Part shown: in pieces, positions 1 through 64,000 of the stretch
Layout of the letters: every line of letters begins with the position of its first letter
How positions within the stretch are numbered: the stretch's first letter is position 1
Program-made: the position numbers and the translations under genes
Assembly: GCA_964401305.1 (NCBI GenBank)
Contig: CAYNYQ010000001.1
Span: forward strand, 98 to 64,097
Reading direction: 5' to 3'
DNA from: an uncultured Acetobacteraceae bacterium
GTDB taxonomy: Bacteria > Pseudomonadota > Alphaproteobacteria > Acetobacterales > Acetobacteraceae
DNA length: 64,000 nt
Notes under the pieces: model-generated
The model's input: only the letters and a program-made list of their open reading frames with translations
The model's database searches: none
Told to the model about the DNA's origin: nothing

Positions 1-411
1 CGGGACGCCATCCTGCCCTTGGACTCTTCTCACGGGCAGCTCCCCCTCTGGCAGGAGAAGGTCAGGCTCGACGAGGGGTTCTACCAGTCCCTGATTGAGC
101 ATCCCCTGCCGCTGCTCGAGACGGCAGTGCGGCAGATTTCCAGCCGCTCCATGGCCATCGACCTCTATGTCTGGCTGGCTTACCGCCTCCATGCCCTGTC
201 CGCGCCGGTGCCGGTGTCGTGGCAGGCCCTCCGCCGCCAGTTTGGGGAAGGCTATCGCGAGCTGCGGTTCTTCCGTCGCGACGTGCTGCCGAACCTGAAG
301 CTGGCGCTGGCGGTCTACCCGGAGGCTAGGGTGAGCATCGACGAAAAGGACGGGCTCATCCTCTACCCCTCGTCGCCGCCGGTCGCGGAGAAGAAGATGC
401 TCCGGGCTTGA
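1..411 (+). CDS. repA: plasmid replication initiator RepA, C-terminal part (5' end outside window)
   Basis: The frame of ORF 19..411 is open to the window edge. The block SMAIDLYVWLAYRL..PVSWQALRRQFGEGY..FRRDVL..LKLALAVYPEA matches the RepA_C-type initiator C-terminus as I recall it. Confidence 0.75.
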   Translation, partial: RDAILPLDSSHGQLPLWQEKVRLDEGFYQSLIEHPLPLLETAVRQISSRSMAIDLYVWLAYRLHALSAPVPVSWQALRRQFGEGYRELRFFRRDVLPNLKLALAVYPEARVSIDEKDGLILYPSSPPVAEKKMLRA

Positions 412-427
412 CGGGGATTGGACTCTA

Positions 428-1444
428 CTACCGGTCCTGCCCCGGCCCCTCGATCTCTCGCGGCATCTCCCGCGCCACCCTGAACCGCTCGGCCAGCGCC
501 CCCGGCGCCAGCCCTTCCATGGCACGCAGCACGTCCTTGGCCCCCCGGACGATCTCATGCGGGATGACCGGGCGCGGCATCCATCCCAGCTGCGTTGCCT
601 CGCGCCTCCATGCCGCCGGGTCAGGCCTGCCATCCTTGGCCAGCTCCGCGTCCCGCTTCAGGTCGCCGGTGAGTCGCCGCCCCGGCCCGTCCTGCCGCAC
701 CTCCCGGCCCCGGCGGGAGAAGTGCTCGCGAACCCGGTCGGGGATGTCCTGCAACACTGCCGCGCCGGTGATGGCGTGGGCGGTCACATCGGCTCCAAGC
801 TGACGCAGCCGGTCGGCGAGGGCGGCCTGATAGCAGGCCCCAATGCGTTTCACCTGCCCGGACAGCGCCATGGTGTGCAGCGCCCGCACCTTGCCGTCTT
901 GCGTCATGGTGACGTTCGGCACGCTGTAGTGGGTGTGCAGGTCGGGGTCGCCGTGGGTGATGCGCCCATCCTCGAGCATGGGCTTGCTGGTGCCGTGCAC
1001 GGTGGCGGCCCATGTGATGTGGCCGGGCAGCGTGCCGTCCCTCCCGCCAAAGCCCAGCCGCGCCTGCCCGATGACCTTTTCCACCTCGGCCATGGCCTCC
1101 TCGCCGGCGGCACTGTGAGCGTCGGCAAGGGCGGCCTGCTCCTCGGGCGTGCCGAAGGCCCAAGCGACGCTGATGGACTTGTCCGGGGTCAGGATGAAGT
1201 CGTAGGCCGAGATGCCCTCGGCATGGTAGCGCCGCCCCTCGATGCGCTTGCCGTCCAACGTGCGGCCCGCGAGGAGGCAGGCGACCTGGCGCAGAGTGAG
1301 CGGCTGATGGGGGTCGGCCTTTAGCGCTTCGGCAAGGGCAGGGGCCATGTCGGGCCGAAGCGTCGCCGGTTCCGCCGCGAGGTGCCGGGCCAGCGGCATG
1401 GCGGCGGAGGGTGTGGCGGCGGTGACCTTGGCGAACAGGAGCAT
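428..1444 (-). CDS. TrwC/TraI-type relaxase-domain protein, no helicase domain
   Basis: ATG at 1444. DFILTPDKSISVAWAF and HGTSKP..GDPDLHTHYSVPNV align with the TrwC blocks LDLTFSAPKSVS and HETSRERDPQLHTHAVILN. Only 338 aa, and the first Tyr is residue 73. Confidence 0.75.
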   Translation of the reverse strand: MLLFAKVTAATPSAAMPLARHLAAEPATLRPDMAPALAEALKADPHQPLTLRQVACLLAGRTLDGKRIEGRRYHAEGISAYDFILTPDKSISVAWAFGTPEEQAALADAHSAAGEEAMAEVEKVIGQARLGFGGRDGTLPGHITWAATVHGTSKPMLEDGRITHGDPDLHTHYSVPNVTMTQDGKVRALHTMALSGQVKRIGACYQAALADRLRQLGADVTAHAITGAAVLQDIPDRVREHFSRRGREVRQDGPGRRLTGDLKRDAELAKDGRPDPAAWRREATQLGWMPRPVIPHEIVRGAKDVLRAMEGLAPGALAERFRVAREMPREIEGPGQDR

Positions 1445-1470
1445 GGGTTCGGGGCAGGTTCAGAACGGGT

Positions 1471-1701
1471 TCATGGCTGAACCTGTGGCGGCAGCCGCTT
1501 CTCGATGCGATCGAGCTGCTCCTGCATCTCGGCGATCCGCATCGCCAGCACCTTCAGGGCGTCGGAGAGTTCGGACGGCCCCTCCGCCGTGGCGGCCTCG
1601 ACGATCTTGCCGAGCATTTGGGTGTGGAGGTCGAGCGTCGCCGCGATGTCCTCCAGCGTGACCGGCTTGTGCAATGGTGCAGCTCCACTCTCCGCATCCA
1701 C
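1471..1701 (-). CDS. small hypothetical protein upstream of relaxase-domain gene
   Basis: 76-aa ORF with a GTG start, 26 nt upstream of the relaxase-domain gene on the same strand. Coiled-coil-like; no recognisable motif. Confidence 0.4.
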   Translation of the reverse strand: MDAESGAAPLHKPVTLEDIAATLDLHTQMLGKIVEAATAEGPSELSDALKVLAMRIAEMQEQLDRIEKRLPPQVQP

Positions 1702-1763
1702 GGATCATGGACGGTTCTGAGCCGCCCTTGCAACGGGTCTGTCCTGCCGGATAGGCTCGGTGC

Positions 1764-2111
1764 ATGGGCGAGATGGAGCGCATCACGGCGGCGATCAGGG
1801 GCGGCAACACCCGCTCCCCCCTCTACCGCTGGATGCGGCGCAACCACGACGGGCTGGTGGCCGCGCTGGAAGGCGAGCGTCCCGATTGGAAGGTACTCAC
1901 GGCGGAGTTCGCCGCCATGGGGCTGGTGGCGGATGGGACGCGCCCGGAAGCGGTGCGGCATCTGTGGTGGAGGGTAAGGAAGGCGACGGAGAAGGCACGG
2001 GCGAAGCGGCCCCGCATTGCACCGCCGCGTTCCGCTCCCGAAATGACGGGACATGACCCACTGGCAGCACTGAAGGCGGAGATGGCGAAACGGAGCGGGC
2101 GGAATGGCTAA
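1764..2111 (+). CDS. hypothetical protein
   Basis: 115-aa ORF with an ATG start. Its stop overlaps the start of the next gene (2104), suggesting an operon with the P-loop ATPase. Confidence 0.5.
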   Translation: MGEMERITAAIRGGNTRSPLYRWMRRNHDGLVAALEGERPDWKVLTAEFAAMGLVADGTRPEAVRHLWWRVRKATEKARAKRPRIAPPRSAPEMTGHDPLAALKAEMAKRSGRNG

Positions 2112-2823
2112 GGGGCAGCCGGGGCCGGTGCTGGCCGTGGGGCTAGGCAGGGGCGGCGGGGGAAAGTCCACCGCCCTTGCTGAGATGGTCTGGCGGGCGA
2201 AGGCACAGGGCCGTGACGTGGTCGTGGCCGATGCCGATGCGCGAAGCCGCACCCTGTCCGGCCTGTTCCCGGAAGCCATTCAGCCCGACTCGGAAGAGAT
2301 GCCGGACGTAGCGGCGTTCTTCACCGGCCTACTGAACCGGATGGTGAAGGAGAAGCGCAGCGCCGTGGTCGATCTGGGCGGCGGTGATCGCAGCCTGGTG
2401 GAGTACGGGCGCGACCTGAAACTGGTGGAGTTCTGCCGCCGCGTCGGCATTCAACCGGTGGCGATCTACTGCCTCGGCCCGGACGCGGAAGACCTGCGCC
2501 ATGTGGTGACGCTGTGGGACGGCGGGTTCTTCCGGCCCGAACGTGCCGTGCTGCTGCTCAATGAGGGCGTCATTCGTCAGGGCCAGACAACGGTCGGGGC
2601 GTTCGAGCGCACCATGTCGTCGCCCGACTTCGAGCGCATCGTGAAGGAAGGTGCGGTGCCGGTGCTGTTCACGCGGCTGCCGGTGATGCAGCCGGTTCTG
2701 GCGGGTGGCGGGTTCTACGCCGTGCAGGGCCTCGATCCCGTGGAATCCTTCCAGTGTGAGTCGTGGTGCGAGGAGCTGGAGGCGCGGCGCGTGAAGGCGG
2801 GCATAGCTTCGTGGATGCCCTGA
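2104..2823 (+). CDS. ParA/MinD-like P-loop ATPase
   Basis: N-terminal deviant Walker A GLGRGGGGKST followed by VVVADADARS. The size (239 aa) is typical of ParA/VirC1-type ATPases. Confidence 0.6.
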   Translation: MAKGQPGPVLAVGLGRGGGGKSTALAEMVWRAKAQGRDVVVADADARSRTLSGLFPEAIQPDSEEMPDVAAFFTGLLNRMVKEKRSAVVDLGGGDRSLVEYGRDLKLVEFCRRVGIQPVAIYCLGPDAEDLRHVVTLWDGGFFRPERAVLLLNEGVIRQGQTTVGAFERTMSSPDFERIVKEGAVPVLFTRLPVMQPVLAGGGFYAVQGLDPVESFQCESWCEELEARRVKAGIASWMP

Positions 2824-3125
2824 CCAGCTTTCGCAAGCAGCTCGAACGCGCCGGAATCACGGAGGATAAACCACTTCACACGGTTCTCGTCACCGTCATG
2901 CAGGCCAGCGCGGCGGCGGAGAAGCACAGCGAGGCGATGGCGGGACGCGCGGCGGAACTGGCCGTGCGAGCGGTGGAACGCGAGCTGGACCGGATGCTGT
3001 GGCGGGCGCGGTTCGTGGTGTTCATCCGGGGCATGGTGGTTGGCGCGGCGCTGCTCGGTGCTGGTTACGGCGTCGCGAAGTGGGAGGCGGCGGGGTTCAG
3101 GATGCCCGCGTCAATCGTCCGCTAG
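2811..3125 (+). CDS. hypothetical membrane protein (start uncertain)
   Basis: In-frame GTG at 2811 just before the upstream stop (ORF track start is 2763). One hydrophobic helix, FVVFIRGMVVGAALLGAGYGVA. Confidence 0.4.
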   Translation: MDALTSFRKQLERAGITEDKPLHTVLVTVMQASAAAEKHSEAMAGRAAELAVRAVERELDRMLWRARFVVFIRGMVVGAALLGAGYGVAKWEAAGFRMPASIVR

Positions 3126-4240
3126 GCGGTATCGAACAGGCCGATCTGGTCATTTGCCGGAGGCGGAAGATCGGCCAGCGTCATGCCGCTGCGCACGTCC
3201 ACCAGCCCGTGCCCGATGCGCTCGACGGAAAGCGCCACATAATCCGGATTGAGTTCGCAGCCGATGTAACGGCGTCCGTGTTTCAGCGCGACATAGCCGG
3301 TAGTTCCGGAGCCATTGAAAGGGTCAAGCACCAGCCCGCCCTTCGGCGCTCCGGCGAGGATGCAGGGTTCAATGAGGTCAGTAGGAAAGGTGGCGAAGTG
3401 CGCGCCCTTGTAGGGCTTCGTGCTGACCGTCCAGACGGAGCGTCGGTTACGCCAGCCGTTCGGCGCGGCCTGTAAGGACTGGCCGCCCTCGATGCGACTG
3501 CGATGGCGCGAGTAGGTGTCGGAGGCAAGGTCTTTGCGGTCATCGGCGACCTGCGGCTTCCACTGTTCCGCGTTACCCCGTGCGGTGCCATCGGCGTTCA
3601 GATAGGAGAGGCGCGCATCGCGCACGAACCCGTTGCCGCTTGGATGGCTGCTGACAGCGGGCTCTCTGATGGCCTCGTGGTCGTAGTAGTAGCGCGCCGA
3701 CTTGGTCAGCATGAAGATGTACTCGTGCGAGCGCGTACATCGGTCAGTGGTGGAATCCGGCATGGGGTTGGGCTTCGACCAGATGATGTCCTGACGCAGC
3801 CACCAGCCATCGGCCTGCAACGCAAGCGCTACGCGCCATGGGATGCCGATTAGGTCTTTCTGTTTGAGGCCGTCCTGTTTGATGCTACCCGTGCGCGTCT
3901 TCTTATGGGGGTGCGCCGCGATCTGACGTGCGGAGATAACAGAGCGGTCGGCCATCTGGCCAGTACGGCCTTGTGCGCCCCATGATCCAGCGTAGCTGTC
4001 CCCAAGGTTCAGCCATACTGTGCCATCGTCGGCCAACACGTCGCGCACGCAGCGAAACACCTCGACCATCTTGGCCACATAGGCATCGGGCGTTTCTTCC
4101 AAGCCGATCTGGCCGTCGCATCCGTAGTCGCGCAGACCGAAGTATGGGGGCGACGTGACGCAGGTGTTTACCCGCGCACCTTCGGCGGCGAGGCGCTTCA
4201 GCGTGTCACGGCAGTCGCCTTGATAGATTTTGGCATCCAT
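3122..4240 (-). CDS. beta-class DNA methyltransferase, SPPY motif (N4-cytosine or N6-adenine)
   Basis: Internal ATG at 4240 (MDAKIYQGDC). Motif IV TSPPY is N-terminal and motif I VLDPFNGSGTTG is C-terminal, the PF01555-like circular order. The upstream in-frame extension has no support. Confidence 0.85.
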   Translation of the reverse strand: MDAKIYQGDCRDTLKRLAAEGARVNTCVTSPPYFGLRDYGCDGQIGLEETPDAYVAKMVEVFRCVRDVLADDGTVWLNLGDSYAGSWGAQGRTGQMADRSVISARQIAAHPHKKTRTGSIKQDGLKQKDLIGIPWRVALALQADGWWLRQDIIWSKPNPMPDSTTDRCTRSHEYIFMLTKSARYYYDHEAIREPAVSSHPSGNGFVRDARLSYLNADGTARGNAEQWKPQVADDRKDLASDTYSRHRSRIEGGQSLQAAPNGWRNRRSVWTVSTKPYKGAHFATFPTDLIEPCILAGAPKGGLVLDPFNGSGTTGYVALKHGRRYIGCELNPDYVALSVERIGHGLVDVRSGMTLADLPPPANDQIGLFDTA

Positions 4241-4253
4241 AAAAATCCATTGT

Positions 4254-4505
4254 TCAAGGTTTCTCTTGGGTCTCGGCAGCAAGCATGTCGGCCACGAACG
4301 CATCCCAATCGGCCTGCACCCGCTCAAACGGTATCCCGCCCCAGCCCGCGACGCCGGAGCCGCACTCGCAGCGAAACTCACCACTCATGTGTCCCGTCTG
4401 GTAAAGGCCGACGCTGTATTCCGTGTCTCCGCAGCCGGGGCATTGATCGGGGAGTTCGGCGGGAAATCCGGCCATGAACGCTGCAAAATAATCGACGTCG
4501 TTCAT
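4254..4505 (-). CDS. small Cys-rich hypothetical protein
   Basis: 83 aa. CPGCG...CECG suggests a zinc ribbon. ATGA start/stop overlap with the upstream gene. Confidence 0.5.
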   Translation of the reverse strand: MNDVDYFAAFMAGFPAELPDQCPGCGDTEYSVGLYQTGHMSGEFRCECGSGVAGWGGIPFERVQADWDAFVADMLAAETQEKP

Positions 4506-5155
4506 GCCGCCTCCCGCTGCCTGAGCAACTCATCGACGTTGCAGCGGTGCACACGGAAAGAGATGCACCAGACCCACGGGTTAGCGTGCCATGATTCTTC
4601 GCCGTGGATGGAATGCCATAGCCAAGCAAATGCGTCTCTCGCGTCCGGGCGCGGGTCAGAGCAGCCGCACGGCTCCGAGACACCACAGTTCAGGCAGCCG
4701 CCATCCGTGATACCTTCGGCCCTCGCATCCTCCTCGCTGATGTCCTGCAGCCGCTGCACGCGCACGTCGGTGATCTCGAGCGTCAGGCGCGAAGCCCATC
4801 GGGGCATGTGGATGGATGGAATCGCCTTCAGCGGCAGCTTGTAGTCAGCGCCGATCCAGCGATCCCATCCCATGGCGTCACCAACGCGGGTCCCGTCGGC
4901 CGCATACTCGGCGTCGCACCCTGTGATCGCGTCGAGGGATTCTCGCACCCATAACAGGTCGCCGGGAATTCCGTAGGGGCACTTGACCTCACCGCCATCA
5001 AAAACGGCGTATCCGTCCAACATGTGCACGGCCGAGAACGGCCGAGAATCATCGTGGGTGAGCTGAGGCTTCACGATCCTCCGCGTCTGCGTCTTCCTGC
5101 CTTCCAGCAGGGCGCGGATCATCGGGCCGGAGAAGAGGATGGGGCGCGCTTTCAT
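4502..5155 (-). CDS. ASCH-like phage protein
   Basis: N-terminus MKARPILFSGPMIRALLEGRKTQTRR is the hallmark start of a widespread phage ASCH-like family. Translationally coupled on both sides. Confidence 0.6.
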   Translation of the reverse strand: MKARPILFSGPMIRALLEGRKTQTRRIVKPQLTHDDSRPFSAVHMLDGYAVFDGGEVKCPYGIPGDLLWVRESLDAITGCDAEYAADGTRVGDAMGWDRWIGADYKLPLKAIPSIHMPRWASRLTLEITDVRVQRLQDISEEDARAEGITDGGCLNCGVSEPCGCSDPRPDARDAFAWLWHSIHGEESWHANPWVWCISFRVHRCNVDELLRQREAA

Positions 5156-5469
5156 CGTCCTCTCCCTTCCCCGAACACGCGGATCATCTGGCGCTGGAGC
5201 TGCGTCGGCTTCGGCGCGTCGGCGCGATCGGCCTTGAGCTGTGCGATCATCGCCGGAGGGATGTCGGCATAGGCTGCCAGCGGGGCGCGCAGGTCTTCAG
5301 GGCGGAGTACCTCGCGCGGCTTGCCGCCGATCCACAGCACCAGGTTGTCGTCGAGGTCATCGTCGGGCAGGTCACGCGCGACGATGCCGAAGTAGCTTTG
5401 GAGTGGCCCGTCATACCCTACGGTCACGAGGTAGCCCGGCTGCTTCGAGGGGAGGCGGTGCTGGTTCAT
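5152..5469 (-). CDS. hypothetical protein
   Basis: 105 aa, with ATGA overlaps to both neighbours. Confidence 0.55.
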   Translation of the reverse strand: MNQHRLPSKQPGYLVTVGYDGPLQSYFGIVARDLPDDDLDDNLVLWIGGKPREVLRPEDLRAPLAAYADIPPAMIAQLKADRADAPKPTQLQRQMIRVFGEGRGR

Positions 5470-5969
5470 GCGCGCCCCCGCTCGACCTGCGCCTCACGTC
5501 CAGCCACCGCGCGCATGGTGTGGCTCCCCGGCTGCGCGGTGACGTGCTTGTCAATCTCCGGGCCCGTGATCCACGTGTCGCGCTCTCGGACATGCACGGG
5601 GCGGCAGAAGCAGCGGTCGCCGCGCTTGGCGAACTGCATGTGGTAGTAGTCGTCGATGGCCTCTCTGATGATGAACCTCTCCACGCCGTCGCGGTGCTCC
5701 CATGCCACGGGCGGCAGGATGTTCAGCATCTCGTCGAAGCGCTCGGGGGTGATCTCCTCCAGCGGGCGGCTGAGGTAGTAGGCGCGCATGGCCTTCTGGT
5801 AGTCGGCCTCGGTCATGATCTCGAAGCGGATGGGGGTGCCGTCGCGTTGCTCGATGTGGGCGGCGTACCGGCGAGCCTCGTCCATCTTCGCTTCGGCGAT
5901 GGCGCGCGTGGCAACGTAGGAGAAAATCTGCGGTGGGTAGGTGCTGGCGATTAGGATGCTGTCATTCAT
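5466..5969 (-). CDS. DUF1419-like protein
   Basis: FDEMLNILPPVAWEHRDGVERFIIREA resembles the FEILPPLWMRG..FAMREF core I recall for DUF1419 of alphaproteobacterial plasmids and ICEs. Confidence 0.5.
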   Translation of the reverse strand: MNDSILIASTYPPQIFSYVATRAIAEAKMDEARRYAAHIEQRDGTPIRFEIMTEADYQKAMRAYYLSRPLEEITPERFDEMLNILPPVAWEHRDGVERFIIREAIDDYYHMQFAKRGDRCFCRPVHVRERDTWITGPEIDKHVTAQPGSHTMRAVAGREAQVERGRA

Positions 5970-5975
5970 AAATTC

Positions 5976-6164
5976 TCACTGGTCAGGGTTAATCAGTAGC
6001 GGTCTCCGGCACGCCTTCATCCTGCGGAGGTCCAGCTCGGTGACGCGTCGCTTCCCGCTGCGCTTCATCGAGATCAGCGGGCGCGTGCAGCCGAAGTAGT
6101 CGGCGGCTTCGTCGTGCGTGCGGAATCGAGCGTCGCACCAGGCGGCGAAGTCGGTGGGAGTCAT
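5976..6164 (-). CDS. small HTH-like protein
   Basis: 62 aa. The segment EAADYFGCTRPLISMKRSG looks like a helix-turn-helix. Overlaps the stop of the upstream gene. Confidence 0.45.
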   Translation of the reverse strand: MTPTDFAAWCDARFRTHDEAADYFGCTRPLISMKRSGKRRVTELDLRRMKACRRPLLINPDQ

Positions 6165-6487
6165 GCCGCACCGCCTTTCGCCTTGGCGAGGGCAGCGCGG
6201 GCCTTCTTCACAGCAACATTCAAGAGTGCTTCGTCAGGAAAACCGTGGTCGCAAGAGGCGTACCAGTCCCAGAAGGACGAAACGGCATCAAGCAAGTCGG
6301 GCGCTGCTGAGACGAGATGCGCGTTCTCGGCGCTCACTGCTACACGGTACGGTCTTGGCAGCATGTCTGCGAGAATCGTGCCGTCCGGTGCGGTCACCCG
6401 ATAGCCTTGGATGCCGTGCACGGCCAGTTCTTCATCGGGATGTGGCACCAAACGAGCCGTCCAAGGTCCGGGAGTGTGCTGTGTCAT
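6161..6487 (-). CDS. hypothetical phage protein
   Basis: ENAHLVSAAPDLLDAV is the recurrent phage motif (N-A-x-L-I-A-A-A-P-D/E-L-L). ATG at 6487 is preferred over the GTG at 6490. Confidence 0.6.
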   Translation of the reverse strand: MTQHTPGPWTARLVPHPDEELAVHGIQGYRVTAPDGTILADMLPRPYRVAVSAENAHLVSAAPDLLDAVSSFWDWYASCDHGFPDEALLNVAVKKARAALAKAKGGAA

Positions 6488-6693
6488 CACCGCCCTCCCT
6501 CGACCTCGAAGAACGCCTTGACGCTCTCCTTCGTGGCCTCATCCACGAGCATGGTGTTGCAGTTGTCGTCAGCGATGACGATGGCGAGGTGGCGGCGGTC
6601 CTTCATCATCCACACGTTGAGCACGGTCAGGCCGACGAGGATGATGCCGTAGAAGATCAGCGCACCGCGAAGCTGGAGGAGGAGACTACGCAT
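6487..6693 (-). CDS. small membrane protein
   Basis: 68 aa, with one TM helix ALIFYGIILVGLTVLNVWMM. Confidence 0.5.
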   Translation of the reverse strand: MRSLLLQLRGALIFYGIILVGLTVLNVWMMKDRRHLAIVIADDNCNTMLVDEATKESVKAFFEVEGGR

Positions 6694-7054
6694 CGTAGCC
6701 TCCCCGGTGAGGATGGCGGTTGAGCCACGGCGTAAGCTCGGCCTTCAGCGCGGCAGCCTTGGCGTGACTGGCGGCGCAGTCCTTCATCACGCGCAGGCAG
6801 TTGCGCATGGAGATGAGGTCCTGCTCCTGCTGGTGGCGCATCTCCGGGAACGGATAGGCCTGCGGGGTGCGGGCCTGCTGGAACCGCTCGGCGAGCTGGA
6901 TGGTCTTCTCGGCGTAGCGGATCAGGTCGGTGAGCAGTTCGCCACCGGCCATGCAGGCCTTGTGAGTGGCGGCAGCGCGGTCTTTGCCGAATCGCCAGTC
7001 TATCGTCAGTAACGCGGCCTGATAAGCTGGCGAGTTTGCGAGTTGGTCATGCAT
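6686..7054 (-). CDS. hypothetical protein
   Basis: Internal ATG at 7054 is preceded by GGGAGGA. The longer track ORF (to 7303) runs through the neighbouring gene and an AT-rich spacer. Confidence 0.6.
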   Translation of the reverse strand: MHDQLANSPAYQAALLTIDWRFGKDRAAATHKACMAGGELLTDLIRYAEKTIQLAERFQQARTPQAYPFPEMRHQQEQDLISMRNCLRVMKDCAASHAKAAALKAELTPWLNRHPHRGGYDA

Positions 7055-7069
7055 AAGTCCTCCCTTGTT

Positions 7070-7089
7070 GTTACCTGTATTATGGTAAC
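7070..7089. promoter_or_regulatory. inverted repeat GTTACC-N8-GGTAAC (operator candidate)
   Basis: Perfect 6-bp arms in the AT-rich spacer just upstream of the 7054 start. CTTGTTAC recurs at 7091. Confidence 0.35.
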
Positions 7090-7129
7090 GCTTGTTACAG
7101 AAGCAAGATGTATTTAGGCAACAGGTAGT

Positions 7130-7151
7130 GGCGGGACCCGGAGGCCCCGCC
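7130..7151 (-). terminator. GC-rich hairpin after the 7159..7383 gene
   Basis: GGCGGG..CCCGCC stem 8 nt downstream of the stop. No U-run, so a weak call. Confidence 0.3.
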
Positions 7152-7158
7152 GTACTGG

Positions 7159-7383
7159 TCACGCCTCGGACGGTGCCTCCTCCCTCTCCTTCGGCTCGCG
7201 GATGGCGAGGCGGGTGTTCTCGGTGATCACCAGCGGCACGTCGAAGGCGATGTTCCAGCCCTTGCCGTCCTGATGCTCGAAGGCCACGCCGACCTGCCGC
7301 CACTTGCTCTTGTCGGTGCGCTTCTCGCCCTCCTTGATGAAGTAGAGCGGCATCAAGCGGGTCTTCGTCATTTCGTTGGCCAT
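7159..7383 (-). CDS. hypothetical protein
   Basis: 74 aa with an ATG start. Coding-like composition; no motif recognised. Confidence 0.55.
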   Translation of the reverse strand: MANEMTKTRLMPLYFIKEGEKRTDKSKWRQVGVAFEHQDGKGWNIAFDVPLVITENTRLAIREPKEREEAPSEA

Positions 7384-7600
7384 GTCAGGTACTCCTCTGT
7401 GTCTGTGTTCAGCCCTCGCGGGCGCGACACGAGGGCCAGCCGGTCAGACGGCCAGAGCAAGCTGAGGGGAAAGCGCAGCTCCCCGGCTGCACAAGCGAAG
7501 CGCGGAAGCTGGGGATACGGCTTGCTCGGGACGGCGAGGATGGCAGAGGGGGAAGCGCCGCGTGGCGACACAGGCCTCAGCAGGCAGTCCCACCATGGCC

Positions 7601-7924
7601 CTACGACCAAAAGAAGCCATGCCGCGCCGGTCCTACCTCCACGCGGGAGGGCTGAGCGCCGCAGTCAGAGCAGCGCAGGCGGTCGATGAGCTGGTAGAGC
7701 CGGGCGGTGTCGGGCAGGCCGTGCTGACGTGCCGTGGCGCCGATCGGCAGGATAGCCGTGCGTCCGCAGCCGCAGGAGAGGCGAAGCCACCAGGTGCGGC
7801 GGTCAGTGTGTCGTCGTCGGGCTTGGTGCTCTGCGGTTTTGGGGATTAGGCGGGAGGGAGAGAATGTCGTCCACGCTCCACCCGGCGGCCCGCCGCCGAC
7901 CAATGGTGTTCTTCGAGAGACCAA
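7601..7924 (-). CDS. possible small zinc-ribbon protein (start unresolved)
   Basis: SCGCG....RCSDCG pattern in the 3' two thirds. The only in-frame starts are TTG codons that overlap the 7803..8465 gene. Confidence 0.25.
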   Translation of the reverse strand: MVSRRTPLVGGGPPGGAWTTFSPSRLIPKTAEHQARRRHTDRRTWWLRLSCGCGRTAILPIGATARQHGLPDTARLYQLIDRLRCSDCGAQPSRVEVGPARHGFFWS

Positions 7925-8465
7925 CTCTCTTCGACCATTCCGTGTGCGTCAGGGTCTCGCCCTTGTAGGTAAGGAATTTCGTCGAACGACGATTGCGATT
8001 TTGCTCCGCGTGGGTGGCCCAAACACAGTTTTCTGGGGTGTAGTCACCATTGACGTCTTTGCGCTCGATGGTGTGCTTGGGAGATGGCTTTGGCCCCATG
8101 TCGCGAATGAAGTTACGATAGTCATTCCATCTCGGGCAGACCTTAATGCCTCGTGCGCCGTAATTCTTGAACGCGCGGTTGTTGGGATTATTGCAGCGGT
8201 CCCTCATGTGTATCCATGTTTTGTATTCGGAAGGTGTTTTGCGGCCCTTACGCTTCGCTCCGTGTATTCGGTTCAGACCAGCGCATCCGCAGCTACGAGA
8301 ATCGCCTTTGACGACCGAAAAAAGATACAGGATGCGCTCTTTCCCACAATCGCACCGGCACTTGTAAGTGAAGTGCTCATTCAGGTTAGGAGCACGCTCT
8401 ACTAGGGTCCAATACCCAAAGCGGTCCCCCGGTTTTACTGAATCGACTAAAGTCAACGAAGACAT
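7803..8465 (-). CDS. HNH-like (degenerate) homing-endonuclease-family protein with C-terminal HTH tail
   Basis: RCDCG..SRSCGCA, NYGARGIKVCPRW and NGDYTPENCVWATHAEQNRNRR blocks; a paralogue lies at 16662..17195. C-terminal TLTHTEWSKRVGLSKNTIGRR. AT-richer than its surroundings. Confidence 0.65.
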   Translation of the reverse strand: MSSLTLVDSVKPGDRFGYWTLVERAPNLNEHFTYKCRCDCGKERILYLFSVVKGDSRSCGCAGLNRIHGAKRKGRKTPSEYKTWIHMRDRCNNPNNRAFKNYGARGIKVCPRWNDYRNFIRDMGPKPSPKHTIERKDVNGDYTPENCVWATHAEQNRNRRSTKFLTYKGETLTHTEWSKRVGLSKNTIGRRRAAGWSVDDILSLPPNPQNRRAPSPTTTH

Positions 8466-8700
8466 ATAGCGGACATATTAGACGATATTTACATGAGATG
8501 CAACATACATGGGCCGTAGGGTTTGGGCGCTCGCATGTCCACTGGCTTCGGGCTGCCGTCGAGGTGGCGCGACATATGAGAACAAAAGCAGAAAATGCGG
8601 CCTGTGAGGAAGGTCCAATGGGCGGAGAGGCTGGATTCGCTTGAACGCTGCGGTTGGGTTCCGTTAGCGAGAACGCTCACGGAAAGCGGAGCGCGGCGGC

Positions 8701-9708
8701 ATGCGAGAGGCCCGCCACAAGGCGCTGCTGCGCAAGGCCATATCCGCCTGCGTCGCGGCGATCGAGGTTTACAACAAGCCGGTCATGCCGCACCGGGACG
8801 AGACGTTCGCCATGCTGGCGGTGAACGCGTGGGAGCTGCTGCTGAAGGCGCGCCTGGTGAAGGAGGCGGGCAACAAGCTGCAGGCGATTCAGGTTCTCGT
8901 GCCGGTGACGGGGAAGGACGGAAAGCCGACCAAGCGGCTCCGCGTCGAGAAGAACCGGTCCGGCAACCCGAAGACGATTTCGCTGGTCGAGGCGATGAGG
9001 CGCGTCGCTGCACTGCCGAAGCAGCGGCTGGAGAAGGCGTGCGCGGCGAACATCCTGTCGCTGATGGAGATCCGCGACAACGCAGTGCATTTCCTGAACC
9101 ATGACCCGGAGATGGCGCGGCGGACCCATGAGGCGGGCACGGCCTGCATCCGCAACTTCGTGGCAGCGGCAGGGGAGTGGTTCGACGAGGACCTGAGCGA
9201 GCATCGCTTCATGATCCTGCCGCTCTCCTTCGAGACCGTGACCGGACCTGCCATTGCAGTGCCTGCTCGCCGGTCACGGCAGGCCGCGAACCTGATGGCT
9301 TACCTTGACCGCACCGGGGACTCGTACCCGGTCACTCCGGGCAACCGCTACGCGGCGTCCGTGAAGGTGGAGACCCGCATCGTCGGGGCACGCAACCTCG
9401 ATGCCATCGCGGTGCGGCTGACGTCCGGCGCCGACGCCCCGGAAGTGCGGCTCACTGACGAGCAGGTGGCCGGGACCTGGCCTTATACGTACCATGCGTT
9501 CACGGCGCGGCTTCGCAAGCGGCTCCCGGGCCTGAAGCTCAACAAGGCGTTCCATGACGCCATGAAGCCGATCAAGCAGAACCCGCGCTTCGTATTCCGT
9601 CGGCGGCTGGACCCGCGCGATCCGAAGTGCACGGTCTACAAGGACTTTTTTAGCGACGCCGCGGTGGATGCGGCGGTGAAGGTACTCGAGCCGCTGACGC
9701 TGATCTGA
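8701..9708 (+). CDS. DUF3644-like protein with HEPN-type Rx4H motif
   Basis: AAIEVYNKP..RDETF..LAVNAWELLLKA is the DUF3644 signature as I recall it. MEIRDNAVHF contains R-x4-H. Confidence 0.65.
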   Translation: MREARHKALLRKAISACVAAIEVYNKPVMPHRDETFAMLAVNAWELLLKARLVKEAGNKLQAIQVLVPVTGKDGKPTKRLRVEKNRSGNPKTISLVEAMRRVAALPKQRLEKACAANILSLMEIRDNAVHFLNHDPEMARRTHEAGTACIRNFVAAAGEWFDEDLSEHRFMILPLSFETVTGPAIAVPARRSRQAANLMAYLDRTGDSYPVTPGNRYAASVKVETRIVGARNLDAIAVRLTSGADAPEVRLTDEQVAGTWPYTYHAFTARLRKRLPGLKLNKAFHDAMKPIKQNPRFVFRRRLDPRDPKCTVYKDFFSDAAVDAAVKVLEPLTLI

Positions 9709-10004
9709 GGCCCCTACCCCGGCTCAGCGAGCGGGAATTTTCCATAAGATATGTTATGGGGCAAGTAGATTGCGGCCGAGTTGAAGGGCTTAGACCCGTC
9801 CTCTTCCATAATACGTCTCTGATCCATGCCCGGCAACGCCCTCCGCTCGGCTCGCTCACCCGCGATAATCGTTGCGCGAGGGTTAGCCACTGTTAGAATG
9901 GCTCCAACTAGTGAGGAGCATTGGAAGAAGTACCAGCTAGTCTGCCGGAGTATTGGAGCGGCGAACCATTTAAGAGTGATTACATCTGCGCGTTGGGCAG
10001 CATT

Positions 10005-10556
10005 ATGTCGGAGAAAATAGTAGACCTGCGCCACTGCCGATCTCTGGCGCAACTCGTCTCTGAAGCTAGTGCGGCTAAGGCCAAGTATGTGATTGCTGGC
10101 CCCTTCCGGGTCGGGGCGGGTCGGAAGCGCGAAATCCCTTGCTTGTATGTAGTTGGCGGAAAACGATGCCGCACCATCAGAAATGTACTTACCGACAGGG
10201 CAAGTGATCGCAGGCTGATCAAGAAAAAATATCGAGAGGACATTGAGTGTCGGGCACGTCTGATGGTGGCCAACCACAAAAAGCGAGCGCAGCAACTCGG
10301 GATTCCTTTCGACTTGGACGCTACCTTCGTCGCGGAGAAAATACGGGCAGGGAAGTGTGAAGTCTCCGGGGTAGCGTTCGATCTGCTCACCCCACTAGGG
10401 CCGTTCTCCCCTACCCTCGATCAGCGACTGGCTCAGGGCGGCTACACCAAAGACAACGTCCAAGCTGTCTGCCGAATCTACAATCTGATGAAATCGAATT
10501 ATGCCGAGGCCGATGTGCGGCATTTCCTAACGCAGGCTGCGGCGAATCTCACGTGA
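10005..10556 (+). CDS. HNH-like (His-less variant) nuclease-family protein
   Basis: C-terminal CEVSGVAF...SPTLDQRLAQGGYTKDNVQAVCRIYNLMKSN resembles the SxDRID..GY..NV..V...N..K phage family. ATG at 10005 is preferred over the track start at 9921. AT-richer island. Confidence 0.5.
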   Translation: MSEKIVDLRHCRSLAQLVSEASAAKAKYVIAGPFRVGAGRKREIPCLYVVGGKRCRTIRNVLTDRASDRRLIKKKYREDIECRARLMVANHKKRAQQLGIPFDLDATFVAEKIRAGKCEVSGVAFDLLTPLGPFSPTLDQRLAQGGYTKDNVQAVCRIYNLMKSNYAEADVRHFLTQAAANLT

Positions 10557-10694
10557 CGTTATAACATACTCAATCGTATGATAAGCCCCGCTTACCGCGC
10601 ATTTGTCGAAGGCTGCCCTGTTTGCGGAGAAACGGGCATTCAGAAGGGCTTGGCCGCAGCCGTCCGGATGCCGGTGATCGTCCTGCGGGGACGC

Positions 10695-10979
10695 TCAGGC
10701 CGCTTCGGCAGCCTCGTCGAACAGGTCAGGCTGGGCGGACATGCCAAGGGCCACGGCGTAGAGGTCCAGCATGTGCTCCTTCTGCTGGCGCTCGTCGGTG
10801 TCCAGCTTCCTCAGCTTAAGGATCTCCCGCATCGTCGGCACGTCGAAGCCATTGCCACGCGCCTCGGCGAAGACGTCGCGGATGTCGTCCGCAATGGATT
10901 GCTTCTCTTCGGTCAGACGCTCGATGCGCTCAATGTAGCTGCGAAGCTGATCCGCCGCGATATTCCCCACGGTAGCCAT
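10695..10979 (-). CDS. gapR: GapR-like nucleoid-associated protein (DUF2312/UPF0335)
   Basis: QLRSYIERIERLTEEKQSIADDIRDVFAEARGNGFDVPTMREILKLRK matches Caulobacter GapR (QLKSIIDRVERLEVEK..EVYAEAKGNGFDVKVLKKVVRIRK). Confidence 0.85.
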   Translation of the reverse strand: MATVGNIAADQLRSYIERIERLTEEKQSIADDIRDVFAEARGNGFDVPTMREILKLRKLDTDERQQKEHMLDLYAVALGMSAQPDLFDEAAEAA

Positions 10980-11057
10980 TTAACCCCCCTTTATTATTGT
11001 TGAACGTCAAGTATAGATACCATAAATAGTCTAACGCGCAACTGAAAGCGGATACGG

Positions 11058-11282
11058 ATGGTTGCCCCCTCCCCTGCCCCGTCGCAGCTTTTCCCCGGTG
11101 TGACGATCGAAGCCGATGGCAGCCTGCGCTACACCGGCGGCGGCGTGGCGTCGGTCGGATACGTCAACTGGGACGCGGCTGAGCGCGGCGCGGTGCTCGA
11201 CGGCATTTTCACGCCGGAAGCGCTACGCAAGCTCGCCGAGCACATGGAGCGGCACATGAAAGGCCGCGGACAGGCCGGGTGA
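11058..11282 (+). CDS. hypothetical protein
   Basis: 74 aa with an ATG start. Its stop overlaps the GTG start of the next gene. Confidence 0.5.
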   Translation: MVAPSPAPSQLFPGVTIEADGSLRYTGGGVASVGYVNWDAAERGAVLDGIFTPEALRKLAEHMERHMKGRGQAG

Positions 11283-11692
11283 GGCCCCCTCCCCTCATCG
11301 CCGCTCTCGGCGGCATCCTCGCCTGGCTGTGGCGCGCGCTGTTCGGCCCACGGCTGCCGCACGGCTGGTCGGCCGCGTTCATCGCCTCCGATGACTTCCT
11401 GCGCACGCGCCAGTGGGCAGCGGTGCGCTACGAGGCGCTACGCGCGAATGACGGTCGCTGTGAACTCTGCGGACGCGGCAGGCATGAAGGCGTCCGGCTC
11501 AACGTCGACCACATCCAGCCGCGGCATAAGGCCCCTCACCTCGCCCTCACCTTGAACAACCTGCAGGTCCTCTGCGGCGGTGAGGGTGGCTGCAATTCCG
11601 GCAAGGGCGGGCGCCATCATGATGACTGGCGCTCGCCGGAGCATCCGCACCGGCCCCGGCGGCTGCGGCTACGCTTCAGGCGCTCGGTATGA
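11279..11692 (+). CDS. HNH endonuclease
   Basis: CELCG....VDHIQPRHK....NLQVLC..C.N.GKG is the classical HNHc pattern. Confidence 0.75.
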   Translation: MRPPPLIAALGGILAWLWRALFGPRLPHGWSAAFIASDDFLRTRQWAAVRYEALRANDGRCELCGRGRHEGVRLNVDHIQPRHKAPHLALTLNNLQVLCGGEGGCNSGKGGRHHDDWRSPEHPHRPRRLRLRFRRSV

Positions 11693-11749
11693 CCGTCCGA
11701 CCGTCGTTCGGTAGAACGGTAGCACAGTTTATCTAGTCATACGTCCGAC
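11687..11749. repeat. left cluster of GTATGAC / GTCCGAC repeats (centromere-like)
   Basis: GTATGACCGTCCGAC at 11687..11701 and GTCATACGTCCGAC at 11736..11749. The same words occur in the 12842..13277 array. Confidence 0.5.
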
Positions 11750-12185
11750 GGCGGCGCTGTGGCTGAAGCTCGGACGGTGGCACGGGGTAACCAGCTTCGT
11801 GAAACACGCGCGCGACGAGGCGACGCAGACCCCCCTCCCCTTCCGCCGCCTCGGCCAGCATTTTGGCAAACGGCTTCGATGCCTTGAACGACATCATAAG
11901 GACAGGCTCGGCTGCCGGCTTCGTCGCAGGCGGCAACGGCGCAGGCGGCGGCTGAACCGCAACGGGTGCCGGTGGGATGATCGGCTCCGTGGGCGGAGGC
12001 GGCGGAGCAGTCACGACGGGCTGCGGCGCAGGCGGCTCGGGCGGAGCGGCTGGCGGTGGTGACGTCGGAATCAGCGTCGCCGCTATGGGTGCGAGGGCCG
12101 CTGCCAACTCCTTGCTCGATGGCCGTGGCGGAGCCTGACCCCCCTCCCCCGGCTCCTCAATGCGCTTGGGCTTGAACGCGGCCAT
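11733..12185 (-). CDS. ParA partner protein (ParB/ParG-like, Pro-rich)
   Basis: 150 aa immediately downstream of parA, with a 1-nt overlap. Long Pro/Ala-rich spacer, then a short basic C-terminal domain. The call rests on position only. Confidence 0.45.
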   Translation of the reverse strand: MAAFKPKRIEEPGEGGQAPPRPSSKELAAALAPIAATLIPTSPPPAAPPEPPAPQPVVTAPPPPPTEPIIPPAPVAVQPPPAPLPPATKPAAEPVLMMSFKASKPFAKMLAEAAEGEGGLRRLVARVFHEAGYPVPPSELQPQRRRRTYD

Positions 12186-12841
12186 CAGGCAGCCCTCCGC
12201 GCGGGCTTGGCTGGTATCGCGCCGAGGCCGATCAGCTCGTCCACGACCTTCCCGGTATGCAGGCCGATTTTGCCGGACATCGGCACCTTCCCGGACAGCG
12301 TCAGCTTCCCGAAGTCGGACAGGTCGGGAAAGAAGTTGTCCAGCACGGGCGCGCCCGACGCCTCGAGGTCGGCCAGCACGGCGCGCTCGACCAGTCCCTT
12401 CGGATTCCAGCGTGACCGCACAATGGCCACCGGGATCTCCCGGCGGCTCGCTTTGGCGAAGGAGCCGACCTGCCGCACCATCCGCATCGCTTCCACCGTG
12501 CTTGCCCGGTCGGGCATGACCGGGACCAGCACGTAATCGGCGGTGCCGGAGGCGAAGGCGGCAGTGGTGTTGCCGAAGCCCGCCGTGTCGATGATCACCA
12601 CGTCATGCTCGGCGGCCTGCTGCTGGGCATGATCGACGATCTCGTCCTGCCGCACCTCAGCGCTGCAGTCGAACGGCGCACCCTCATAGATGCGGTGCCA
12701 TTGCGCGAAGCAGGCATTCGGATCGGCGTCGATGACGGCCACCCGGTATCGCATCGCGGCCAGCGTCGCCGACAGCACCATGCTCAGCGTCGACTTGGCG
12801 GTGCCCCCCTTCCCCGAGGCCACCGTGATGATACGTCCCAT
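12185..12841 (-). CDS. parA: ParA-family partition ATPase
   Basis: MGRIITVASGKGGTAKST deviant Walker A, VAVIDADPN, and VVIIDTAGF. Confidence 0.85.
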   Translation of the reverse strand: MGRIITVASGKGGTAKSTLSMVLSATLAAMRYRVAVIDADPNACFAQWHRIYEGAPFDCSAEVRQDEIVDHAQQQAAEHDVVIIDTAGFGNTTAAFASGTADYVLVPVMPDRASTVEAMRMVRQVGSFAKASRREIPVAIVRSRWNPKGLVERAVLADLEASGAPVLDNFFPDLSDFGKLTLSGKVPMSGKIGLHTGKVVDELIGLGAIPAKPARRAA

Positions 12842-13277
12842 AGAAGTCCCCCGTCGGACGGTATGACCGTACCCCTCGGTCCGACCGTACCCCTGTAACT
12901 CGTCGGACCATAAAACCGGGCCGACGGTCGGATCAATCTTTCTGGCCGACGGTCAGACGGTTCTACGGCGTATGGTCATTCGAGCCACACCGAAGGACGG
13001 TATGACCGAAAGACCGACAGACCATAGATCGGTCAAGACGGGGTGATGGTATTACAGTAACTCGGTGAGACGGTCGGACCCGTCGGACCGTCCTGCGGTC
13101 TGACCGCTCTGCCAGTAGGACTGTCGCTCCGGAATGACCGGTATTACGTTTGCCGTCAGACAAGTACGTCGGTATGACGGGTCCGACTGTCAGACGTGCC
13201 TTGAGCGATAACCCCTGACAGGTATGACCACCGCAATGTCGAACCGATCGGACCGTCGGACCGTATGACGGATGCCG
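12842..13277. repeat. centromere-like (parS/iteron) repeat array
   Basis: 436 bp with no credible ORF. At least 11 exact GTCNGAC heptamers and 5 GTATGAC words. A 19-mer CCGTCGGACGGTATGACCG (12851) recurs as CCGTCGGACCGTATGACGG (13253). Confidence 0.65.
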
Positions 13278-13691
13278 TCAAGTGCCTGCAAGTTCTTTAA
13301 ATGACAGTACGAGCGGATCGGTACGAGGCGCATGGACCTCGCCCCACTGCTCTTCCGAATACACCTGCACGAAGTCCACCTGACCCCGGCGGAACGCCTC
13401 CACCAGTCCGGCCAGATTGTATCCGGTCACCTGCACCCGGACGTCCCGACACTGCAGCCAGACCCAAGCGACATGGCACTGCCCGGCATCGGCCTCCTCC
13501 GCCGCGTAGCCGACGCTGCGGATCTCGGCGATCGGAACCAGCAGCCCTCCCGCCGGCTCGCCGCGGCCGGGGAAGGGGGCGTCGCGGAACTCCACCATGA
13601 CGCTGTCCGGGTGCTCCCGGCCCCATGGCCGGTAGGGCACAGCCTCGGCCCGGCCCTGCCTCTCCAGCCAAGCGGGAAAGCTCTCCGACAT
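13278..13691 (-). CDS. hypothetical protein
   Basis: 137 aa with an ATG start; no motif recognised. Confidence 0.5.
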   Translation of the reverse strand: MSESFPAWLERQGRAEAVPYRPWGREHPDSVMVEFRDAPFPGRGEPAGGLLVPIAEIRSVGYAAEEADAGQCHVAWVWLQCRDVRVQVTGYNLAGLVEAFRRGQVDFVQVYSEEQWGEVHAPRTDPLVLSFKELAGT

Positions 13692-13800
13692 CGCCGCACC
13701 TCCTGCGGTAGCGTAGCACGGCCCGGGGCAGATCGGCGTCGCATCAAGGCGGCATAAATGCGGAAGCCCTTATTTGACGCCGTCACGCAATCACGCCACA

Positions 13801-13832
13801 AAGGTTCGCAAGAACCTGTAACTGCACCTTTA
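13801..13832 (+). other. candidate oriT (MOBQ type)
   Basis: Inverted repeat AGGTTC-gcaa-GAACCT followed by GTAACTGCACCTT, 15 nt upstream of the relaxase ATG. It resembles the RSF1010 hairpin plus the TAAGTGCGCCCT nick region as I recall it. Confidence 0.45.
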
Positions 13833-13846
13833 GAAAAACCACTCTT

Positions 13847-14932
13847 ATGCCTGAAGCTGCCTTCTACCGCAGCGAGTTCAAGAACCACTCCCGGCGCAGC
13901 CCGCTTTCACCGGAGGCTGCTGCTGCTTACCGGACCGGCTCGAAGTCGGTGGTGAGCCACAGCCCGATCCGCAACATTGCTTACCGCTCCGGGTCCGCCC
14001 TTTTCGACGAGCAGGAGCAGACCGGACACGATTACACGAACCGGGCGCGGCGGATCATTGAGCGCAGCGCCATCTGGGCCCCACCTGGCGCTCCTGACTG
14101 GGCCACTGACCGCCAGCGGCTATGGACCGAGGCGCTGAAGCTCGAGACCCGCAAGAACGCCCGGTGGATGAAGGAGAACATCCTCACCCTCGACTATGGC
14201 CTGAACCGCGACCAGCGATGGGCGGCGGTCGAGAAGTATGCCCGCGACGCCTTCGTCCGGCGCGGCATCATCGTCGATGCCTCGATGCACCGCTACGGCG
14301 CGCTGGTCGAGCCGACCGACGAGGACTTCGCCGAGAAGCTGGCGGAGTGGCAGGGCAGGGGGCATCCCTTCCTCGACGAGGCCACGGCGCTGAAGACGGA
14401 CGCGGTGCATGTCATGGTCGAACGTGCCAAGGACGGCACGCTGCGGGGCTACCGGCTCTACCAGCCGCACGCGCATCTCTCTCTGCTGACGCGCTCGATC
14501 GGCCCCGGCGGCTTCGGGCCGAAGCTGGAGATGATGAACCAGAAGCGCCAACTATTCCTCTGGCGTCAGGCGTGGGAGCAGCACCTCAACGAGGCGCTCG
14601 CCGCCGCCGGGAGCACGGCGCGGGCGGATTGCCGCAGCTACTTCGCGCAGGGCATCGACAAGAAGCCGACCAGGCCGCACGGGCTGGCCAAGCGCCTGAA
14701 AGCCCCGTCGGAAAAAATGCAGAAGCGCATCGCCGAGAACCACGACGTCAGTAGCTGGAATTACGCGCTCGATGTCGCGCGGCGCTCGGCGCGGCTGGTC
14801 GGCCCCATCGCTGGCGCGCTGGCGACGGGTAATCCCATCATGCTCGGCGTGGCGGTAGGTAACGCCGTGGCGCAGGTCTCGGCAGGGCAGGGGAGGGACC
14901 GCCTGCCGCCGCGCTCTCCCGGGGTCTCCTGA
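13847..14932 (+). CDS. MobA/MobL-family (MOBQ-like) relaxase
   Basis: AYRSGSALFDEQEQTGHDYTNR, APDWATDRQRLWTEALKLE, IVDASMH, QPHAHLSLL, GFGPKLEMMN, WRQAWEQHLNEAL and CRSYFAQGI follow the MobA/MobL block order. Confidence 0.8.
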   Translation: MPEAAFYRSEFKNHSRRSPLSPEAAAAYRTGSKSVVSHSPIRNIAYRSGSALFDEQEQTGHDYTNRARRIIERSAIWAPPGAPDWATDRQRLWTEALKLETRKNARWMKENILTLDYGLNRDQRWAAVEKYARDAFVRRGIIVDASMHRYGALVEPTDEDFAEKLAEWQGRGHPFLDEATALKTDAVHVMVERAKDGTLRGYRLYQPHAHLSLLTRSIGPGGFGPKLEMMNQKRQLFLWRQAWEQHLNEALAAAGSTARADCRSYFAQGIDKKPTRPHGLAKRLKAPSEKMQKRIAENHDVSSWNYALDVARRSARLVGPIAGALATGNPIMLGVAVGNAVAQVSAGQGRDRLPPRSPGVS

Positions 14933-15447
14933 TGGTGCGAGGACGCCCTCAGCACCACACCAAAGCCGTGGTGACGACGCCGCCAATGATGGAGGCGGGG
15001 CCAGTGCTGACGGAGGATGACCCCTATCTCGGCCCCGGCGCTCCCTACCGAATGATGCGCCTGGTGCGCGGCAACCGCTCCGCCAAGCGATGCCGCCTGC
15101 GCCCGGCGCAAGGGCCGGGGCATAACCCGAAGTGGGCATACATCTTCGATCTCATCGACGATTTCGAGCGGCACGGCAGCCGCACGGCGCAGAGCATCAC
15201 GATGGTCACGAATGTCGGCACGTTCCAGATCGAGGGCTTCGGCCTCGATGTGCCGGGCGGCCTGTACGAGATGCTCGAGCAGGAACACGTGCTGGAAGTC
15301 GCGGCCTATGACGTGAGGCGGCACGGCACGAAGCCGAGCGGGCCCTACGTCAGCGCCATCCGCGAGGTGCTGGAGGCGCAAGGGAAGCCAGAGCCGCAGG
15401 AAGAACCAGACGAGGGCGAGCGCCACGAAGGGGCGCGAGCCGCGTAG
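14932..15447 (+). CDS. hypothetical protein
   Basis: 171 aa. The ATG overlaps the relaxase stop (TGATG). Confidence 0.5.
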   Translation: MVRGRPQHHTKAVVTTPPMMEAGPVLTEDDPYLGPGAPYRMMRLVRGNRSAKRCRLRPAQGPGHNPKWAYIFDLIDDFERHGSRTAQSITMVTNVGTFQIEGFGLDVPGGLYEMLEQEHVLEVAAYDVRRHGTKPSGPYVSAIREVLEAQGKPEPQEEPDEGERHEGARAA

Positions 15448-15451
15448 AAAA

Positions 15452-15473
15452 GCACGGGCCGAAAGACCCGTGC
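15452..15473. terminator. bidirectional intrinsic terminator between convergent genes
   Basis: 7-bp stem GCACGGG/CCCGTGC, flanked by AAAA on the plus strand, which reads TTTTCT after the hairpin on the minus strand (ArdC side). Confidence 0.55.
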
Positions 15474-15498
15474 CGTTCCACACGGGCAGGGGAGGGGC

Positions 15499-16431
15499 CT
15501 AAGCGGCCTCCTCCATCTCCTCCTCGTCCGGGGCTTCGGCCTTCGGCTGCAGCGAGTGCAGGAAGTCGGCGGCGCGTTGGGCATGGGCCGAAGCTTGGAA
15601 GATGAAGCGCTTGTCGTTCTTCAGCGCCTTGAGCCATGACGCGATATAGGAAGCGTGCTCCTGCCTCGGGTCCGGCTCGATGCCAAGATCGGCGCAAAGG
15701 AACACGGAACCCAGCTCGGCAACCAGCTCCTCCTGCGCGTAGCCCTCATCGCCGAAGCGCTTACGCCCGAAGTCGCGGTCGAGGCGGCTCGGTGCCTTGG
15801 TCCAGTGCACCAGCTCGTGCAGCGCAGTGCCGTAGTAGGCCTCGGCATCGGCGAACGTCTCGAACGGGGGCATGCGGATGCGGTCTGTGGCCACGTTGTA
15901 GGCTGCGACATTCCCGCCATGCTCGACACTCGCGCCAGTGTTGGCGATGAAGATGTCGGCGGCGGTGATCCGCTCCATGTCGGTCTTGGGCTGCACCGCC
16001 TTGGCGTAGAAGTGCGGGGGCAGGCCGTCGATCTGCTCCACGTTGAAGACGCTGTAGGACTTCAGGAAGAAGATGGAGCGCTCCTCGTCCGTCTCCTCGT
16101 CGCGCCGCTTGATCTTGTCGGCATAGGTGACGGGGCTGGCCCTCTCGCCCTTCCTGACCTGGCCGCCAAGCTCTGCGGCCTGCCGGTAGGTCATCCAGAT
16201 CGGGGCGCTGTATCCCTTCGCCTCCGCTGCCATCCACAGCATGACAACATTAATTCCGCGATACGGAACGGAATTGTGGCGCAAAGGCCGAGTAATTCTC
16301 CCTGCCGCGTGCTCGGCATTCCAAGGCTTCCGCCAAGGTGGCGTTCCCGCTTCCAGTGCTGCGATGATAGCGTCCGTGACCGTCTGATAGATGTCCGCGC
16401 GCTCGGTGGCGGGCTTGCTGATCTTCCTCAT
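15499..16431 (-). CDS. ardC: ArdC-type antirestriction protein (ssDNA-binding N-domain + metalloprotease)
   Basis: ATG at 16431 with a GGAG RBS. PPWRKPW, PYRGINVVMLW, WMTYRQAAELGGQVRKGE and HELVHWT match ArdC/DUF1738 plus the HExxH domain. Confidence 0.85.
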   Translation of the reverse strand: MRKISKPATERADIYQTVTDAIIAALEAGTPPWRKPWNAEHAAGRITRPLRHNSVPYRGINVVMLWMAAEAKGYSAPIWMTYRQAAELGGQVRKGERASPVTYADKIKRRDEETDEERSIFFLKSYSVFNVEQIDGLPPHFYAKAVQPKTDMERITAADIFIANTGASVEHGGNVAAYNVATDRIRMPPFETFADAEAYYGTALHELVHWTKAPSRLDRDFGRKRFGDEGYAQEELVAELGSVFLCADLGIEPDPRQEHASYIASWLKALKNDKRFIFQASAHAQRAADFLHSLQPKAEAPDEEEMEEAA

Positions 16432-16661
16432 CTTAATATCTCCCAAGAAAAGCGAACGCTTTCTTGGGAACGAGCCCTGCGGCGGCGAGCACGGGTGAAT
16501 GCCGGAAAGCAGAAACGACAAGGTTGGTGCGGGCCGGAGCGCAGCGACTACTCGGCCTTGTCGTTTGTGCTTGTAGACAGAGGGCGGAGCCCTCCTAGAT
16601 GAACTTGTTAGACAAATGAAATTCGGAAGCTACAATAAGCGTCATTCAAATAGGAGGACTT

Positions 16662-17195
16662 GTGTTTGAGATTATGCCGAGAGAACTACCGACAAAAGTG
16701 AAGGATCGCTTTGGTCAACGATACGGAAACCTGACCGCTATCACCTTTAGCCATGTGCAGCGCCAGTACGCGTGGTGGTGGTTTCGCTGTGACTGCGGCG
16801 TGTATGTGCTCAAACGAGCCGGAGACGCGGGCCACAATAGTCGGTCGTGTGGGTGTGCGCGGTCACCATATGGCGTTGGGAGGAGCCATTCCCTTCAGTC
16901 TCCAAAATTCCACGGGATGTCGAAGACAAAGCTCTATGGGCGTTACCGGAACATGCTCAACAGATGCTACTTCCCCGGAGAAATCGGCTTCCACAACTAC
17001 GGAGGACGCGGCATCGCAGTGTGTGACGAGTGGCGCACTGATCCAAAGGCGTTTTTCGCTTGGGCACTCAACAACGGATATGACGAGAGCTTGGTCCTAG
17101 ACCGAATCGACAACGATGGCGATTACACGCCTGAGAACTGTCGTTGGGTCACGCGCTCCGTTAGTAACCGCAACAAGCGGCCTCGTCGGACATAA
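16662..17195 (+). CDS. HNH-like (degenerate) homing-endonuclease-family protein
   Basis: Paralogue of 7803..8465: RCDCG..SRSCGCA, NYGGRGIAVCDEW, NDGDYTPENCRWVTRSVSNRNKR. AT-richer island at about 16540-17240. Confidence 0.65.
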   Translation: MFEIMPRELPTKVKDRFGQRYGNLTAITFSHVQRQYAWWWFRCDCGVYVLKRAGDAGHNSRSCGCARSPYGVGRSHSLQSPKFHGMSKTKLYGRYRNMLNRCYFPGEIGFHNYGGRGIAVCDEWRTDPKAFFAWALNNGYDESLVLDRIDNDGDYTPENCRWVTRSVSNRNKRPRRT

Positions 17196-17242
17196 GATAC
17201 GCCCCCCTCTTATGGATGAAAATCCTCCGGAATGAGTTTTTT

Positions 17243-17749
17243 TCAACCATTGGACAAATCGGCCGCGTCAGCGGCCATGCGTCTGGCTATCCTCTCGAAG
17301 CGGTCGGACGCCCGGCGGAAGGCGTGGAAGGCGTCGCTCATCCCATCAACGGTGCTGAGCCACGGCTTCAGGTCAGGAGCGTTCAGCGCGCCATCGTCGA
17401 TGAAGGCTCGCCACTCGGGGTCGGCGCGCTCGGCCAGCATGAGCAGGTGCCGCATCGCCCGCACCAGCTCGTCGAGGCCCGCCTGCGCGGCCCGCGTATC
17501 GTCGTTCCATGAGTTCAGGTAGATCGCCAGCCCCTGCGCGAAGCGGTGGCAGGCCGTGGAGAGGCGCAGGAAGGCCGCGGTGAGATCTGGTGGGGCAGGG
17601 GAGGGACGGCCCTGTCCCCATCGCTCCACGGCTTCGACCAGCCGCCACAACGCGGCGTCAGGGGCGGGCTCGTCGAGGTCACCGGCGAGCGCATGGCGTG
17701 CGGCGGCAAGGCCAAGGAGTGACGCGAGAAAGGGCCTGCGATGCATCAT
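17243..17749 (-). CDS. secreted hypothetical protein (Tat-like signal)
   Basis: N-terminus MMHRRPFLASLLGLAAARHALA has an RRxFL twin-arginine-like motif followed by AxA. Confidence 0.5.
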   Translation of the reverse strand: MMHRRPFLASLLGLAAARHALAGDLDEPAPDAALWRLVEAVERWGQGRPSPAPPDLTAAFLRLSTACHRFAQGLAIYLNSWNDDTRAAQAGLDELVRAMRHLLMLAERADPEWRAFIDDGALNAPDLKPWLSTVDGMSDAFHAFRRASDRFERIARRMAADAADLSNG

Positions 17750-17814
17750 GCCTGGTCCCCTGACGTTTTGGCCCGAATTTGCACCGACTCCGGGACTCGC
17801 CGCAGGATGGGCGA

Positions 17815-18522
17815 ATGTCCACCGAGCACCTGGTACCCGAGGACCTCCGGCAGCTCTACCACGTCCGGGAGTGGCGAAACGCCGCCGGCGTGCTTTCCAC
17901 GGCCTGCCCGGATGAGTGGAACGACATTATCGAGATTCTGCGTTCCTTCCGCTTGCTCCGCTCGCAGGTCCTTACGGCGGGCGGCGGCCTGTCTCCCATT
18001 TCGCAGGGGATCAACAGCGCCTTCGACGCGCGGGGGTGGAAGGAGAAGAAGTTCGAGACGCGGATCGTCGTCGACGAGACGGAATACAAGAGCCCGACGC
18101 ATCTGGTCGACTGCTTCAAGGGACGCGTCGCGCTGGAGTTGGAGTGGAATAACAAGGACCCGTTCTACGATCGAGACCTGAACAACTTCCGCCTGCTCTT
18201 CGACCTCCGGGCCATCGACGTTGGTGTCATCCTGACCCGTGCCAGCGAGCTGCAGGGCATCTTCGACAGTCTGGGGAAGGGGGCGAGCTACGGGCCGACC
18301 ACGACGCACCATAGCAAGCTCTGGCCACGGATCGAGGGCGGCGGTGGCGGCGGGTGCCCCGTCCTGACGTTCGCCATCACTCCCGCGCTGTACGTCGATG
18401 ACGGGGAGGAGGCGCTGAGGGCGGCCCTTGCTGCGCGGGAGGAGAGGCTCAGCCGCAGCCGGAGAAGGCGCGGGGGCGTGTCGGCAGCGGCGGGGTCTGA
18501 GGACAATGGCGAATCCGCCTGA
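17815..18522 (+). CDS. BglII/BamHI-fold restriction endonuclease-like protein
   Basis: VDCFKGRVALELEWNNKDPFYDRDLNNF parallels the BglII core DFGKRDTLVEVQFSN (D-x8-E-x-E/Q). ATG at 17815 is preferred. Confidence 0.6.
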   Translation: MSTEHLVPEDLRQLYHVREWRNAAGVLSTACPDEWNDIIEILRSFRLLRSQVLTAGGGLSPISQGINSAFDARGWKEKKFETRIVVDETEYKSPTHLVDCFKGRVALELEWNNKDPFYDRDLNNFRLLFDLRAIDVGVILTRASELQGIFDSLGKGASYGPTTTHHSKLWPRIEGGGGGGCPVLTFAITPALYVDDGEEALRAALAAREERLSRSRRRRGGVSAAAGSEDNGESA

Positions 18523-19192
18523 CAAGGCTCGCATGGGCGTCGGCTTCGCGATGTACGTGCTGGAGCACGAGGTGCGGGACGACCGGTTCGTCCGGATCAT
18601 CGACGATATCGCTCGCCTGATCGCATCGTCGGAGGACGCGTGCGAGCGGGCGGTGGCTTCCGGGAACGACGATTTCGCAGACGCTGTGATCGCCACGGAG
18701 ACGGACTATCTGGAAGACCTGATCGGTACGATCTTCCTGATGCTGCAGACCAAGATTCGACGTGTCGGTGAAGCGGCAATGGTTGTGTCGGACGCGCTGG
18801 AGCGTGGCTATGGCGCGGCGGCGAAGAAGTGGGCCAAGCCGCCGGTCGTGAGAGCCGAAGGCGGGGCGTACAACGGAACGCCGCATAGCCTCGTCGAGCT
18901 GGTCTGGGCGGTGGGGAACTACTTTAAACACCGCGACGAATGGTCGTCTGACGTGTGGACGCCGCCTGCAACCATAACGAAGGGCCTCAAGCAGTCCATC
19001 GCTACCCGAACCGTGGTTCAGAGCGTGGGCGTCGTGGAATCGTCCACCGGCAACATGCGGACCGCACTGGAGTTCTTCGGCGTCGATCCTTACTCATCCT
19101 GCGGCAAGCTGGCTCAGGACGTGCAGGCGTGGGCCGACACCCTGCTTGACGATGCGCGGGCCGCTGCGAAGGCGGCACAGGGAACGCCGTGA
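18506..19192 (+). CDS. hypothetical protein between nuclease and methyltransferase
   Basis: 228 aa. ATG at 18506 with a GAGGA RBS, overlapping the end of the nuclease gene. The only notable motif is VGNYFKHRDEW. Confidence 0.55.
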   Translation: MANPPDKARMGVGFAMYVLEHEVRDDRFVRIIDDIARLIASSEDACERAVASGNDDFADAVIATETDYLEDLIGTIFLMLQTKIRRVGEAAMVVSDALERGYGAAAKKWAKPPVVRAEGGAYNGTPHSLVELVWAVGNYFKHRDEWSSDVWTPPATITKGLKQSIATRTVVQSVGVVESSTGNMRTALEFFGVDPYSSCGKLAQDVQAWADTLLDDARAAAKAAQGTP

Positions 19193-19196
19193 AGGT

Positions 19197-19877
19197 TTAG
19201 TCGGCCTCGGCGTACTGCTGGCGCTCCGCTGCCGAATTGTGGGAGTAGGTGGGCCAGTTCGGCGCGTAGCTCTCGTCGGCCTGGTCGCCCCACACGGTCC
19301 ATCCCTTGCGGGCGCCGCGCGCGAACAGTTCGAGCCGGGGAGTGAAGCTGCATGCCTCAATGATGGGGTAAATCTCGTCTGGCTTGCGGGAGTGCTCGCG
19401 CTTGCGGGTCTGGAGGTAGTTCACCTGCGTCCGGCCGGGATCAAGCGTCCGGGCGTTCTTTCCGCGCACCCCGAAGAGGACCAGCTCGGTCACGTTGCGG
19501 AAATAGAACCCGACGCCGCGCCCGTCGCTGCCGCCGTCCTTCCTGATCTTCCGCCAGACGATGTTGGACTTGTAGTCGAAGCCCCACGCCTTCATCACCG
19601 CCAGTCCCTCGGGGAGGAGAGCGTTCGGCACCCACAGATAGAGGTGTGACGGATCGGCGGCGAGCTGCGAGACCGGCAGCTTGGAGATCGTCGAGACGTC
19701 GAGTGTGCCGTACCGGGACAGGCGGCGGTGTTCCGGCGCCATCTTCCCGGTGCGGTTGATAAACTGCCATGGAGGGTCGGCGAGGATCGTGCCGAACTTC
19801 TTCCCGCCGGCGGCGGCGAGGAGATCGGCGGATGGATCAGGCGCGTTCTGCAGTCGGGACACGGCGTAACTCCACAC
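19197..19877 (-). CDS. MT-A70-family N6-adenine DNA methyltransferase
   Basis: ILADPPWQF (DPPW), NVTELVLFGVRG and HSRKPDE are MT-A70 blocks. GTG start. Confidence 0.85.
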   Translation of the reverse strand: MWSYAVSRLQNAPDPSADLLAAAGGKKFGTILADPPWQFINRTGKMAPEHRRLSRYGTLDVSTISKLPVSQLAADPSHLYLWVPNALLPEGLAVMKAWGFDYKSNIVWRKIRKDGGSDGRGVGFYFRNVTELVLFGVRGKNARTLDPGRTQVNYLQTRKREHSRKPDEIYPIIEACSFTPRLELFARGARKGWTVWGDQADESYAPNWPTYSHNSAAERQQYAEAD

Positions 19878-20114
19878 GCGCCGGACCTAGCCGGACCTTC
19901 AACGGAAGGAAAGACTCGCACGGCTTGACTCGATTCGTCCAGCGCATCAGGGGCCTCTGGTTCATAAGCGTCTCAAAAGAGAGTCAGTTGCTGCGGCTTC
20001 CCGCGCGGTCTCATCGGCTCGGTCGAGACGGGTCGGCTGATGACGGGGGAGGGGGGTTCTGCAGGAATATCAGCCGCTTGCCCGTTGGTCGCGACAGGCG
20101 TGTCGTGAGCAGGG

Positions 20115-20810
20115 CTAGAACAACTCATGCCACCGGTTCCCATTTTCGGCGTCCCATCGCCGCGACGTGGTGAGAGCTTTGGCGAGCGTCGGAAAACGCT
20201 GGATGCGGAGTGCGCCGTTGACGCGCTTCTGCAAGGTGAACCCGCTGCGGCGGAGAGGAATGATGCCGCGCCGATAGCGGACATAATCCACCATCTCCAG
20301 TAGGTCGGACGCATCTTCAACACTCGGTTTCTCAATGCTGTACCGGGCGAATTCGCCATGGTAGCGCAGCGCCATGGCATCATAGACACGGGCAGCTAGC
20401 TCCGGCGTTGGCAACAGGCACGTCCGAATCTCTACGCCATCAAGGACAATGGTGGCGTTCCAGCCGCCACGACGTTGGACGATGCCTTTGTACGGCTGCT
20501 GGCTGTGACGCCGCTTCTTCGAGTTGCGCGCATTTTCACGATGCTCACAGAGGCGCAGATTGCAGCGCCGATTATCGAGCGTGTCGCCGTTGATGTGATC
20601 GACATGTTGGCCGGGCTTTGCGCCCGTGACGATCCGGTGCAGCGCGACGCGGCGGCCATTCTTGTGGCGGATGCAGGCGTAGAAGCCGCCATGAAGGCCG
20701 CCCTTCGTGCGGTAGAGCTTTGCGCCGTCGAGTTGCTCGAAGTCGGCTCGGTCGATCTTGGTTAGCAACCCGCCGAAAAGCGTTACTTCGATATACTCGG
20801 CATCGGTCAT
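20115..20810 (-). CDS. HNH homing endonuclease with AP2-like DNA-binding domain
   Basis: LHRIVTGAKPGQHVDHINGDTLDNRRCNLRLC (HNH_3 type), then YKGIVQRRGGWNATIVLDG (AP2-like). ATG at 20810 with a GAGAGG RBS. AT-richer cassette. Confidence 0.8.
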   Translation of the reverse strand: MTDAEYIEVTLFGGLLTKIDRADFEQLDGAKLYRTKGGLHGGFYACIRHKNGRRVALHRIVTGAKPGQHVDHINGDTLDNRRCNLRLCEHRENARNSKKRRHSQQPYKGIVQRRGGWNATIVLDGVEIRTCLLPTPELAARVYDAMALRYHGEFARYSIEKPSVEDASDLLEMVDYVRYRRGIIPLRRSGFTLQKRVNGALRIQRFPTLAKALTTSRRWDAENGNRWHELF

Positions 20811-20859
20811 AAACCCTCTCTGCAATGATTATAAGCGATTTGAAATAAATGTCTAACGA

Positions 20860-21180
20860 GAACTGGCCCCGGTGGGTGTTGTGCAACTCGAGATCGTGGA
20901 ACACGGTGCCGAGCACGTCGGACGGCTCGGCGTCGAGCGCCATGACCAGCTCGCCGAGCATCATGGAGAACCGCTCCACCTCCTCCTTGCTGTAGCGCTT
21001 GACGATCTCGAGGTAGCGCTTCTCGCGCTCCGCGCGGTGGGCGAGGTCGACGGAGTTGCTGATGGCGATGGCGGACATCTCGCAGAAGTCGGCGAAGACC
21101 TGCCATGTGGGGTGGCGGTAGGCGTTCTGCTGAATCAGCTTGATGAGGTTCTTGCGGTGCTGGTCACTGGATGTCGGCAC
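20860..21180 (-). pseudogene. 5' fragment of a methyltransferase-like gene, ending at GQF
   Basis: 107 codons of good coding sequence (WQVFADFCEMSAIAISN...DVLGTVFHDLELHNTHRGQF). The frame then runs into the AT-rich leader of the HNH cassette. GQF(FTP) is motif X/I of gamma-class MTases as I recall it. Confidence 0.4.
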
Positions 21181-21208
21181 ATAGCTAATCGGGGTGAGGT
21201 TGAATCAG

Positions 21209-21928
21209 TCACAGGTCGAGCACGCCCTGTCCGGGCACTTCCATGCGTCGCCGCATGAGGCGTCCGACGTGCGAGCGAGGCATGGCGGCTGCCTCTGGGT
21301 TGAAGCGCCCTAGCTCGCCCCACTGGTCGGCCATAGCGTCGGCGACGCCCTCGAAGAAGCGGGAGCGTTCCTTCCATCGGTCCTCGCTGGGCGGCATCCG
21401 GTGCACGCGGCTCTCGCGGCCCTCGACGATGTTGGTGGGCCGAAGGGGAGGGAGGTTCTTCAGCCAGAAGCAGGTGCGCTTCGTCTCGCCATGCCCGAAC
21501 TGCCACGGCTGGATGCTTTGCGTGAAGTCCTCATAGTTGCGGATGCGCTCCTTCGCGTGCCGGTGCATGACGGGGTTCTCGATGCAGATGCGGTCGATCG
21601 GCGCGTTCCAGAAGTCCGAGAACAGGGCCGCGCCCTCGTCCAGCTCGCGCCACATCTGCTCGGACGTCTTGCCCGGTGGTGGAGCGGTGAGCCATCGGAC
21701 GCCGCTATTGCAGAGCCTGGTGCACGGCGGATGGGCCACCATGAGCAGGTCCCAGCCGTCATTCAGATGATCGCGGGCATCACCCTGAATGTGCCGATTG
21801 CTTCCGTCTTCTGCTGGCAGAAGGTCGCACGACCATGCGTCGTGTCCTCTTGCCAGAAATGCGTTTCGGACGATCCCGGAAAACTCGCAGGCTATCAGTA
21901 CGCGTAGAGGTTCAAACGCTCGTTCCAC
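21209..21928 (-). CDS. C5-cytosine methyltransferase-like phage protein (short form)
   Basis: RVLIACEFSGIVRNAF (motif I-like), AHPPCTRLCNSG (PPC) and CIENPV (ENV-like). GTG start. Confidence 0.55.
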   Translation of the reverse strand: MERAFEPLRVLIACEFSGIVRNAFLARGHDAWSCDLLPAEDGSNRHIQGDARDHLNDGWDLLMVAHPPCTRLCNSGVRWLTAPPPGKTSEQMWRELDEGAALFSDFWNAPIDRICIENPVMHRHAKERIRNYEDFTQSIQPWQFGHGETKRTCFWLKNLPPLRPTNIVEGRESRVHRMPPSEDRWKERSRFFEGVADAMADQWGELGRFNPEAAAMPRSHVGRLMRRRMEVPGQGVLDL

Positions 21929-21992
21929 AAACTCCGAGTGCTTTCTCCGGCGCGGGGCGGCCGGGCGCGTTGAATGTCATGTTGATGGGGAA

Positions 21993-22012
21993 GGGGGCGG
22001 CGAACCGCCCCC
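21993..22012 (-). terminator. perfect 8-bp GC hairpin after the 22020..22613 gene
   Basis: GGGGGCGG-cgaa-CCGCCCCC, 8 nt downstream of the stop. No clear U-run. Confidence 0.4.
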
Positions 22013-22019
22013 AGCCCGG

Positions 22020-22613
22020 TCAAGCGGCCTTAGCGAAGTCCGCCTTGATACCGGCAACCGCATCTTCGCTGAGTGCGATGAGTGCGTTCGCCACGCCGAG
22101 CTTGCGGCGCAGCTCCTCGGGCAGCGGCACCACCTCCTCCACCTCGTCGAGTGTCTTCGCGGCGTACAGGAATGTGCGATACTCGCTATGCTTCCGCTTG
22201 CGAATGTCACGCGCGGCGTCGGCGAGCTTCATCCAGTGATCGGCAGCGTCAGCCAGCGCCTGGTCGCACGCGAACGCTTCCGAGCGATAGCAGCCAGCCG
22301 CGCCGGGGATGTCGGCAAGGCGAGGCCTGACCACCTCAAGCAGCTCGTAATCGCGGTTGAAATTCACATCGAACACGCGCCCGGTGTCGAGGACAGCGAA
22401 CCGGAGGCAGGTGTCTTTCCGCGTCACTTCGTAGCGGCGCAGGACAGCCATATCGGCCTCGGGATATTTGACCCGGAGAGTGGCGTTGATTCGCTCGATG
22501 AGATCATCAAGCGCGGCGGTCTCGGCAGCCTTGTCGCGCTTCTCGTCGTACTGGGCCATCATGTAGTCGAGGATGGCGTCGCGGCGTTCGTTGGTCAGTC
22601 TGAGTTTGGACAT
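22020..22613 (-). CDS. hypothetical phage protein (possibly Nmad5-like)
   Basis: 197 aa. The MSKLRLTNERRDAI start and the acidic/helical C-terminus recall a family found next to phage DNA-modification genes. The family assignment is weak. Confidence 0.55.
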   Translation of the reverse strand: MSKLRLTNERRDAILDYMMAQYDEKRDKAAETAALDDLIERINATLRVKYPEADMAVLRRYEVTRKDTCLRFAVLDTGRVFDVNFNRDYELLEVVRPRLADIPGAAGCYRSEAFACDQALADAADHWMKLADAARDIRKRKHSEYRTFLYAAKTLDEVEEVVPLPEELRRKLGVANALIALSEDAVAGIKADFAKAA

Positions 22614-22793
22614 AAAGCCTCCTTGGTTGTTTTCGTTGTTGGCGTCCCGAAAGACGCGACCCCGTTCAGCGGGCCGTCGGCGGCTGCCGCAAGGGGCTAC
22701 ACGGTCGCTGGTGCGGGCCGCCCCTTGTGGCAGGCGACAGGCCCGCTAGGGGTCAGGGCGGATGAGGGACGGCGACGGAAACAGGGTAGGGGA

Positions 22794-23120
22794 TCATGAC
22801 CGCCCCCGTCCCGCTGCTCGCTCATCGCGGATGCGCGTCGCCCACGGCCCCAGCACCGGCTGCTTGTGCGCCAGCTCGACGGCGACGTGGTGCCAGTCGG
22901 CTTCGGCGAGCGCGGTATGCGCCCATGGTGAGACGAGGCCATCGTCGCGGGGAACGGTGCGCTCGATATGCCCCTCGGCGTACCGGCGTAACGCATTGGC
23001 GAGAGCGGCGGGGTTGTCGTCGAGCCGCTCAAGGTCGCGTGCCACCTCCGCGTCGGAGGCTTTCAGGTCACGCGCCCATCCGAGAGCTATGATCGTCTGC
23101 TGGGTTGGTCCATGGTCCAT
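22794..23120 (-). CDS. hypothetical protein
   Basis: 108 aa with an ATG start. Confidence 0.5.
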   Translation of the reverse strand: MDHGPTQQTIIALGWARDLKASDAEVARDLERLDDNPAALANALRRYAEGHIERTVPRDDGLVSPWAHTALAEADWHHVAVELAHKQPVLGPWATRIRDERAAGRGRS

Positions 23121-23130
23121 ACGTGCTCCC

Positions 23131-23316
23131 TCAAGCGTTCAGCGCCTGCTCGGCGAAAGCCAGCGCCTCGTTCAGATTGCGGTAGATGCGCGCCACGTTG
23201 CGGTCGGACACGCGGTCGGCCACGACGGACTTCGCCTCGATGCCTGCCTGCCGCAGGTCTTCGAGCGCGGTGCGCAGCGTCTCCATGCGGGTGTGCAGTT
23301 CGCGGTAGCGCATCAT
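23131..23316 (-). CDS. small coiled-coil protein
   Basis: 61 aa, overlapping the stop of the upstream gene. Confidence 0.45.
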   Translation of the reverse strand: MMRYRELHTRMETLRTALEDLRQAGIEAKSVVADRVSDRNVARIYRNLNEALAFAEQALNA

Positions 23317-23903
23317 GGCTTCAGCTCCGCTAGCGCCTGCTCGCGGGCACGGTTCAGCTCGGCCATCGCGTCGTCACTGCCACCCGCGTCGGGATGGCGC
23401 GTCCGGGCCAGCCGACGGTAGGCGGCCTCGATGTGTTCGCGCGTGACATCTTCACCCCGGGGATGACGCGGTGGGATACCTAGGACTTCGCGCCAAGCCC
23501 TACTCGGCGCGGGCAGCGCGGTGAACCCGGAGAACGCCCGGTCGAGCATGTCTCCCGTGCCCCAGCGAGCGATGCCGCGCATCGCTTCGATGGTCTTTGC
23601 AATGGCGTGGATGTTGTGCTCGACCTTATCCCAGTTGTCGCAGGCGAAGCACATCGGCTTGCCCTTGTACGCGAAATAGACAGCCACGCCGGGGTCGTCC
23701 GGTTGTGGTTGGCCGCTCTTCGGCAGGCCGTCGAGCCGCAAGGCAAGGTTTGTCGAAAGCACTTCGTCACGCGCGCCGAGGCGCTCCAACTCGGCGATAA
23801 GGCCATCGCGTGCCTTGCTGAAACCGGTGTCGAAGCGGCTGCGCTCGCGTCGCGCGGCACGGGGGCGACCCATAGGCCACGCAAGGGGAAATGCATGGGT
23901 CAT
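23313..23903 (-). CDS. J-domain (DnaJ-like) phage protein
   Basis: C-terminal IEAAYRRLARTRHPDAGGSDDAMAELNRAREQA contains the HPD motif. ATG at 23903 with a GGGAGG RBS. Confidence 0.7.
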   Translation of the reverse strand: MTHAFPLAWPMGRPRAARRERSRFDTGFSKARDGLIAELERLGARDEVLSTNLALRLDGLPKSGQPQPDDPGVAVYFAYKGKPMCFACDNWDKVEHNIHAIAKTIEAMRGIARWGTGDMLDRAFSGFTALPAPSRAWREVLGIPPRHPRGEDVTREHIEAAYRRLARTRHPDAGGSDDAMAELNRAREQALAELKP

Positions 23904-24112
23904 CGTCCCCTCCCTTCGCAGCACCCCTGCGCCTGCATCCGGTCAGCCCATGACGTGAGGCGGTTCACCTCGCTGCCGGTGCGCTCCTGCCGGTCGCTCA
24001 GCTCCTCGAGCAGGCGACGCTGCCGGTCCTGCTGCGTGGCCATCAGCGCGACGCAGAGCATGGAGGTGATCGGGGCGATGGTCTGGAAGCGGAGAAGCGT
24101 GGCGGGGGTCAT
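23900..24112 (-). CDS. hypothetical protein
   Basis: 70 aa, with ATGA overlaps to both neighbours. Confidence 0.45.
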   Translation of the reverse strand: MTPATLLRFQTIAPITSMLCVALMATQQDRQRRLLEELSDRQERTGSEVNRLTSWADRMQAQGCCEGRGR

Positions 24113-24540
24113 GCGTCCCCCTCCTTCGGCCAGTGGAAAGCGATGCCGTTCCGCTGGATGATGGTGACGCCAACATACTCAGGCGGCTGGAATTCAGGGC
24201 CGCCTGTCCAGCGCGCTTTCATGTGTGCTGGCACTTCGCCGTGCACCACGTTGCCGTGGTAATGCCCTCCGACGATCTGCAGGATGTCGCCGATTTGCGG
24301 CTCGAGGAGACGCACGCAATCAGGTGCTACGTAGAAGCGGGGCACAGAGCGCAGAATGGAGGTTTCAATGGTAAACTCGCATAGACCCGGCATGGGAACG
24401 ACATAATGCGCCCATCCGCAGTAATTCTGTCTGGAAAGGCGAAAGCTATTTGAGTTGGTGCTCATGCCTTGAAAGAAGATGCCGTGATGCTTGGCCATCC
24501 ATGCGGCGGCGAGGGGATCGTCGTAGTACCAGCGGGTCAT
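24109..24540 (-). CDS. hypothetical phage protein
   Basis: 143 aa with an ATG start. Confidence 0.55.
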   Translation of the reverse strand: MTRWYYDDPLAAAWMAKHHGIFFQGMSTNSNSFRLSRQNYCGWAHYVVPMPGLCEFTIETSILRSVPRFYVAPDCVRLLEPQIGDILQIVGGHYHGNVVHGEVPAHMKARWTGGPEFQPPEYVGVTIIQRNGIAFHWPKEGDA

Positions 24541-24677
24541 GCGCCGCCCCCGCCAAAGATGCTGTAGGCGAGCGCCACAAGCAGGTTGAACGCGGACCAG
24601 AACCAGCGCTGGCCCGCACTGAGGTTGGGCGCGCAGTAGATGGCGCTTAAGAGCAGGAAGAATTCAGCGTTGCTCAC
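24537..24677 (-). CDS. small membrane protein (not in ORF track)
   Basis: The GTG at 24677 overlaps the upstream stop (GTGA), and the stop overlaps the ATG of the next gene (ATGA). Translation VSNAEFFLLLSAIYCAPNLSAGQRWFWSAFNLLVALAYSIFGGGGA. Confidence 0.4.
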   Translation of the reverse strand: MSNAEFFLLLSAIYCAPNLSAGQRWFWSAFNLLVALAYSIFGGGGA

Positions 24678-24961
24678 GCCGCCTCCTTCCGCACCGTCTC
24701 GATGGCGATGCCGTAGGTGGTGAGCACGCGCACGAGGATGGCGACTTCCGGCGGGACGGGATGCCGCCCGGATTCCCAGTGCCAGATCGTGTCAGGGCTG
24801 CGCCCGATGATGTCGCCCAGCTCGGCCTGCGACAGACGGTGCTTGGTGCGGAAGCGGCGAACCGCGCTGCCGGGAATGCTGAATGGCAGGGTCGGCAGGC
24901 TGATCGGGTACTGTCCGACCAGCTTTGCCGACTTCAGGTGAACGCGCCGCTTTGTAGTCAT
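24674..24961 (-). CDS. XRE-family HTH regulator (Cro/CI-like)
   Basis: RFRTKHRLSQAELGDIIGRSPDTIWHWESGRHPVP is a canonical XRE HTH. An AT-rich promoter-like spacer lies upstream (24962..25045). Confidence 0.75.
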   Translation of the reverse strand: MTTKRRVHLKSAKLVGQYPISLPTLPFSIPGSAVRRFRTKHRLSQAELGDIIGRSPDTIWHWESGRHPVPPEVAILVRVLTTYGIAIETVRKEAA

Positions 24962-25045
24962 AAATCAAGCAAGTCGAGTGAGTGAATAAGGTAAACATAC
25001 CGAATCAGTCACATATAAACAAGCGGCAGTTTTGCCACACCTCTG

Positions 25046-25540
25046 TTAGTCCCAGTCGCGTCGCGGCCTGAACACTCCCGCGCCGGGATTGTCGCCGTAC
25101 AGGCCGGAGCCGTCGCCGAGGGGCAGAATGCTGTCGAACAGGCTGCCGCCGTCGCCCGACGCCGACGGGTGCCGGTCATCCATGGGTGACGATCCGCCGC
25201 CGCCCCGGTCCCGGCGTTCGCCCGCATCATCCACGCCGGGGCTGAGGCAGTCGGTCATCCAACACACGCCGCCGAGTAGGACAGCCGTGGCGAGCAATGC
25301 CTGTCCCGGCGTGAAGCCGCCGCGCTGCTCCGGCTGGTAGGTCGGCGCAGGGAGAGGCGCAGGCGCAGACGGTGGCACATAGGCGGCCCGCGTCGCCGGG
25401 GGCGTGTAGGCCGGTGGCACGTAGCCAGTCACCGGTGGGGCAGGGGGGATGTAGCGGTACGCGAGCCGCTGCGACGGCTGCGGTGCGCAGGCCTGCAGCG
25501 TGGCGAGGATGGCGATGCAGGACAGGATGGGGCGGGACAT
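25046..25540 (-). CDS. lipoprotein, Pro-rich linker
   Basis: ATG at 25540 with a GGAG RBS. MSRPILSCIAILATLQAC is a signal peptide plus lipobox, followed by PP-rich repeats and a Gly/Asp-rich tail. Confidence 0.65.
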   Translation of the reverse strand: MSRPILSCIAILATLQACAPQPSQRLAYRYIPPAPPVTGYVPPAYTPPATRAAYVPPSAPAPLPAPTYQPEQRGGFTPGQALLATAVLLGGVCWMTDCLSPGVDDAGERRDRGGGGSSPMDDRHPSASGDGGSLFDSILPLGDGSGLYGDNPGAGVFRPRRDWD

Positions 25541-25551
25541 GACTGATCTCC

Positions 25552-25923
25552 TCAGTTCATGACGGAGCGGATGTGGGAGGGCAGCCGGGCGCGCATGACG
25601 CGCTCGCTCGGGGAGGCGCGGCGGGACGGTGCCGAGACGGCCACCGTGACGCGCTGCGCCTTCAGCGGCTTGGCCTTCTTCGGCAGCTTGAAGCGCGTCG
25701 TCATCGGCGGGTTGAGGCTGTTCGCCATGGCCCGGCACAGAACGGACGCGCCGAACAGGACGGCGAACATGGTCCATGCCTCGTCCGTCGGCAGCATGTG
25801 CTCCTCGGTGTAGAGCGCGACGCCGATGACGATGAACGGCCACATCAGCTTCGAGCCGAACACGCGGCACAGGAAGTAGAGCTGGTAGCGGAAGCTGTAG
25901 CGGGGGAAGAGGAAGCCGAGCAT
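25552..25923 (-). CDS. polytopic small membrane protein
   Basis: 123 aa. Hydrophobic segments LMWPFIVIGVALY and AWTMFAVLFGASVLCRAMA, with a basic C-tail. Starts 3 nt after the ATPase stop. Confidence 0.6.
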   Translation of the reverse strand: MLGFLFPRYSFRYQLYFLCRVFGSKLMWPFIVIGVALYTEEHMLPTDEAWTMFAVLFGASVLCRAMANSLNPPMTTRFKLPKKAKPLKAQRVTVAVSAPSRRASPSERVMRARLPSHIRSVMN

Positions 25924-25926
25924 GGG

Positions 25927-27420
25927 TCAGATGCTCCCCTGCCGAAACTGCGCGGGCATCCACGCCGCCTTCGAGGAGCGCCATGTCTGGCCGCCCTTGA
26001 ACAGCACGGCGTCCACGATGCCCCGGTTGGCACGTCCGCCGTTCCTGAGCGTGGTGAAGTGCGCGGGCAGGACGGGATACTCAATCACCTGCTGCGACGA
26101 GCGGCTGCTTCCGAGATTCCAGTTCTCGCTGCGGCCACGTCCGCCGCCACCGCCCGTTGCGCCCCAGCTATGGTTGCGGTTGTCGCCTTCCCCCTGCCCC
26201 TCGTTCTCGCTGTAGGATTCACGCCACTCTTCGCGCTTGGCGATAGTATCGGCCGCCCACTGGTTCGTATCGACGCAAGAGTTGGCGTGGAAGATTTTTG
26301 TCTGAAAGTTGCCCAGTAGCGCCTTGGCAGTATTCAGCGGGTTGCGGCCGCCCATCTGCTCGGCAACTCCCAAAATATTCTGGGTGAGCCAGACCGTCGC
26401 AGCCCGCGCGCCGCGTGCGGTACTTTGGAATTCCGCGTCGTAGGGCGAGGCGAAGAGATGCCCTTCGTCGGCCCACAGGAACACGGGGCGGCCCCGGCTG
26501 CCGCGCCGCTCGGTGGCGCGCTGCCACAGGTACTTGAAGATGTGCTGCGCGAGATGGCCCGCCTCGTTCCAGACCTTCAGCGGGAAATCGAGGACGATGA
26601 TCGCCCCCTCGTGCGTCATCTCCGGCACGATGGTGAGGTCGGTGCCGAACAGCTCGTGCATCGGCCCGGATAGCAGCGGGGAGAGATCGGCGGACAGCGT
26701 GGCGACCAGGTTGCCCGTGGTGCGCGGATCGGGATTGGGCAGCCGCTTGGTCAGGTAGTCCCGTGCCTGCTCGAAGTCGTGCTGCTTCATGGGATGGACG
26801 GGACCGGCTTTGCACTTCATCAGCGTGGCGTTCATGAAACCGTTCAGGTACGCCATGCCGCTCAGGTCATCCGGCTTCGGCGGGCGCGACTGGATCAGCT
26901 TCAGGAGGTCGGGCAGCGTGATGTCCCCGTAAGCGCACCACAGCACTGCCGAGCCGTGCGCGAGGAACTCGCGCGAGGACTTACCCCAGAAGGGATTGTC
27001 GCCGCCGCCGACGGGCGAGCCGACTTCCCCGGACGCGGTGCGAAGGACATGGGTCAGCACGGCCACGGTGTTGGTGACGGGGTCGGTGTCCGACGCGGCA
27101 GCCATGGCGTAGCGGAGGAAGTTGAAGCGGTAGCGGCCGGAGCCGTCGAAGCGCATCAGGGAGCGCTGGCGACCGGCGAGGCGGCACAGCGCCTCCCAGC
27201 GGTCGGCCTCGTCTGGCTTGGCGCACAGGACGATGCCGCCCCAGCCCGCGCGGGCGAGGGCAAGGGCGATGGCATACCCGCTGGCGCTGGTCTTGCCGGA
27301 GCCGGGGGCCCCGATGATCGCGGTGCCCTCATAGGCATCGCGGACGCGCCACACGTCGCGGCCAAAGCGGAGCAGGGGGGCTTCATGGTGGGAGAGGCAG
27401 GCGCTTGGCCAGAGTCGCAT
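25927..27420 (-). CDS. TraG/VirD4/TraD-like (T4CP-like) P-loop NTPase lacking TM helices
   Basis: Walker A GAPGSGKTS, Walker B RPVFLWADEGHLF, and ARGARAATVWLTQN..GVAEQMGG in the coupling-protein style. The N-terminus is not hydrophobic. Confidence 0.7.
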   Translation of the reverse strand: MRLWPSACLSHHEAPLLRFGRDVWRVRDAYEGTAIIGAPGSGKTSASGYAIALALARAGWGGIVLCAKPDEADRWEALCRLAGRQRSLMRFDGSGRYRFNFLRYAMAAASDTDPVTNTVAVLTHVLRTASGEVGSPVGGGDNPFWGKSSREFLAHGSAVLWCAYGDITLPDLLKLIQSRPPKPDDLSGMAYLNGFMNATLMKCKAGPVHPMKQHDFEQARDYLTKRLPNPDPRTTGNLVATLSADLSPLLSGPMHELFGTDLTIVPEMTHEGAIIVLDFPLKVWNEAGHLAQHIFKYLWQRATERRGSRGRPVFLWADEGHLFASPYDAEFQSTARGARAATVWLTQNILGVAEQMGGRNPLNTAKALLGNFQTKIFHANSCVDTNQWAADTIAKREEWRESYSENEGQGEGDNRNHSWGATGGGGGRGRSENWNLGSSRSSQQVIEYPVLPAHFTTLRNGGRANRGIVDAVLFKGGQTWRSSKAAWMPAQFRQGSI

Positions 27421-27424
27421 CGTT

Positions 27425-27447
27425 GCCGTCCTTCTGTTGAGGACGGC
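27425..27447 (-). promoter_or_regulatory. leader hairpin overlapping the Shine-Dalgarno of the ATPase gene
   Basis: 8-bp stem GCCGTCCT/AGGACGGC with a 7-nt loop. On the mRNA, AAGGAC lies in the 3' arm a few nt before the ATG. Confidence 0.4.
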
Positions 27448-27543
27448 GGGCCGGTCGCGGTTATGATGGTGTCAGGACGATCGTCGCCTGGTCAATGGAA
27501 TTCTGCTAAAGGCACGCTCCTTATCAGGAGGCCCGATATCATC

Positions 27544-27996
27544 ATGGCCGGAAAGAAGGATGGCGGGGCGGCTGAAGAGGTCGACACGGCCGCGGCACTG
27601 AGACAGTTGCAGGCGCTTCAGAAGGCTCACCTGACTGCAGGCATAGCGTCCCAGCCCGGCATTGGGTTGGGGATAGGGCTGCTCGCTAAAGCGATGGTGG
27701 CGCTGCTGGGAGGCGGCGTGGGCATAGTTGAGGCAAAGCCGCGCGGCAGGCCAGTCAGCGAGAAGACCGCGTTGGATTTTCAACATGCTCCCGAGGGGAA
27801 GAAGACCTTTGCAGCCAATCTCAAGCGGGAACGACTGCGTGCTGGTTTGGGGCAGGCGGAGTTGGCGGAGCGGGCGGGTCTGAGTCAGTCGCACGTGAGT
27901 CAGCTGGAAAACGCGAAGTGGGGGCCGAGGCTGGACACCGTACAGGCCCTTGCACGCGCCCTCGGGTGCCAAGCTCACGATTTGTTGAAAATGTAG
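27544..27996 (+). CDS. XRE-family HTH regulator with hydrophobic N-terminal segment
   Basis: ATG at 27544. The C-terminal LKRERLRAGLGQAELAERAGLSQSHVSQLENAKWGP is an XRE HTH. The N-terminal part has GIGLGIGLLAKAMVALLGGGVGIV. Divergent from 25927..27420. Confidence 0.7.
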   Translation: MAGKKDGGAAEEVDTAAALRQLQALQKAHLTAGIASQPGIGLGIGLLAKAMVALLGGGVGIVEAKPRGRPVSEKTALDFQHAPEGKKTFAANLKRERLRAGLGQAELAERAGLSQSHVSQLENAKWGPRLDTVQALARALGCQAHDLLKM

Positions 27997-28144
27997 AGGG
28001 TCTTTGCGACGCCGTAGCAGGCTGATTCCACGAGCAAACCTGCATTCTGATAATACGATTATCTTTATTGGAGTCCCGCATATCGGTTGCCATACTCGGC
28101 TTGCGGTGGGCCGGTCGCACACCCACAGCCAAGGAGCCACAACG

Positions 28145-28393
28145 ATGGCAAACCGGTTCACCAGCGCGCTCGGCGCGATCTGGGACGGCATTTACGGGCC
28201 GCGCGGCGCGGCCGAGGACATCCGCCACAAGATGGAAGAGGCGGTGTACGGGCGCACCATCACCCCGTGGTCGCATGACCCCAGCGCACGCGCGGGCAAG
28301 GACATCCACGGCAACGGGCCGGAGCTGGATGACCAGTGGAACCGGATGGATCCGGCCACGCCCGACGATCTCAACGACAGCTTCGAGCGGTAG
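28145..28393 (+). CDS. hypothetical protein
   Basis: ATG at 28145 preceded by AAGGAG. 82 aa. Confidence 0.5.
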   Translation: MANRFTSALGAIWDGIYGPRGAAEDIRHKMEEAVYGRTITPWSHDPSARAGKDIHGNGPELDDQWNRMDPATPDDLNDSFER

Positions 28394-28402
28394 GAGGCGG
28401 CC

Positions 28403-28813
28403 ATGATGTTTGGGCTTCTTGCGATCCCATTCGCGGGTGGTGGCTTTGTGCTGTTCGGCATCCCCGGTGCACTGGTAGGAGGCGTGATAGCGCTCGCGCT
28501 GTCGCGTTTGCCGCAGGACGAGAAGCAGACGGCAGGGCCGGAAGGACCCGCGGCCAGCCTGACTGATCGGGTGCTGGCGACGCAGGTGGTGCCGACAGGC
28601 GTCACGGCGAGCGGCACGCAGCGATTCCGCATCGAAAGTCGGGCGGAGCAGATCAGGCTGGCCTTCCTTTGCGTCCGCATGACCGTGTGGGTGGTCGTGC
28701 TGGTCGGGGGGCTGCTGTTCCATGACAGCATCCTCGCGTGGCTCGGCTCGCAGATGGGCCGCAATGCCGCGCCGTTGGCAGGCGGGTTCCTGAGCGGGAT
28801 GTTCGGCCGATGA
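28403..28813 (+). CDS. multi-pass membrane protein
   Basis: 136 aa with a TAGGAGG RBS and at least three hydrophobic segments. Confidence 0.6.
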   Translation: MMFGLLAIPFAGGGFVLFGIPGALVGGVIALALSRLPQDEKQTAGPEGPAASLTDRVLATQVVPTGVTASGTQRFRIESRAEQIRLAFLCVRMTVWVVVLVGGLLFHDSILAWLGSQMGRNAAPLAGGFLSGMFGR

Positions 28814-29094
28814 GCGAGGCTTGGCGCGAGCACCTGAAACGGTGGGCCACGCATTTGCACGAAACGGCGTGGACCCACACGGCGTACGGAAGCCCGACGC
28901 TCCTCGACGAAGCGCCGCAGAAAATCGCGGTGGTCGAGGCCATGGCGCAGTGCGCCACGGAAAAGGAAGCGGAGGAGGTGGCCCGGAAGTTCCTCCCGGA
29001 GGAATACCATGACGTAGCATGGGCGATCATGGAGGGGACGATGAAAGTCCCTGAGCCTGAGCAGGAGAGAGGCGGGCCGGGATTCGACCCGTGA
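28810..29094 (+). CDS. hypothetical protein
   Basis: The ATG at 28810 overlaps the upstream stop (ATGA). 94 aa. Confidence 0.55.
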   Translation: MSEAWREHLKRWATHLHETAWTHTAYGSPTLLDEAPQKIAVVEAMAQCATEKEAEEVARKFLPEEYHDVAWAIMEGTMKVPEPEQERGGPGFDP

Positions 29095-29106
29095 AGGGGG
29101 AGGGGG

Positions 29107-29631
29107 CTAGGGCTTGGCCTGTTCGTACAGGTCAGCCTCGGCCTCACGGCGGCGGATGAGGCCGCGCAGCACCTTGCCGCCTGCGCGGTTCCACCGCTTC
29201 ATCTCGGCAGGCACGTCGTCATGGCGGCCTGCGTTGATGCGCTTCAGCATGGTGGACTGCTTCAGAGCGCCGGGGCCTAGATTGAACGTCCACGAGGACA
29301 CGCTGTCATGCTGGAGTGGCCAGAGCGGCACGGTGACAGCGCGGTTCACATAGGCGGAGTGCTTCGCCACGTCCTCGCGCAGTAAGTCCTCAGCGGCCTT
29401 GCCGACAAGCGGAATGGGGTAGTCCCGGCCCTTCTGCATCAGGTGGCCGGTGCCGATCGTGAGATGGCCTGCCGCGTCCCGGTACGGATAGGGGCTGTAT
29501 CCCTCGAATTCGCGGATGAGCGCGATGCCCGCCGGGGTGACGTGGCAGTTGCGCAGGCACTGCTTCACTGGCGCATCGGCAGGAAGCGGCGCGGCGGCGA
29601 TGAAGAGGCTGGCAAGCCATGCCTTAATCAC
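29107..29631 (-). CDS. GH24 (T4-type) lysozyme endolysin with N-terminal signal/SAR-like segment
   Basis: LIREFEGYSPYPYRDAAGHLTIGTGH carries the E-x8-D-x5-T catalytic triad. The hydrophobic N-terminus is MIKAWLASLFIAAAPLPA. Confidence 0.85.
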   Translation of the reverse strand: MIKAWLASLFIAAAPLPADAPVKQCLRNCHVTPAGIALIREFEGYSPYPYRDAAGHLTIGTGHLMQKGRDYPIPLVGKAAEDLLREDVAKHSAYVNRAVTVPLWPLQHDSVSSWTFNLGPGALKQSTMLKRINAGRHDDVPAEMKRWNRAGGKVLRGLIRRREAEADLYEQAKP

Positions 29632-29857
29632 GGCTGGCCTCCTTGCGAACCGCTTCCACCTCCAGCGCGTAGCCGGTGGCTCCTACCCAGTCTTTCACGA
29701 CACAGGATGGCAGGCGCTTGGCCGCGTGTTCCTGCCGCATCCACGTCTGGGTGCAGGTGCTGAGGTGATACGGCTCGGGCAGTGCCGGAATGACCGGGGC
29801 AGGGCAGGAGGCGCTGCACCCGGCAAGGAGGAGAAGGCTAAAAACGGGGAACCGCAT
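29624..29857 (-). CDS. o-spanin (outer-membrane lipoprotein)
   Basis: ATG at 29857. MRFPVFSLLLLAGC lipobox, 77 aa. The start overlaps the 3' end of the i-spanin gene. Confidence 0.65.
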   Translation of the reverse strand: MRFPVFSLLLLAGCSASCPAPVIPALPEPYHLSTCTQTWMRQEHAAKRLPSCVVKDWVGATGYALEVEAVRKEASRD

Positions 29858-30095
29858 AGGTATCAAGCCACTGTAAGAGTTTCTCTTGATCGTCGGATTG
29901 CGGCACGGTGCGGCGCACCTTGGCGCGGGCCTTCTGCGCCTTCTGCTCAACCTTCACCGATTCTACGAACTGGCGGTTGACGCAGGCGGAGGAGCCGTCC
30001 GCACGGCCCTTCACGTACGCGCCGGTCAGCAGCGCCATGAACAGCGCGGCCCCCAGCAAGGCCCGCCCCAGCGGGTTAGCGAGCAGGGCGGGCAT
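29838..30095 (-). CDS. i-spanin candidate
   Basis: 85 aa, with N-terminal TM ALLGAALFMALLTGAYV and a charged periplasmic part. Overlapped architecture with the o-spanin. Confidence 0.6.
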   Translation of the reverse strand: MPALLANPLGRALLGAALFMALLTGAYVKGRADGSSACVNRQFVESVKVEQKAQKARAKVRRTVPQSDDQEKLLQWLDTYAVPRF

Positions 30096-30483
30096 GACGC
30101 TTCTTTTGGGGGGCGCTCCGGGTCACAGCCATGATGGGCTGCATCTCGGCCTTCGCGTCGGCAACGGCGATCTCACGCTTCGCCTGACGCTTCACCGGGT
30201 CGGTGAAGAAGTCGATCAGCGGCGTGGTGGCGCGGTCAATGGCGACAGCGAGGATGACCCAGCCGAACATCTCCGGGCGGAAGGTGATGCCAGCTTCGGT
30301 GGCGTAGGGCTCCATCTGCCACAGCGCATAGCCGTAGAGCGGGATGCGGTAGGTGGCGATCAGCGTCTCGAGGTTGAGGAAGCGGCGGGCCTGATGGGCG
30401 AGGAAGTCGCGCAGCAGGTCACGGGCGGCAACGAGAAGGGCGCGGAACCGGGCCTTCAGTGCATCGCGGGTTTCATCGGTCAT
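30076..30483 (-). CDS. membrane protein in lysis cassette (holin/antiholin candidate)
   Basis: ATG at 30483, one TM (MFGWVILAVAI). The call rests on position upstream of the spanins. Confidence 0.4.
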   Translation of the reverse strand: MTDETRDALKARFRALLVAARDLLRDFLAHQARRFLNLETLIATYRIPLYGYALWQMEPYATEAGITFRPEMFGWVILAVAIDRATTPLIDFFTDPVKRQAKREIAVADAKAEMQPIMAVTRSAPQKKRHARPAR

Positions 30484-30775
30484 ACGTCTCCTTGGGTTCG
30501 GATTTCGGCTGGTAGTCGAGGCGGGTCTCGATGCGCACAAGGCGCTCAATGATGCGGTTCAGGCGATCAGCAATGACGCTATCGCCGCTCCGGCGGTCGT
30601 TCTCAAACTGCTCGATTTTCTCGATGCGCCCTTCGTGATCTTCAAGGCGGCTATCCGCCTTGGCCACCCACCACACGATGCCGCCGGTTTGCAGGAGCAG
30701 GGAGACGATGAGGGCGAGGGGGATCTCTTTGCTGACGTGCCAGCGGCGGCGTTCGGTGTCCGGCTTCTCCGTCAT
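30473..30775 (-). CDS. single-pass membrane protein (holin candidate)
   Basis: 100 aa, TM IPLALIVSLLLQTGGIVWWVA followed by a coiled coil. First gene of the lysis block. Confidence 0.45.
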   Translation of the reverse strand: MTEKPDTERRRWHVSKEIPLALIVSLLLQTGGIVWWVAKADSRLEDHEGRIEKIEQFENDRRSGDSVIADRLNRIIERLVRIETRLDYQPKSEPKETYDR

Positions 30776-31287
30776 ACAGGCTCCATGTCGTTGTGCAGTT
30801 CTCCCTTGGCCACCGGGACAGCGGACATGACGCCGCTGTCGCTGACCGTCACCCGGAAGCGCTTACCGCTTTCGGATTCTAGGTAGAGGGCGGTGTCCAC
30901 CATGCGGACGCTTGTGTCCTGCACGCTGATCATGTTGCGGCTCTTGTCCTTGCGATCCCAGAACTCGGCGTCCCAGAAGCCGACCTTGCCCTTCGCGCCG
31001 TCGGTGCCCCGGTACATGCTGAAGTGGTTGTCGCGGTACTTCTTGCCGCCGATCACCTTGCACTCGTGAGCCACGAGGCCGAACATGAACGCCCCGGCGC
31101 GGGTGACCCAGCGGATGAAGCCGTAGCTGGTGTCCTTCTCGGGAATGATGGTGATCGCTTCCTGATCCTCGCGGGCGAGGACGGTGACGCGCTCGACGAC
31201 CAGCTCCTTGATGTAGGTGCGTCCGTCAAAGGTGTGCTTCACGCCGGAGAGGCGTTCGGTCCACAGGTCTCGTTGTGTCTCGGTCAT
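30772..31287 (-). CDS. hypothetical protein downstream of tail fibre
   Basis: 171 aa with an ATGA overlap to the next gene. Confidence 0.55.
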   Translation of the reverse strand: MTETQRDLWTERLSGVKHTFDGRTYIKELVVERVTVLAREDQEAITIIPEKDTSYGFIRWVTRAGAFMFGLVAHECKVIGGKKYRDNHFSMYRGTDGAKGKVGFWDAEFWDRKDKSRNMISVQDTSVRMVDTALYLESESGKRFRVTVSDSGVMSAVPVAKGELHNDMEPV

Positions 31288-31298
31288 GGCGGGCCTCC

Positions 31299-33161
31299 TC
31301 AGCGGAATTCGACGTGGCAGCTGTCGAAGATCGGGTCGGCCACGCCGTCGCCGGTGACGATCATCGCAAGGAAGACGTCACGCAGCGCGGCGGAGCGCAG
31401 GTCGATCCAGCCGGAATCCTTGAAGCCCGTCGTGTCGATCGGCACCGATACCTCCGTCACGCCTATGTCGGCATAGTCGGTGACGGTCTGGCTGTAGGGC
31501 GTGGCGTACCGCAGGATGGCCTTCGCGCCCGTCGCCCCGATGGTGGAAACGTAGAGCAGGATGCGGGCCTGCGTGCAGGCGGAAAGGTCGGCCTCGGTGA
31601 CGTGCCTCCATGTGCCGCCCATGGCGGTACCTGCCAGCGCCGCGTTGGTCGTCGTGACACCGGCGTTGGCGGCGGCGTGCAGCGTGACCCGGTAGATCGG
31701 ACGATAGTTCGTCGTGATGTCCAGCGATGCGGCGAAGGGGAGGGGGTGCAGCACTGGCTCCATGATATCGACGGTGCGCGTCCCGGCGACGGTCTCGTCC
31801 ACCTCGACGCGCACGCGCCAGATGATTCCGCTCGTGCCATCGGTGAACAGGTCAGGGGTGCGCAGGATGAGCCGGAGGTCGCCGTTCGGCAGGAGATCCT
31901 TGACCACCGTGCCCACATTGACGCTGTCGTTCTCGTAGCTGTAGCGCGTCGAGAACATTCGCTGCGACGTGGCGGTGCCCGTTGTGTCCTGCTGCTCCAG
32001 ATAGACCGAGCGGAGCACGCCGAGCGTGCCTGCCGGGATGACCACCTCGGCTTCGGCCCGGTACCAGGTGAAGGCGGAGACGCCGGACGTGAGCGTGGAC
32101 GGCGAGGTCAGGAACTGGACGTTGCCGTTGTCGGCCCCGCCGCCCGGGCTGGTGATGGCGAGGCGTACCGCGTTGACCGTGTCGCCGTTGAAGTTGGTCC
32201 GCGAGACCACGCTCGCCGCGACGGTGAGGGTGCCGGAGCGGGTAACCTGAAAGCCGGACGGAACCGAACCCGTGACGCCTGTGCCAGCTGTGCCACCCGT
32301 CCCGGTGGCGAAGTCGGCATTGCTGAGCAGGTTGCCGTACGGGGCGGTGGTGACGTTGTAGGCCTCGGGAATGTCCCGGCGCAGCTTGTCGTAGGTGGCG
32401 CTGGCCTTCCATGCAGGCAGGTAGCCAAGCCGGGCCACGGTCTCGCCCCCTCGGCTGTTCCAGTGCAGGCCGTCATCGGACAGCGTCAGCTGAAGATCGC
32501 CGTTTACATCGGCCACGATCAGGTCGAGGTCGATCAGGATGACGCCCGGGGTACGGGCTGCAAAGTCGCGGGTGCGGCGGTTCACCTCGGTCGCCACGGC
32601 CCGCTGGGGCGCGGTGAACTGCTTGCCGTCGCTGTTATGGCGCGGCGGGATTGTCTCGATCCACACCGATGCGCCCTGATCGACGGCGAGCTTCGCCATC
32701 ATGTGCTTGTTGCGGGCGATCTCGTTCGCGGTGCGGCCTTCCGTGACGTCGTTGGTGCCGCCGCCAAGGACGACCAGGCTCGGGTTCTTCGAAAGCACGT
32801 CGCGGCGGAAGCGGGCGAGCATCTGGCGGGTGTAGGTCGAGCCGATGCCGACGTTGTGCCCGGCAGGAGGCGTGTTCGTCGCGGCCGATATCGTGTTGCC
32901 GTAATACTGGATGACGTGGGCGTAGGGCCACCCCGCCATCGCCTGAAACCAGTTGAACGCGCCGCGCTGGTGGAAGTAGATGTTGTTGCCCGTGGCATTG
33001 ATGCCGTAGCCGTTGCCCATGAGCGAATCGCCCATGAGGATGGCGACGCCACCGCGCGATGCGGCGGTCAGCCCCGCCGGTCCTTGCGGCCCTGTCGCGC
33101 CGGTCGGCCCCTGCGGCCCTTGCGTGCCTACCAGCACAACACTTACAGCATCATCGGTCAT
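31299..33161 (-). CDS. tail fibre/spike with collagen-like repeat and SGNH/GDSL hydrolase domain
   Basis: N-terminal GTQGPQGPTGATGPQGPAG (Gly-X-Y repeats), then ILMGDSLMGNG (block I GDS), VVLGGGTNDV (block III) and DDGLHW (block V). Confidence 0.8.
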   Translation of the reverse strand: MTDDAVSVVLVGTQGPQGPTGATGPQGPAGLTAASRGGVAILMGDSLMGNGYGINATGNNIYFHQRGAFNWFQAMAGWPYAHVIQYYGNTISAATNTPPAGHNVGIGSTYTRQMLARFRRDVLSKNPSLVVLGGGTNDVTEGRTANEIARNKHMMAKLAVDQGASVWIETIPPRHNSDGKQFTAPQRAVATEVNRRTRDFAARTPGVILIDLDLIVADVNGDLQLTLSDDGLHWNSRGGETVARLGYLPAWKASATYDKLRRDIPEAYNVTTAPYGNLLSNADFATGTGGTAGTGVTGSVPSGFQVTRSGTLTVAASVVSRTNFNGDTVNAVRLAITSPGGGADNGNVQFLTSPSTLTSGVSAFTWYRAEAEVVIPAGTLGVLRSVYLEQQDTTGTATSQRMFSTRYSYENDSVNVGTVVKDLLPNGDLRLILRTPDLFTDGTSGIIWRVRVEVDETVAGTRTVDIMEPVLHPLPFAASLDITTNYRPIYRVTLHAAANAGVTTTNAALAGTAMGGTWRHVTEADLSACTQARILLYVSTIGATGAKAILRYATPYSQTVTDYADIGVTEVSVPIDTTGFKDSGWIDLRSAALRDVFLAMIVTGDGVADPIFDSCHVEFR

Positions 33162-33517
33162 TTCGTGACTTCCTTATCGAGGGTTAGCTTTCCTTTCACC
33201 ACGCGGTCCACGGTGCCGCCCGGGCTGACGATCTCGATGTCATAGACACCGACGTCGAAGGCGAGCGCGGCGGTATCGGCCGCGGTCATGTTGAGGATGA
33301 GGGTGCCGTTGCTCGGGGTCGGCACCGTGATCTTCCCGTTCGTTGTGGAGAGGTCGAACAGGGTGGATGCCGACGTGAAGTCGAGGCGTCCCTGCGCGCG
33401 CACGCTGAAACCGGTGAGGTTGATCGGGTCACGGTTGGCGTCGAGGAGCTGGTAGCTCTGCCTCAGCGTCGCGCCCTGATAAATGGTGAGCGGTATGTTC
33501 GCGGGTGTCTGGGTCAT
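33158..33517 (-). CDS. tail-associated hypothetical protein
   Basis: 119 aa of beta-rich sequence. ATGA overlap with the fibre gene. Confidence 0.55.
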   Translation of the reverse strand: MTQTPANIPLTIYQGATLRQSYQLLDANRDPINLTGFSVRAQGRLDFTSASTLFDLSTTNGKITVPTPSNGTLILNMTAADTAALAFDVGVYDIEIVSPGGTVDRVVKGKLTLDKEVTK

Positions 33518-33541
33518 ACGTCTCCTGAGCGGGGGAGGGGG

Positions 33542-34417
33542 TTAGTAGAGAAGGACGATGCGGCCCGGGTTGCCGTCTGCCCCGGACGCGCCGAGGCCCG
33601 CGCTGCCCGAGTAGTCGGCATCGCCTGAATTCGCGGGGCTGGACCCTGAGCCGGAGGTCATGACAGCATTCGCGGTCTGTGCCGGGTTGGCCCAGCTGGA
33701 GCCACCGCCACCATCAGCCTCGGTCGGACTGACCGAGTTGCGCCTACCACCCGCGCCGCCAAACCAGCCCGCACCGCCGCCGGAGCCAGCGTCATTGGTA
33801 CCGGGGCCGGGGTCGCCCGCGCCGCCACGCAGCCATGAGCCGGAGGAGGCGCTGTAGCCGCCGTCCGCCGTGCCTCCTGCGCTCTGCGAGCCGTCGCGCG
33901 TCCCGCCGCTGAGGCCGACGCCGGGACGGGGTGAGGAGCCTGCGCCGCCACCTGCGCCCGCGACGAGCAGGACGGTGATGTTGCCCTGTACGTCCTTGCG
34001 GGCGACCATGGTGAGGCCCCCGCCCCATGCCCCGTGACGGGCCTGGCCGGAATCGAGGCCGCCGGGCGCTCCGGTGAAGCGGGCCTTGGACGCACTGTAG
34101 TCGCCATGGGCCAGCGCCGCCTCGAGGCCACCCGCGCCGACCGTGCAGAGGATCGTATCCCCCGCTGCCACGGCGAAGTCAGCCTGCGCGAACGCGCCGC
34201 CCCCGCCTGCCGTGCCACCATATCCGGCCCCGCCTGCCGCGCCCCACGTCTTGGCGCGGAACACGGACTTCCCGGCGGGAACGGCGAACTCGTAGTAGCC
34301 GAACGCGCCGTAGGCCTGCACGCCGCCGGTGCTGACGAAGGGCGGGATGACGCTGTACGGCGTGGCAATGCCGGGCCGTGCCAGTCGGCGGGCGGCGTAT
34401 GGGGTGAGAAGCCTCAT
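33542..34417 (-). CDS. glycine-rich tail-associated protein
   Basis: 291 aa. GAAGGAGYGGTAGGGGAF and many further Gly runs. Position in the tail-tip block. Confidence 0.6.
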   Translation of the reverse strand: MRLLTPYAARRLARPGIATPYSVIPPFVSTGGVQAYGAFGYYEFAVPAGKSVFRAKTWGAAGGAGYGGTAGGGGAFAQADFAVAAGDTILCTVGAGGLEAALAHGDYSASKARFTGAPGGLDSGQARHGAWGGGLTMVARKDVQGNITVLLVAGAGGGAGSSPRPGVGLSGGTRDGSQSAGGTADGGYSASSGSWLRGGAGDPGPGTNDAGSGGGAGWFGGAGGRRNSVSPTEADGGGGSSWANPAQTANAVMTSGSGSSPANSGDADYSGSAGLGASGADGNPGRIVLLY

Positions 34418-34419
34418 GG

Positions 34420-34785
34420 TCAGGCCGTCAGGTCTTGGCGCGTCACCTTGCCGACGATGGCGAGGCTGGTGCTGTCGTCGGAGGAGAGGCCCTGCAGGAC
34501 GACACCACCCTTCAGGGTGAACGTACCGATGGGGAGCGCGCCGTCGCTGCCTGCCGTGCCCTTGCCGGGAACGGTGAAGGTCATGACGTCGGGATGGGAG
34601 GAACTGCCGAAGCGCAGGGTCAGGGTGCGCGGCGAGTTGTTGGAGTTGAATACGGACAGCTCGATGTCGTCGGTCTGGTCGGCGTCACTGGTCGCGGTGT
34701 GAATCGTCGTCGCCGTCGTGGCGATGGCGATCGGTCGTCCGTTGGTCGAGCCGGAAAGGGGAGTGCGGGTAACGGTGCGTGCCAT
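34420..34785 (-). CDS. tail-associated hypothetical protein
   Basis: 121 aa with an ATG start. Confidence 0.55.
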   Translation of the reverse strand: MARTVTRTPLSGSTNGRPIAIATTATTIHTATSDADQTDDIELSVFNSNNSPRTLTLRFGSSSHPDVMTFTVPGKGTAGSDGALPIGTFTLKGGVVLQGLSSDDSTSLAIVGKVTRQDLTA

Positions 34786-34800
34786 AAATCTCCTTTGAAA

Positions 34801-35448
34801 TCAGGCGAAGAGGGATGCGCCGAGGTAGATCGTCACCTCGTCGATGGATGGGCTGAGGTCGGTGTTGGTGATGGACTTCCCGTCGCCGTCGAGATTGGCG
34901 GCGAGCTTCGGGGCCGGATCGTCGAACAGCGAGGCGATGCCGGTCGCTGGTCCCTTCGGGCCGGTGGTCACGAGAATCCAGTCGGCGTAGGTGCCAGCGC
35001 CCGCGCCTTCCTGCACGATCAGGGTGATCGAGTTCGTCGCGCTGACCGTGTCGATCGCGCTGACATAGCCCCACATATAGACGGAGAGGTCCGCGGTCGG
35101 GCTGGCCTTGAGCCAGTCGCCGGGTCGGATCGGCACGTCGGGATCGAGGTCCTGCGCCACGCTAAAGGTACGGGTGCCGCTCGTCGTGACGGTGAGTGAG
35201 CTGGTGCTGGTCGCCCGCAGGCGGCTGGAGACGGCACCGGCGGAGCGGTCGGCCTCGTCGGCGCAGAGGTCGAAGAAGCGGGCGCAGCCGTTGAGGAACG
35301 TGGCCCCGTCATTCACGGCGCGGGTCAAATTCACCTTGTAGCCGCGTGACGCCATCCCGAACGGGTTGGTCACCACGTTGTACGGGTTCGGGTTGTAGAA
35401 CGGGCCGCGCGTCAGGGCGTCCAGCTCGGCAGCGGTGAATTCGGCCAT
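34801..35448 (-). CDS. tail-associated hypothetical protein
   Basis: 215 aa. The start overlaps the upstream stop. Confidence 0.55.
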   Translation of the reverse strand: MAEFTAAELDALTRGPFYNPNPYNVVTNPFGMASRGYKVNLTRAVNDGATFLNGCARFFDLCADEADRSAGAVSSRLRATSTSSLTVTTSGTRTFSVAQDLDPDVPIRPGDWLKASPTADLSVYMWGYVSAIDTVSATNSITLIVQEGAGAGTYADWILVTTGPKGPATGIASLFDDPAPKLAANLDGDGKSITNTDLSPSIDEVTIYLGASLFA

Positions 35449-36314
35449 CAGATAACCTCTTTGATGCTGATCGGAATGCGGTCGTGCGCCGCCGTGGCGA
35501 GCGCGAGCAGGTCAAGCTGCTGCAGGCGCGCGAGATAGGCGGTGCGAAGCAGCTGCAGCTCGTCGTCGGGGTCGGCCCAGAAGAAGAACGGGCGGGACAC
35601 GCCATGCTGGCGCTGCGTCTCGTAGAACTGGCCAAGCGCGGTCTCCCGGCTCACGTAGGCCAATTCCCCGGTGAGGACGCGGGGCTGGCCGCGCTCCTCG
35701 AAATACTCAACGCCGCCATCGCCCTCGGTGACGACGGTGCGGGACGTGAAGCCGTAGCTTGAGCCGAAGCTCAGCCCGATGGGGAAGGGCCGCGCCGTGG
35801 CAGGCTCGCACAGGCCAAGCTCGACATAGCCGGCCGGATTGCCCTGATCGTTGATCTGCACCTCGAAGGCGCGGGTCGGCCAGTTGTCCGGGATGTTGAG
35901 CGGGCGGTTCAGCCGCGCCCCGACCAGCTCCTCGTCGGTGTAGGTCGCGTCCCAGAGGTTGCCGCTATCCCAGTCGCACTCCTCGGCGTCCTCGGGATAG
36001 ATCTCCGGCATGACGGGCAGGACGCCGGAATCGTAGAGCAGCTCGGTGCGGCCCGCGTCGAAGAACAGGCGCACCCGGTAGGTCGCGTACTTGGTCAGGT
36101 TGTGGCGGCACAGCGCGACCAGGCCGATCTTGCGCGTGTCGCTGAACGTGCCGACGAAGGTGGTATCGATGGTGTTCAGCGAAGCGCTGCGCCAGACCCG
36201 CGCCACGGGCAGCACGCCGAGATGCGAGACGGGGTATCCGGGGGCGGATGCGCCGGAGCTGGTGAACACGCATTCGTCACGCCAGCTCGGCAGCCCTGCA
36301 AGAGGTGGTGCCAT
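35448..36314 (-). CDS. tail tip/baseplate-like protein
   Basis: ATG at 36314, 3 nt after the upstream stop. The longer track ORF (to 37064) overlaps the neighbouring gene out of frame. Confidence 0.6.
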   Translation of the reverse strand: MAPPLAGLPSWRDECVFTSSGASAPGYPVSHLGVLPVARVWRSASLNTIDTTFVGTFSDTRKIGLVALCRHNLTKYATYRVRLFFDAGRTELLYDSGVLPVMPEIYPEDAEECDWDSGNLWDATYTDEELVGARLNRPLNIPDNWPTRAFEVQINDQGNPAGYVELGLCEPATARPFPIGLSFGSSYGFTSRTVVTEGDGGVEYFEERGQPRVLTGELAYVSRETALGQFYETQRQHGVSRPFFFWADPDDELQLLRTAYLARLQQLDLLALATAAHDRIPISIKEVI

Positions 36315-36316
36315 GT

Positions 36317-37897
36317 CTAACCGAAAATCTTGATCTCGGCGGTCCGGGTGTTGTCGCGCACGCGGATGCCGTGAATGATGAAGTCCTTGCCGTTCGCCAT
36401 GCCCTGAAGCGGCTGGGTGATCCTGATCTCCGCCCCGATCTCGAGCAGTGCCGCGAACTCGGGGCCGAAGCTGACCGTGGCCTGCCAGAACCGGCGCTTC
36501 GTGCCGAACAGGGCGGCGAACACGTCGCGCAGCGCCTCGGCGTCGGCTTCGGAGGCGAGCAGGGTGTCGAAGGTCAGCGTCTCGGCGTTGCCGTACTGCG
36601 CCGCGATGGCCGCATCGGTGGCCGGGTCGGTGGTGCGCCATGCCTCGGTGAGGAAGGCGCGATCCTCGTCGCTCACCGCGTCGGCGATATCGGCCGCGCT
36701 GTGGACGGTCCAGTTCGGGGCGTAGCGGACGCTGACCTCCTTGGCCGGCATCCATGCCTCCCCGATCACCGGCTCGCAGGTGATCAGGTCGCCCTCGTTC
36801 GTCGCGGCGGCGGTGAGCAGCCCGAAGCGCTGGAAACGGGCGACGGGGGTGCCGGTCGGCGCGGCGATGCGCCTGATGCGGTACTGGCCGAGCCGGTCGG
36901 GGACATAGACCGCCGCGATGGAGGCGGCGAGGCGGTCGCACACCTCGCGGTACGTGATCTCCCCGTCCACGTAGAACCCGGCCTCGTAGGGCGCGGCGGC
37001 GTTCAGGGCGGTCAGGTCGGCGGCATTGATGTCGCCCAGCGCCACCCCGGCGTCGAGCAGCCATGCCTTGAGCAGGTTGGCCGCGTAGCGCTCAGCGGCG
37101 GCGTCTTCGATCGTCACGTCCACTGTGACCGGCCCGCCGTTGAGGCCGGCCGAGCCGCCCATCATGACCAGGCTTTCGGCCTTGCACGTGTTGTACGTCC
37201 CGCCGGTTGGGGTCGAGGCGGCGAGGAGGGCAGCGGTGGCGTAGTCGGTGCCGAATGTCCATTCGCTGCCCCGGAACCGCACTGCATCGATGCTGTGGGT
37301 CGGGGCGCGGTTGCCGTCCTTGTCGAAGTTCCAGCCGTAGATCCGCAGCGAGGCGTTCAGCAGCTTCGGGCGGATGGCCTTCAGCACGCCACAGGCCCGG
37401 GGCTTGCGCTGCCCTTTGAGGTCGGCGGGCAGGCCTTCCAGCCCGGTGGTGCCGGAGTTGGTCCCGGCGAAGGTCGCGGGGCTGGCCAGCTCGTCCAGCT
37501 CGCGCAGCCTGCCTTCCCAGAGCAGGGAGAAGCGCTGGCTGCCCGGCTGCAGGTCGGCGCAGCGGGCCGAGACGACCGTGACGAAGTCTGCGTACGGGGC
37601 CGTGGCCTCGCCGAGTTTCAGCGTGGCGGGCTGGCCAAAGCCGAGATCGAGCCATGCGTCAAAGCGGCCGTCGTTGACCGCAGTCACATCGCCGAACTGG
37701 ATGTCTCCCGCGCCGAATTCCCGGTTGGCGAAGACGGAGCGCTGCACCGCGATGCCGGAGGATTCGGCGGCGATGGCAGGCTCGAAGAACCCGGGCGCGG
37801 TCGGGTGGGCGTAACCCTCCCCGGTGCTCAGGCGGATCGGGACAGTGGCGGCGCTGTCGTCCTTGCCCGTGGTCTCGTAGAGGTAGATCAGGCCCAT
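36317..37897 (-). CDS. distal tail / tail tip protein
   Basis: 526 aa immediately after the tape measure gene (10-nt overlap). Confidence 0.65.
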   Translation of the reverse strand: MGLIYLYETTGKDDSAATVPIRLSTGEGYAHPTAPGFFEPAIAAESSGIAVQRSVFANREFGAGDIQFGDVTAVNDGRFDAWLDLGFGQPATLKLGEATAPYADFVTVVSARCADLQPGSQRFSLLWEGRLRELDELASPATFAGTNSGTTGLEGLPADLKGQRKPRACGVLKAIRPKLLNASLRIYGWNFDKDGNRAPTHSIDAVRFRGSEWTFGTDYATAALLAASTPTGGTYNTCKAESLVMMGGSAGLNGGPVTVDVTIEDAAAERYAANLLKAWLLDAGVALGDINAADLTALNAAAPYEAGFYVDGEITYREVCDRLAASIAAVYVPDRLGQYRIRRIAAPTGTPVARFQRFGLLTAAATNEGDLITCEPVIGEAWMPAKEVSVRYAPNWTVHSAADIADAVSDEDRAFLTEAWRTTDPATDAAIAAQYGNAETLTFDTLLASEADAEALRDVFAALFGTKRRFWQATVSFGPEFAALLEIGAEIRITQPLQGMANGKDFIIHGIRVRDNTRTAEIKIFG

Positions 37898-40800
37898 TTC
37901 AGCTCGTCGGTACGCGCCATGCGCTCCGTCAGCGAGTTGAGCTGGGCAAGCTGCTCGGCGCTGAGCTGGCCAGAGGCGGCCGTCACGCGGATCAGGGTCT
38001 GCACGTCGCTACGCAGGGAAGCGATATCGCTGCGGTTGTCATTCGCCGCCGTGCCACCGGGTACGAGGAACTGCGGCAGGCCCAGCGCGGCACCGGCTTG
38101 CAGGGCGCGGGCGTTGGCGGCCATGTCGGAGTTGAAGAACGCCGTGGCGTTGCCGTTGCCGAACTGCCCGGTGAACCCGGACGCGCGGATGATGTTCATC
38201 GCCGTCTGGCTGTCCAGCTGGCCGGAGGCGATGGCCTGCTGAAATAGGGTGTTCGCGTTCACGCCGGACACGGCGGGGCCGCCGAAGGCGCGGCTCAGGA
38301 TGTCGGTCTGCTCCTCGGCCTGCGCGAGGATGTTCTCCATGATCGCGGCCTGCCGCTCGGCAACGGACTGGGCCGCCTCTGCGAGGGATTCGGTCAGGGC
38401 GCGGTCTTTCTCGAACTCCTCGTCGAAGCCGTTGACGGAGCCGGACAGCTCGAGGAACTGCGGCAGGAGCCGGGCCAGCTCCTCCTGAGCGGCGATGTCG
38501 CCAAGCTGGGCCCGTGCCCCGGCGCTCTGCACCATGCCCCGGAGCGAGGCGAGGTTGGCGGTGGGGGAGAGTGGGGTGTAGGTCCCGTTCCTGACCGACC
38601 AAAGGATGGAGCCGAACTGTTCGGCGGTCTGGCCGAAGCGGCGTCCAAGCTCCCCGGCCTTCCGCAGGCTATCCTGATAGGTCTTGTCGTTCTGCTGCAG
38701 GAGCCGTTGGACGTTCGCCTGGTGCAGGGCGGTGATCCGGGCGATGCCCTCCTGCGACACGCCCAGCTCGGTGGCGCGGGCGAGGTTCGCGGCGTGCTCG
38801 GCGCTGGCCTGTGCCATCGCGGCATATCCGGGGATGATCTGGTCGAGCAGGGCGCCATCGACCTGCTGCATGAAGGCCTTGCGGAGGTCGTCGCGGGTCA
38901 GCGCCTTTACGATCTCCTCGACGACCTCGGCGCTGGTCTTGCCTTCGGTGGAAAGCTCTCGCAGCGATGGGATCAGCTCGGCGTCCATGATGGCGGAGAG
39001 GTCGTCGGAGGCGTCGAGGACCAGCTTCAGGAACCGGGCCAGCCCGTTGTCGGCGTCGTTCGGGTCGAAGGTGACGGTGTCGAGCGGGTTGCGCTGCGAC
39101 CAGTCGCCGAAGCTGTAGAAGCCGGTGCCGTCATCCACGCCGCCCTGAAGGCCTTGGATGAAGTCGAGGTTCAGGCCCGCCGCCTGCATCGCGGCAAAGG
39201 ACTGCTGCAGCGCTCCGGCCATGCTGGACGCCGTGGAGGTGTCCATGTGCTTCGCCTGCAGGTTGGCGTTGCGGAAGTCGAGGCCGGTGGTGCCGAAGCT
39301 GCTGGCGGGATGCGGGCGAGGGCCGGAAAAGACACCAAGCATCTGGGCCGCCGTAAGCGCGAGGCCCGCGTATCCGAGGTAACCCGCAAGCCCGGTTGCT
39401 GCCCCGGCGGCCATGGGTGCGCCGCCTGCTGCCGCGACGCCCGGGCCGATAGCCGACGTATAGACCGGCAGGCCAAGCGTGGTGGCTCCGAAGCCGTTTA
39501 TCGCGGCGGTGATGCCGCTGGTGATGCCGGTAGCATTGCCGATCAGGCCGCCGCCCTGCGAGAGCAGGCTGCTGATGCCACTGCCGCCTGATGCACCGGA
39601 AAGGCCGCCGACTGACAGGCCGGAGAGGCTCGGCCCCAGCAGTTGCAGTGTCAGCGCTTCCGCGACGGCACGTTTCAGGGCGTTCTTCACGCCGCTGTAC
39701 AGCGATTTTCCAAAGGCCTCGATGCCGTCATCGGCATTGTCGAGGCCGTCATAGATGGCGTCGCTGACCGCGTTCTGGATATTGCGCGCGGCATTGATGA
39801 ACGGCTCGTTCATCGCTTCCGCGATGCGCTCGTTCTGGCGCTTGATCTCTTCGGCGACTTCCTCTGCGGCCTTCTTCGCCGCCTTCATGTTGGCCGTGGC
39901 GATGGTCTGCTCGCGCAGAAGCCTGACGTAGCGCTCCTGCTGCTCGTTGAGAGGGCCGAAGCGGTGGGTCAGTTCGTCGATGGCGTTGTCAAAGTCGAGC
40001 GCGGCCTTTTCGGCATCGCTCATGTGGACGGCGAGGAACTCGGTGTTGGACTCGACGCCCAGCTTGCGCAGGGCCTCCGCCAGCTTCTCAGCGTTCTTTG
40101 CTGCCTCGCCTGCCGCCTTCCCGGCCGCGGGGATGCCCTTGCCTCCCTTCCCGCCGACATCGTCCATGGCCCCCGCGGCGTCCTTCCCGGCGCTGGCGAG
40201 GTCTTGGAAGCGCTGGCGGAGGCCGTTCAGGGCCTCGCCTGCCACATCGTCGTCGATGATGCCGAGTGCGTTCTGCGCCCCGATCGACATGGTGGCAAAG
40301 CCCGTGACGGCGGTCTGGAGCAGGGTGCCGCCCCACTCGCCGAGCGTGGAGAGCAACTGCACCAGCGTGGCCGTCGCCTCGGAAGCCCCGTTGGCGATGT
40401 CCGCGATGGACTGGGTAATCATCGGGTTGGCCAAGGACTCGGCCATGGAATCGGCCGCGTCGGCGATGTTCTCCAGCAGCCCGCCCTGCGCGATGGTGTT
40501 GGCGGCTTCCTCCCATGAATTCTTGAAGCGGCCCATCGCGGCACGGGCGCTGTCTGCCGCCTCGCTCACGCCCCCGGCGAAGCGCTCGCGCATGCCTTTG
40601 GCGAACTTCGGGAGGAATTCCTCGGTGATGACCTCCCCGTTCTCCATCATCTTGATGAACTCGGCCGTGGTGACGCCGAGCGCCTGCGCGGCGATCTTCG
40701 TCGCGCCGGGGATGCGGTCGCCGAGCTGAAGCTTGAATTCCTCGGACATCACCGTGCCCTTGGAGATCATCTGCTCCAGTGCGCGGATCGCGCCTGCCGT

Positions 40801-41253
40801 GTCGGTGGCGGAGAGCCCCATGACGCTGGCGGCCTCGGCGACGGCGGTGAACACGTCGCGGATGCCGCGACCCTCGAGGCTCGTGTCCCGGGCAGCGGAT
40901 ACCAGCTTTGCGTAGGCGTTCGCCGTTTCCAGCGTGTTCAGGCCGAGTCGGTTGGTTTCCTCGCGCAGGAACGCGAATTCACGGGATGCCTGCTCGGTGG
41001 AGCCGGTCGCCGCCTTCAGCTGGATGTTGACGCGGTCGAACGCCATGCCGGTCTGGGCGATGGCCCGTACCGTGTTGACACCGAGATAGGTGCCGATCAC
41101 CCCGCCGAGGCGGGAGAAGCTCTGCTCAAGGCCCTTGTTGTTGCGCTGGACCCCTTTGGCGAAGGAGTCCATCTGCTTGTCGACCCGATGAATCGAGGCT
41201 TCAAGCTGATCGGTCTTCGCCCTCAGTTCGATGATCAGTTCGTCCAGCTTCAC
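37888..41253 (-). CDS. tail tape measure protein
   Basis: 1121 aa, Ala/Gly-rich helical sequence with hydrophobic Gly-rich central segments. Located after the G/GT chaperones. GTG start. Confidence 0.9.
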   Translation of the reverse strand: MKLDELIIELRAKTDQLEASIHRVDKQMDSFAKGVQRNNKGLEQSFSRLGGVIGTYLGVNTVRAIAQTGMAFDRVNIQLKAATGSTEQASREFAFLREETNRLGLNTLETANAYAKLVSAARDTSLEGRGIRDVFTAVAEAASVMGLSATDTAGAIRALEQMISKGTVMSEEFKLQLGDRIPGATKIAAQALGVTTAEFIKMMENGEVITEEFLPKFAKGMRERFAGGVSEAADSARAAMGRFKNSWEEAANTIAQGGLLENIADAADSMAESLANPMITQSIADIANGASEATATLVQLLSTLGEWGGTLLQTAVTGFATMSIGAQNALGIIDDDVAGEALNGLRQRFQDLASAGKDAAGAMDDVGGKGGKGIPAAGKAAGEAAKNAEKLAEALRKLGVESNTEFLAVHMSDAEKAALDFDNAIDELTHRFGPLNEQQERYVRLLREQTIATANMKAAKKAAEEVAEEIKRQNERIAEAMNEPFINAARNIQNAVSDAIYDGLDNADDGIEAFGKSLYSGVKNALKRAVAEALTLQLLGPSLSGLSVGGLSGASGGSGISSLLSQGGGLIGNATGITSGITAAINGFGATTLGLPVYTSAIGPGVAAAGGAPMAAGAATGLAGYLGYAGLALTAAQMLGVFSGPRPHPASSFGTTGLDFRNANLQAKHMDTSTASSMAGALQQSFAAMQAAGLNLDFIQGLQGGVDDGTGFYSFGDWSQRNPLDTVTFDPNDADNGLARFLKLVLDASDDLSAIMDAELIPSLRELSTEGKTSAEVVEEIVKALTRDDLRKAFMQQVDGALLDQIIPGYAAMAQASAEHAANLARATELGVSQEGIARITALHQANVQRLLQQNDKTYQDSLRKAGELGRRFGQTAEQFGSILWSVRNGTYTPLSPTANLASLRGMVQSAGARAQLGDIAAQEELARLLPQFLELSGSVNGFDEEFEKDRALTESLAEAAQSVAERQAAIMENILAQAEEQTDILSRAFGGPAVSGVNANTLFQQAIASGQLDSQTAMNIIRASGFTGQFGNGNATAFFNSDMAANARALQAGAALGLPQFLVPGGTAANDNRSDIASLRSDVQTLIRVTAASGQLSAEQLAQLNSLTERMARTDELKWA

Positions 41254-41441
41254 TCAGGTCTCTTGCTCTTGGCGTTCTCGGCCTTCATCCATGCGCGGAT
41301 GTCCGCGATCTCGGAGGCAGTCAGTTTCGGCGGCTTCTTGTCCTTGATGCCGTTGGCCCGCTTCCACCCGGTCAGGGCGCGGTGCACGTCATGCAGGGTG
41401 GCGCGGTAGAAGGCGTCGGGCGTCCAGCGCAGGACGCCCAT
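41250..41441 (-). CDS. tail assembly chaperone, T part (also reachable by -1 frameshift from G)
   Basis: MGVLRWTPDAFYRATLHDVHRALTGW resembles the GTA-type TIGR02216 family. Its frame is open upstream across the 3' end of 41462..41824. Confidence 0.7.
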   Translation of the reverse strand: MGVLRWTPDAFYRATLHDVHRALTGWKRANGIKDKKPPKLTASEIADIRAWMKAENAKSKRPE

Positions 41442-41461
41442 GGCGAATTCCGCGTAGGCGT

Positions 41462-41824
41462 CTATCCAGTGGCCTTCGCGGGCTTCTTCTTTCCCACGGC
41501 GCGTTCCACCTTCGGGAAGACGCCGTTCAGGAAGCGGAGGCTGGCGCTGAACAGCGGCTTCTTCGGGTTCTGCAGATCAGCTAGCATCGCCTCGGCGACG
41601 TCATCGAAGGACACGTCCTTCACGTCGTTGGCCCGAAGCGCCTGGTAGAGCACCGTGGCATTCAGGCCGACGCCGAGCTGCATGGCCTCCATGCCGACCT
41701 GCAGGATCGGCTTGCCGGTGGCCTGCTCGATGGCAAGGATCGCCTTCACGTTCGGCAGGATGGTGTATTCCGTGCCGTCGAGCGTGAAGCTCACCTCGCC
41801 GCGGGTATGGGTCGCGTCAGTCAT
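41462..41824 (-). CDS. tail assembly chaperone G (GTA-type)
   Basis: 120 aa between the major tail and tape measure genes. FTLDGTEYTILPNVKAILAIEQATGKPI is GTA-chaperone-like. Confidence 0.75.
   Translation of the reverse strand: MTDATHTRGEVSFTLDGTEYTILPNVKAILAIEQATGKPILQVGMEAMQLGVGLNATVLYQALRANDVKDVSFDDVAEAMLADLQNPKKPLFSASLRFLNGVFPKVERAVGKKKPAKATG
41489..41495 (-). other. -1 programmed ribosomal frameshift slip site GGGAAAG
   Basis: On the minus strand this reads G GGA AAG in the G frame. The -1 frame continues ...GKEEAREGHWIDAYAEFAMGVLRW into the T ORF without a stop. Confidence 0.7.
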
Positions 41825-41829
41825 GACGG

Positions 41830-42249
41830 TTACGCGGACTGGGTGTTGGTCACGGCCCCGGCGGACTCGAACGAGACGTTGTAGGTCTGCGCCCCGCCCT
41901 CATCGCCTGCCAGCGCCATGCTGGTGACCTGGAACGTGCCGACGAACTTGTCGCCGGCGGCGGTGCCATAGACGATCTCGAGGTTCACATGGGTCTGCGC
42001 CATGGCGGCGGTCAGCAGGGCATTGAGGCCCGCGCTGTCGTCGAAGATGCCGTTGCCGGACACGGAGACGGAGCGCACGCCAGCGCCCTGCAGGAGCTTG
42101 CGCACCCCGGCGTCGTCCTTCGTGGTGATATCGACGGGCGTGCTGTTGATGGTCAGGCTCTCAGCCGTCATGCCGCCGATGGCGGTATAAACGACGGGCG
42201 AACCTGCCCCGAGTTTGATGCGTAGGATGCGGCCGGAAGCTGCAGGCAT
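41830..42249 (-). CDS. major tail protein (TP901-1/GTA type)
   Basis: 139 aa with an AAGGAG RBS. LTINSTPVDITTKDDAG...VSVSGNGIF...F..SGA pattern of TIGR02126-like tail tube proteins. Confidence 0.8.
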   Translation of the reverse strand: MPAASGRILRIKLGAGSPVVYTAIGGMTAESLTINSTPVDITTKDDAGVRKLLQGAGVRSVSVSGNGIFDDSAGLNALLTAAMAQTHVNLEIVYGTAAGDKFVGTFQVTSMALAGDEGGAQTYNVSFESAGAVTNTQSA

Positions 42250-42277
42250 GGGTAATCTCCTTGGTTAAATGAGTCGG

Positions 42278-42844
42278 TTAGGTGAAAAGCGAGGGGTAAG
42301 ACTCCTTGCAGAAGCCGAGGCCACGAAGCAGCGCCACGTCGGCGGCGTATCGCTCGAACGTGGGGGCGTCGTACGTGCCGACCGGGTGGCGGTAGGGCTC
42401 GCCATCGGCCCAGTGGCCCGGGGCTGCGTCGAAGCCGAGGAGGATCACCTCCTCCGCGCCGAGCAGGCGGGCCAGCACGGCGGCCTTGATGCCGGAGTTG
42501 CTGTTCGCGGCGGAGAAGGTCCTGCGGCCCTTCTTCACGGTCAGCGTGTCAGGATCGACGTAGCGGATGCGCGGATGGTTTCCAGCGGCGAGGGCAGGGG
42601 CCGTGCTGAACAGGTGCAGGCCCTTGAAGCGCCAGAAGTCGGCGGCCGGGTTGTTCACGTCGCGCCAGTGCGCGTAGAAGCCGTCGTCGCCGAAGAAGAA
42701 CGCGGTGGCGAAGGGCAGCTTCAGGAAGGCGAGGTTCACCGCCATGGTCTGCTCGCCGTGCAGCTTGCTCCAGTCGAGGTCCTTCAGCGATGCGCCACCG
42801 CCGATGACGTACACGGGGCGTTCGGGGTTGAAGATCGGGTCCAT
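42278..42844 (-). CDS. DUF115/MAF-like Rossmann protein (putative glycosyl/sugar transferase-like) in tail module
   Basis: VYVIGGGASLKDLDW...AVNLAF...FFGDD and SNSGIKAAVLARLLGAEEVILLGFD fit the DUF115-type two-block pattern. ATG at 42844 is preferred over the GTG at 42874. Confidence 0.45.
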   Translation of the reverse strand: MDPIFNPERPVYVIGGGASLKDLDWSKLHGEQTMAVNLAFLKLPFATAFFFGDDGFYAHWRDVNNPAADFWRFKGLHLFSTAPALAAGNHPRIRYVDPDTLTVKKGRRTFSAANSNSGIKAAVLARLLGAEEVILLGFDAAPGHWADGEPYRHPVGTYDAPTFERYAADVALLRGLGFCKESYPSLFT

Positions 42845-42846
42845 GG

Positions 42847-42972
42847 TCAGAGGCTCGGTTGGTGACAGATGCACAGGAAGATCAGGACGGCGATCACCAC
42901 GGCGGCGCTGGCGAGCACGGCGGTGAAGATGTCCGCCTGAAAGTCGTCGTCACGTTCGCAATGGTGGCACAT
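42847..42972 (-). CDS. possible small membrane protein (not in ORF track as separate ORF)
   Basis: ATG at 42972. MCHHCERDDDFQADIFTAVLASAAVVIAVLIFLCICHQPSL has one TM and fills the gap between two genes. Confidence 0.3.
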   Translation of the reverse strand: MCHHCERDDDFQADIFTAVLASAAVVIAVLIFLCICHQPSL

Positions 42973-42974
42973 GG

Positions 42975-43382
42975 TCAAATATCCTGTGTGAGGGCGCGAT
43001 ATCGCTGGATGCCGTGCCAGTAGGTGTCGTTCGGCGTCGTCTGCTGGAAGCTGGTCTGGAACTCGCAGCGCAGCAGGATCAGCCGCCCGCTGGTGAGGGT
43101 GATACTGCCCTCCTGATTGTGGAGCGCGGCGTTCACCAGCTTCATGAGGTTCTCGACTTCGAGCGGGCTTTCCTTCGAGCGCGAGAAGGCGTGCACCTCG
43201 AACTCGACGTCGTGCAGCTCCAGATCCTTGGCGCTGGCGTCGTCCACGGTCACATCGCCGATCCGCAGGTACGGGTACGCGGCACCGGCGGGGACGTGGC
43301 TGTAGATGCGCGTTCCGGCGGGCATGGCGGCGGTGAGGCGGGCGTAGATGCCCGCGCGTAGCGTCACGGTGTCGAGCGCCAT
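42975..43382 (-). CDS. tail terminator / tail completion protein (DUF3168-like)
   Basis: 135 aa. The position between HK97 gp10-like and tail tube genes, and the YPYLRIGD..V.VH.FS pattern. Confidence 0.65.
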   Translation of the reverse strand: MALDTVTLRAGIYARLTAAMPAGTRIYSHVPAGAAYPYLRIGDVTVDDASAKDLELHDVEFEVHAFSRSKESPLEVENLMKLVNAALHNQEGSITLTSGRLILLRCEFQTSFQQTTPNDTYWHGIQRYRALTQDI

Positions 43383-43385
43383 GGG

Positions 43386-43829
43386 CTACTTCTTCGCCGC
43401 TTTGCGGTTGGCCTTCTGCACGCCCTGCCTGAGGCGGGCCTCGATGCGCGGCTTCTCCTCCTTCAGCGCGGGACGGAAGAAGGGGCGCGCCGCCATCTTG
43501 TCGGTGCCGAATTCCAGCATGGCGGCGTAGTCCACGGCGCCACCCCCGGCCTTCACCAGTACGCGCTTGCGGGCCGGTTCCGGCTGCACGGTGATGGAGT
43601 TGACCAGGCGTCCGGTCTGGTTGGCCGGGGCCTCGCCGGGCGCGGATGCCTGCCGGGTGACGCTGCGAACCTTGTAGGTGCGGCCAGTCTTCGGCCCGGA
43701 CATGATGCGCCGCTTGGCGTTGGCCTCGATCATGTATCCGCCTGCCACGAGTGCGGCGGCGACTTCCTTGTCGATCTCGGCCTTCAGGCGCGTGCGGATG
43801 GTGACCCATTGCTGGAGGAGACTAGGCAT
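43386..43829 (-). CDS. HK97 gp10-family head-tail joining protein
   Basis: SGPKTGRTY...GEAPANQTGRL..S...VDYAAMLEFGTDKMAARPFFRPAL. Confidence 0.75.
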   Translation of the reverse strand: MPSLLQQWVTIRTRLKAEIDKEVAAALVAGGYMIEANAKRRIMSGPKTGRTYKVRSVTRQASAPGEAPANQTGRLVNSITVQPEPARKRVLVKAGGGAVDYAAMLEFGTDKMAARPFFRPALKEEKPRIEARLRQGVQKANRKAAKK

Positions 43830-44178
43830 CGAGTTCCCCCTCCCGGCAGCGCAGGACGAGCATGACGTTGGCCTCCTCGGGGTTCAGCGCCTCCACGATC
43901 TCGAACACGCGGGAGCCGAATAGGAGGCGTTGGTTGGCGGTGACGCCTGCGCGGTAGCGGATGGTCACCTTGTGGGTGATCGGCGTCTCAAGCTGGCCCA
44001 TGCGGAACGTCTGCATTCCGCTCTGCGGCTCGATCTTGGCCCACAGGTCGGTGACCTTGCTCCATGCGACGGTCGCGCCGCCGATGATGTCGGTGGTCTG
44101 CGTCTTGGCCTGCAGGGTGACGCGGTGGCGCAGCTCGCCGGGGCTGAGGCAGGGGCGCTTGCGGGGCGTGCAGCCCAT
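43822..44178 (-). CDS. head-tail adaptor (SPP1 gp16 / Phage_H_T_join type)
   Basis: LRHRVTLQ....D..GG....W......WA.IEP.SG.E.......THKVTIRYR pattern. Confidence 0.75.
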   Translation of the reverse strand: MGCTPRKRPCLSPGELRHRVTLQAKTQTTDIIGGATVAWSKVTDLWAKIEPQSGMQTFRMGQLETPITHKVTIRYRAGVTANQRLLFGSRVFEIVEALNPEEANVMLVLRCREGELDA

Positions 44179-44810
44179 CAGGCAGCCTTCAGGACGCGGT
44201 ACGGTGCCAGCAGCGCCATGGAGGCGTCGGGCAGGGCTCCGCAGTCGCGCGAGTGGTAGAATTCGGTGACGGCCTGCTTGATGGCGAGGCGGATCGGGGA
44301 GGGGATCGTCGCGGCGGTCGTGCCGTATCCCGCGAGGTAGGTGATCTCGGCGGCGGCGCGGTCGCGCAGCTCTCCGGGCCAGCTCTGGCCGTCCTTCAGG
44401 TACACCCGCGCCCCCGGCACATCGACGCCATAGACGGAGGTGGCCAGCGTCGAGGCGGTGTCGCTGCAGTCATAGGTCACGATGGAACTGACCTGCTGCA
44501 GCGGGGGCATGGGGAGGGGGACCGGGCCATAGCCGCCCATGACGAGGGAGACCGGCACCTCGCGCACCCCGTCCCACCAGCGGTCCTCGCGCGCCTTGTC
44601 CCGGGGGAAGGCATCCAAGGTGAGCTTCAGCGTCTGGGTGATCAGGGCGCGGCGCAGGTACTGCTCCGCCATGGCCCGGGCCGCCCCGATCATCTCGGCG
44701 ATGACGGAGTCCTCCGTGTCGCTGTCGAGGCGCAGGAAGAGCTTCATCTCCTCCACCGTCACCGGTTCAACGGTGGGTGGGGTGACGATGGTGACGGAGG
44801 TGCGGTCCAC
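44178..44810 (-). CDS. gp6-like head-tail connector protein
   Basis: VTVEEMKLFLRLDSDTEDSVIAEMIGAARAMAEQYLRRALITQT is the Phage_connect_1 N-terminal signature. GTG start. Confidence 0.7.
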   Translation of the reverse strand: MDRTSVTIVTPPTVEPVTVEEMKLFLRLDSDTEDSVIAEMIGAARAMAEQYLRRALITQTLKLTLDAFPRDKAREDRWWDGVREVPVSLVMGGYGPVPLPMPPLQQVSSIVTYDCSDTASTLATSVYGVDVPGARVYLKDGQSWPGELRDRAAAEITYLAGYGTTAATIPSPIRLAIKQAVTEFYHSRDCGALPDASMALLAPYRVLKAA

Positions 44811-44830
44811 GGGTCAGGCGGGCAGTTGTG

Positions 44831-45163
44831 TTACTCGGCAGCCTGAGCGGCTTCGATGGCGGCGATCAGGTCAGCCTTGCGCTCGCGTCCGGCCAGCTCA
44901 ATGCCAAGCTCCTTGGCCTTCTCGGTGAGCTGGGCAACGGTGAGGTCGGAGAGCTTCGGCTCGCCCTTGTTCTCCGGTGCACCGGACAGGGCCTTGTTCT
45001 CGTCGGGGCCATCGGCCTTCGCCTTGCCCTTCGGCGCGACGCCCAGTTCCTGCAGGCGGGTGAGCTGCTCGCCGTCGAAGACGTAGTCCTCGCCCTCGGC
45101 GAACTGGTGGATGTTGATGCCGTCGAACGCAACCTTGTCGGTCTTCAATGCGGTGAATTTCAT
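44831..45163 (-). CDS. head-associated protein with Rho-N/SAP-like C-terminal motif
   Basis: The C-terminal LSDLTVAQLTEKAKELGIELAGRERKADLIAAI resembles the Rho_N/SAP helix-hairpin. Confidence 0.55.
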   Translation of the reverse strand: MKFTALKTDKVAFDGINIHQFAEGEDYVFDGEQLTRLQELGVAPKGKAKADGPDENKALSGAPENKGEPKLSDLTVAQLTEKAKELGIELAGRERKADLIAAIEAAQAAE

Positions 45164-45243
45164 GGGAATGTCCTTTGATGGTGAGGAAGAGGGGGCGACG
45201 GCCTAGGTCACCGCCGCCCCGCTTCCGTTCAGGAGCCGCCGCG

Positions 45244-45654
45244 TTACGCGACGGGGCCGAGGCGGTTGTGACCGAGGATCGCGGTCGCTCCGAGGCCACC
45301 GCCGGACGTGACGCCGGTGGAGACCCAGCTCAGGCGCACGTAGCGCTTCGAGCCGATGTAGCCGATCTTCTTGGCCGTGTTGTCGTTCGCCGCGACGAAG
45401 GCGACGGAAGCTTCGGTCACGGTGAGGTCGGCATCGGCTACGGCGGCGGCGTCCGACTTATCCGAAGCGTTGGCTTCCTCGATCAGCGGCGTGAAGGTGC
45501 CGTCGGTGATGGTGGCCGACTGCATCGAGAAGGTCAGGCTGTCGAAGCCGTCGGTGTCGATCCACGTGCCGTTCGTCGTGGTGTTCGACGTGATGGAGGC
45601 GTGGTTGAAGGCGGGAGTGACCTTGATGTCACTCACCAGTTCGCGTTCTGCCAT
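45244..45654 (-). CDS. head decoration-like hypothetical protein
   Basis: 136 aa directly after the capsid gene and its hairpin. Confidence 0.5.
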   Translation of the reverse strand: MAERELVSDIKVTPAFNHASITSNTTTNGTWIDTDGFDSLTFSMQSATITDGTFTPLIEEANASDKSDAAAVADADLTVTEASVAFVAANDNTAKKIGYIGSKRYVRLSWVSTGVTSGGGLGATAILGHNRLGPVA

Positions 45655-45677
45655 GGGTATGGTCCTTTCAAATGAGA

Positions 45678-45699
45678 GGGGCGGCCCGGAAGCCGCCCC
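45678..45699 (-). terminator. hairpin after major capsid gene
   Basis: Perfect 8-bp stem GGGGCGGC/GCCGCCCC with a 6-nt loop, about 20 nt downstream of the capsid stop, followed on the mRNA by TCTCATTTG. Confidence 0.55.
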
Positions 45700-45720
45700 C
45701 GTGTTTCACTGGTTGATGGG

Positions 45721-47007
45721 TTACGCCGCGAGCTTCTGGAGCTTGAGGGCTTCCCAGTTGACGACGTCGCCGCCGACGCGCTTCGTGAAGTAGAACTCCA
45801 CGAAGGGCTTGGCGGTGTAGATGTCGCGGATCACGCGCACCCCGATGCGATCGACGATCAGGTAGCCCTGACGGAAGTCGCCGTAGGCCAGCGACAGGGC
45901 GTCGTTGGCGATGGCGGGCATGTCGTCCGCGAAGACGAAGCGCTGGCCCATGATGAGGGAGGTGAGGCCGACGTTCTTGTCGAACATCAGGTTGAAGATC
46001 GGGTGGTTCTCCCCGTCCTTCAGCTTCATCAGGGCGGCGAAGCTGGCACGCTTGCCCATGAAGACCGCGCCGGGCTGGTACGGCTCCTTCAATGCGGCCT
46101 GCAGGTCGACCAGGCCGTCATAGGTGAACGCGCCGTTGGAGCCGGACTTGATCTGCTCGATCTTGCCAGTCTCGAAGACGCCGGCGGACGTGTAGTTTCC
46201 GTAGCTCAGGAAGCCCTTCGGCTTGGCGATGCCGTCACCGGAGACGAACGCCGTGTTCTCGACGCGCGAGAACTTGTCCGCCACCTTCCCGGACAGCCAC
46301 GCCTCGACGTCGATCGAGGAGTCGTCCAGCATCTGCTGGGTGACCTTCGGCTTGGCGTACTGCTCGTGCACCGGGATTTCCTGCTTGCCGAAATCCGGGG
46401 TGTCGGTCGTGGTGCGGGTCTGCTTCTCGCCTGCCCAGCCACCGGACGCGGCTTCGTCGTTGTCGGTGACGAAGACGAGGCGGTCCGTGCCGATCGTGAT
46501 CTGCGAGGCCACGGCGCGGATCGGCGAGGTCTCGAACACGCGCTGCTGCATCATGGCGCCAAGCGCGGGCAGCACGGTGTAGCCGCCCTCGGTCTGGATC
46601 GCGACGCTGAGCTCCTTGAACTCCGGCGTCTGCTTCAGGAACTCGTCCATCGGCAGACGGGGGAAGGATTCACCGACACGAGCGAACTTGTTGAACGCCT
46701 CGGTCAGCTTCTTCTCGATGCCCTTGGCGTCGTCGCGCTTCTCGGCCGGCAGGCGCTGCAGCACGGCTTCGAGCTGGTTGAATCGTTCGGTGTCCGCCTT
46801 CTCCTTGGCTTCGAGCTTGAGCTGGAAGCTCTGAGACTGCTCGGCGGCCTTGGAAGCGATCTCGGTGACGCGGGCTTCGACATCTTTTTCGATGGCGTCG
46901 AGTTGCTCAGTCTTCTTCTCGAGGATGCCCTTGACGTCATTGACGGCTTTCAGGGCCTCTTCGGCTTGCCGGAGAACCTTCTCCTGCGTGATTACTTCAT
47001 TGGTCAT
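45721..47007 (-). CDS. HK97-fold major capsid protein with N-terminal delta/scaffold domain
   Basis: 428 aa. A roughly 110-aa coiled-coil N-terminus is followed by a capsid-like core. The gene follows the prohead protease. Confidence 0.9.
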   Translation of the reverse strand: MTNEVITQEKVLRQAEEALKAVNDVKGILEKKTEQLDAIEKDVEARVTEIASKAAEQSQSFQLKLEAKEKADTERFNQLEAVLQRLPAEKRDDAKGIEKKLTEAFNKFARVGESFPRLPMDEFLKQTPEFKELSVAIQTEGGYTVLPALGAMMQQRVFETSPIRAVASQITIGTDRLVFVTDNDEAASGGWAGEKQTRTTTDTPDFGKQEIPVHEQYAKPKVTQQMLDDSSIDVEAWLSGKVADKFSRVENTAFVSGDGIAKPKGFLSYGNYTSAGVFETGKIEQIKSGSNGAFTYDGLVDLQAALKEPYQPGAVFMGKRASFAALMKLKDGENHPIFNLMFDKNVGLTSLIMGQRFVFADDMPAIANDALSLAYGDFRQGYLIVDRIGVRVIRDIYTAKPFVEFYFTKRVGGDVVNWEALKLQKLAA

Positions 47008-47653
47008 AAAATCCTTTGAGAGTGGTGGTTAGCTTGGTGAGGGCCGTGAGGGTCGGCGTCAGGTCCTCAGCATCCCGCTGGGCGTCCTCTGCCTTGAATC
47101 CGTGAGCGGCGATGGCCTTCGCGCGCTCGCGGCTGAAGCCCCCTGCATCCCGCAGGAGTTCCTCGAATTCTCTGATGGTCTGTGGCGGCTCGCCCTTTAC
47201 GGCGATGACCCGCGCGTTCTCGTTGGCCGGGAAGGTGACGAGCGAAACCTCGTACAGCTTCACCGCCTTGATCAGGCGAACCTTGCTTCCCTTGTCCAGC
47301 TCCTCGGCCAGCGTGCGGAAGCCGATGGACATGGAGTCGAGCGCACCGGCCTTCGCCTCCTCGTAGCAGTCGCGCCCGAGGGTGGTGTTGAGGAATGCGC
47401 CCTTGAGGAACAGGCCCTTGCCGTCCTCGCGCGCTTCCGTCCACACGCCGCACAGCTTGTCGCTGCGGTGCTGGTACAGCATCTTTGGCATGCGCTGGCG
47501 CAGTGTCTCGGCGAAGGCGCCGGGGGCGATCACGTCACCATAGGCGTCCGGCTCACCGCCAAAGGTGGAGCCGTAGCCGGAGATCGTCATCAGGTCGCCG
47601 TCCTGCTTGACCTCCATGTCGTCGAAGCGGAAGGCTTTAAGTTCCTTGGTCAT
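46997..47653 (-). CDS. HK97-family prohead protease
   Basis: ISGYGSTFGGEPDAYGDVIAPGAF...MLYQH....G.W........GL...G......MSIGF.....L.EVSLVTFPAN. Confidence 0.9.
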   Translation of the reverse strand: MTKELKAFRFDDMEVKQDGDLMTISGYGSTFGGEPDAYGDVIAPGAFAETLRQRMPKMLYQHRSDKLCGVWTEAREDGKGLFLKGAFLNTTLGRDCYEEAKAGALDSMSIGFRTLAEELDKGSKVRLIKAVKLYEVSLVTFPANENARVIAVKGEPPQTIREFEELLRDAGGFSRERAKAIAAHGFKAEDAQRDAEDLTPTLTALTKLTTTLKGFYDQ

Positions 47654-48413
47654 CGGGTGCCTCTCTGTGGATGAGGGTGCATCGGCAGTTCACGGTGAGA
47701 CTGGCCGGTGCGAAGGGGTCGCCGGGGCGGTCCATCAGGACGCCGCCGACGGTGAATTTCTGGTCCAGCGGGATTGCCGGGTGCCGCGCCATCGCGGCGT
47801 GTGCGTCGCGGGTCCGGCTGTCGAGCGTAGGGACCCACTGCTTCATCAGCCTGAGGCCGTAGGTGCGCTCGGCTTCCTTTGCCGCTCCGGCCTGCGCGTA
47901 GAGCGCGGCCTGGTGCGTCTCGGTGCGGGCCACCACGGCGGCGCGGTAGGCCGAGAGCGCGGCCACGGTGCGGATGCGCCGGGCGATGGATTCGGTGCCT
48001 TCCCCCGCCTCGAAGCCTTTCTCCAGCGCGGTGAGCACGTCGGTGCGGGCCGTCTCGGTGATCTGACGGGACCGGCGCAGGGCCTCGGTGGCGATCCACT
48101 CCCGGATCAGGCGCTCGATCCATGTCTCCTCGGCCTTCTGCGTCAGCGTGGCGAGGTCGCCGGCGGTGAGGCGGGCGAAGCGAGCAATGACGCGACGGTA
48201 GTGGTCCTCGAGGATCAGCCGCAGCGCGGCGCGGTGAGCGATGGCCTCGCCGTCGAAGGCGCGGTCCCCGTTCAGGTAGTCCGACGCGCACTGCTCGACG
48301 AAGGCGTTGCGGAGGTTCTTCACCGCGCGGGCGAAGGGCACCTCCATCCGCACCAGAATCGCCTCGTTGCGGGCCTGCAGCGCCTCAGGACTGGGTATCC
48401 GGCGCAGGGTCAT
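47637..48413 (-). CDS. head morphogenesis protein (SPP1 gp7 / Mu F-like)
   Basis: ARTETHQA...WVPTLDSRTRDAHAAM......F.......PGDP......NCRCTL. Confidence 0.8.
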   Translation of the reverse strand: MTLRRIPSPEALQARNEAILVRMEVPFARAVKNLRNAFVEQCASDYLNGDRAFDGEAIAHRAALRLILEDHYRRVIARFARLTAGDLATLTQKAEETWIERLIREWIATEALRRSRQITETARTDVLTALEKGFEAGEGTESIARRIRTVAALSAYRAAVVARTETHQAALYAQAGAAKEAERTYGLRLMKQWVPTLDSRTRDAHAAMARHPAIPLDQKFTVGGVLMDRPGDPFAPASLTVNCRCTLIHREAPDDQGT

Positions 48414-49707
48414 CGGTGGCAGGGGCGGGCGGTTCGTTCAGGTCGGCCCCCGCCATGTCGAGCGGGATCTGGCCGGTCGGCACGAGGATCACCTTGCCCT
48501 CGCCGTTCGGCAGCTCGTCGAAGCCGCTCATCACGCGCTTCTCGTCCACGGTCAGCCAGGTCGCCTTGGCGGCGCGGTCGAACATGATCTGGCGGCGCGG
48601 CTCCAGCGCCCGGATCGAGTCCTCGTCGTAGGCGAGGCGGAGGCCCGGCTCGCCGTACTGGGGCACGAGCCAGCCGTTCAGGTATTCCAGCAGGCTGTCC
48701 AGCTCGGGCAGCACGGTGTTCTCCCAGAAGGAGAGCTGGGCCTGCTCGAAGTTGGCGAAGGTGGAATCGCCGGGGATGCCGAGCAGCTGGGGCGGCACGT
48801 CATGGGCCAACGCGATCAGGCGGGCGTTGGCCCAGAGGCCTTCGACATAGTCCATGTCCTTCGGGTTCATGGACATCTCGCGCCAGTCCATCCCGCCTTC
48901 GAGCAGCATCGGGTATCCGGCGTTGCCGGGGCCGCTGTACTGGCTGTCAATCTGTTCCCTCAGCCGGGTGAACTGCTCCTCTGAGAGCGTTGTCTGCGCG
49001 CCGTCCTTGCCGGTCATCACCATGGCGCCGGAGGGGCGCGCGCCGTTGTCGAGCAGCGCCTTGTTCCACGTCTGCGCCTTGTTGAACGTGTCGATCGAGT
49101 AGGCCGCGGCCTCCATGGGGGAGAGGCCGTACCAGTCCGACAGCGGGTGGAACGTGCGGAGCTGCAGCACGTCGGAGAAACCGGTCAGGAGGTTGACCGG
49201 GTAATCGCGCTGCACGTCGCCGACCTTGTAGCGGTAGGCGGTGGGCAGGCCGTCGCCGCCAAGCACGGTGACGCGGTCGGGGCGCAGCAGCCATAGCTCG
49301 GACGGTCCACCCTTGGGTTGGCGGGCCGCGTCGGTCATGGGCAGGCGGGTCAGGTAGGCGTTGCCCGCGATGAGCTTGAACGCGACGAGCGCCTCGATCA
49401 GCAGCGGGCCGGGCGTCATCGGGTTGGGCCGCTGCAGGAGCTTCAGGATGGCGTGGTCCTCGATGAGGTCCACCGTGCCGTTCGGGCTGACCTTCTCCAG
49501 CTGGAGCCGCACCGAGGCCACGGCACGGGCCTTCTTGGTGACGCAGGCGAAGCCGAGGGCGTTGGCGATGTAGCCTTCACGGGCGAACGCTTCCGGGCTG
49601 CGCTCCATCCACGCCGGCCACATCGAGCCGTAGGTGGGGAAGAACGCCGGGCGGTTCGGTGCCGTGGGTGTCTCGCTGCGGGCCTTAGCTCGGCTGAACG
49701 GCCACAT
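48385..49707 (-). CDS. portal protein (HK97 family)
   Basis: 440 aa between the terminase and MuF-like genes. LSPMEAAAYSIDT..A...N..LL.NGARPSG and QL..IP blocks. Confidence 0.9.
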   Translation of the reverse strand: MWPFSRAKARSETPTAPNRPAFFPTYGSMWPAWMERSPEAFAREGYIANALGFACVTKKARAVASVRLQLEKVSPNGTVDLIEDHAILKLLQRPNPMTPGPLLIEALVAFKLIAGNAYLTRLPMTDAARQPKGGPSELWLLRPDRVTVLGGDGLPTAYRYKVGDVQRDYPVNLLTGFSDVLQLRTFHPLSDWYGLSPMEAAAYSIDTFNKAQTWNKALLDNGARPSGAMVMTGKDGAQTTLSEEQFTRLREQIDSQYSGPGNAGYPMLLEGGMDWREMSMNPKDMDYVEGLWANARLIALAHDVPPQLLGIPGDSTFANFEQAQLSFWENTVLPELDSLLEYLNGWLVPQYGEPGLRLAYDEDSIRALEPRRQIMFDRAAKATWLTVDEKRVMSGFDELPNGEGKVILVPTGQIPLDMAGADLNEPPAPATDDPAPDTQS

Positions 49708-49725
49708 CGGCAGCAGGGTGTTGGT

Positions 49726-51114
49726 TCATCGTAGTGGTCTCCCGGCGTTGGGGGCGAGGCTCCGTATGCGCGGCTGCGCTTGGGGCTGATTGAGTTCGTT
49801 GAATGCTCCGGCCAGCGCGTCGACCTGGTCGTCCTTCGCCCCGGTGGGGAAGTTCTCCAGCTCGGTCAGGAACGCCTCGTTCCACGGGCCGCGCACCAGC
49901 TTGACGTTGCCGACCTCCGCCTGTGCCGAGACGGCGGAGGCGCGGACGATCTTGGAGCCGGTCTCGCGCTCGCTGCGGACCTGATACCCGGCCAGCATCG
50001 TCGTCAGGTTTTGCACCTGCGCCTTGCCTGCCTGTCCCGGGTCTTGCGGCAGGCCGATCAGGCAGTCCTTTCCGTCCAGCGCCGCCGTGGTGAGGATGGC
50101 CTGCTCGACACGGGCCGGGCTGGCCTGGAAGCGCTCGACATGCTCGACGTAGCAGGTGCCGTGCCGGTCGCGGGCCATCCGGAGGCCGACGGTCCAGTCA
50201 GGCTCCGCTCCATCTTTCGGGTCGGTCGCGGCGAGGTCCCAGCGGCGGATGCGCCGGGCATCGGCCGGGGCGGCGTCCACGATCTCGAAGTAGTGCCGCT
50301 TGAAGTAGAGCCCGGCGGCGGGCCTGATCTTCCAGTTGCCCTTCAGCAGCCTCTCGCGCTCGACCAGGTCGAGGGCCTTCAGGTTGCCGAGGTAGCCCGG
50401 GTCCCGCTCCAGCAGGATCTGGTTGTCGTACACGCTGGAGACGATGAACGTGACCGACTTTGGCTCGTGGTCCTCCGCGTCGGGGAAGCGCTCGAGCAGC
50501 TCGGCCTTCGTGTCGGCCCAGTGGATCGCCTCGCCCCGGCGCAGCATCCAGCGGATCACGCCGGAGCGCTCGGGGATGGCGTATCCCGTGTCGGGGTCGA
50601 TCCACCACGCGATGAACTCCGCGACCCAGCTATCGGCGTCGGGGTTGCACGTCGCGCGGACGTAGGGCCGGACGCCGCAGGTCGAGCGGTTCCGGCTCAG
50701 CATGTAGAAGAACTGGGTCCGGCTGAAGTGGGTCAGCTCGTCGAACAGGAGCAGCGCGATCTGCGCGCCCTGCCAGTCGTATTTCGTGTCCTCGTGCTCG
50801 AGGTGGCCGAAGCCGATCCGCGAGCTGCTGCTGAACAGCCACTTCTTGAGCTGGACGTTCGGCGTCGCGCCTAGCAGCTTGTAGAGGCCGGAGCTGGTGT
50901 CCCACAGGCCTCCCTCTTTCGTCACGTCCGCCAGCGTGCGGCGGAAGATCACCGCGCCGAAGTCCGGCACGTGGATGTGCCGGAGCGGCTCCAGCAGGAG
51001 GGCGTAGCTTTTGCCGCCGCCCGCCGCCCCGCCGTAGATGGCGATGTCGGCCGAGGTGGCGAGGAATGCTTCCTGAGGCCCCGGCTGCGGTCGCAGCTCG
51101 ACGGAGGCCGTCAC
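49726..51114 (-). CDS. terL: terminase large subunit
   Basis: Walker A IYGGAAGGGKSY, Walker B LLLFDELTHF, and a C-terminal nuclease part with DDQVDAL. The GTG start overlaps the terS stop. Confidence 0.9.
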   Translation of the reverse strand: MTASVELRPQPGPQEAFLATSADIAIYGGAAGGGKSYALLLEPLRHIHVPDFGAVIFRRTLADVTKEGGLWDTSSGLYKLLGATPNVQLKKWLFSSSSRIGFGHLEHEDTKYDWQGAQIALLLFDELTHFSRTQFFYMLSRNRSTCGVRPYVRATCNPDADSWVAEFIAWWIDPDTGYAIPERSGVIRWMLRRGEAIHWADTKAELLERFPDAEDHEPKSVTFIVSSVYDNQILLERDPGYLGNLKALDLVERERLLKGNWKIRPAAGLYFKRHYFEIVDAAPADARRIRRWDLAATDPKDGAEPDWTVGLRMARDRHGTCYVEHVERFQASPARVEQAILTTAALDGKDCLIGLPQDPGQAGKAQVQNLTTMLAGYQVRSERETGSKIVRASAVSAQAEVGNVKLVRGPWNEAFLTELENFPTGAKDDQVDALAGAFNELNQPQAQPRIRSLAPNAGRPLR

Positions 51115-51602
51115 GTCTCCTCGCTGGCGTCATCCCTCCCGTTGCTCGGAAGATAGACCTGCACCGGCGATGCGGCGGGAAGCGCCTTGCCGTCGGGGTC
51201 GCTGATCGCCTGGTTGATCCGCTCGCCGTACTTCTTCGGATTCATCCGGGCCAGCATCTTCAGGCGGGTATCGACGCGGAGCCGGGAGCGGCTGATCCAC
51301 TCGCTATCCGGTACTTCCTGCTCGTAGTCGCCGCGCTTGATGACCTTCGTGTCGCGGTGCGTCTCGTCGGCGATTTCGAGGCAATCCTCGAACAGGGCTT
51401 CTTCCCGGGCCTGCATCGCGCGGGCGTACTGGTCCTTCTGCTCTGGCGTGGCATGGAGCGAGAGCCAGTCATAGAAGCGATTACGACGCTTGTCCGTGCA
51501 CTCGTCGCGGAAGAAGGCGTGCACGCTGTGGCCGTCGGTGATGTAGTCGCACAGGCGGTCGAGCAGGTCCTGCGAGATGTATTCTGCGGAGATGGTGCTC
51601 AT
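51111..51602 (-). CDS. terS: terminase small subunit
   Basis: ATG at 51602. RLRVDTRLKMLARMNPKKYGERI is the conserved terS C-terminal block, directly upstream of terL. Confidence 0.7.
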   Translation of the reverse strand: MSTISAEYISQDLLDRLCDYITDGHSVHAFFRDECTDKRRNRFYDWLSLHATPEQKDQYARAMQAREEALFEDCLEIADETHRDTKVIKRGDYEQEVPDSEWISRSRLRVDTRLKMLARMNPKKYGERINQAISDPDGKALPAASPVQVYLPSNGRDDASEET

Positions 51603-51727
51603 GGAGACTGGAAGAAAAGCCCCGCCGGTGAGGGCAGGGCTTTCAAGGAGGAGTCTAACGAGTAAGGAAAGACGACAATGGATTCTCCCAAATACTACCG
51701 AAACAGTTCCGGTGTGTAAAGGCGGCG

Positions 51728-52609
51728 TCAATCCTTAGTCGCATTCTGATAATGGAGCCTCAACCGGTCGAGTGCTTTACGGAAGCGCGGCATCTTCGCG
51801 TTCTTGTCTTGGCAGCAGGGGAAGGAGCCGGTGGCGAGGGCGCTGCCATACAAGCATACGTGTATGATCATGGCACGATCGGTGGGGTCGGGGATGGCGG
51901 CGATGGCGCGGCGCAGGCGTCGGTCGGCGTCGATGTTGGGCAGGGGCCAGTCGGGCAGCTTGCCCCCGTCCACCATGATGCGGCCCATTTCGGGGACGAT
52001 GGCGGGCGGGATGGAGGCTTCTTCGTAGTCGAGCCAGAGGCGCATCCCGGCCTCGTACTGCGGGTGGGTGATCAGTCCCTTTGTGCGGTAGAGGGTCAGG
52101 GCCTTGTTGGGGGCGCGGACGAAGGCGGGGCGGGCGCCGCGGCCGAGGCCGGTCACCTCGAGCAGCTGGGGCGCGACGCCGAGTTTCTGGGGCTCGGGGT
52201 CGCGGTCGATGAACCGGTAAACCGGGATGCCGGCTTGATTGATGGCACGCTGCATCTTGGCGGCGTTCTCGACGGCGCGGCGGGCGCGGTTGCGCGTCTT
52301 CCGGGCCTTCCGGCGAATGGCAGGTGATGTGTCCGTGGCGGCGGGCCCGGGCTCTTCCGACTGTCGAAGACGCTTGATCAGGTCGGCGAGCGCGTGCCGG
52401 TCCAGCTCGATTGCGCCATGCTTCACGGCGAGCTTACGCTTCGCCTGGCAGATGTCGTAGTGCGGCGTGCTCGCCCGGCGCTGGAACCACTTCCGGGCCA
52501 CGCCGATCTGGTCGGCCATGGCGTGAAGCTCATCGGGCGTGTCCGCCAGCATGTGGCACATGATCATGCGGCCGTAGCGGTGTCGGGCATTGTCAACGTA
52601 GACGGGCAT
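51728..52609 (-). CDS. DUF4031-domain fusion protein
   Basis: ATG at 52609 with an AAGGAGG RBS. MPVYVDNARHRYGRMIMCHMLADTPDELHAMADQIGVARKWFQ..HYDI is DUF4031-like. About 200 extra C-terminal residues are of unknown function. Confidence 0.65.
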   Translation of the reverse strand: MPVYVDNARHRYGRMIMCHMLADTPDELHAMADQIGVARKWFQRRASTPHYDICQAKRKLAVKHGAIELDRHALADLIKRLRQSEEPGPAATDTSPAIRRKARKTRNRARRAVENAAKMQRAINQAGIPVYRFIDRDPEPQKLGVAPQLLEVTGLGRGARPAFVRAPNKALTLYRTKGLITHPQYEAGMRLWLDYEEASIPPAIVPEMGRIMVDGGKLPDWPLPNIDADRRLRRAIAAIPDPTDRAMIIHVCLYGSALATGSFPCCQDKNAKMPRFRKALDRLRLHYQNATKD

Positions 52610-52630
52610 AACCCTCCTTGGGCTGAAGTG

Positions 52631-52663
52631 CCGGGGGAGGGGCTGATCTGCCACCTCCCCCGG
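52631..52663 (-). promoter_or_regulatory. perfect 10-bp stem-loop at early/late junction
   Basis: CCGGGGGAGG-13 nt-CCTCCCCCGG, about 20 nt upstream of the first packaging-side gene, inside a 180-bp intergenic region (52610..52789). Confidence 0.45.
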
Positions 52664-52789
52664 TTGCCGGTGCGCGCCGATTAGCAGGGATATGTGCCAC
52701 CCTTGTCTCCCGCCCTGCCTGCTTTCGCATATCGGCACACGGACCCATCCGGCTGGTCCTATGGAGGTGCCCGGGAGGGGGTGTCTCGT

Positions 52790-52996
52790 TCATCGCGGCT
52801 GCTCCGGGAACAGCTCGGCGAGGTCGGGCCGGAACTCCCGCGCCCGCTTCTCGCCGTTCATCAGCACGAGTAACGCCCAGTCGTGGCGCTGCCGTGGCGT
52901 CGGCTGCGTGTCCACCAGCATGGTGACGCCGTCGCGGCTGTCGTTCGTCCCGGCGCGGATGACACGGATCTCGGGAAGCTTCGCGGCAGCGCTCAT
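52790..52996 (-). CDS. hypothetical protein
   Basis: The ATG at 52996 overlaps the upstream stop (ATGA). 68 aa. Confidence 0.5.
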   Translation of the reverse strand: MSAAAKLPEIRVIRAGTNDSRDGVTMLVDTQPTPRQRHDWALLVLMNGEKRAREFRPDLAELFPEQPR

Positions 52997-53319
52997 GGCT
53001 GCACCTCCAGCGGCTCGGGCTGGCAGGGCATGCCGTCGCTGGTCAGGTAGATCGGGGGCCGGGAGAGGTGCGCGATGCGCTCCTGCGCCGCCTCGAAGCT
53101 GTGAACCTTGGCAATGGGCACCCAGTCGAGGTGAGCGAACGGAGACCAGCATTTCTTCAGCAGCAAGAACGAGCCATCCTTGGCCGGTTCTACCAGATAG
53201 GGCGGAGTGGCTTCGAAGGCCGCTCGCCTCCTGTCCTCGCGCATTTTTCTGTACTCTTTTGACCGAGTTGTCTCGGCCTCGCGCTTGCGTTTAGCGTTGT
53301 TCCAGAAATCCCATTTCAT
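52993..53319 (-). CDS. hypothetical protein
   Basis: 108 aa with a GGGAGA RBS. Confidence 0.55.
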   Translation of the reverse strand: MKWDFWNNAKRKREAETTRSKEYRKMREDRRRAAFEATPPYLVEPAKDGSFLLLKKCWSPFAHLDWVPIAKVHSFEAAQERIAHLSRPPIYLTSDGMPCQPEPLEVQP

Positions 53320-53335
53320 ACGTTCTCCCTGTGGT

Positions 53336-53995
53336 TCATGGTTCGATGCGGTGCGCCTCGGTCAGCGCGGCCATGATCTGGCCAAGCGTGCGCTGCCCAG
53401 GCGGTGCGGGCTGGCGGGTGCGCGGACGGTACGGCTTCTCGAGCAGCTTCGCGGCGCGCCGCCGGAGACGCTCGATGCGGCGCATGTGCGGATAGGCGAG
53501 GTCGGCGAGCTGCTTGGCGCGCGGAAACCACTTCTCGCCGCTGTCCCGGTACTGGTTGCAGGCCTCGACCAGCACGGCCTCGGGGAGGTGGCCGATGTCG
53601 TGCCAGTAGTCGTCCAGCATGGGGGCGAGCAGGCTCGGGTCGCGGAATTGCTGCGGGTAATGCAGCGCCAGCTTTGAGAGGTGCGCGGCGAAGGCCATGC
53701 GCGTGGCGGGGCGCAGCGCCTCCTCGAACACGGCCTCGGCCTCGACCAGCTCTGCGCGGGTCTTCGGCCCGATGGCGGGAAGGGGGCGTGTGGCGAGGTT
53801 CACCGGGCCCGTGCTGCGGGCGATGTCGACCTGCCCGTGTTCGTCGAAGGCGTGCGTGCCGTCCCAGTCATACCTCTCCTCGGTCAGCAGCCCACTGACG
53901 CGCTCCGACAACGAAAGCCTCGTGAGCGGAGAGGGGCCTGTCCCTGCCGGGGCCGGAGCGGTGGGGGCGCGATGCGTTGCTGGCAATGTCTCCAT
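53336..53995 (-). CDS. hypothetical early protein
   Basis: ATG at 53995 with a GGAGGA RBS. The track start at 54112 is less likely. Confidence 0.5.
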   Translation of the reverse strand: METLPATHRAPTAPAPAGTGPSPLTRLSLSERVSGLLTEERYDWDGTHAFDEHGQVDIARSTGPVNLATRPLPAIGPKTRAELVEAEAVFEEALRPATRMAFAAHLSKLALHYPQQFRDPSLLAPMLDDYWHDIGHLPEAVLVEACNQYRDSGEKWFPRAKQLADLAYPHMRRIERLRRRAAKLLEKPYRPRTRQPAPPGQRTLGQIMAALTEAHRIEP

Positions 53996-54578
53996 GGATT
54001 TCCTCCACTGTGATGGTTTTCGTTCGTTGGCGGATGCTCTCCGCGATGTCCCGGTCGAACATGGCGAGGCTGGCGCGGGGCGGCTCGCGCCCGCTGGCGA
54101 TGTGCCGCTCAATCACCGGCTTCACGTCCAGCTCGGGAATGGCCCCGGACCTCAGCCAGGCGATGGCCGGACCGGCGATGTAGATTCTCTGGTTGCCGAA
54201 GCGCGCCTGAATCCATTCGGTCAGCTCCACAGCCTGAGCGACCACGTCCTGCGGCGCCTCGACGCGCGCGGCGTCGGCATCGGCGAGCGAGGGGCTGGGG
54301 GGATTAAGGGGGGGTTCGGGAAGGGGTGCAGGGGAAGGGCAAGGGGGGCCATCAAGGGGGGAAGGGGTGTCTGCGCCGTCCGCAGTTGTCCGCAGACTCA
54401 GCAGACGCTTTTCCTCCTCGCGCTTGAGCCTTTTGCGCTCCGCATCGCTGGCCCGCCGCCGCTCGGCAGCTTCGTCTTTCGGCGCATGAAGTTCCATGTC
54501 GGCCACGGCAGCGACAATTGCTTCTGCCGTCATACCGGCGGCCAGCATGTGCCGGACAGCCTCGGCGATCATGCCCAT
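53868..54578 (-). CDS. hypothetical early protein with Pro-rich linker
   Basis: ATG at 54578 or 54572 next to the upstream stop. N- and C-terminal domains are joined by PSPLDGPPCPSPAPLPEPPLNPPSPS. The 3' end overlaps the next gene by 128 nt. Confidence 0.45.
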   Translation of the reverse strand: MGMIAEAVRHMLAAGMTAEAIVAAVADMELHAPKDEAAERRRASDAERKRLKREEEKRLLSLRTTADGADTPSPLDGPPCPSPAPLPEPPLNPPSPSLADADAARVEAPQDVVAQAVELTEWIQARFGNQRIYIAGPAIAWLRSGAIPELDVKPVIERHIASGREPPRASLAMFDRDIAESIRQRTKTITVEEIHGDIASNASRPHRSGPGRDRPLSAHEAFVVGARQWAADRGEV

Positions 54579-54955
54579 GACAGCACTCCGAGGTCTTTGA
54601 CCCCGACCATGATCGATGGCGGGGTTGGTATCGGCACATCGTGGGGCCGCCAGAGGTGAAGGCAGAACGGATGATTGTTGACGTACTCGGACTGCGGAGG
54701 GTGCAGCTGCATCACGCACTCTTCCGGCTCGAAGAAGAGATCCTTCAATTGGCACATCTCCTCCCAACTCGGACACCGGGTGCTGAGCGATGCGCTCAGG
54801 TGATCCCATCCGTAGTCGGTGCTGATGATGACCTTGACTACGGGGCCTTTCGGCAGCCGCACTTTGAACATCCCAAAAGGGTCGCCATAGCATGTTGCGA
54901 AGGTGCCGATGGTGACGCGGTAAGGCTCGATGAGCGGGTTGGGAAATGGTCTCAT
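54569..54955 (-). CDS. conserved phage protein
   Basis: WDHLSASLSTRCPSWEEMCQLKDLFFEPEECVMQLHPPQSEYVNNHPFCLHLW is a recurrent phage family (W.HvSvS...R.PtWeEM..vK..F) as I recall it. Confidence 0.6.
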   Translation of the reverse strand: MRPFPNPLIEPYRVTIGTFATCYGDPFGMFKVRLPKGPVVKVIISTDYGWDHLSASLSTRCPSWEEMCQLKDLFFEPEECVMQLHPPQSEYVNNHPFCLHLWRPHDVPIPTPPSIMVGVKDLGVLSWA

Positions 54956-55467
54956 CGCGGCCCCCGATCTGGGGCGAAGGCCTTATGGGAGACGCGCTCG
55001 CCTCTAGATTGCGCGTCCATACGCCGTGCGAATTCTCGGCATACGTCGTCGGGGTGAAGGTCCGCCATCCGGCAAAGGTCGTTAAGGTCAGCCTTTCGCT
55101 GAGGATTCTGGAAAAGGCTGCGGTCCCAGTCTTCGAGCGCCATCAGCACGACTGCCCTCCATAGGGCGACACGTCGCCGGTGGAATTCGGGATCCTCGGG
55201 GATAGGTCGGTAGAACCCGCCGCCGTCGCCGGGGTCTTCGTCGACGGAAGCGAGAAGCTGCCGACGCGGGCCATCATCTCGTCGCGGCTGGGCTTCGGTT
55301 GCGGGCTTCGCCGCGATCCTGTCGAGGATGTCGTTGCCGGGGATGGGCTTTCGCTCGGGCCGTGGTGTCCATGGCTGGGCGGTGACGGCAGGCTTTCGGA
55401 CGACGGTGGCGGAGCGCTCTTCACTGCATCGCGCAGCTCGGTCATCGCGTCGATCGCGGCGCTCCAC
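54952..55467 (-). CDS. protein with ADLHPD-box domain (5' limit unresolved)
   Basis: FHRRRVALWRAVVLMALEDW...ADLNDLCRMADLHPDDVCREF is paralogous to the N-domain of 56193..56618. GTG start at 55467. Overlaps 55143..56045 by 325 nt in the -1 frame. Confidence 0.45.
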   Translation of the reverse strand: MERRDRRDDRAARCSEERSATVVRKPAVTAQPWTPRPERKPIPGNDILDRIAAKPATEAQPRRDDGPRRQLLASVDEDPGDGGGFYRPIPEDPEFHRRRVALWRAVVLMALEDWDRSLFQNPQRKADLNDLCRMADLHPDDVCREFARRMDAQSRGERVSHKAFAPDRGPR

Positions 55468-56045
55468 CCCTCGCCACTCGCTGAGGGAGACGATGCGGGT
55501 GGCAGAGGCGGCGGCGGGTCTTCGCTCTGCTGGGGCTGCTTTCCCAGCAAGGCGTCCGCCGGGGCCTCCTCCGTAGCTCTCGGCTCCTTCGCACTGCGCG
55601 GGATCAGCCCTTCAGCGCGAAGCTGGCCGAGATAGGTGTGCACCGAGGTACGCTTGCAGTCGGCGAACTCCATCAGCTCGTCGGCGGTGCGGAGGCCTTT
55701 GTTCCAGCCTTCGAGCACGAGCATCTTCTTGGTGGGTTGCAGCGCCGTGGGAGCGCTGGCCGTCTCGGCGGGCAGCTCGTTGCGCGGAAAGGCAACGGGC
55801 ACCCCCTGCGGTTCTGGCGTGGGCGTCGAGGCGGCGATCAACGTCGCTGGGTCGAGCAGCGCCCTCCGCTCCTCCTGCGTCACGGTGACCGTCACCGGGG
55901 CAGGGGCCATGGCCGCGCCATACTCGAGGCCCGCGATGAAGCCGTGGATGGCGCCGGGGCCGTGCTGATCGACGAGGGCCGCGCCGCGCTTCAATGCGTC
56001 GAGAACAAAGGAATGAAGATTAGGACCTGAAACGCCAGTCGCCAT
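55143..56045 (-). CDS. HTH protein (3' third doubtful)
   Basis: VLEGWNKGLRTADELMEFADCKRTSVHTYLGQLRAEGLIP is paralogous to the HTH of 56193..56618. After about residue 210 the frame becomes Ser/Pro-rich and overlaps a better-looking frame. Confidence 0.45.
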   Translation of the reverse strand: MATGVSGPNLHSFVLDALKRGAALVDQHGPGAIHGFIAGLEYGAAMAPAPVTVTVTQEERRALLDPATLIAASTPTPEPQGVPVAFPRNELPAETASAPTALQPTKKMLVLEGWNKGLRTADELMEFADCKRTSVHTYLGQLRAEGLIPRSAKEPRATEEAPADALLGKQPQQSEDPPPPLPPASSPSASGEGWSAAIDAMTELRDAVKSAPPPSSESLPSPPSHGHHGPSESPSPATTSSTGSRRSPQPKPSRDEMMARVGSFSLPSTKTPATAAGSTDLSPRIPNSTGDVSPYGGQSC

Positions 56046-56192
56046 AAATACCCCATCCCCATGCGAGTTATGGTGGGGGTGGCAGCATGGATGGGGTTAC
56101 ATGCGCTGAACTTTGGTAGCGAACCGAAGTCGCCACCCCGTTCGCTAGTTTATTGTTCCCTAATCATTCTGCAAGCGGTATTTACGCAACAC

Positions 56193-56618
56193 TTACACGC
56201 GACCCCGATAGAGTCGCGGTATTGGGTGCCCCTGCTTCCTGAGGGCGATCAGGTGGCGTTTCACCGTGACGGACTCCAGCCCGGTATGCCGCGCTATGTC
56301 GTCTCGCGTCCTGCACCCGGCGTTCCATGCGTCCAGCACGCGCTGCGGGGCGGTCTTCTCCGGCTTGAAGATTGGCAGCGCCTCGCCCCGGCGATAGCAG
56401 CGCAGCACGTAGTCGGGATGGAGGTCGGCCCAGTCGCAGACGCGCTCGAAGTCTGCCCGCTGGCTTCGCCGCTCGAACCAGGCACGGGCCTCCGCGACGT
56501 ACCGCTCGCGCAACCCGCTGCCGTTCCCGTCGATCACCACCACGCCGGACGCTTCCAGCAGCGCCTCCTGAATCACGCGCCGCCACAGGTAGACGCAGTC
56601 ACCAGCCGGATCCGCCAT
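56193..56618 (-). CDS. ADLHPD-box + HTH protein
   Basis: 141 aa. LWRRVIQEALLE...ADFERVCDWADLHPDYVLRCY, then VLDAWNAGCRTRDDIARHTGLESVTVKRHLIALRKQG. Confidence 0.6.
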   Translation of the reverse strand: MADPAGDCVYLWRRVIQEALLEASGVVVIDGNGSGLRERYVAEARAWFERRSQRADFERVCDWADLHPDYVLRCYRRGEALPIFKPEKTAPQRVLDAWNAGCRTRDDIARHTGLESVTVKRHLIALRKQGHPIPRLYRGRV

Positions 56619-56621
56619 ACC

Positions 56622-57206
56622 CTACCGGAACTTGCCCGCCGGCTCGCCGTAGGCCAGCTCGAAGAGGCGGGGCACGGTGACGATGACGCCGCCGACGCGG
56701 ATGATCTGGTGGCCTCCATGGCGCTCGAACGTCACCTCCTCGCCCTTCCCGGTCAGGATGCCAGCGGCATGGCCGACGCTGCGGGGCGGCGGGGCTGGCC
56801 GGGTGTCCGTCTCCGGCACCGTGATCTTCGGCCCGTCGTCCTTCCGTCGTCTGGTCAGTTTGCGCGGTACCTCGCCGTCCTGTCGGTAGAAGGTCAGCAC
56901 GGCCTTGACGCGGTGCCCCGGGATGCCGAGCCGCGCCGCGACCTGCTCGCGCTTCATGCCCTGCTCGGTGGTGAGCCGGATAATCTCCGCGCCCTGCTCG
57001 ACAGTGTAGGCGGGAACCCCCTGCTTCGGCTGACAACCCTTGCGCCGGTCGATCAGGTGCAGCCCCTTGGCGCGGTACACGCTGGCCCGCCAGCTCGCCG
57101 CCGCGTGCGTCGTCTCCAGCCTGGCCAACACCTCGTCCATGGAGAGGCTGGCGTCGTTCCAGAGGCGCTCGAACGTGCGGGCCGCGTCGTCGGGGAAGCC
57201 GGTCAT
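56622..57206 (-). CDS. HTH-containing early protein
   Basis: The ATG at 57206 overlaps the upstream stop (ATGA). GMKREQVAARLGIPGHRVKAVLTFYRQ is HTH-like. Confidence 0.55.
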   Translation of the reverse strand: MTGFPDDAARTFERLWNDASLSMDEVLARLETTHAAASWRASVYRAKGLHLIDRRKGCQPKQGVPAYTVEQGAEIIRLTTEQGMKREQVAARLGIPGHRVKAVLTFYRQDGEVPRKLTRRRKDDGPKITVPETDTRPAPPPRSVGHAAGILTGKGEEVTFERHGGHQIIRVGGVIVTVPRLFELAYGEPAGKFR

Positions 57207-57577
57207 GTCAGGCGCACCTCGATTCCGAGGCAGGCCTTCATGAGGCGCTTCTTCAGCTTGAACTCGGGGGTCTCGAAGCCCTTGGTGTCCTCGACGATCA
57301 CCTCGCCCGTGGTAAGGTCGCGATACCGGAAGTCTCCGACGTAGTCGGCGATGTGGTGGCCGTTGACCTCCAGCCGGAAGCGGGGCTGGCACTCGATGGG
57401 GCCGATCGTGCCGTCTCGCTGGAGGATGAGGAGCGCGCCGTACCGCTTCGCCTCCTTCTTTGAGTGGAAGGTGCGCCCGAACGCCGTGACCTTCCGGGCC
57501 TTGTATTTCGTCCCCCGGGCGGCGCGGTCAGCGGCAAGCTGCGCCTGGTACTCCGCTGCGCTGATGGTCTCTGTCAT
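57203..57577 (-). CDS. DUF1064 nuclease-like protein
   Basis: KYKARKVTAFGRTFHSKKEAKRYGALLILQRDGTIGPIECQPRF....IADYVGDFRYRD..GEVIVEDTKGFETPEFKLKKRL matches the DUF1064 pattern. Confidence 0.7.
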   Translation of the reverse strand: MTETISAAEYQAQLAADRAARGTKYKARKVTAFGRTFHSKKEAKRYGALLILQRDGTIGPIECQPRFRLEVNGHHIADYVGDFRYRDLTTGEVIVEDTKGFETPEFKLKKRLMKACLGIEVRLT

Positions 57578-57816
57578 ACACCTGCCGCGACAAGGTCATC
57601 CCCATAACCGCCGCTGAGGACGGTGCGCTGCACGACGGGCGGAGCGTTCAGCCGGTTCTGCAGGCTGTCGATCACCTGCTGTTGCCGGTGGAACTCCCCG
57701 GTGAGCTTGTCCAGACGAGCGGCGAGAGGCAGCAGAAACTCATCGACCAGAACGTCAGGGGAAACACGTGCATAGAGATCATCACGGCGGGAAAGAAGGG
57801 CATCGTACAGGCTCAT
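57574..57816 (-). CDS. hypothetical protein
   Basis: 80 aa with overlapping start and stop codons. Confidence 0.5.
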   Translation of the reverse strand: MSLYDALLSRRDDLYARVSPDVLVDEFLLPLAARLDKLTGEFHRQQQVIDSLQNRLNAPPVVQRTVLSGGYGDDLVAAGV

Positions 57817-58049
57817 ACGTTAGTCCTCCGCCCCTCGATGATCCAGCGATGCGCCTCGGTCATCGCGGCGTCGAGCGTGGGGAAGATGCCGTCCGTGCCG
57901 ATCTTCGCCTTCCCGCGCTGCTTGGGGGAGAGCTTCAGGCAGCGCACCACGGCGGTGCCGTCCTGCGCCTCGGTGATGCGGAACGCGCGACGCGTGATCT
58001 CGTCGGTGAACATGAAGTCGGACTTCGGCGCAGGCTTAGGCAGTGACAT
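57813..58049 (-). CDS. hypothetical protein
   Basis: ATG at 58049 with a GGAGGA RBS is preferred over the track start at 58088. Confidence 0.5.
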   Translation of the reverse strand: MSLPKPAPKSDFMFTDEITRRAFRITEAQDGTAVVRCLKLSPKQRGKAKIGTDGIFPTLDAAMTEAHRWIIEGRRTNV

Positions 58050-58491
58050 GGGCTTCCTCCGTGTCGGTTGGTGGCAGTAGGTGTTCATTGGGGAAGGGCA
58101 GCTCGAAGCCGAACTGGGCGTAATGCGCCCTGATCCGCGTCATGAAGTCCTCGCATTCGGTGGTGGTGTATTGGGCCGTCGATTTCAGGACGACGACATC
58201 GTTGCCGGAGATGCCCCGGCGAATGGTCTTCAGGCCGAATTCCTGTTTCAGCATGTCCTTCACCTCCTCAGGTGAGAGGAGCTGTCCTGCTTCGAGGTGG
58301 GCTTGCTGGACGGCAGCGAAGAAGGGGCCGTGCATGAAGCGGTTCTGCTGGCAGCTCCGACGCTTCCCAAGCAGCTCGATGGTGATGCGGACGCGCTTCC
58401 CGGCGAAGTGCGAGAGAAGGATGCGAACCTGATCCGCCTTGCTGAAGCGGCCCTGCTCGGTGATCCTTCCCTCGAACTCGCACTTGGTCAT
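58036..58491 (-). CDS. NinB/Orf-like recombination mediator
   Basis: GKRRSCQQNRFMHGPFF and LKSTAQYTTTECEDFMTRIRAHYAQFGFELPFP parallel lambda NinB RNRSLDQNRKLW and QSTSRMRVGEFAELLELIQAFG. Confidence 0.5.
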   Translation of the reverse strand: MTKCEFEGRITEQGRFSKADQVRILLSHFAGKRVRITIELLGKRRSCQQNRFMHGPFFAAVQQAHLEAGQLLSPEEVKDMLKQEFGLKTIRRGISGNDVVVLKSTAQYTTTECEDFMTRIRAHYAQFGFELPFPNEHLLPPTDTEEAHVTA

Positions 58492-58498
58492 AAACGGC

Positions 58499-58834
58499 TC
58501 AGGCGGCGTCCTTCATCATGTCGTCGAAGCGAGCCTGCGCGTTGCGCCACGTCGCCTCGTGCAGGTGGTCGCAGAAGCGCAGAAGCTGGGCGTCGTCGCT
58601 TTCTGTCATGCCGGTCTTGGCAAGGGCGAAGGCATGGTTGGCTACCTGCCGCGAGGTGACGATGGAGAGCACGGAAAACGTGATGCTCATGATCTCCGGG
58701 ACGTTCAGGGCGTCATTATGAAAGGCCCGCTTGTTGAACTTGTCGAACACCGCGTCGATCTCGGTGATGAGGCGCTTCGCTTCCGGCCCGATCTTGTCGA
58801 TGCTGGTACTCTGTAGGCTTGCGTTGATTTCCAT
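58499..58834 (-). CDS. hypothetical protein
   Basis: ATG at 58834 preceded by GAGGAGGA. Confidence 0.55.
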   Translation of the reverse strand: MEINASLQSTSIDKIGPEAKRLITEIDAVFDKFNKRAFHNDALNVPEIMSITFSVLSIVTSRQVANHAFALAKTGMTESDDAQLLRFCDHLHEATWRNAQARFDDMMKDAA

Positions 58835-58844
58835 AGGTTCCTCC

Positions 58845-59288
58845 TCAGAATGGAATTTCGTCATCTAATTCAGGCGCTTGGGATGGTGCGGCAGCGCGAC
58901 GGGCGGGGGGCGCTTCATCGTCGCCAGTCCCGCCGTCGCGCTTGCTGTCGAGAAGCAGCAGCTTCGCGTCGAAACCTTGCAGCACGATCTCGGTGCTGTA
59001 TCGCTCGGCTCCGTCGTTGTCCGTCCACTTCCTTGTCTGCAACTTGCCGGAGACATAGAGCTTGCTGCCCTTGTGGACGTAGTTCCGCACCACCTTCACC
59101 AGCCCTTCGCTGAAGATGGAGACGCGGTGCCATTCGGTGCGGCTCTGGCGTTCGCCGTCGGCGTCCTTCCAGCTTTCCTCCGTGGCGAGGGATAGGTTTG
59201 CGATTTCCCGGCCATCCCGCGTCGAGCGGATTTCGGGGTCACGTCCCACGTTGCCGATGAGAGTGACGCAGTTCAGAGAGCCAGCCAT
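58845..59288 (-). CDS. ssb: single-stranded DNA-binding protein
   Basis: LNCVTLIGNVGRDPEIR...TEWHRV.IF......V..Y..KGS.LYV.G.LQTRKW OB-fold pattern and an acidic tail ending DDEIPF. Confidence 0.9.
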   Translation of the reverse strand: MAGSLNCVTLIGNVGRDPEIRSTRDGREIANLSLATEESWKDADGERQSRTEWHRVSIFSEGLVKVVRNYVHKGSKLYVSGKLQTRKWTDNDGAERYSTEIVLQGFDAKLLLLDSKRDGGTGDDEAPPARRAAAPSQAPELDDEIPF

Positions 59289-59317
59289 TGTTTCCTCCTT
59301 GTCTGGTTGTCGTGTTA

Positions 59318-59980
59318 TCAGCGGATGGAGACGCCGGATTCCTGGAAGATGTCCAGCCCCGGTATCTCGCGCGCGCCGCTGGTGATCGCTTTGCGGACTG
59401 CCACGGCATCGACCTGCACAAGGTCTGGCCGTGCGGCGGCGAGGGCCTGAATGTCCGTGAGGCTGAAGGTCCAGCGTTTCTGGATGACGCTCGTGGCGTC
59501 GGTGGCCTTGCCTACGTTCACCTTCTCTGGCTCGGCGCGTACCTGCACCGCCTGGCGAAGCGCCACCTCGGCCTGCACAGCGTTTCCGGCCTCCTCCTCC
59601 GCTGCGGCCTTGGCAAGCAGAGCAGCGCGCTCTTCTTCCTGACGCTTCCTCGCCTCGGCCAATAGCTCGGCCTCACGCTTGCGCTGGTAGTCGAGGATGT
59701 TTCGCTTCACCATGTCCTGCGCGATGGCGAGCGGCTCGGTGATGCGCTTGAAGCGGTCGTTGATCGCCTTTACGCCGTCGTTGAATGGCTTCACCATCGC
59801 CTTCCGCTCTTTCTCGGCGAGGTCGGCGTGTCGCTTGATGCGACCAGCAAGGTCGATGCAGGCGGCAAGGGAGTTGTCGTCGAACGCCGTGCAGGTGTTG
59901 GCCTCGTCGATGAGAACTTGCACCGCGCCGCTCAGGCGCGCTTCGGGTTCGCTGGTCTGTGCGTGTGCAATCGCATTCAT
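59318..59980 (-). CDS. coiled-coil recombination-module accessory protein (Gp157/DUF1351-like position)
   Basis: ATG at 59980 with an AAGGAG RBS. Located between the SSAP and SSB genes. Long Ala/Glu/Lys/Arg helix. Confidence 0.45.
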   Translation of the reverse strand: MNAIAHAQTSEPEARLSGAVQVLIDEANTCTAFDDNSLAACIDLAGRIKRHADLAEKERKAMVKPFNDGVKAINDRFKRITEPLAIAQDMVKRNILDYQRKREAELLAEARKRQEEERAALLAKAAAEEEAGNAVQAEVALRQAVQVRAEPEKVNVGKATDATSVIQKRWTFSLTDIQALAAARPDLVQVDAVAVRKAITSGAREIPGLDIFQESGVSIR

Positions 59981-60018
59981 AGATTCTCCTTGTTGATTCG
60001 GTTGTTGTTCAAGGTACG

Positions 60019-60720
60019 TCATGGCGCAGCCGTCCCGACCGTCGCCACGATCTCCTTCTGCTTCTTTGCCTTGGCAGCGGCGGCACGCTTGGCGACAGCG
60101 GGATAGGTGGCGGCGTTCTCCGTTACCCATGAGCGCCAGCCGTCCGAAACGGTGGCCAAAGCCTCCGCGTCCTCGGCCTCCGCGATCTGTGCTTCCAACC
60201 GGACAAGCTCGGCCTCGATGTCATCGGGCAGCGGCTTCTCGGGCGCGGGAGTGGGCTTGGCGGCTGGCTTCGCCGCCTCCTGCTTTTCCTTCTTGAGCGC
60301 GGCGACATAGCGGTTGTCGTCGAACTTGCCCTCGAACACGTCGGCACTGAAGCCGATATAGGAGAGCGCCTTGGTGATCGCGTCCGTGGTCGCCTTCTTC
60401 GCGGCGTCCTCGTCGAGGTGCACCTTGCCGTGCTTGTCGGTGCTCGCCAGTGCGTTCGTCGCGCACACAGGGAACGCTTCGCTGCGCTTCCCATCGTGCA
60501 CGTACCAGAGCTTCACGATGGCAATGGCGAGGCCTTCCTGAAAGCGGAACTCCGCGTCATAGCCCCAGCCTGTTCCAATCGGGCCGAACACGTCGGTCGC
60601 CCGTTTGATCTGATAGTAGCTGTCGATGGCGGTGAAGCCGCCGCGCTGGTTGATGTGTCGGGTGCGGTCGGGGTCGGTCGTCTCTACCGACTGCCAGAGT
60701 GCGAGGTTTCCATTCAGCAC
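60019..60720 (-). CDS. Rad52/Sak-like single-strand annealing protein
   Basis: DEDAAKKATTDAITKALSYIGFSADVFEGKFDDNRY is the Rad52-family SSAP signature (K.A.TDA..K.L...G...D.). GTG start. Confidence 0.7.
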   Translation of the reverse strand: MLNGNLALWQSVETTDPDRTRHINQRGGFTAIDSYYQIKRATDVFGPIGTGWGYDAEFRFQEGLAIAIVKLWYVHDGKRSEAFPVCATNALASTDKHGKVHLDEDAAKKATTDAITKALSYIGFSADVFEGKFDDNRYVAALKKEKQEAAKPAAKPTPAPEKPLPDDIEAELVRLEAQIAEAEDAEALATVSDGWRSWVTENAATYPAVAKRAAAAKAKKQKEIVATVGTAAP

Positions 60721-61025
60721 ATAGCCTCACGATCTGCCAGCACGCTTTTGCTGGCGTCGAAGTTCGCGGCAGCGGTTTCAATCTCAGCCTTCTGACGCTG
60801 GCGTTGCTCCCAAATGACCTTGATGCATTCTGCCTGAGCGATCAGGCCACTCACTAGTGTGTCCAGCTGAGCCTGATCGACATGCTCCCCGAAGAAGGTC
60901 ATACGGCGCTGTATGGTGCCCATGGCGCGGGTCGCAACCATCTCCATCTCGGAAATGGCCATGGCCACGTGATGCTTCTCAACGGCGTCGCGCGCGGTGA
61001 AATACTCTGAAGCGGAGAATGTCAT
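60714..61025 (-). CDS. hypothetical protein
   Basis: 103 aa with an ATG start. Confidence 0.5.
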   Translation of the reverse strand: MTFSASEYFTARDAVEKHHVAMAISEMEMVATRAMGTIQRRMTFFGEHVDQAQLDTLVSGLIAQAECIKVIWEQRQRQKAEIETAAANFDASKSVLADREAMC

Positions 61026-61216
61026 TAGCGGCCTCTCTCGGTGACGAAGTGGCCGGTGCGCGGGTCATAGACGCGATGCGCCGCGCCCTTCTCCGCCTCG
61101 ATCTGCCGGTGCGTGTCAGCGACGATGGCGAGCGCCAGCGCGAGGCCGATCAGCAGCGCGAAAGCGGCAAGGGCAACTTCTTCGCGTCGCTTCCATGCCA
61201 TGTGTAAGAACTCCAT
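61025..61216 (-). CDS. small membrane protein, first gene of leftward early operon
   Basis: ATG preceded by AAGGAGGA. TM VALAAFALLIGLALALAIVA. Confidence 0.5.
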   Translation of the reverse strand: MEFLHMAWKRREEVALAAFALLIGLALALAIVADTHRQIEAEKGAAHRVYDPRTGHFVTERGR

Positions 61217-61240
61217 AAATCCTCCTTGTTAAAATCTCGC

Positions 61241-61293
61241 TTGCACGTAAACAAACGATAGCGTAATAATAGCCGCGAGAATTCTTAATTCAA
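61241..61293. promoter_or_regulatory. divergent promoter pair with overlapping -10 boxes
   Basis: Plus strand: TTGCAC (61241) - 17 nt - TAATAA (61264). Minus strand: TTGAAT (61293..61288) - 16 nt - TATTAT (61271..61266). This is the only strongly AT-rich stretch between the two operons. Confidence 0.45.
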
Positions 61294-61300
61294 GCACAAA

Positions 61301-61588
61301 ATGAGCAAATACTTAGCCGATGATGAGTTGATCTCCGAGAAGCAGATGGATGCCGCTCTCGGGCTCCTGCGCTGGACAGATGAGGGGTTAGCTCACGTCG
61401 TCGGCGTGGATCGCAAGAGCATCGTCCACCTCCGCAATACGCCGCCGGTGCGCACCAAGATGGACCCGCGCCGGAAGCGTCTGCTGCGCCGCATCGGCAC
61501 CGCTCTCCGCGAGCACGTGCGCTTCCTGCGAAGCGGGGGCGTCGAACCAGTCAAACAGCCCAGGGGAGGAATCAATGGGAGTTCTTAA
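61301..61588 (+). CDS. HTH-like regulator, first gene of rightward operon
   Basis: 95 aa. LLRWTDEGLAHVVGVDRKSIVHLRN looks like a helix-turn-helix. Confidence 0.5.
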   Translation: MSKYLADDELISEKQMDAALGLLRWTDEGLAHVVGVDRKSIVHLRNTPPVRTKMDPRRKRLLRRIGTALREHVRFLRSGGVEPVKQPRGGINGSS

Positions 61589-61916
61589 TTTCAAATCGTC
61601 GAAGCGGGTGGCGCGTGCCAACCGGAAGGCCGTGACCAAGCGGGAGTTCTCCGGGCGGGTCTTGGAGCATGAGCAGTTGCCGGACGGGTACGCATACCGG
61701 CACAGCACGAAGGGTCGGCGCGTTCGCCACGACGGCGGCGACGACATCGCCTACCGCAACGCGCTGCTGGACCTGCTGGCGATCTCCATGCGGGCAGCGG
61801 CGCGCGAGCGTGTCATCGACACCGGAGCGTTCAACCTGTTCCGCATCGAGCGTGCCAAGGTGAAGCGCCTGCGCCGCAAGGAGCGGAACGCAAACCTCGC
61901 AGCACGTGCTGCATAA
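61575..61916 (+). CDS. basic hypothetical protein
   Basis: 113 aa, overlapping the upstream gene by 14 nt. Confidence 0.45.
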   Translation: MGVLNFKSSKRVARANRKAVTKREFSGRVLEHEQLPDGYAYRHSTKGRRVRHDGGDDIAYRNALLDLLAISMRAAARERVIDTGAFNLFRIERAKVKRLRRKERNANLAARAA

Positions 61917-61938
61917 CCATTAACAGGGGGAGGAACCC

Positions 61939-62073
61939 ATGAGGGAATATCTGCACATCATACTGGCCACCGGCCTCGTCGCGCTCGTCGTCGGATGGAC
62001 GGCTGGCTACACCGCGAACTCGGCGGAGCGTCCGATGAAGGGACGCATCGCGCTGTCCGATCTGCGCGAGTAG
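61939..62073 (+). CDS. small membrane protein (not in ORF track)
   Basis: ATG at 61939 preceded by GGGGGAGGA. MREYLHIILATGLVALVVGWTAGYTANSAERPMKGRIALSDLRE. Confidence 0.4.
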   Translation: MREYLHIILATGLVALVVGWTAGYTANSAERPMKGRIALSDLRE

Positions 62074-62112
62074 CGCGGCTCAAATTCAAGCCTTTCACAA
62101 CAGGGAGTTTTT

Positions 62113-63285
62113 ATGAATGAAGGTTCTATCATCAAAAAGGTAGCGGTCGGAGCGGTCGTCATCATCGCGGTCATCGTCGCCGCGCTGTCGTCCATGCTCT
62201 TCCAGACCAACGACGCCGGGTACGTGCAAGTGAAGCAGGCCGCCGGAACGGGCGAGATGACGGTGCGCACCACGCCGGGCGTCTATGCGCAGATGTTCGG
62301 TGACATCCACGAGTACAAGATTTCGGACGTCTACGATTTCAACACGGACGATGAGCAGATCATCGTTCGGTTCAACGATGCCGCCACGGCACGCATCTCC
62401 GGCCAGATCAAGTACCGGCTTCCCGTGACGGCGGCGGGCATCCTCAAGATTCACGAGGATTTCCGCAGCTTCGAGGCGGTGCAGTCCGATCTCGTGCGGC
62501 AGGTCGTCGCGGCGAGCCTGAAGCAATCTGCCACGCACTTCGGCGCGGAGGAGGTCTATTCGACCCGCCGCTCGGACTTCATCGACCTGGTCAACGCTCA
62601 GATCAAGAGCGGCATCTTCGCCACGTCCTATACCGAGCGGGTCCGCAAGGACGAGGACGGCAACAACTTCATCCAGCGCATCGTGGCGGTGCGCCTGAAC
62701 GAGGACGGCAAGCCGATCATCTCCGAGCCGTCGGCGTTCGACCGCTACGATGTGGACCTGATCCAGCTCGTCATCAACGACATCGATTTCGACGACAAGA
62801 CCGACGAGCTGATCGCGAAGCGCAAAGAGGCCGAGCAGGAGCAGGTCGTCGCCAAGGCGAAGGCCGAGCGTGCCAAGCAGGACGCCATCACCGCGCAGGA
62901 GCAGGGTAAGGCCAACGTCGCCATCGCCGAGGCCGAGGCGCTGGTGATCAAGAAGCGCGCCGTGATCGAGGCCGAGAAGGAACGCGAGGTCGCGGAGCAG
63001 CAGGCGCTGAAGGCCGAAGAGGAGAAGAAGGCCATCATCGCTCGCGGCGAGGCCGAGGCCCGCGCCAACGCGCTGAAGGTGACGGCTGGCCTGACCCCTC
63101 AGGAGAAGGCCCAGTTCGACAAGGAGACCGCGATCGGTGTCGCGGCCGAGCTGGCCAAGGTCCAGTTGCCGAAGCTCATGGTGATCGGCGGGAGCGGGTC
63201 CCAGTCCGGGCCGGTCAACCCGTTCGATGCGGTGGGGCTGGAGTCCTTCATCCGCATCAGCAAGGGGCTGAGCAAACATGAGTAG
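62113..63285 (+). CDS. SPFH/Band-7 (flotillin/prohibitin-like) membrane protein
   Basis: N-terminal TM VAVGAVVIIAVIVAALSSMLF and an SPFH-like core (GYVQVKQ....GVYAQMFGDI...). A long AEAEA/EAEKE flotillin-type coiled coil follows. Confidence 0.75.
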   Translation: MNEGSIIKKVAVGAVVIIAVIVAALSSMLFQTNDAGYVQVKQAAGTGEMTVRTTPGVYAQMFGDIHEYKISDVYDFNTDDEQIIVRFNDAATARISGQIKYRLPVTAAGILKIHEDFRSFEAVQSDLVRQVVAASLKQSATHFGAEEVYSTRRSDFIDLVNAQIKSGIFATSYTERVRKDEDGNNFIQRIVAVRLNEDGKPIISEPSAFDRYDVDLIQLVINDIDFDDKTDELIAKRKEAEQEQVVAKAKAERAKQDAITAQEQGKANVAIAEAEALVIKKRAVIEAEKEREVAEQQALKAEEEKKAIIARGEAEARANALKVTAGLTPQEKAQFDKETAIGVAAELAKVQLPKLMVIGGSGSQSGPVNPFDAVGLESFIRISKGLSKHE

Positions 63286-63445
63286 CCGGCTCGTCGTCTA
63301 TCTGGTCGAGGGGGTAATCGCCCTCTCGATCATCTGGCTCCTGTTCAAGCTGGTCTACTTCCGCGTCTTCCCGCGCGGCGTGGTGAACGCCGTGAAGCTC
63401 CGCAAGGCGGGCGAGAAGTACGAGCGTGACCTGAGGAAGCGGTGA
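63278..63445 (+). CDS. small membrane protein (not in ORF track)
   Basis: The ATG at 63278 overlaps the SPFH 3' end. MSSRLVVYLVEGVIALSIIWLLFKLVYFRVF... followed by a basic tail. Confidence 0.45.
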   Translation: MSSRLVVYLVEGVIALSIIWLLFKLVYFRVFPRGVVNAVKLRKAGEKYERDLRKR

Positions 63446-63681
63446 CCCCCGGCGTCGTCTGGCATCGCATCCCGCCTGAGTGGCAGGCGAAGATCCGCCA
63501 TGCGGTCATCGCTGCCGGTGTGGCGGGCCTGACGGTGCTGGTCGGCGACATCATCCGTGGCGTCGATCAGCCGCCGCCGCGCCACCGGGGGCCGGACGAT
63601 CCGCCGCCGGGAAGCCGCACCTACAGCCACCGGTACGACGGGCGGACGCAGGGGCAGAACCATTGGAAGCGGAGGGAGTGA
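63442..63681 (+). CDS. small membrane protein with Pro-rich tail
   Basis: The GTG overlaps the upstream stop (GTGA). TM IRHAVIAAGVAGLTVLVGDII. Confidence 0.4.
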   Translation: MTPGVVWHRIPPEWQAKIRHAVIAAGVAGLTVLVGDIIRGVDQPPPRHRGPDDPPPGSRTYSHRYDGRTQGQNHWKRRE

Positions 63682-63878
63682 TGGAATACCTACTCGGAAT
63701 CTACCTCCTCGCCATCGGCGCGCTGCTGGAGCGCACCTTCGACCACCTCAACGCAGCGGAGCTGGCGCAGGCAAGGAGCCAGCCCTTGTTGCTGGTCACG
63801 GCCTATGTCGCGCTGGCCGTCACCGTCCCCTTCGTCATCGCTGGCGAGCTGGTGCGCAGCATGACGGGGCGGCGCTAG
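63681..63878 (+). CDS. two-pass small membrane protein
   Basis: ATG at 63681 preceded by GGAGGGAG, overlapping the upstream stop by 1 nt. Two hydrophobic helices. Confidence 0.5.
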   Translation: MEYLLGIYLLAIGALLERTFDHLNAAELAQARSQPLLLVTAYVALAVTVPFVIAGELVRSMTGRR

Positions 63879-64000
63879 AACCGCTCCGCCGCAGGAAGGT
63901 CGGAATGTCGAGGCCAAGCTCCTCCACCTTCCGCAGCGCCTCCATCCTGCGCCGGTGCGGGCAATCCGGGCAGCTCCCCGGCCGCACCGACGGCGGGCAG
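63835..64000 (-). CDS. 3' end of a gene entering from the right window edge (tentative)
   Basis: The frame is open to the window edge and translates ...CPDCPHRRRMEALRKVEELGLDIPTFLRRSGSS.... A D-I-P-x-F-L-R-R box is a recurrent alphaproteobacterial peptide motif. Confidence 0.25.
   Translation of the reverse strand, partial: CPPSVRPGSCPDCPHRRRMEALRKVEELGLDIPTFLRRSGSSAAPSCCAPARQR

Follow-up and report, generated by a model that had tools for sequence, protein, structure and literature searches.

Phage-plasmids are integrase-less temperate tailed phages whose maintenance relies on partition genes and a replication initiator of plasmids (PMC7969092, PMC12282955), a definition that fits the P1, N15, SSU5, pMT1 and pKpn groups as well as the element described here. 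Conjugation genes are treated as rare in such elements and often as products of cointegration, with reports of a relaxase and a type IV coupling protein (T4CP) limited to 6 of 222 phage-plasmids of E. coli and two P1-like ones (PMC10123127, PMC10879196). P1-like elements that gained mob or oriT and were converted to plasmids are also documented (PMC10879196), and these converted plasmids lack virion genes (PMC10879196, tyPPing paper). Cointegrates and P1-like mob gainers, like the present element, combine a phage-plasmid backbone with conjugation-related genes (PMC10123127, PMC10879196, tyPPing paper); they are, however, either oversized block fusions (about 175 kb) or have lost virion genes, whereas the element is phage-sized, keeps all virion genes, and has transfer genes that are interleaved and conserved across deep divergence.

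The closest relative of the element is plasmid pSR-4 of Skermanella rosea KEMB 2255-458 (NZ_CP086115.1), a circle of 100,864 bp from a complete isolate genome, for which no description as a phage-plasmid was found in the literature. Of 110 proteins, 53 have homologues between the two in the same order (portal 70% identity, capsid 52%, tail proteins 56-77%, lysozyme 66%, SSB 73%), and its conjugation-related genes are interleaved among phage genes. In contrast to the element, pSR-4 also encodes a complete VirB-type T4SS, VirD4 and a full 1,820-aa MobF with a YY motif, as well as a ParB/RepB protein, a serine recombinase and transposases, while it lacks a homologue of the element's RepA or ParA and its TerL differs. 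A metagenomic sister element, L058 (JGI 3300043542, Ga0485819_000156), compared over 21 kb of its 83,408 bp, shares RepA (91%), a TrwC-like protein (71%), a ParA-like protein (81%), SSB (80%) and DUF1064 (86%) in the same order, with RepA and the TrwC-like gene lying amid the same early genes of the phage. L058 differs in having a Rad52-type recombinase and an IstB-like loader, and a capsid search returned no protein from its contig.

CloDF13 is the textbook case of a small mobilisable plasmid encoding its own coupling protein. Two further plasmids with this property, S. mucosa pSM-4 (22 kb) and Nitrosospira multiformis plasmid 1 (18.9 kb), have in common with the element a relaxase, a small accessory protein and an anchor-less T4CP of about 500 aa (42% and 34% identity, respectively), and pSM-4 also carries RepA (32% identity) and ParA. 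Phage genes are absent from both and their transfer modules are contiguous, whereas the module of the element is split by 11 kb, its T4CP gene heading an operon that adjoins a phage-type repressor.

A closed circle with plasmid and phage genes

The window, i.e., the whole stretch of 64,000 nucleotides that was analysed, represents 98% of a circle of 65,088 bp; the missing 1,088 bp lie between window positions 64000 and 1 and contain an SH3 protein, iterons and the RepA N-terminus. A single Logan contig joins both window ends and is self-closing, with a verified 30-nt k-1 overlap. Contigs of 65,118 bp (65,088 + 30), in differing rotations of the identical circle, occur in at least four sequencing runs, 13-14 contigs belong to the 50-200 kb class, and a copy at NCBI measures 65,143 bp. 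The circularity and size of the full replicon, left for checking by the first-pass annotation, are thus those of a closed circle found in several runs. The two flanks of the window are each other, and the search there for an integrase and att sites fails to refute the phage-plasmid reading. An alphaproteobacterium is the probable host, from the Rhodospirillales and likely one of the Acetobacteraceae. Searches at the nucleotide level gave no similarity with phage or plasmid records, and TerL is at most 57% identical to that of any deposited phage; the element is a new lineage. Its replication, partition and phage features are as follows.

1-411 (+), 3' part of repA (PF04796, RepA_C)
1764-2823 (+), two-gene cassette: small ORF (1764-2111) and weakly ParA-like P-loop ATPase (2104-2823)
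10695-10979 (-), GapR-like nucleoid-associated protein (PF10073), 74% identical to pSR-4
11733-12185 (-), possible centromere-binding ParA partner, from its position directly downstream of parA
12185-12841 (-), ParA partition ATPase, 218 aa (CbiA, AAA_31, VirC1; phrog_164)
12842-13277, centromere-like array of GTHNGAC heptamers, upstream of parA
24674-24961 (-), small HTH_31 regulator in the leftward operon
27421-27996 (+), divergent control region (27421-27543) and XRE-family repressor-like gene (27544-27996)
29107-30775 (-), lysis cassette: lysozyme (29107-29631) and four small ORFs with hydrophobic segments
30772-42249 (-), tail module: GDSL-esterase fibre, glycine-rich protein, distal tail, hub proteins, tape measure (1,121 aa), chaperone-position ORFs, tail tube
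42278-51602 (-), head, connector and packaging module: tail completion, head closure, connector, HK97 capsid, S78 protease, MuF-like protein, portal, TerL (Terminase_6N/6C), Sf6-like TerS (51111-51602)
51728-61216 (-), early, replication and recombination region: DUF4031/DUF6456, DUF7694, DUF1064, NinB, SSB, exonuclease-like

The RepA C-terminus called in the first reading is borne out by its PF04796 match, and the full protein has 305 aa, its gene starting 507 bp before window position 1, within the gap. Just upstream of repA, outside the window, lie three iterons (TTGGACYCYBCTCAC), an AT-rich stretch and the only perfect DnaA box of the circle (TTATCCACA); a fourth iteron copy is at window positions 19-33. 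Full-length identity of RepA to the annotated initiators of Acetobacteraceae plasmids is 63-69%, and the protein matches 1,080 plasmid records versus one dubious 3.9-kb phage record. A RepA type essentially absent from phages, together with a relaxase and a T4CP, distinguishes the element from the established phage-plasmids (P1, N15, SSU5, pMT1, pKpn).

Of the proposed partition locus, parA, with a deviant Walker A (KGGTAKST), and its flanking array hold: 29 heptamers are counted over both strands of 12842-13277, against 0.63 expected per 436 nt and 6 in the next-best window of the circle. The partner has no family match and a weak codon-position GC bias (0.75/0.61/0.73), with a proline-rich N-terminus and a C-terminus that, judged by eye, looks ribbon-helix-helix-like. 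The "second ParA-like ATPase" is reduced to a sub-threshold P-loop match (CbiA 19.4 bits, cut-off 25.4) within a cassette that is conserved in L058 (81%) and pSR-4 (59%).

The phage genes were correctly delimited: the morphogenetic block runs from lysozyme to TerS, and the recombination and early genes placed at 52790-61216 include SSB, NinB, DUF1064 and exonuclease-like PHROGs at 52.8-61.2 kb, the region also containing a stretch similar to a YdaU-family protein of pSR-4. The XRE repressor-like gene (27544-27996, +) had been missed; its arrangement with the control region is the same in pSR-4. The phage set is that of a complete HK97-type siphovirus: its terminase is of the headful type, and lysis cassette, recombination genes and repressor switch are all there.

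No integrase, recombinase or transposase was found by Pfam scans of all coding-like ORFs of the window, among precomputed Pfam matches of independent gene calls over the whole circle, or by a six-frame search with such queries. Neither a protelomerase on the circle, a tRNA in the window or circle, a multimer-resolution recombinase on the element, nor an att structure or integrase outside the window or near 21 kb was found. The earlier statement that no integrase, att repeat or tRNA target is recognisable agrees with these results.

Since the circle is closed, lacks integration genes and combines plasmid genes with a complete phage set, the element is probably a phage-plasmid, as first proposed, and this reading is well supported; its ends join, its RepA is of plasmid type and its nearest annotated relative is a circular plasmid. 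We infer that lysogeny would involve no integration, the element replicating as a low-copy plasmid through RepA and the iteron and DnaA-box origin, with segregation by the small ParA acting on the heptamer centromere array, while the XRE-type repressor at 27.5 kb would hold two divergent operons silent. Derepression would yield a siphovirus with an HK97 capsid, a 1,121-aa tape measure and its own recombination genes, whose DNA would be packaged in a headful-type manner by the Sf6-like TerS and Terminase_6 TerL before lysis by the lysozyme cassette. A headful mechanism would also account for the circular assembly and, there being a single replicon only, all plasmid genes would be packaged.

Candidate mobilisation genes

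The genes that bear on mobilisation are the following.

428-1444 (-), TrwC/MobF relaxase-domain protein, 338 aa (PF08751, 135 bits)
13278-13691 (-), small protein, 137 aa, putative relaxosome accessory
13803-13832 (+), oriT candidate from sequence inspection, a weak lead
13847-14932 (+), MobQ-type relaxase (MobA/MobL), 361 aa, by profile match and alignment
14932-15447 (+), ORF directly 3' of mobQ; a MobA/MobL gene is likewise followed by an ORF in pSR-4, and the arrangement also occurs in pSM-4
15499-16521 (-), ArdC-type antirestriction protein (ArdcN and zincin peptidase domains; phrog_7245), 65% identical to pSR-4
25927-27420 (-), T4CP homologue, 497 aa, by profile search and fold; first gene of the leftward operon

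Two relaxase-type genes had been proposed, of which MobQ is catalytically plausible: Tyr46, Glu100 and His148/His208/His210 are invariant in the alignment, although the protein scores 146, below the NCBIfam MobQ cut-off of 200. Its identity to the positional counterpart in pSR-4 is 28%. The TrwC-like protein passes the NCBIfam MobF cut-off (143 bits versus 100) and retains the His triad, but alignments show that its catalytic YY loop is deleted; it has no helicase domain, true MobF proteins being about 1,070-1,820 aa long. Its gene also adjoins repA in L058. It is a remnant without catalytic activity, or else a DNA binder put to new use, derived from a full MobF like that which pSR-4 retains at the same position. 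Its degeneracy shows that conjugation genes can decay in this lineage.

The oriT candidate, 15 bp ahead of mobQ, is made up of AGGTTC-GCAA-GAACCT, an inverted repeat with 6-bp arms, and of GTAACTGCACC after it, with a likeness to the RSF1010 nick region. Its exact motif is unique, with five matches at up to one mismatch against three expected, and its hairpin z-score is -0.58, so that it is statistically unremarkable; it is not obviously conserved upstream of the pSR-4 MobA/MobL gene. Weak homologues of the 137-aa protein, on small plasmids and metagenome contigs, lie between a relaxase and a T4CP-like gene.

The T4CP-like ATPase of the first reading is confirmed by TraG-D_C matches (38 of the 39 family members) and a T4CP fold (AlphaFold pLDDT 91.3; the top 36 Foldseek matches are Cag-beta and TrwB). 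Its Walker A and B motifs are intact, with invariant residues, and the N-terminal membrane anchor of canonical coupling proteins is missing. The protein is of full length and shares 50% identity with its orthologue in pSR-4, which occupies the same position beside the repressor, divergent from an HTH regulator as in the element. A relaxase lies within a few kb of the homologue in pSM-4, the Nitrosospira plasmid and 10 metagenome loci, and a small accessory homologue near it in both plasmids and 7 metagenome loci; no member of the family turned up in 50,697 phage records or in IMG/VR.

These genes resemble a module of the small-mobilisable-plasmid kind, made of MobQ, a small accessory protein and an anchor-less coupling ATPase. 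Most likely, a co-resident conjugative element could mobilise the replicon: MobQ would nick oriT, perhaps just upstream of its own gene, the coupling ATPase would pass the complex to a foreign T4SS, and ArdC would shield the entering DNA. The earlier term "mobilisable" is favoured by the MobQ residues and the T4CP fold, and weakened by the degenerate TrwC-like protein and the doubtful oriT, which makes mobilisation plausible, with the balance about even. A phage-plasmid bearing a mobilisation module is likewise the best single explanation of the whole, at roughly an even chance.

It is possible, if clearly less probable, that the element moves in virions only, the relaxase, coupling ATPase and ArdC being repurposed or left over from a conjugative ancestor or an old pSR-4-like cointegrate. 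This would account for the loss of the Tyr loop and helicase from the TrwC-like protein, the 11 kb between mobQ and the T4CP-like gene, the poor conservation of MobQ and the lack of a convincing oriT; there are no mating-pore genes and no remnant of a T4SS gene is left, and the rarity and frequent cointegrate origin of conjugation genes in phage-plasmids (PMC10123127, PMC10879196) point the same way. However, the catalytic Tyr, Glu and His triad of MobQ are intact, and the T4CP-like gene has kept its length and invariant Walker motifs at a divergence like that of the capsids (52%), a distance over which relics would be expected to decay. Conjugative mobilisation genes in a complete phage-plasmid are a rare combination among such hybrids; the unusualness first attributed to relaxases and an oriT in a phage-plasmid is supported by the literature, and now concerns one plausible relaxase and a weak oriT.

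Other origins of the phage and plasmid genes

It is unlikely that the element is a phage-plasmid-derived plasmid with a defective or domesticated prophage, forming no infectious particles and moved only by conjugative mobilisation. Such conversions are on record among P1-like elements with an acquired mob or oriT (PMC10879196), phage gene function is predicted from sequence, and a T=7 HK97 capsid may be small for a genome of 65 kb. Against this, the genes for virion, packaging and lysis, about 45 in number, all have open reading frames, follow the canonical order and are 50-77% identical to pSR-4 counterparts, with none missing among terminase, portal, protease, capsid, tape measure, lysozyme and repressor, whereas the converted P1-like plasmids of the literature lack virion genes.

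Still less probable, to the point of being very unlikely, is an ordinary phage devoid of a plasmid stage, in which the circle comes merely from terminally redundant ends and the role of RepA and ParA is in lytic replication. Headful-type terminases do predict circularly permuted genomes, which assemble as circles, and the samples look like metagenomes, so that the plasmid state is predicted from the genes; but the iteron/DnaA-box origin, a RepA close to the initiators of genuine plasmids, the pairing of ParA and centromere array, a repressor in the absence of an integrase, and the relative pSR-4, a closed plasmid circle within the complete genome of an isolate, all argue otherwise. Finally, an assembly chimera of one plasmid and one phage, a general risk of short reads, is scarcely credible given the same circle in several independent runs and rotations, the separate NCBI copy, and the recurrence of the interleaving in L058 and the finished pSR-4. 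As these two share gene order and interleaving with the element, the association of plasmid and phage genes appears to be old, and no recent fusion.

Accessory cargo and other genes

Additional genes, some with links to defence, are distributed along the window.

3122-4384 (-), N6/N4 DNA methyltransferase (PF01555; PADLOC MTase_II), starting at 4240 in an independent gene call
8701-9708 (+), DUF3644 protein, accessory cargo matching the PADLOC candidate defence gene PDC-S19
17779-19877, restriction-modification cargo: BglII-like endonuclease (+), unknown ORF (+), MT-A70 methyltransferase (-)
62113-63285 (+), SPFH/Band_7 membrane protein, 84% identical to its pSR-4 counterpart

Among the phage-type genes noted earlier at 3-12 kb, the ASCH-like call (4502-5155) has no Pfam match at E<=0.1, while GapR, HNH and the methylases are confirmed; ArdC, too, is upheld by its domain match at 15499-16521 (-).

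Circle closure, replication and partition

Exact-protein look-ups traced genes of the element to public Logan contigs, all exactly 65,118 bp long, that come from several sequencing runs and begin at different places. In one of these contigs, the last base of the window is followed by 1,088 more bases and then by the first base of the window, with 100% identity on both sides. The two ends of one Logan contig, both of which were fetched, overlap by 30 nt; this is the k-1 overlap of a circular unitig, and the replicon is thus a 65,088-bp circle, of which the window (65.3% GC) represents 98.3%. A second copy of the element, of 65,143 bp, is present in an NCBI assembly. Genes were identified by codon-position GC and every coding-like ORF was scanned against Pfam, while independent gene calls with precomputed Pfam matches covered 52.1 kb across the origin to 11.4 kb, 12.0-32.6 kb and 31.8-52.2 kb. 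Pfam scans, gene calls and a six-frame search revealed no integrase, recombinase, transposase or protelomerase on the circle, the six-frame tblastn, whose queries were two tyrosine recombinases and a serine recombinase, five T4SS proteins and two transposases, giving only noise; in addition, there is no tRNA in the window. The first-pass annotation had named an integrase, just outside the window or at about 21 kb, as the sign of a prophage inserted into a larger replicon; the gene calls and the six-frame search rule this out. The element is an extrachromosomal replicon without an integration module, a status that rests on assemblies rather than on a lysogen.

Main features of the circle (window positions)
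64000 to 1 (1,088 bp outside the window): gene for an 85-aa SH3 protein, iterons, DnaA box, AT-rich stretch, 5' part of repA
428-1444 (-): TrwC/MobF-like protein
2104-2823: ATPase, with a small upstream ORF
11733-12185: candidate ParA partner
13803-13832: candidate oriT
13847-14932 (+): MobQ-type relaxase
25927-27420 (-): T4CP-like ATPase
27421-27543: plausible immunity switch
27544-27996 (+): XRE-family protein
51.6 kb down to 29.1 kb (-): virion-to-lysis genes in canonical order, all open, as in the next three lines
First: Sf6-like TerS and Terminase_6N/6C TerL, then portal, MuF-like protein, S78 protease and HK97 capsid
Second: connector, head closure, neck and tail completion, then tail tube, chaperone-position ORFs and a 1,121-aa tape measure
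Third: distal tail and hub proteins, glycine-rich protein and GDSL-esterase fibre, then four small hydrophobic ORFs and lysozyme
51.7-61.2 kb: DUF4031/DUF6456, a region similar to the YdaU-family protein of pSR-4, DUF1064, NinB, SSB and exonuclease-like proteins

RepA, whose C-terminus had been recognized at the start of the window, is a 305-aa protein of family PF04796 and shows, along the entire protein, 63-69% identity to proteins annotated as 'replication protein RepA' on plasmids of Komagataeibacter, Kozakia, Acetobacter and Gluconobacter. Its homologues occur in 1,080 plasmid records, versus one 3.9-kb unannotated 'phage' record among 50,697. Upstream of repA, in the 1,088 bp outside the window, lie three direct copies and one inverted partial copy of the iteron TTGGACYCYBCTCAC, as well as the sole perfect DnaA box (TTATCCACA) of the whole circle. 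Because RepA, iterons and DnaA box are found together, the origin is predicted to be a standard iteron-type plasmid origin.

ParA (218 aa) has a deviant Walker A motif and matches CbiA, AAA_31, VirC1 and phrog_164, while its score against the NCBIfam ParA_partition model is 99.9 bits, under the cut-off of 180. The 436-bp gap upstream of parA contains 29 GTHNGAC heptamers on both strands, versus 0.63 expected per 436 nt and 6 in the next richest window of the circle, and this array has the appearance of centromere-like repeats. Of the partition locus initially proposed, ParA and the repeat array were thus recovered, whereas the partner, ORF 11733-12185, has no family match and weak coding statistics; we infer that it is a candidate ParA partner, its assignment as ParB having no Pfam support. 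The ATPase at 2104-2823, originally described as a second ParA-like ATPase, gave sub-threshold P-loop matches alone; the gene and its small upstream ORF are conserved in both relatives described below (L058 and pSR-4). A multimer-resolution recombinase and a recognizable toxin-antitoxin pair were not found on the circle, which should be a low-copy 65-kb plasmid.

The element therefore carries a plasmid replication initiator and a ParA beside a centromere array. Its circularity does not carry the argument for a plasmid state: the terminase type suggests headful packaging, and this would on its own give a circular assembly for any phage of the kind. Circularity alone is therefore no evidence for a plasmid. 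A phage without a plasmid stage would also assemble in this way, and it is the presence of RepA and ParA, together with the missing integrase, that makes this explanation very improbable.

The phage genes and a plausible immunity switch

The virion, packaging and lysis set is complete, with TerS, TerL, portal, protease, capsid, connectors, tube, tape measure, fibres and lysozyme. The phage side first described, running from terS to lysis and followed by recombination and early genes, was fully recovered, including NinB, SSB and exonuclease-like proteins in the early region; in contrast, the assignment of an ASCH-like gene obtained no Pfam confirmation. Overlooked at that stage was the 150-aa XRE-family protein at 27544-27996, which has many matches to PHROG repressors and whose gene is transcribed divergently from a long leftward operon. 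This divergent arrangement makes the intervening 27421-27543 a plausible immunity switch.

Taken together, plasmid-state lysogeny via RepA and ParA, combined with a working phage, is the reading that we consider probable, and the whole circle would then be packaged. What was observed directly are the genes present, the closure of the circle, the repeats of origin and centromere, the catalytic motifs, the fold, co-occurrence and synteny. A defective prophage residing on a plasmid is unlikely for an element on which the genes from terS to lysis are all open.

Two further observations concern the tail region. At 31299-34417(-), the tail fibre combines a collagen-like GxY N-terminus with a GDSL esterase domain, and is followed by a glycine-rich ALK_LTK_GRD-type protein. 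A sialyltransferase-like ORF (42278-42844(-), phrog_4603) lies between the tail completion and tail tube genes.

Relaxase-type genes and a putative coupling ATPase

Two relaxase-type genes had been recognized by the first-pass annotation, and they differ in their catalytic residues. MobQ scores 124.5 bits against Pfam MobA_MobL (cut-off 26.7) and 146 bits against NCBIfam MobQ, under the cut-off of 200. In an alignment of its relatives, Y46, E100, H148, H208 and H210 are invariant, corresponding to the catalytic Tyr and the His-x(n)-HxH metal triad, and Y46 aligns with the catalytic Tyr25, mutated (Y25F), of NES in 4HT4. A 50-aa insertion between H148 and PHAH is common to two relatives (P0012 and P0014), and a duplicated Tyr motif is also present in other members of the family; both are thus subfamily traits, and disruption of MobQ by the insertion is ruled out. 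No close relative of MobQ was found anywhere, the next best match being 42% identical.

The TrwC-like protein passes the models of its family (143 bits for NF041492, with a cut-off of 100, and 135 bits for PF08751) and has kept the metal-binding His triad. However, according to alignments, this protein and its four homologues all have a clean deletion of the catalytic YY loop, whereas the loop is present in MobF of pSR-4, Roseomonas and Acetobacter, and in R388 TrwC. With 338 aa, the protein also lacks the C-terminal helicase domain, MobF of the compared plasmids being about 1,070-1,820 aa long. The gene is not a pseudogene, because the protein is 69-78% identical to three full-length homologues and because the one homologue with readable context (L058) adjoins repA, as does the gene of this element. 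It is read as encoding a catalytically dead, possibly DNA-binding, MobF derivative. That both relaxases are active is hence ruled out on the side of the TrwC-like protein, by deletion of its YY loop.

A candidate oriT had also been noted. At 13803-13832, 15 bp upstream of mobQ, a 6-bp inverted repeat is followed by GTAACTGCACC, and the site bears a resemblance to the RSF1010-type nick region. Motif count and hairpin energy are both non-significant, and there is no clear counterpart in pSR-4. The assignment of ArdC, in contrast, is clear, as initially proposed.

The T4CP-like ATPase (497 aa) is, by sequence, marginally TraG-D_C, with 23.7 bits for this model (cut-off 22), 19.7 bits for TrwB_AAD_bind (cut-off 20.5) and no match to T4SS-DNA_transf. 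It belongs to a family of 2,414 cluster representatives, sampled members of which match TraG-D_C (38/39), TrwB_AAD_bind (31/39) and T4SS-DNA_transf (12/39). Its AlphaFold model (pLDDT 91.3) has Cag-beta, TrwB-deltaN70 and DotL as top matches (TM 0.5-0.66), and K43 and D318/E319, of Walker A and B, are invariant; the protein is thus predicted to have the type IV coupling protein fold with Walker A and B motifs. There is no N-terminal membrane anchor: Walker A starts at residue 37, and the maximal 19-residue hydropathy is 1.58 at residue 49, versus 2.3 at residue 6 in VirD4 of pSR-4. No member of the family was found in 50,697 phage records or in IMG/VR, and a defence or phage gene is ruled out as the protein has no match in PADLOC or PHROG.

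Only seven PLSDB plasmids carry a member of this family. In the 22-kb plasmid pSM-4 of S. mucosa, it is accompanied by a small ORF and a MobQ relaxase as well as by RepA and ParA, and in plasmid 1 of Nitrosospira multiformis, MobC, then a MOBP relaxase and a small ORF precede it. A metagenome scan with this single protein as query gave 10 loci with a relaxase homologue (MOBQ, MOBP or MOBF-like) a few kb from the T4CP-like gene; seven of them encode a small protein weakly similar to that of window 13278-13691, and none has any of the phage genes of this element. Given this co-occurrence in pSM-4, in the N. multiformis plasmid and at the metagenome loci, a relaxase, a small accessory protein and an anchor-less T4CP constitute a recurrent DNA-transfer module of small mobilisable plasmids. 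The initial proposal of a T4CP-like ATPase is therefore strengthened by the fold, the invariant Walker residues and the nearby relaxases in relatives.

All three parts of the module are carried by the element, and this is what chiefly speaks for calling it mobilisable, the oriT candidate being statistically unsupported; the other half of the original designation, phage-plasmid, is supported by RepA, ParA, the complete phage and the missing integrase. With a helper T4SS, MobQ and the T4CP-like ATPase would bring about mobilisation, a proposal for which we see the case as evenly balanced. The main rival is that the transfer genes are relics. The loss of catalytic tyrosines and helicase from the TrwC-like protein would fit this explanation, whereas MobQ has kept its catalytic residues, and we regard it as rather doubtful.

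The T4CP-like gene also heads the operon divergent from the gene of the phage-type repressor (25927-27996), an arrangement kept in pSR-4, which hints that the transfer function may be under the immunity switch.

Relatives and the possibility of two transfer routes

When both halves were searched by megablast in the phage and plasmid collections, no meaningful match was obtained. The best TerL match in the phage collection is 57% identical, from Rhizobium phages, and nothing exceeds 67% identity when TerL is compared with one genome per species. The Rhizobium phages RHph_TM3_3_3 and N28_2 were rejected as relatives, since TerL alone is common to them and the element, and RHph_TM3_3_3 has an integrase. 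In IMG/VR, no match was obtained for the portal, MobQ, the TrwC-like or the T4CP-like protein, and the capsid matched only loci that are 39% identical. No shared repertoire or sequence similarity was seen with the typed phage-plasmid groups (P1, N15, SSU5 and others), and the element belongs to none of them. It would represent a new phage-plasmid lineage, with an initiator type (RepA_C) essentially unknown in phages, and in a clade where such elements are poorly catalogued.

The first of its two relatives, the 83-kb metagenomic contig L058, encodes a RepA that is 91% identical and a TrwC-like protein that is 71% identical, flanked by the same early genes. The closest annotated relative is pSR-4 of Skermanella rosea (NZ_CP086115.1, 100,864 bp), a plasmid sequenced as a closed circle, which has homologues, in the same order, for 53 of the 110 proteins of the element. 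It likewise carries a T4CP-like gene divergent from an HTH regulator gene, MobA/MobL with a downstream ORF, and ArdC. In contrast to the element, it additionally has a complete VirB-type T4SS, VirD4 and a full MobF (1,820 aa), the latter at the equivalent location on the methylase side (in the order methylase, small ORF, MobF); in the element, this location is taken by the truncated TrwC-like protein, after which comes repA. pSR-4 lacks this RepA and this ParA, and its TerL is different. The T4CP-like proteins of the two are 50% identical and their capsids 52%. Transfer and phage genes being interleaved in two elements with capsids this distant, a recent cointegrate is disfavoured, and a chimera has a negligible probability. 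Separately, the SPFH/Band_7 protein encoded at 62113-63285(+) is 84% identical to that of pSR-4, exceeding any virion protein common to both.

PLSDB classes pSR-4 as 'non-mobilizable', its genome paper does not mention phage or conjugation, and it is not described as a phage-plasmid in the papers found, nor is it listed in the tyPPing supplements. With a complete siphovirus set, a T4SS, VirD4, MobF, MobA/MobL and an anchor-less T4CP, it is a candidate self-conjugative phage-plasmid.

Phage-plasmids are an established kind of element (PMC7969092, PMC12282955), currently framed as an alternative to conjugation and reported to be almost devoid of relaxases and oriTs (PMC10123127, PMC10879196). 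Conjugation-related genes were found in 6 of 222 E. coli phage-plasmids, which measure about 175 kb and are suspected cointegrates or artefacts (PMC10123127). They were also found in two P1-like phage-plasmids, while a loss of phage genes is seen in those plasmids derived from P1 that acquired mob or oriT (PMC10879196; tyPPing paper). These numbers agree with the initial remark that a relaxase-bearing phage-plasmid would be less usual. In contrast to the reported exceptions, the element is phage-sized and complete, with an interleaved and conserved transfer module: all virion genes are kept beside a relaxase that looks intact and a coupling protein of its own.

A broader reading, which we offer tentatively and hold to be possible rather than probable, is that of a Rhodospirillales phage-plasmid lineage with two built-in routes, virions and conjugation, in which the module would be ancestral and the coupling ATPase wired to the repressor switch. 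The 65-kb element would then be the mobilisable form and the 101-kb pSR-4 the self-transmissible one, a 'conjugative phage-plasmid', and both transfer modes would be compatible within one replicon. Should the module work, one replicon could move by infection and by conjugation, which would call for a different modelling of host range, cost and gene flow in these elements. The question is directly testable, since pSR-4 resides in a cultured strain of S. rosea.

Capsid homologues (P0182-P0207, 47-53% identity) are found on contigs of ~62-66 kb and ~94-109 kb, two size classes that are those of this element and of pSR-4. One of these contigs, of 96 kb and from an Acetobacteraceae MAG (L107), has the same order of head and tail genes.

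As for cargo, the DUF3644 protein encoded at 8701-9708(+) matches the PADLOC candidate defence family PDC-S19 (E 1e-110), and the surrounding 7-11 kb stretch has a GC content of ~0.60, versus 0.65 overall. A BglII-like restriction endonuclease and, two genes away, an MT-A70 methyltransferase are encoded at 17779-19877, and two more methyltransferases, at 3122-4384 and 21209-21742, are apparently orphan. Finally, ORFs 7803-8465(-) and 16662-17195(+), which have no Pfam match, both show low third-position GC and, judged by eye, appear to have in common a Cys-rich motif with NYGxRGIxVCxxW behind it; homing-endonuclease-like insertions are a possibility.

Follow-up and report, generated by a model that had tools for sequence, protein, structure and literature searches.

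A phased array of short palindromic words upstream of parA: a probable type Ib centromere on an acetobacteral phage-plasmid

INTRODUCTION

What does a dense array of short palindromic DNA words, placed immediately ahead of a parA gene, do for the element that carries it? The question arises from a 64-kb window (the whole stretch of DNA analyzed here, bases 98-64097 of contig C1), which belongs to a host assembly of 6.0 Mb in 881 contigs. An earlier note on this DNA had singled out the interval between parA and the next gene, in which the heptamers GTCNGAC and GTATGAC recur, and had offered two readings: a centromere bound by the partner protein of ParA or, alternatively, the iterons of a second replication origin. 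Here the words are counted against the whole assembly, resolved into a common unit, followed through related loci, and set beside the partner protein that may read them.

THE ELEMENT AND ITS OWN LIKELY REPLICATION ORIGIN

Contig C1 is a phage-plasmid. A terminal direct overlap of 55 bp closes it into a circle of 65,088 bp that carries virion genes (terminase, portal, major capsid, and tape-measure) together with genes for RepA_C and ParA, and a search with PF00589 returned no tyrosine integrase on C1. A MobQ-type relaxase, ArdC, and SSB are also encoded. The RepA_C gene spans the circular junction, its 3′ part occupying positions 1-411 of the window on the plus strand. Upstream of this gene, the region C1 64467-64610 holds three iterons TTGGACYCYKCTCAC (at C1 64467, 64513, and 64568), a perfect DnaA box TTATCCACA at C1 64494, and an AT-rich stretch; iterons and box together take up C1 64467-64582, a little past the end of the window. 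This region, 12 kb from the array, is likely to be the plasmid origin of C1; its iterons resemble those beside RepA_C in one of the related loci introduced below (L024).

Several further features of C1 may be recorded here. Adjoining repA on the minus strand, positions 428-1444 encode another HUH-type nuclease besides the MobQ relaxase, 338 aa long and bearing a TrwC relaxase domain (5.8e-40). Immediately ahead of the MobQ-type relaxase gene (13847-14932), at 13795-13830, lie an inverted repeat (AGGTTC-GCAA-GAACCT) and, after it, TGTAACTGCACCTT, an arrangement that we take to resemble the oriT hairpin and nick region of RSF1010; the oriT-like sequence is conserved in a Muricoccus plasmid (L002), around 1955-1985. 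C1 has a GC content of 65%, compared with 73% for the assembly, and is the longest contig of a very fragmented bin. Its assignment to this host rests on binning, though the closest ParA comes from a Roseomonadaceae plasmid.

WORD COUNTS IN THE ARRAY AND ACROSS THE ASSEMBLY

The array occupies 12842-13277, directly before parA with respect to the minus strand from which parA is read, and has a GC content of 58.9% (window, 65.3%). All 11 GTCNGAC sites that had been listed by eye are present (12853, 12879, 12902, 12952, 13073, 13082, 13098, 13155, 13181, 13189, and 13255), and they make up 11 of the 31 copies in the 64-kb window. The companion list for GTATGAC holds at 12861, 13172, 13222, and 13263 and needs one correction, the site given as 13010 lying at 13000; a single further copy occurs in the window outside the array, at 11687. 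A composite 19-mer at 12851-12869 had been reported to recur with two changes at 13253-13271, as it does, and a third copy, also with two changes, had been missed at 12990-13008. The same words had been noticed on the other side of the operon, and they are indeed there: GTATGAC at 11687, GTCCGAC at 11695, GTCATAC at 11736, and GTCCGAC at 11743.

The concentration of these words is unique in the genome. Across the whole 6.0-Mb assembly the two words number 749, or 0.054 per 436 bp; the array has 15-16 exact words where about 0.05 would be expected. The densest 436-bp window in the array has 15 words, and outside the par locus no such window in the 6-Mb assembly has more than three. The possibility that the words might prove equally dense elsewhere in the host, which would have counted against a centromere, is clearly contradicted by this count.

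The description of the interval as free of ORFs is fair. The lone internal ORF (12963-13163, minus strand, 66 aa) opens with TTG and has a GC content of 0.51 at third positions, where real genes of this DNA have about 0.85. An Rfam scan of 11000-14500 gave matches at chance level only.

A PSEUDO-PALINDROMIC UNIT ON AN 8.2-BP LATTICE

GTCNGAC and GTATGAC are versions of one pseudo-palindromic unit, S-GT[C/A]-N-[G/T]AC-S, centered on N: the former is its symmetric form, and in GTATGAC/GTCATAC one half-site is altered. The unit was derived from a weight matrix fitted on ten related arrays. An unseeded motif search settled on a 4-bp G-W-C-N periodicity, because GTC and GAC half-sites alternate, and a seeded 10-bp model was used instead. 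Scored with this matrix, the array contains 21 units at 9 bits or more, where 0.06 would be expected, and 26 at 7 bits or more.

The units are phased. Spacings between triplets of the same orientation peak at 8/9, 16/17, 24/25, and 32-34 bp, and over 410 bp the unit centers fit a period of 8.2 bp with a narrow peak and a power of 15.6 of a possible 21, a value matched by none of 2,000 placements under a lenient null of random positions. The lattice so defined has about 50 positions in register, roughly half of which hold a recognizable unit; in relatives its period is 8.1-8.4 bp. The asymmetric words in the array run 13:3 in the direction of parA.

THE parA OPERON AND THE GENE UPSTREAM OF THE ARRAY

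The gene parA (12185-12841, minus strand) encodes a 218-aa ATPase that begins MGRIITVASGKGGTAKST, has a deviant Walker A motif (GKGGTAKS), and is without an N-terminal DNA-binding domain, a size in keeping with type Ib. The protein matches Pfam CbiA/AAA_31, a ParA-like PHROG, and, among NCBIfam models, ParA_partition (1.4e-28) and VirC1 (1.5e-12).

Directly after parA, and overlapping its stop by 1 nt, lies a partner gene (parB-like; 11733-12185, minus strand) for a protein of 150 aa, which matches no Pfam, NCBIfam, or PHROG family and no ParB-type model. A small gene in this place, other than that of an HTH/CTPase ParB, is again what a type Ib locus has. The protein has more than 120 homologues, every listed source name of which is "hypothetical protein." They share an N-terminal FKPK(R/K)I peptide, a variable proline-rich linker, and a near-invariant C-terminal block with the consensus LMMSFKASKxFAxxLAxAAExEGGLRRLxARVFxEAGYxVP. 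The partner here conforms, with an N-terminal FKPKRI peptide (MAAFKPKRIEEP), a proline-rich linker, and a C-terminal strand-helix-helix domain (LMMSFKAS...GGLRRLVARVF). At the nucleotide level, blastn of 11600-14000 against PLSDB and INPHARED found nothing, and tblastn with the whole partner and with its C-terminal domain found no member among 72,556 PLSDB plasmids or 50,697 phage records.

Several observations suggest what fold the C-terminal domain may adopt. AlphaFold models of the monomer show an extended segment followed by helices at 104-117 and 120-130, with the rest disordered. A profile search brought in more distant relatives of the form xVQINFRAS...GSTRRxxARLL, whose weak, subthreshold Pfam matches are dominated by ribbon-helix-helix (RHH) families: RHH_1 (three members, best 6e-4), and further Arc, NikA-like, CopG_antitoxin, and RHH_4. 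Sequence searches of the PDB with two profiles gave chance matches only, and Foldseek returned nothing below E = 3 for the full-length and C-terminal models, a null result that is expected because a small obligate dimer was modeled as a monomer. An extended segment and two helices fit an RHH monomer, and on these predictions the partner is probably an RHH protein.

A 137-aa gene (13278-13691) lies directly upstream of the array on the strand of parA and matches no Pfam, NCBIfam, or PHROG family. It is otherwise found only in the closest relative (L025), in the same place and frameshifted. Being confined to these two sequences, it is probably not a core part of the partition locus.

CONSERVATION OF THE WORDS AROUND parA AND ITS PARTNER

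Ten loci were compared, with ParA proteins 63-100% identical; they include the Muricoccus radiodurans plasmid (L002, 86%) and several metagenome contigs. In all ten, words cluster ahead of parA over 120-480 bp (4-16 exact words in 600 bp), and a second cluster, of 1-4 words per locus, lies between the end of the partner gene and 150 bp beyond it; the background elsewhere in these loci is about 3 words per 6.6 kb. GTCATAC, pooled over loci, is observed 40 times where 0.32 would be expected, with the core CGTCATACCG, and L020 carries four perfect tandem 8-bp units, CGTCATAC. The neighbors vary: RepA_C lies on either side or is absent, and an HTH_13 protein, transposases, or a relaxase may be present. 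That the words accompany parA and the partner gene through ten loci with such differing surroundings, always close ahead of parA and once more where the partner gene ends or beyond it, supports the proposal of a centromere for the partner of ParA.

Comparison of the window with its closest relative (L025, ParA 94% identical) shows good conservation over the ~150 bp of the array nearest parA; farther out the two cannot be aligned, yet words are equally frequent there. Selection thus seems, from this one comparison, to act on word density and not on exact sequence. Two side observations belong to the set of relatives. The Muricoccus plasmid was considered as a second phage-plasmid and rejected, no terminase homologue being found. 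At 4347-4998 of L027, parA matches in two overlapping pieces in different frames and is probably frameshifted; the partner gene there is intact.

The start-proximal end of the array carries a two-unit site, GTCGGAC-G-GTATGAC on the plus strand (12851-12869), 10-28 nt before the parA start codon, and all ten loci have a site 17-29 nt upstream of the start codon. Somewhat farther out, alignment of the ten upstream regions by eye reveals a shared promoter-like element: TTGAT(C/A), a spacer of about 17-19 nt, and a TATGGT/TATTAA-like box about 70-95 nt before the start codon, at a position conserved in the relatives. In the window (12907-12937, minus strand) it reads TTGATC (12937-12932), a spacer of 17-19 nt, and then TTTATGGT (12914-12907); a scan for sigma-70 and terminator consensus sequences reported no sites and did not flag it. 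Units overlap and follow this element, so binding of the partner should repress parA, as in other type Ib systems (PMC3074162), and part of the array may well serve also as the promoter/operator of parA. Short direct and inverted repeats upstream of the operon, overlapping a promoter-like element, are what type Ib centromeres have, and they are present in all ten loci.

On the far side of the operon, a putative downstream mini-centromere (11686-11750) comprises seven units at or after the end of the partner gene. Five stand in exact 8-bp register, starting at 11687, 11695, 11703, 11711, and 11719. The final codons of the partner gene itself, RRTYD-stop, make up an inverted pair of units, GTCATAC-GTCCGAC (11736-11749). 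This ending is near-invariant in the window (11733-11750) and nine relatives, its codons spelling one or two units (GTCGGAC-GTATGAC), and the degenerate unit accommodates synonymous changes such as TAC in place of TAT.

COVARIATION OF THE WORD WITH THE PARTNER PROTEIN

The strongest test available here of which protein reads the words is covariation of the word with the strand of the partner that is predicted to contact DNA. Partners with the strand LMMSFKAS go with GTMNKAC words. Where the strand is VQ(I/V)NF(Q/R)(A/G)S (L034, L035, L037, and L040), words of the GCTAGC/GCTATC type lie upstream of parA and GTMNKAC is absent; L036, with the strand VLVNFRAS, has CGTAAAG/CTTTACG words. All of these distant loci thus retain an array of words upstream of parA, and in L040, the one read downstream of the partner gene, GCTAGC-type words recur there too, preserving the flanking layout. 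L040 is the Roseomonas mucosa plasmid p2 (NZ_CP147882.1), whose partner homologue (3178-3486, after the annotated ParA) is missing from the gene table of the plasmid collection.

Because the word changes with the partner strand, the comparison points to the partner protein, and not to Rep or the relaxase, as the binder of the words. The shift of the word with the predicted strand, together with the type Ib features of the module, lends the centromere proposal its further support.

WEIGHING THE READINGS

Taken on these sequence comparisons, a type Ib ParA/ParB system on the 65-kb circular phage-plasmid very probably uses the array both as its main centromere and as its operator. The locus as a whole is most likely of type Ib, with a small ParA, a partner that is probably RHH, an upstream centromere/operator, and a downstream mini-centromere. 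C1 would also need a means of partition, being circular and carrying virion genes but, in the PF00589 search, no tyrosine integrase. The nearest competitor would keep the operator and drop the centromere: the partner would only regulate transcription, as an autorepressor or another transcription factor, and the array, as its extended operator, would take no part in segregation. Many RHH proteins do no more than repress transcription; in every locus the promoter-like element and the stretch leading up to the start codon are overlapped by units; and the proximal ~150 bp is the part best conserved between the window and L025. However, the array extends some 340 bp upstream beyond the promoter-like element, its distal sequence turns over while word density stays, and the second cluster comes after the operon, a place in which an operator would serve no obvious purpose. 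The partner gene, moreover, always follows that of ParA, and its product, in the manner of type Ib partners (PMC3074162), carries a conserved basic N-terminal peptide on a flexible tether. A purely regulatory array is therefore given only a slim chance.

The alternative raised in the earlier note fares worse: that the words are iterons of a second origin, where a Rep initiator would bind. Short intergenic repeats can be iterons, and in many relatives the array lies between RepA_C and parA; but the loci in which RepA_C is adjacent (L020, L022, L023, and L024) have separate 15-19-bp iterons beside it, which differ between lineages (ACCTCACCATTCCTCTCGG in L020, GGGAGCGATTACACGT in L023, and GTGAGCAGAGTCCAA in L024) while the GTMNKAC words stay constant. 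Arrays also occur away from rep genes: that of L025 has none adjacent, RepA_C lying ~2.6 kb beyond the partner gene; L028 keeps its array with no rep gene called in the locus; and the array of L029 is adjoined only by an HTH_13-domain gene. C1 has its own RepA_C, three iterons, and perfect DnaA box 12 kb away, and the words accompany the partner gene and change with the strand residues of its product. Within the array itself, neither a DnaA box (one mismatch allowed) nor an AT-rich stretch was found, the lowest GC of any 40-mer being 45%, and the cores are 7 bp long. A second origin is thus not borne out and has been largely refuted; we consider it very improbable. VirC2 has an RHH fold, and a VirC1/VirC2-like relaxosome helper, binding an "overdrive"-like enhancer to aid the MobQ relaxase at oriT, may also be envisioned. 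The match of ParA to the VirC1 model would suit such a helper, as would a MobA/MobL (MobQ) relaxase and oriT-like hairpin 570 bp from the array and the relaxase neighbor in common with the Muricoccus plasmid. Yet the VirC1 match (1.5e-12) is weaker than that to ParA_partition (1.4e-28), and the array and both genes are kept in L020, L022, L024, L025, L028, and L029, where no relaxase was called; linkage to a relaxase, found only in the window and L002, is not conserved. Assistance to conjugation accordingly appears as far-fetched as a second origin.

Recognition of the words by a restriction-modification system was also considered, and rejected: the words are clustered, phased, and tied to parA-parB.

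COMPARISON WITH KNOWN PARTITION SYSTEMS

In type Ib systems the centromere precedes the operon and is built of direct and inverted repeats, and the RHH proteins that bind these also repress the operon (PMC3074162, PMC5016525). By sequence and by analogy, the locus described here appears to match that design. The par2 locus of pB171 is similar in combining a small ParA and a small partner with repeats on both sides of the operon, the upstream set overlapping the promoter. Its unit is reportedly a 6-bp repeat; here the core is a 7-bp pseudo-palindrome on an 8.2-bp lattice, and the partners are without detectable sequence relation. Compared with pB171, in which parC1 lies upstream and parC2 downstream (PMC4270457), the present locus has a far longer upstream array (410 bp) and a far shorter downstream one (65 bp).

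The ParF-ParG-parH system of TP228 is likewise of type Ib, with short degenerate boxes at 8-bp spacing upstream that also mediate repression (PMC3130281, PMC5016525), and with an RHH partner that has a flexible N-terminal tail, as the partner here probably does on the predicted fold. TP228 parH is ~100 bp long, with degenerate ACTC-type tetramer boxes and AT-rich spacers (PMC3130281). In contrast, the words here are GC-rich, the array is about four times longer, and a second cluster follows the operon. ParG is said to comprise about 76 aa. Its N-terminal tail is short, at ~32 residues (PMC3074162), whereas the N-terminal region of the partner here has ~95 residues with a proline-rich linker. 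The ParB of pCXC100 (Leifsonia), without a DNA-binding motif by sequence, proved to be an RHH protein by structure and has a long flexible N-terminal region (PMC3074162); the partner here is also without a DNA-binding motif recognizable by sequence. The pCXC100 centromere consists of nine unspaced, direct, non-palindromic 9-bp repeats that are bound cooperatively (PMC3074162), in contrast to the 21-26 pseudo-palindromic units described here, which follow an 8.2-bp lattice in both orientations and leave many lattice positions unoccupied.

[quoted passage not shown] In the delta/omega system of pSM19035, an RHH dimer on contiguous short repeats, direct or inverted, acts as both centromere binder and repressor (PMC5016525, PMC9499535), with 7-bp heptads at three separate promoters and genes transcribed separately, as against one operon with flanking arrays. 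What sets the present locus apart is its word, a partner with no detectable sequence relation to those already known, and an upstream array that is long, sparsely occupied, and strongly unequal to the downstream one. At 410 bp, the upstream array is several times longer than the ~80-140 bp of type Ib centromeres already characterized.

A PROPOSED MECHANISM AND ITS IMPLICATIONS

A type Ib centromere of this kind could work as follows. Dimers of the partner would insert a two-stranded ribbon into the major groove to read the 7-bp core GT[C/A]-N-[G/T]AC and would load side by side at ~8.2 bp, about five units making four helical turns. Such loading would coat 12842-13277 with a long nucleoprotein filament and 11686-11750 with a short one. 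From these, the FKPKRI peptide, tethered by its long proline-rich linker, would stimulate nucleoid-bound ParA-ATP, and the resulting ParA gradients would move and space plasmid copies, so that the circle reaches both daughter cells and is stably inherited. The same binding would repress parA-parB, given that units cover the promoter-like element and the start-proximal region.

An extended form of this proposal, which we regard as tentative and rather unlikely, would have one continuous helical filament of ~400 bp on the 50-position, 8.2-bp lattice, with nucleation units and coupling to the gene end. The recognizable units could then serve as nucleation points, with the "empty" positions filled by cooperativity, and the invariant RRTYD-stop codons could themselves be bound, tying the end of the partner gene into the complex. 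If so, the filament would amount to a regional centromere for an RHH protein, several times larger than any characterized type Ib site, in a Pfam-less family common to ordinary Acetobacterales plasmids and a phage-plasmid.

For partition biology, the locus supplies a further example and no new principle. Its value is likely to lie in the family that it brings into view: a predicted function and DNA target can now be assigned to more than 120 "hypothetical proteins" without a Pfam or NCBIfam model. GTMNKAC on an 8.2-bp lattice becomes a precise candidate centromere word for Roseomonadaceae/Acetobacterales plasmids, which could serve in building stable vectors or in predicting incompatibility. 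A tailed phage-plasmid of this group, it would appear, took its inheritance module from ordinary plasmids.

What the first reader, a model, noticed from the sequence alone, without database searches (positions are those of the whole stretch)
17815..19877. Restriction-modification-like triad: BglII/BamHI-fold nuclease, 228-aa unknown protein, convergent MT-A70 methyltransferase
The 235-aa protein carries VDCFKGRVALELEWNNKDPFYDRDLNNF, which parallels the BglII catalytic core (D-x8-E-x-E/Q).

Its 3' end overlaps by 17 nt a 228-aa ORF with no HTH, so this is not a typical small C-protein. The most notable motif of that ORF is VGNYFKHRDEW.

A DPPW MT-A70 methyltransferase converges on it with a 4-nt gap.

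The middle gene is an unexplained third component. It could be a specificity or regulatory subunit, or an independent toxin or abortive-infection partner hitch-hiking on the RM cassette. A Tat-signal protein (17243..17749) and an HNH-AP2 cassette flank the triad.
Basis: partly seen in the sequence, partly recalled or inferred. Interest (0 to 1): 0.6.

Follow-up and report, generated by a model that had tools for sequence, protein, structure and literature searches.

The report
Ordinary restriction-modification pair with inserted orphan gene
A standard two-gene DNA-cutting and DNA-marking defence pair, closely related to one already tested in the lab, sits on a 65-kb phage-plasmid, and the gene wedged between its two halves is an unrelated stand-alone gene of unknown function, not a third subunit.

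Summary
All three genes exist at the stated coordinates.

**The outer genes are a known pair.**
- R (17815-18522) is a BglII/BstYI-family endonuclease. It hits Pfam PF09195 at 3e-40, its model matches BstYI, and D99/E108/E110 sit on the BstYI catalytic triad.
- M (19197-19877) is an MT-A70 DPPW methyltransferase.
- R and M are 59% and 69% identical to R.Nph3I and M.Nph3I, a phage pair shown to cut RGATCY and to methylate it to RG(6mA)TCY.

**The "triad" reading fails.**
- In 19 of 20 homologous R loci an M homologue lies beside R. None of the 20, nor 2 phages or 2 plasmids, has the middle gene.
- None of about 108 loci encoding relatives of the middle gene X (18506-19192) has R, M or any conserved neighbour.
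- A backbone relative of this element carries X at the same place without R or M.

**X itself.**
- X is a real gene under purifying selection (dN/dS about 0.2).
- It belongs to an unannotated family of 643 clusters at 50% identity.
- Its all-helical model is confident (pLDDT 95) and matches nothing in PDB or BFVD.
- It has an invariant N-x-x-K-H motif (NYFKHRDEW in the window).
- It occurs as a solitary gene in mobile elements and variable islands. Its function is unknown.

Only X keeps some interest; the pair is ordinary.

The parts
17815..18522 (+). R: BglII/BstYI-family type II restriction endonuclease, 235 aa. Catalytic D99, E108 and E110. The C-terminal basic/acidic tail is like that of homologues.
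   Evidence: Pfam PF09195 at 3.2e-40 covering 162 of 163 profile positions. Profile A4 hits BstYI (1sdo) and places D99/E108/E110 on DFVKDRVAIEVQF. The AF2 model (pLDDT 88) has BstYI as its top three PDB matches, E 4e-8 to 1e-7, probability 1.00. 59% identical to R.Nph3I. More than 7000 homologues.
18506..19192 (+). X: 228-aa solitary gene of an uncharacterised all-alpha family. Invariant residues are G74, Q81, N138, K141, H142, W146, T167 and W209; the motifs are NYFKHRDEW and STGNMR. An alternative start lies at 18533.
   Evidence: No hit in Pfam, NCBIfam, PADLOC or PHROGs. 32 close homologues and 643 clusters at 50% identity. AF2 pLDDT 95.2. No fold match in PDB or BFVD. dN/dS about 0.2. 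No conserved neighbour in about 108 loci.
18506..18522 (+). 17-nt overlap of the 3' end of R with the 5' end of X, in different frames. It implies R-X co-transcription and possible translational coupling.
   Evidence: Read directly from the sequence. No promoter-like site was found between 17000 and 20400.
19197..19877 (-). M: MT-A70-family DNA methyltransferase (DPPW), probably N6-adenine, 226 aa. Gene callers use a start at 19862 (221 aa).
   Evidence: Pfam PF05063 at 4.6e-29. PADLOC MTase_II at 3.2e-86. 69% identical to M.Nph3I over 202 aa. 64-81% identical to the methylases next to R homologues.
15499..16521 (-). ArdC-type anti-restriction protein (context). It is a backbone gene shared with the related element L001.
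   Evidence: Pfam ArdcN at 7.9e-42 plus MPTase-PolyVal at 2e-52. 72% amino-acid identity to L001.
17243..17749 (-). 168-aa ORF with a twin-arginine-like N-terminus (context, not part of the R-M pair).
   Evidence: No family hit. The 3' end has a 45-nt, 78% match in L001.
16662..17195 (+). HNH endonuclease gene with lower GC3 (0.63) (context).
   Evidence: phrog_374 at 4.4e-53. GC3.
20115..20825 (-). HNH_3 endonuclease gene (context).
   Evidence: Pfam HNH_3 at 1e-08. phrog_99 at 4e-34.

Best explanation
The stretch holds two independent modules that happen to be interleaved.

**Module 1: a conventional two-gene type IIP restriction-modification system of the Nph3I kind.**
- M uses AdoMet and most likely methylates the adenine of a GATC-core hexamer, probably RGATCY to RG(6mA)TCY.
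- R is most likely a Mg2+-dependent homodimer with the D99/E108/E110 site. It would cut unmethylated copies of the same site.
- On this circular ~65-kb phage-plasmid the pair would restrict incoming DNA in the carrier cell. It could also help to stabilise the element.
- Shown here: family membership, fold, catalytic residues, and close identity to an assayed system.
- Inferred: the target site, the methylation chemistry and actual activity.

**Module 2: X, a stand-alone gene of an unannotated family.**
- X lies exactly at the 3'-3' junction of R and M.
- It has no promoter-like site of its own and overlaps R's end by 17 nt, so it is most likely transcribed with R.
- It is not a subunit, specificity factor or controller of the R-M pair.
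- Its invariant polar residues (Q81, N138, K141, H142) and near-invariant ones (E65, E70, N183, R185) look like an enzyme or ligand pocket. It also has a wide phyletic spread and a solitary position in mobile elements and variable islands.
- My best guess is therefore a single-protein enzyme acting in conflicts between mobile elements and hosts, either defence or counter-defence. This last step is inference from context only.
For: **The R-M pair.**
- Family hits. Catalytic alignment to BstYI. Fold match to BstYI.
- R is 59% and M is 69% identical to R.Nph3I and M.Nph3I. Their RGATCY / RG(6mA)TCY activities were measured in PMC10734518.
- The association of MT-A70 methylases with BglII-type systems is stated in PMC4738411.

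**The norm is two genes.**
- In 19 of 20 R-homologue loci an M homologue lies beside R and there is no X.
- Phages Lo5R7ANS and NrS-3 carry R then M in tandem.

**X is independent.**
- There is no R or M within 4-8 kb of X in about 108 loci from genomes and metagenomes, and no conserved neighbour.
- The syntenic relative L001 shares the backbone (171-aa ORF 78%, ArdC 72%, X 72%, 108-aa ORF 50%) and has X without R or M.
- Another cassette, L009, has an unrelated DctP gene between R and M. The junction therefore tolerates inserts.

**X is functional.**

**Element context.**
- The contig has a 55-bp terminal overlap, so it is circular.
- It encodes capsid, portal, terminase and tape-measure proteins together with a MobA relaxase and ArdC.
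- At least 20 public assemblies carry the identical R-X-M arrangement.

**Site avoidance.** RGATCY is depleted in the element: 18 sites, observed/expected 0.41, and none inside R-X-M.
Against:
- The RGATCY depletion is not unique. WTCGAW, WCCGGW and WCGCGW are depleted as strongly.
- The packing of X is very tight (a 17-nt overlap and a 4-nt gap), and R-X-M is identical in at least 20 assemblies. Co-expression, and therefore some local functional interplay, cannot be excluded.
- How X came to lie between R and M is unresolved. Synteny with L001 suggests X was resident first, which fits poorly with a simple insertion into an existing cassette.
- X's role in conflict rests only on its neighbours. 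These are heterogeneous and include housekeeping genes.
- X is absent from 72,556 plasmids, 50,697 phages and IMG/VR.
Confidence: 0.85

Rival explanations
1. X is a genuine third component of this particular R-M system, for example a non-HTH controller, a modulator of R, or a specificity or anti-toxicity factor recruited in this lineage.
For: X overlaps R's 3' end by 17 nt and has no promoter-like site of its own, so it is probably co-transcribed with R. R-X-M is invariant in at least 20 assemblies of the element. There is no HTH C-protein here, whereas some relatives have one.
Against: X is absent from 20 homologous R loci and from 4 annotated phage or plasmid versions. None of about 108 X loci has R or M. 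Convergent R-M pairs of this family work without a controller in many genomes, and Nph3I is active as two proteins (PMC10734518).
Confidence: 0.06
2. X is an anti-defence (anti-restriction-like) protein of the transfer or early-entry region of mobile elements. The R and M genes landed around it.
For: X lies about 2-3 kb from ArdC in the window, L001 and L013, and near a relaxase in L004. The window region also holds orphan methyltransferases. X is mildly acidic, with pI 4.95. X appears to be a backbone gene shared with L001.
Against: X has no similarity to any known anti-restriction family. It is strongly conserved, with invariant polar residues across many phyla, which is unusual for fast-evolving inhibitor proteins. 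Many loci are chromosomal islets with no transfer genes. X is absent from PLSDB plasmids.
Confidence: 0.2
3. X is a single-gene anti-phage defence or abortive-infection effector carried as cargo.
For: X is solitary with no conserved partner. It sits beside integrases. In several loci its neighbours are defence-type genes: a TIR protein, reverse transcriptase plus DUF3800, Uma2, Mrr_cat and a Ser/Thr kinase. Its conserved residues look catalytic.
Against: No PADLOC hit. No HEPN or nuclease fold match. The NxxKH motif lacks the HEPN arginine. Other neighbours are housekeeping genes.
Confidence: 0.25
4. The R-M genes are decayed or inactive remnants, so the region has no restriction function.
For: No direct activity data exist. 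One relative (G222) has a split R gene.
Against: Both ORFs are full length and keep all family-invariant residues. GC3 is high. The genes are identical across at least 20 assemblies. RGATCY is avoided in the element and absent from R-X-M.
Confidence: 0.05

Closest known systems
Nph3I R-M system of Nitratiruptor phage NrS-3 (R.Nph3I = NrS3_08, M.Nph3I = NrS3_07; PMC10734518, PMC9723563)
   Same: It is a phage-borne two-gene type II system. R is a BglII/BstYI-family nuclease 59% identical to the window R, and M is a small MT-A70-type methylase 69% identical to the window M. Its measured activities are cutting of RGATCY, blocked by 6mA, and methylation to RG(6mA)TCY.
   Different: Nph3I has R then M in tandem with nothing between them. 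Here R and M converge and an unrelated 228-aa gene lies between them. The window R also has a C-terminal tail about 40 aa longer. The site of the window system has not been measured.
Chromosomal 'BglII/BstYI family type II restriction endonuclease' + MT-A70 pairs of Alphaproteobacteria (e.g. Rhodovarius lipocyclicus, L008)
   Same: R is 78-86% identical and M is 76-79% identical. The genes converge, with a 6-nt gap in L008.
   Different: There is no middle gene. These pairs sit between housekeeping genes, not on a phage-plasmid.
BstYI / BglII (solved structures 1sdo, 1vrr, 2p0j; Pfam PF09195)
   Same: Same fold and same D-x8-E-x-(E/Q) active site.
   Different: Only about 20% identity. BstYI and BglII are not blocked by Dam-type 6mA (stated in PMC10287943 and PMC10734518). 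From my own knowledge, the BglII methylase makes m4C; I did not check this here.
Acinetobacter baumannii A118 'RMC' cluster (PMC10287943) and plasmid relatives pTR3_1 and the Dyadobacter plasmid
   Same: A BglII/BstYI-family nuclease (49-52% identical in the plasmid relatives) with an adenine methylase. In A118 the mark is m6A at RGATCY. In A118 and pTR3_1 a third gene lies between the two.
   Different: There the third gene is a small HTH controller, and the methylase is a ~395-aa 'DNA adenine methylase' rather than an MT-A70 enzyme. Here the middle gene is a 228-aa non-HTH protein absent from all relatives.

Membership tests
Type II R-M, BglII/BstYI-family nuclease + MT-A70 methylase (Nph3I-like) | The nuclease matches the BglII/BstYI family model over its full length | tested here: met
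   PF09195 at 3.2e-40, 138 bits against a cut-off of 26, profile positions 1-162 of 163.
Type II R-M, BglII/BstYI-family nuclease + MT-A70 methylase (Nph3I-like) | PD-(D/E)xK-type catalytic triad D-x8-E-x-(E/Q) aligned to a solved member | tested here: met
   D99, E108 and E110 align with the D, E and Q of BstYI's DFVKDRVAIEVQF. D99 and E110 are invariant and position 108 is E or D across divergent homologues. The BstYI residue numbers come from my own knowledge.
Type II R-M, BglII/BstYI-family nuclease + MT-A70 methylase (Nph3I-like) | BstYI/BglII fold | tested here: met
   The AF2 model has pLDDT 88. Its top three PDB matches are BstYI, with E 4e-8 to 1e-7 and TM 0.54-0.71.
Type II R-M, BglII/BstYI-family nuclease + MT-A70 methylase (Nph3I-like) | A cognate MT-A70 methyltransferase with the DPPW motif lies adjacent | tested here: met
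   PF05063 at 4.6e-29. ADPPWQF is present. 69% identical to M.Nph3I. The gene is separated from R only by X.
Type II R-M, BglII/BstYI-family nuclease + MT-A70 methylase (Nph3I-like) | Cuts RGATCY and protects it by N6-adenine methylation | tested here: inconclusive
   Only indirect evidence. RGATCY has observed/expected 0.41 in the element and does not occur in R-X-M, but other palindrome classes are equally depleted. A methylome or enzyme assay is needed.
Three-component type II R-M (R + M + controller or specificity protein) | The third gene is a small HTH controller (C) protein | tested here: not met
   No HTH family hit. X is 228 aa, with a long-helix all-alpha model.
Three-component type II R-M (R + M + controller or specificity protein) | The third gene co-occurs with R and M in homologous cassettes | tested here: not met
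   No R locus has X, out of 20 R loci and 4 annotated records. No X locus has R or M, out of about 108.
HEPN-type RNase / Abi toxins (considered for X because of the NxxKH motif) | R-x4-6-H motif on a four-helix HEPN bundle | tested here: not met
   The position before N138 is G or A, never R. There is no HEPN or other significant match in PDB or BFVD, and no Pfam or PADLOC hit.
Known anti-restriction families (ArdA, ArdB/KlcA, ArdC, Ocr), considered for X | Sequence or fold similarity to a member | tested here: not met
   No hits in Pfam, PHROGs, a PDB sequence-profile search or Foldseek.

The most novel reading that the evidence does not exclude
X founds an undescribed family: 643 clusters at 50% identity, present in at least eight phyla, with a confidently modelled all-helical fold that has no solved or viral-predicted relative. 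Its invariant residues Q81, N138, K141 and H142, together with the near-invariant E65, E70, N183 and R185, may form a pocket. In this reading X is a new single-protein enzyme of mobile-element conflict, acting in defence or counter-defence. Here it is wired into the transcript of a restriction gene, so it would be expressed whenever the element arms its R-M system.
Probability: 0.3. Interest if true: 0.6.

Novelty: new member of a known kind. Interest (0 to 1): 0.3.

Why it matters
The R-M pair adds little. It is one more member, carried on a phage-plasmid, of a very common family that has already been assayed. It does give a testable prediction of RG(6mA)TCY methylation for the many alphaproteobacterial relatives.

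Two points have some value.
- A tightly packed three-gene layout can look like a three-part system when the middle gene is only a lodger at the 3'-3' junction. A second cassette with a DctP gene at the same junction shows that this is a recurrent insertion point.
- X is a sizeable, well-conserved, unannotated family with a confident model of an apparently new fold. That makes it a reasonable candidate for functional screening and for a new family entry.

Tried and rejected
- **Family libraries for X.** Pfam, NCBIfam, PADLOC and PHROGs found nothing for X, for eight distant relatives, or for the short Vibrio-type relatives, even at E <= 10.
- **Structure searches for X.** PDB sequence-profile searches with A1 found nothing. 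Foldseek against PDB and BFVD gave best E values of 0.08 and 0.02 with TM <= 0.41, all generic helical bundles.
- **HEPN idea for NxxKH.** Rejected: there is no arginine and no fold match.
- **Conserved-partner search for X.** All-against-all BLASTP of ORFs within 4-5 kb of X in about 108 loci found nothing shared beyond close relatives. Integrases recurred in 6 loci of the first set of 39.
- **X in curated collections.** None in PLSDB plasmids, INPHARED phages or IMG/VR.
- **Insertion scars around X.** No flanking direct or inverted repeats and no promoter-like site. DNA homology to L001 ends about 70 nt inside each end of X, so the order of events is unresolved.
- **Guessing the target site from palindrome avoidance.** The element avoids many 6-bp palindromes. 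The RGATCY depletion is real but not unique.
- **PDB searches for R.** phmmer with R, and a profile from the narrow alignment A2, both missed BstYI. The wider alignment A4 was needed.
- **Tool limits.** The alignment A3 was too divergent for the search for related loci.
Full report
**1.

- R is 17815-18522 (+), 235 aa. X is 18506-19192 (+), 228 aa. M is 19197-19877 (-), 226 aa.
- The quoted motifs are all present.
- The 17-nt R/X overlap and the 4-nt X/M gap can be read directly from the sequence.
- Gene callers start X at Met10 (18533), which removes the overlap. Homologues conserve the residues before that Met and often have Leu at its position, so 18506 is the better start.
- Third-position GC is 0.86, 0.79 and 0.87, so all three ORFs look coding.

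**2. The outer genes are a known restriction-modification pair**

*The nuclease R*
- R matches Pfam Endonuc-BglII end to end at 3.2e-40.
- A profile built from R and divergent homologues hits BstYI (1sdo). It puts D99, E108 and E110 on the D, E and Q of BstYI's DFVKDRVAIEVQF.
- An AlphaFold model of R (pLDDT 88) has the three BstYI entries as its only significant PDB matches, with E 4e-8 to 1e-7.

*The methylase M*
- M matches MT-A70 at 4.6e-29 and PADLOC's type II methylase model at 3e-86.

*What is already published*
- The pairing is not new. Iyer et al. state that the MT-A70 clade is nested in a prokaryotic radiation that includes methylases of BglII-type systems (PMC4738411).
R is 59% identical to R.Nph3I and M is 69% identical to M.Nph3I of Nitratiruptor phage NrS-3.
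- The paper shows that R.Nph3I cuts RGATCY and is blocked by 6mA. It also shows that M.Nph3I makes RG(6mA)TCY (PMC10734518).
- A more distant relative in A. baumannii A118 also gives m6A at RGATCY (PMC10287943).

*Indirect evidence for the site*
- The 65,088-bp element has only 18 RGATCY sites among 343 GATC sites. Observed/expected is 0.41, and the four R...Y flank combinations are the four rarest of the 16.
- No RGATCY site lies inside R-X-M.
- Other palindrome classes are just as depleted, so this is consistent with RGATCY but does not prove it.

**3. The system normally has two genes**

- I collected 20 loci with R homologues, at 33-86% identity, from relatives and public assemblies.
- In 19 of them an M homologue (64-81% identity) lies directly beside R. 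It is mostly tail to tail and sometimes in tandem. None of the 20 has X.
- In Rhodovarius the two stop codons are 6 nt apart.
- Two phages carry R then M with nothing between them.
- Two plasmids pair a 49-52% identical R with an HTH controller and a different adenine methylase.
- One cassette, L009, has an unrelated DctP transporter gene between R and M. The convergent junction can therefore take lodgers.

**4. X lives on its own**

*It is a real, conserved gene with no known relatives*
- X has 32 close homologues (34-70% identity) and 643 clusters at 50% identity in an exhaustive profile search. All are unnamed.
- No Pfam, NCBIfam, PADLOC or PHROG model hits X or its distant relatives.
- Its AlphaFold model is very confident (pLDDT 95, pTM 0.90) and all-helical, with a 48-residue central helix. 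Foldseek finds nothing significant in PDB or BFVD.
- Invariant residues across 43 diverse members are G74, Q81, N138, K141, H142, W146, T167 and W209. E65, E70, N183 and R185 are nearly invariant.
- dN/dS against its closest relatives is 0.16-0.23.

*It has no fixed partner*
- None of about 108 loci from genomes and metagenomes has an R or M homologue within 4-8 kb.
- No neighbour family is shared beyond close relatives.
- The neighbours are a mixture:
  - integrases, ArdC, HTH/ImmA-type regulators and a MobA relaxase;
  - in more distant loci, a TIR protein, reverse transcriptase plus DUF3800, Uma2, Mrr_cat and a Ser/Thr kinase;
  - also GatB, a P-type ATPase and a HAD hydrolase.
- X is absent from 72,556 plasmids, 50,697 phages and IMG/VR.

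**5. The carrier element and the order of events**

*The element*
- The window is nearly all of a contig with a 55-bp terminal overlap, so the contig is a circle of about 65.09 kb.
- It encodes capsid, portal, terminase and tape-measure proteins. It also encodes a MobA relaxase, a coupling-protein-like ATPase and ArdC.
- At least 20 public assemblies contain it with an identical R-X-M arrangement.

*The relative L001*
- An 83-kb metagenome contig, L001, is a backbone relative. Shared genes are a 171-aa ORF (78%), ArdC (72%), X (72%), a 108-aa ORF (50%) and one further ORF.
- L001 carries X in the same place, but with a Cas4-like nuclease gene upstream and unrelated genes downstream. It has no R or M.
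- DNA homology between the two elements stops about 70 nt inside each end of X.

*What this means*
- X looks like a resident of this element lineage flanked by two cargo slots.
- I cannot say how a convergent R-M pair came to straddle it. There are no repeats or scars.

**6. Mechanism**

*Most likely, confidence about 0.85*
- M methylates RGATCY-type sites, and R cuts unmethylated ones. This protects the carrier cell and the element against other invaders.
- X is an unrelated passenger read from R's transcript.

*Function of X*
- It is unknown.
- The enzyme-like invariant residues, the wide spread and the solitary island position make a single-protein conflict enzyme my best guess.
- I put defence at about 0.25 and counter-defence at about 0.2. 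A true role in this R-M system gets about 0.06.

**7. Limits**

- There are no activity, methylome or transcript data.
- My sample of R loci is 20 plus 4 annotated records, out of more than 7000 homologues.

**8. Verdict**

This is an ordinary R-M pair and a new member of a known, assayed kind. It has an unrelated orphan gene lodged between its halves. Only the orphan family merits follow-up.

Noticed in passing
whole window (contig C1, 65,143 bp): The contig has a 55-bp terminal direct overlap, so it is a circle of about 65,088 bp. It combines phage structural genes with a MobA relaxase, a coupling-protein-like ATPase and ArdC. Contigs of 65,118 bp with different start points occur in other public runs.
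   Followed up: partly
L009 4001-6713; G222 contig C1 892139-894221 (L057/L066): Other R-M cassettes of this family are disrupted or occupied. L009 has a DctP solute-binding gene between R and M. In G222 the R gene is split into two pieces about 1.4 kb apart.
   Followed up: partly
L058-L065 versus the window: M stays 71-81% identical in six of the eight loci where the partner R is only 32-40% identical (66% in L059). There are at least three R subfamilies, some with M upstream in tandem. The methylase is thus far more conserved than the nuclease it pairs with.
   Followed up: no
whole element: Many 6-bp palindromes are strongly avoided: GAGCTC 1 observed against 24 expected, and GGCGCC, CCGCGG and GCCGGC at about 0.2 of expectation. 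CTAG is also avoided. This is much stronger than in the rest of the assembly.
   Followed up: partly
L043-L049, e.g. L044 7656-8240: Vibrio, Pseudoalteromonas, Cognaticolwellia and Methylophaga carry a shorter (~175-195 aa) protein that shares only the ANYFKHRDEW block with X. In L044 and L049 it follows a 403-aa Ser/Thr protein kinase gene.
   Followed up: partly
window 16526-16558 and 16662-17195: A 33-nt block just upstream of ArdC is 97% identical to L001. The lower-GC3 HNH gene that follows has no counterpart in L001, as expected for a selfish insertion.
   Followed up: no
window 20572-21180 and 21209-21928: An ORF matching phrog_5696 only over its first ~107 residues runs into the HNH_3 gene. 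Next to it is a phrog_757 DNA methyltransferase that has no Pfam hit.
   Followed up: no
L001 5324-5815: In the backbone relative, a 163-aa Cas4/PD-(D/E)xK nuclease gene occupies the slot that R occupies in the window, directly upstream of X.
   Followed up: no
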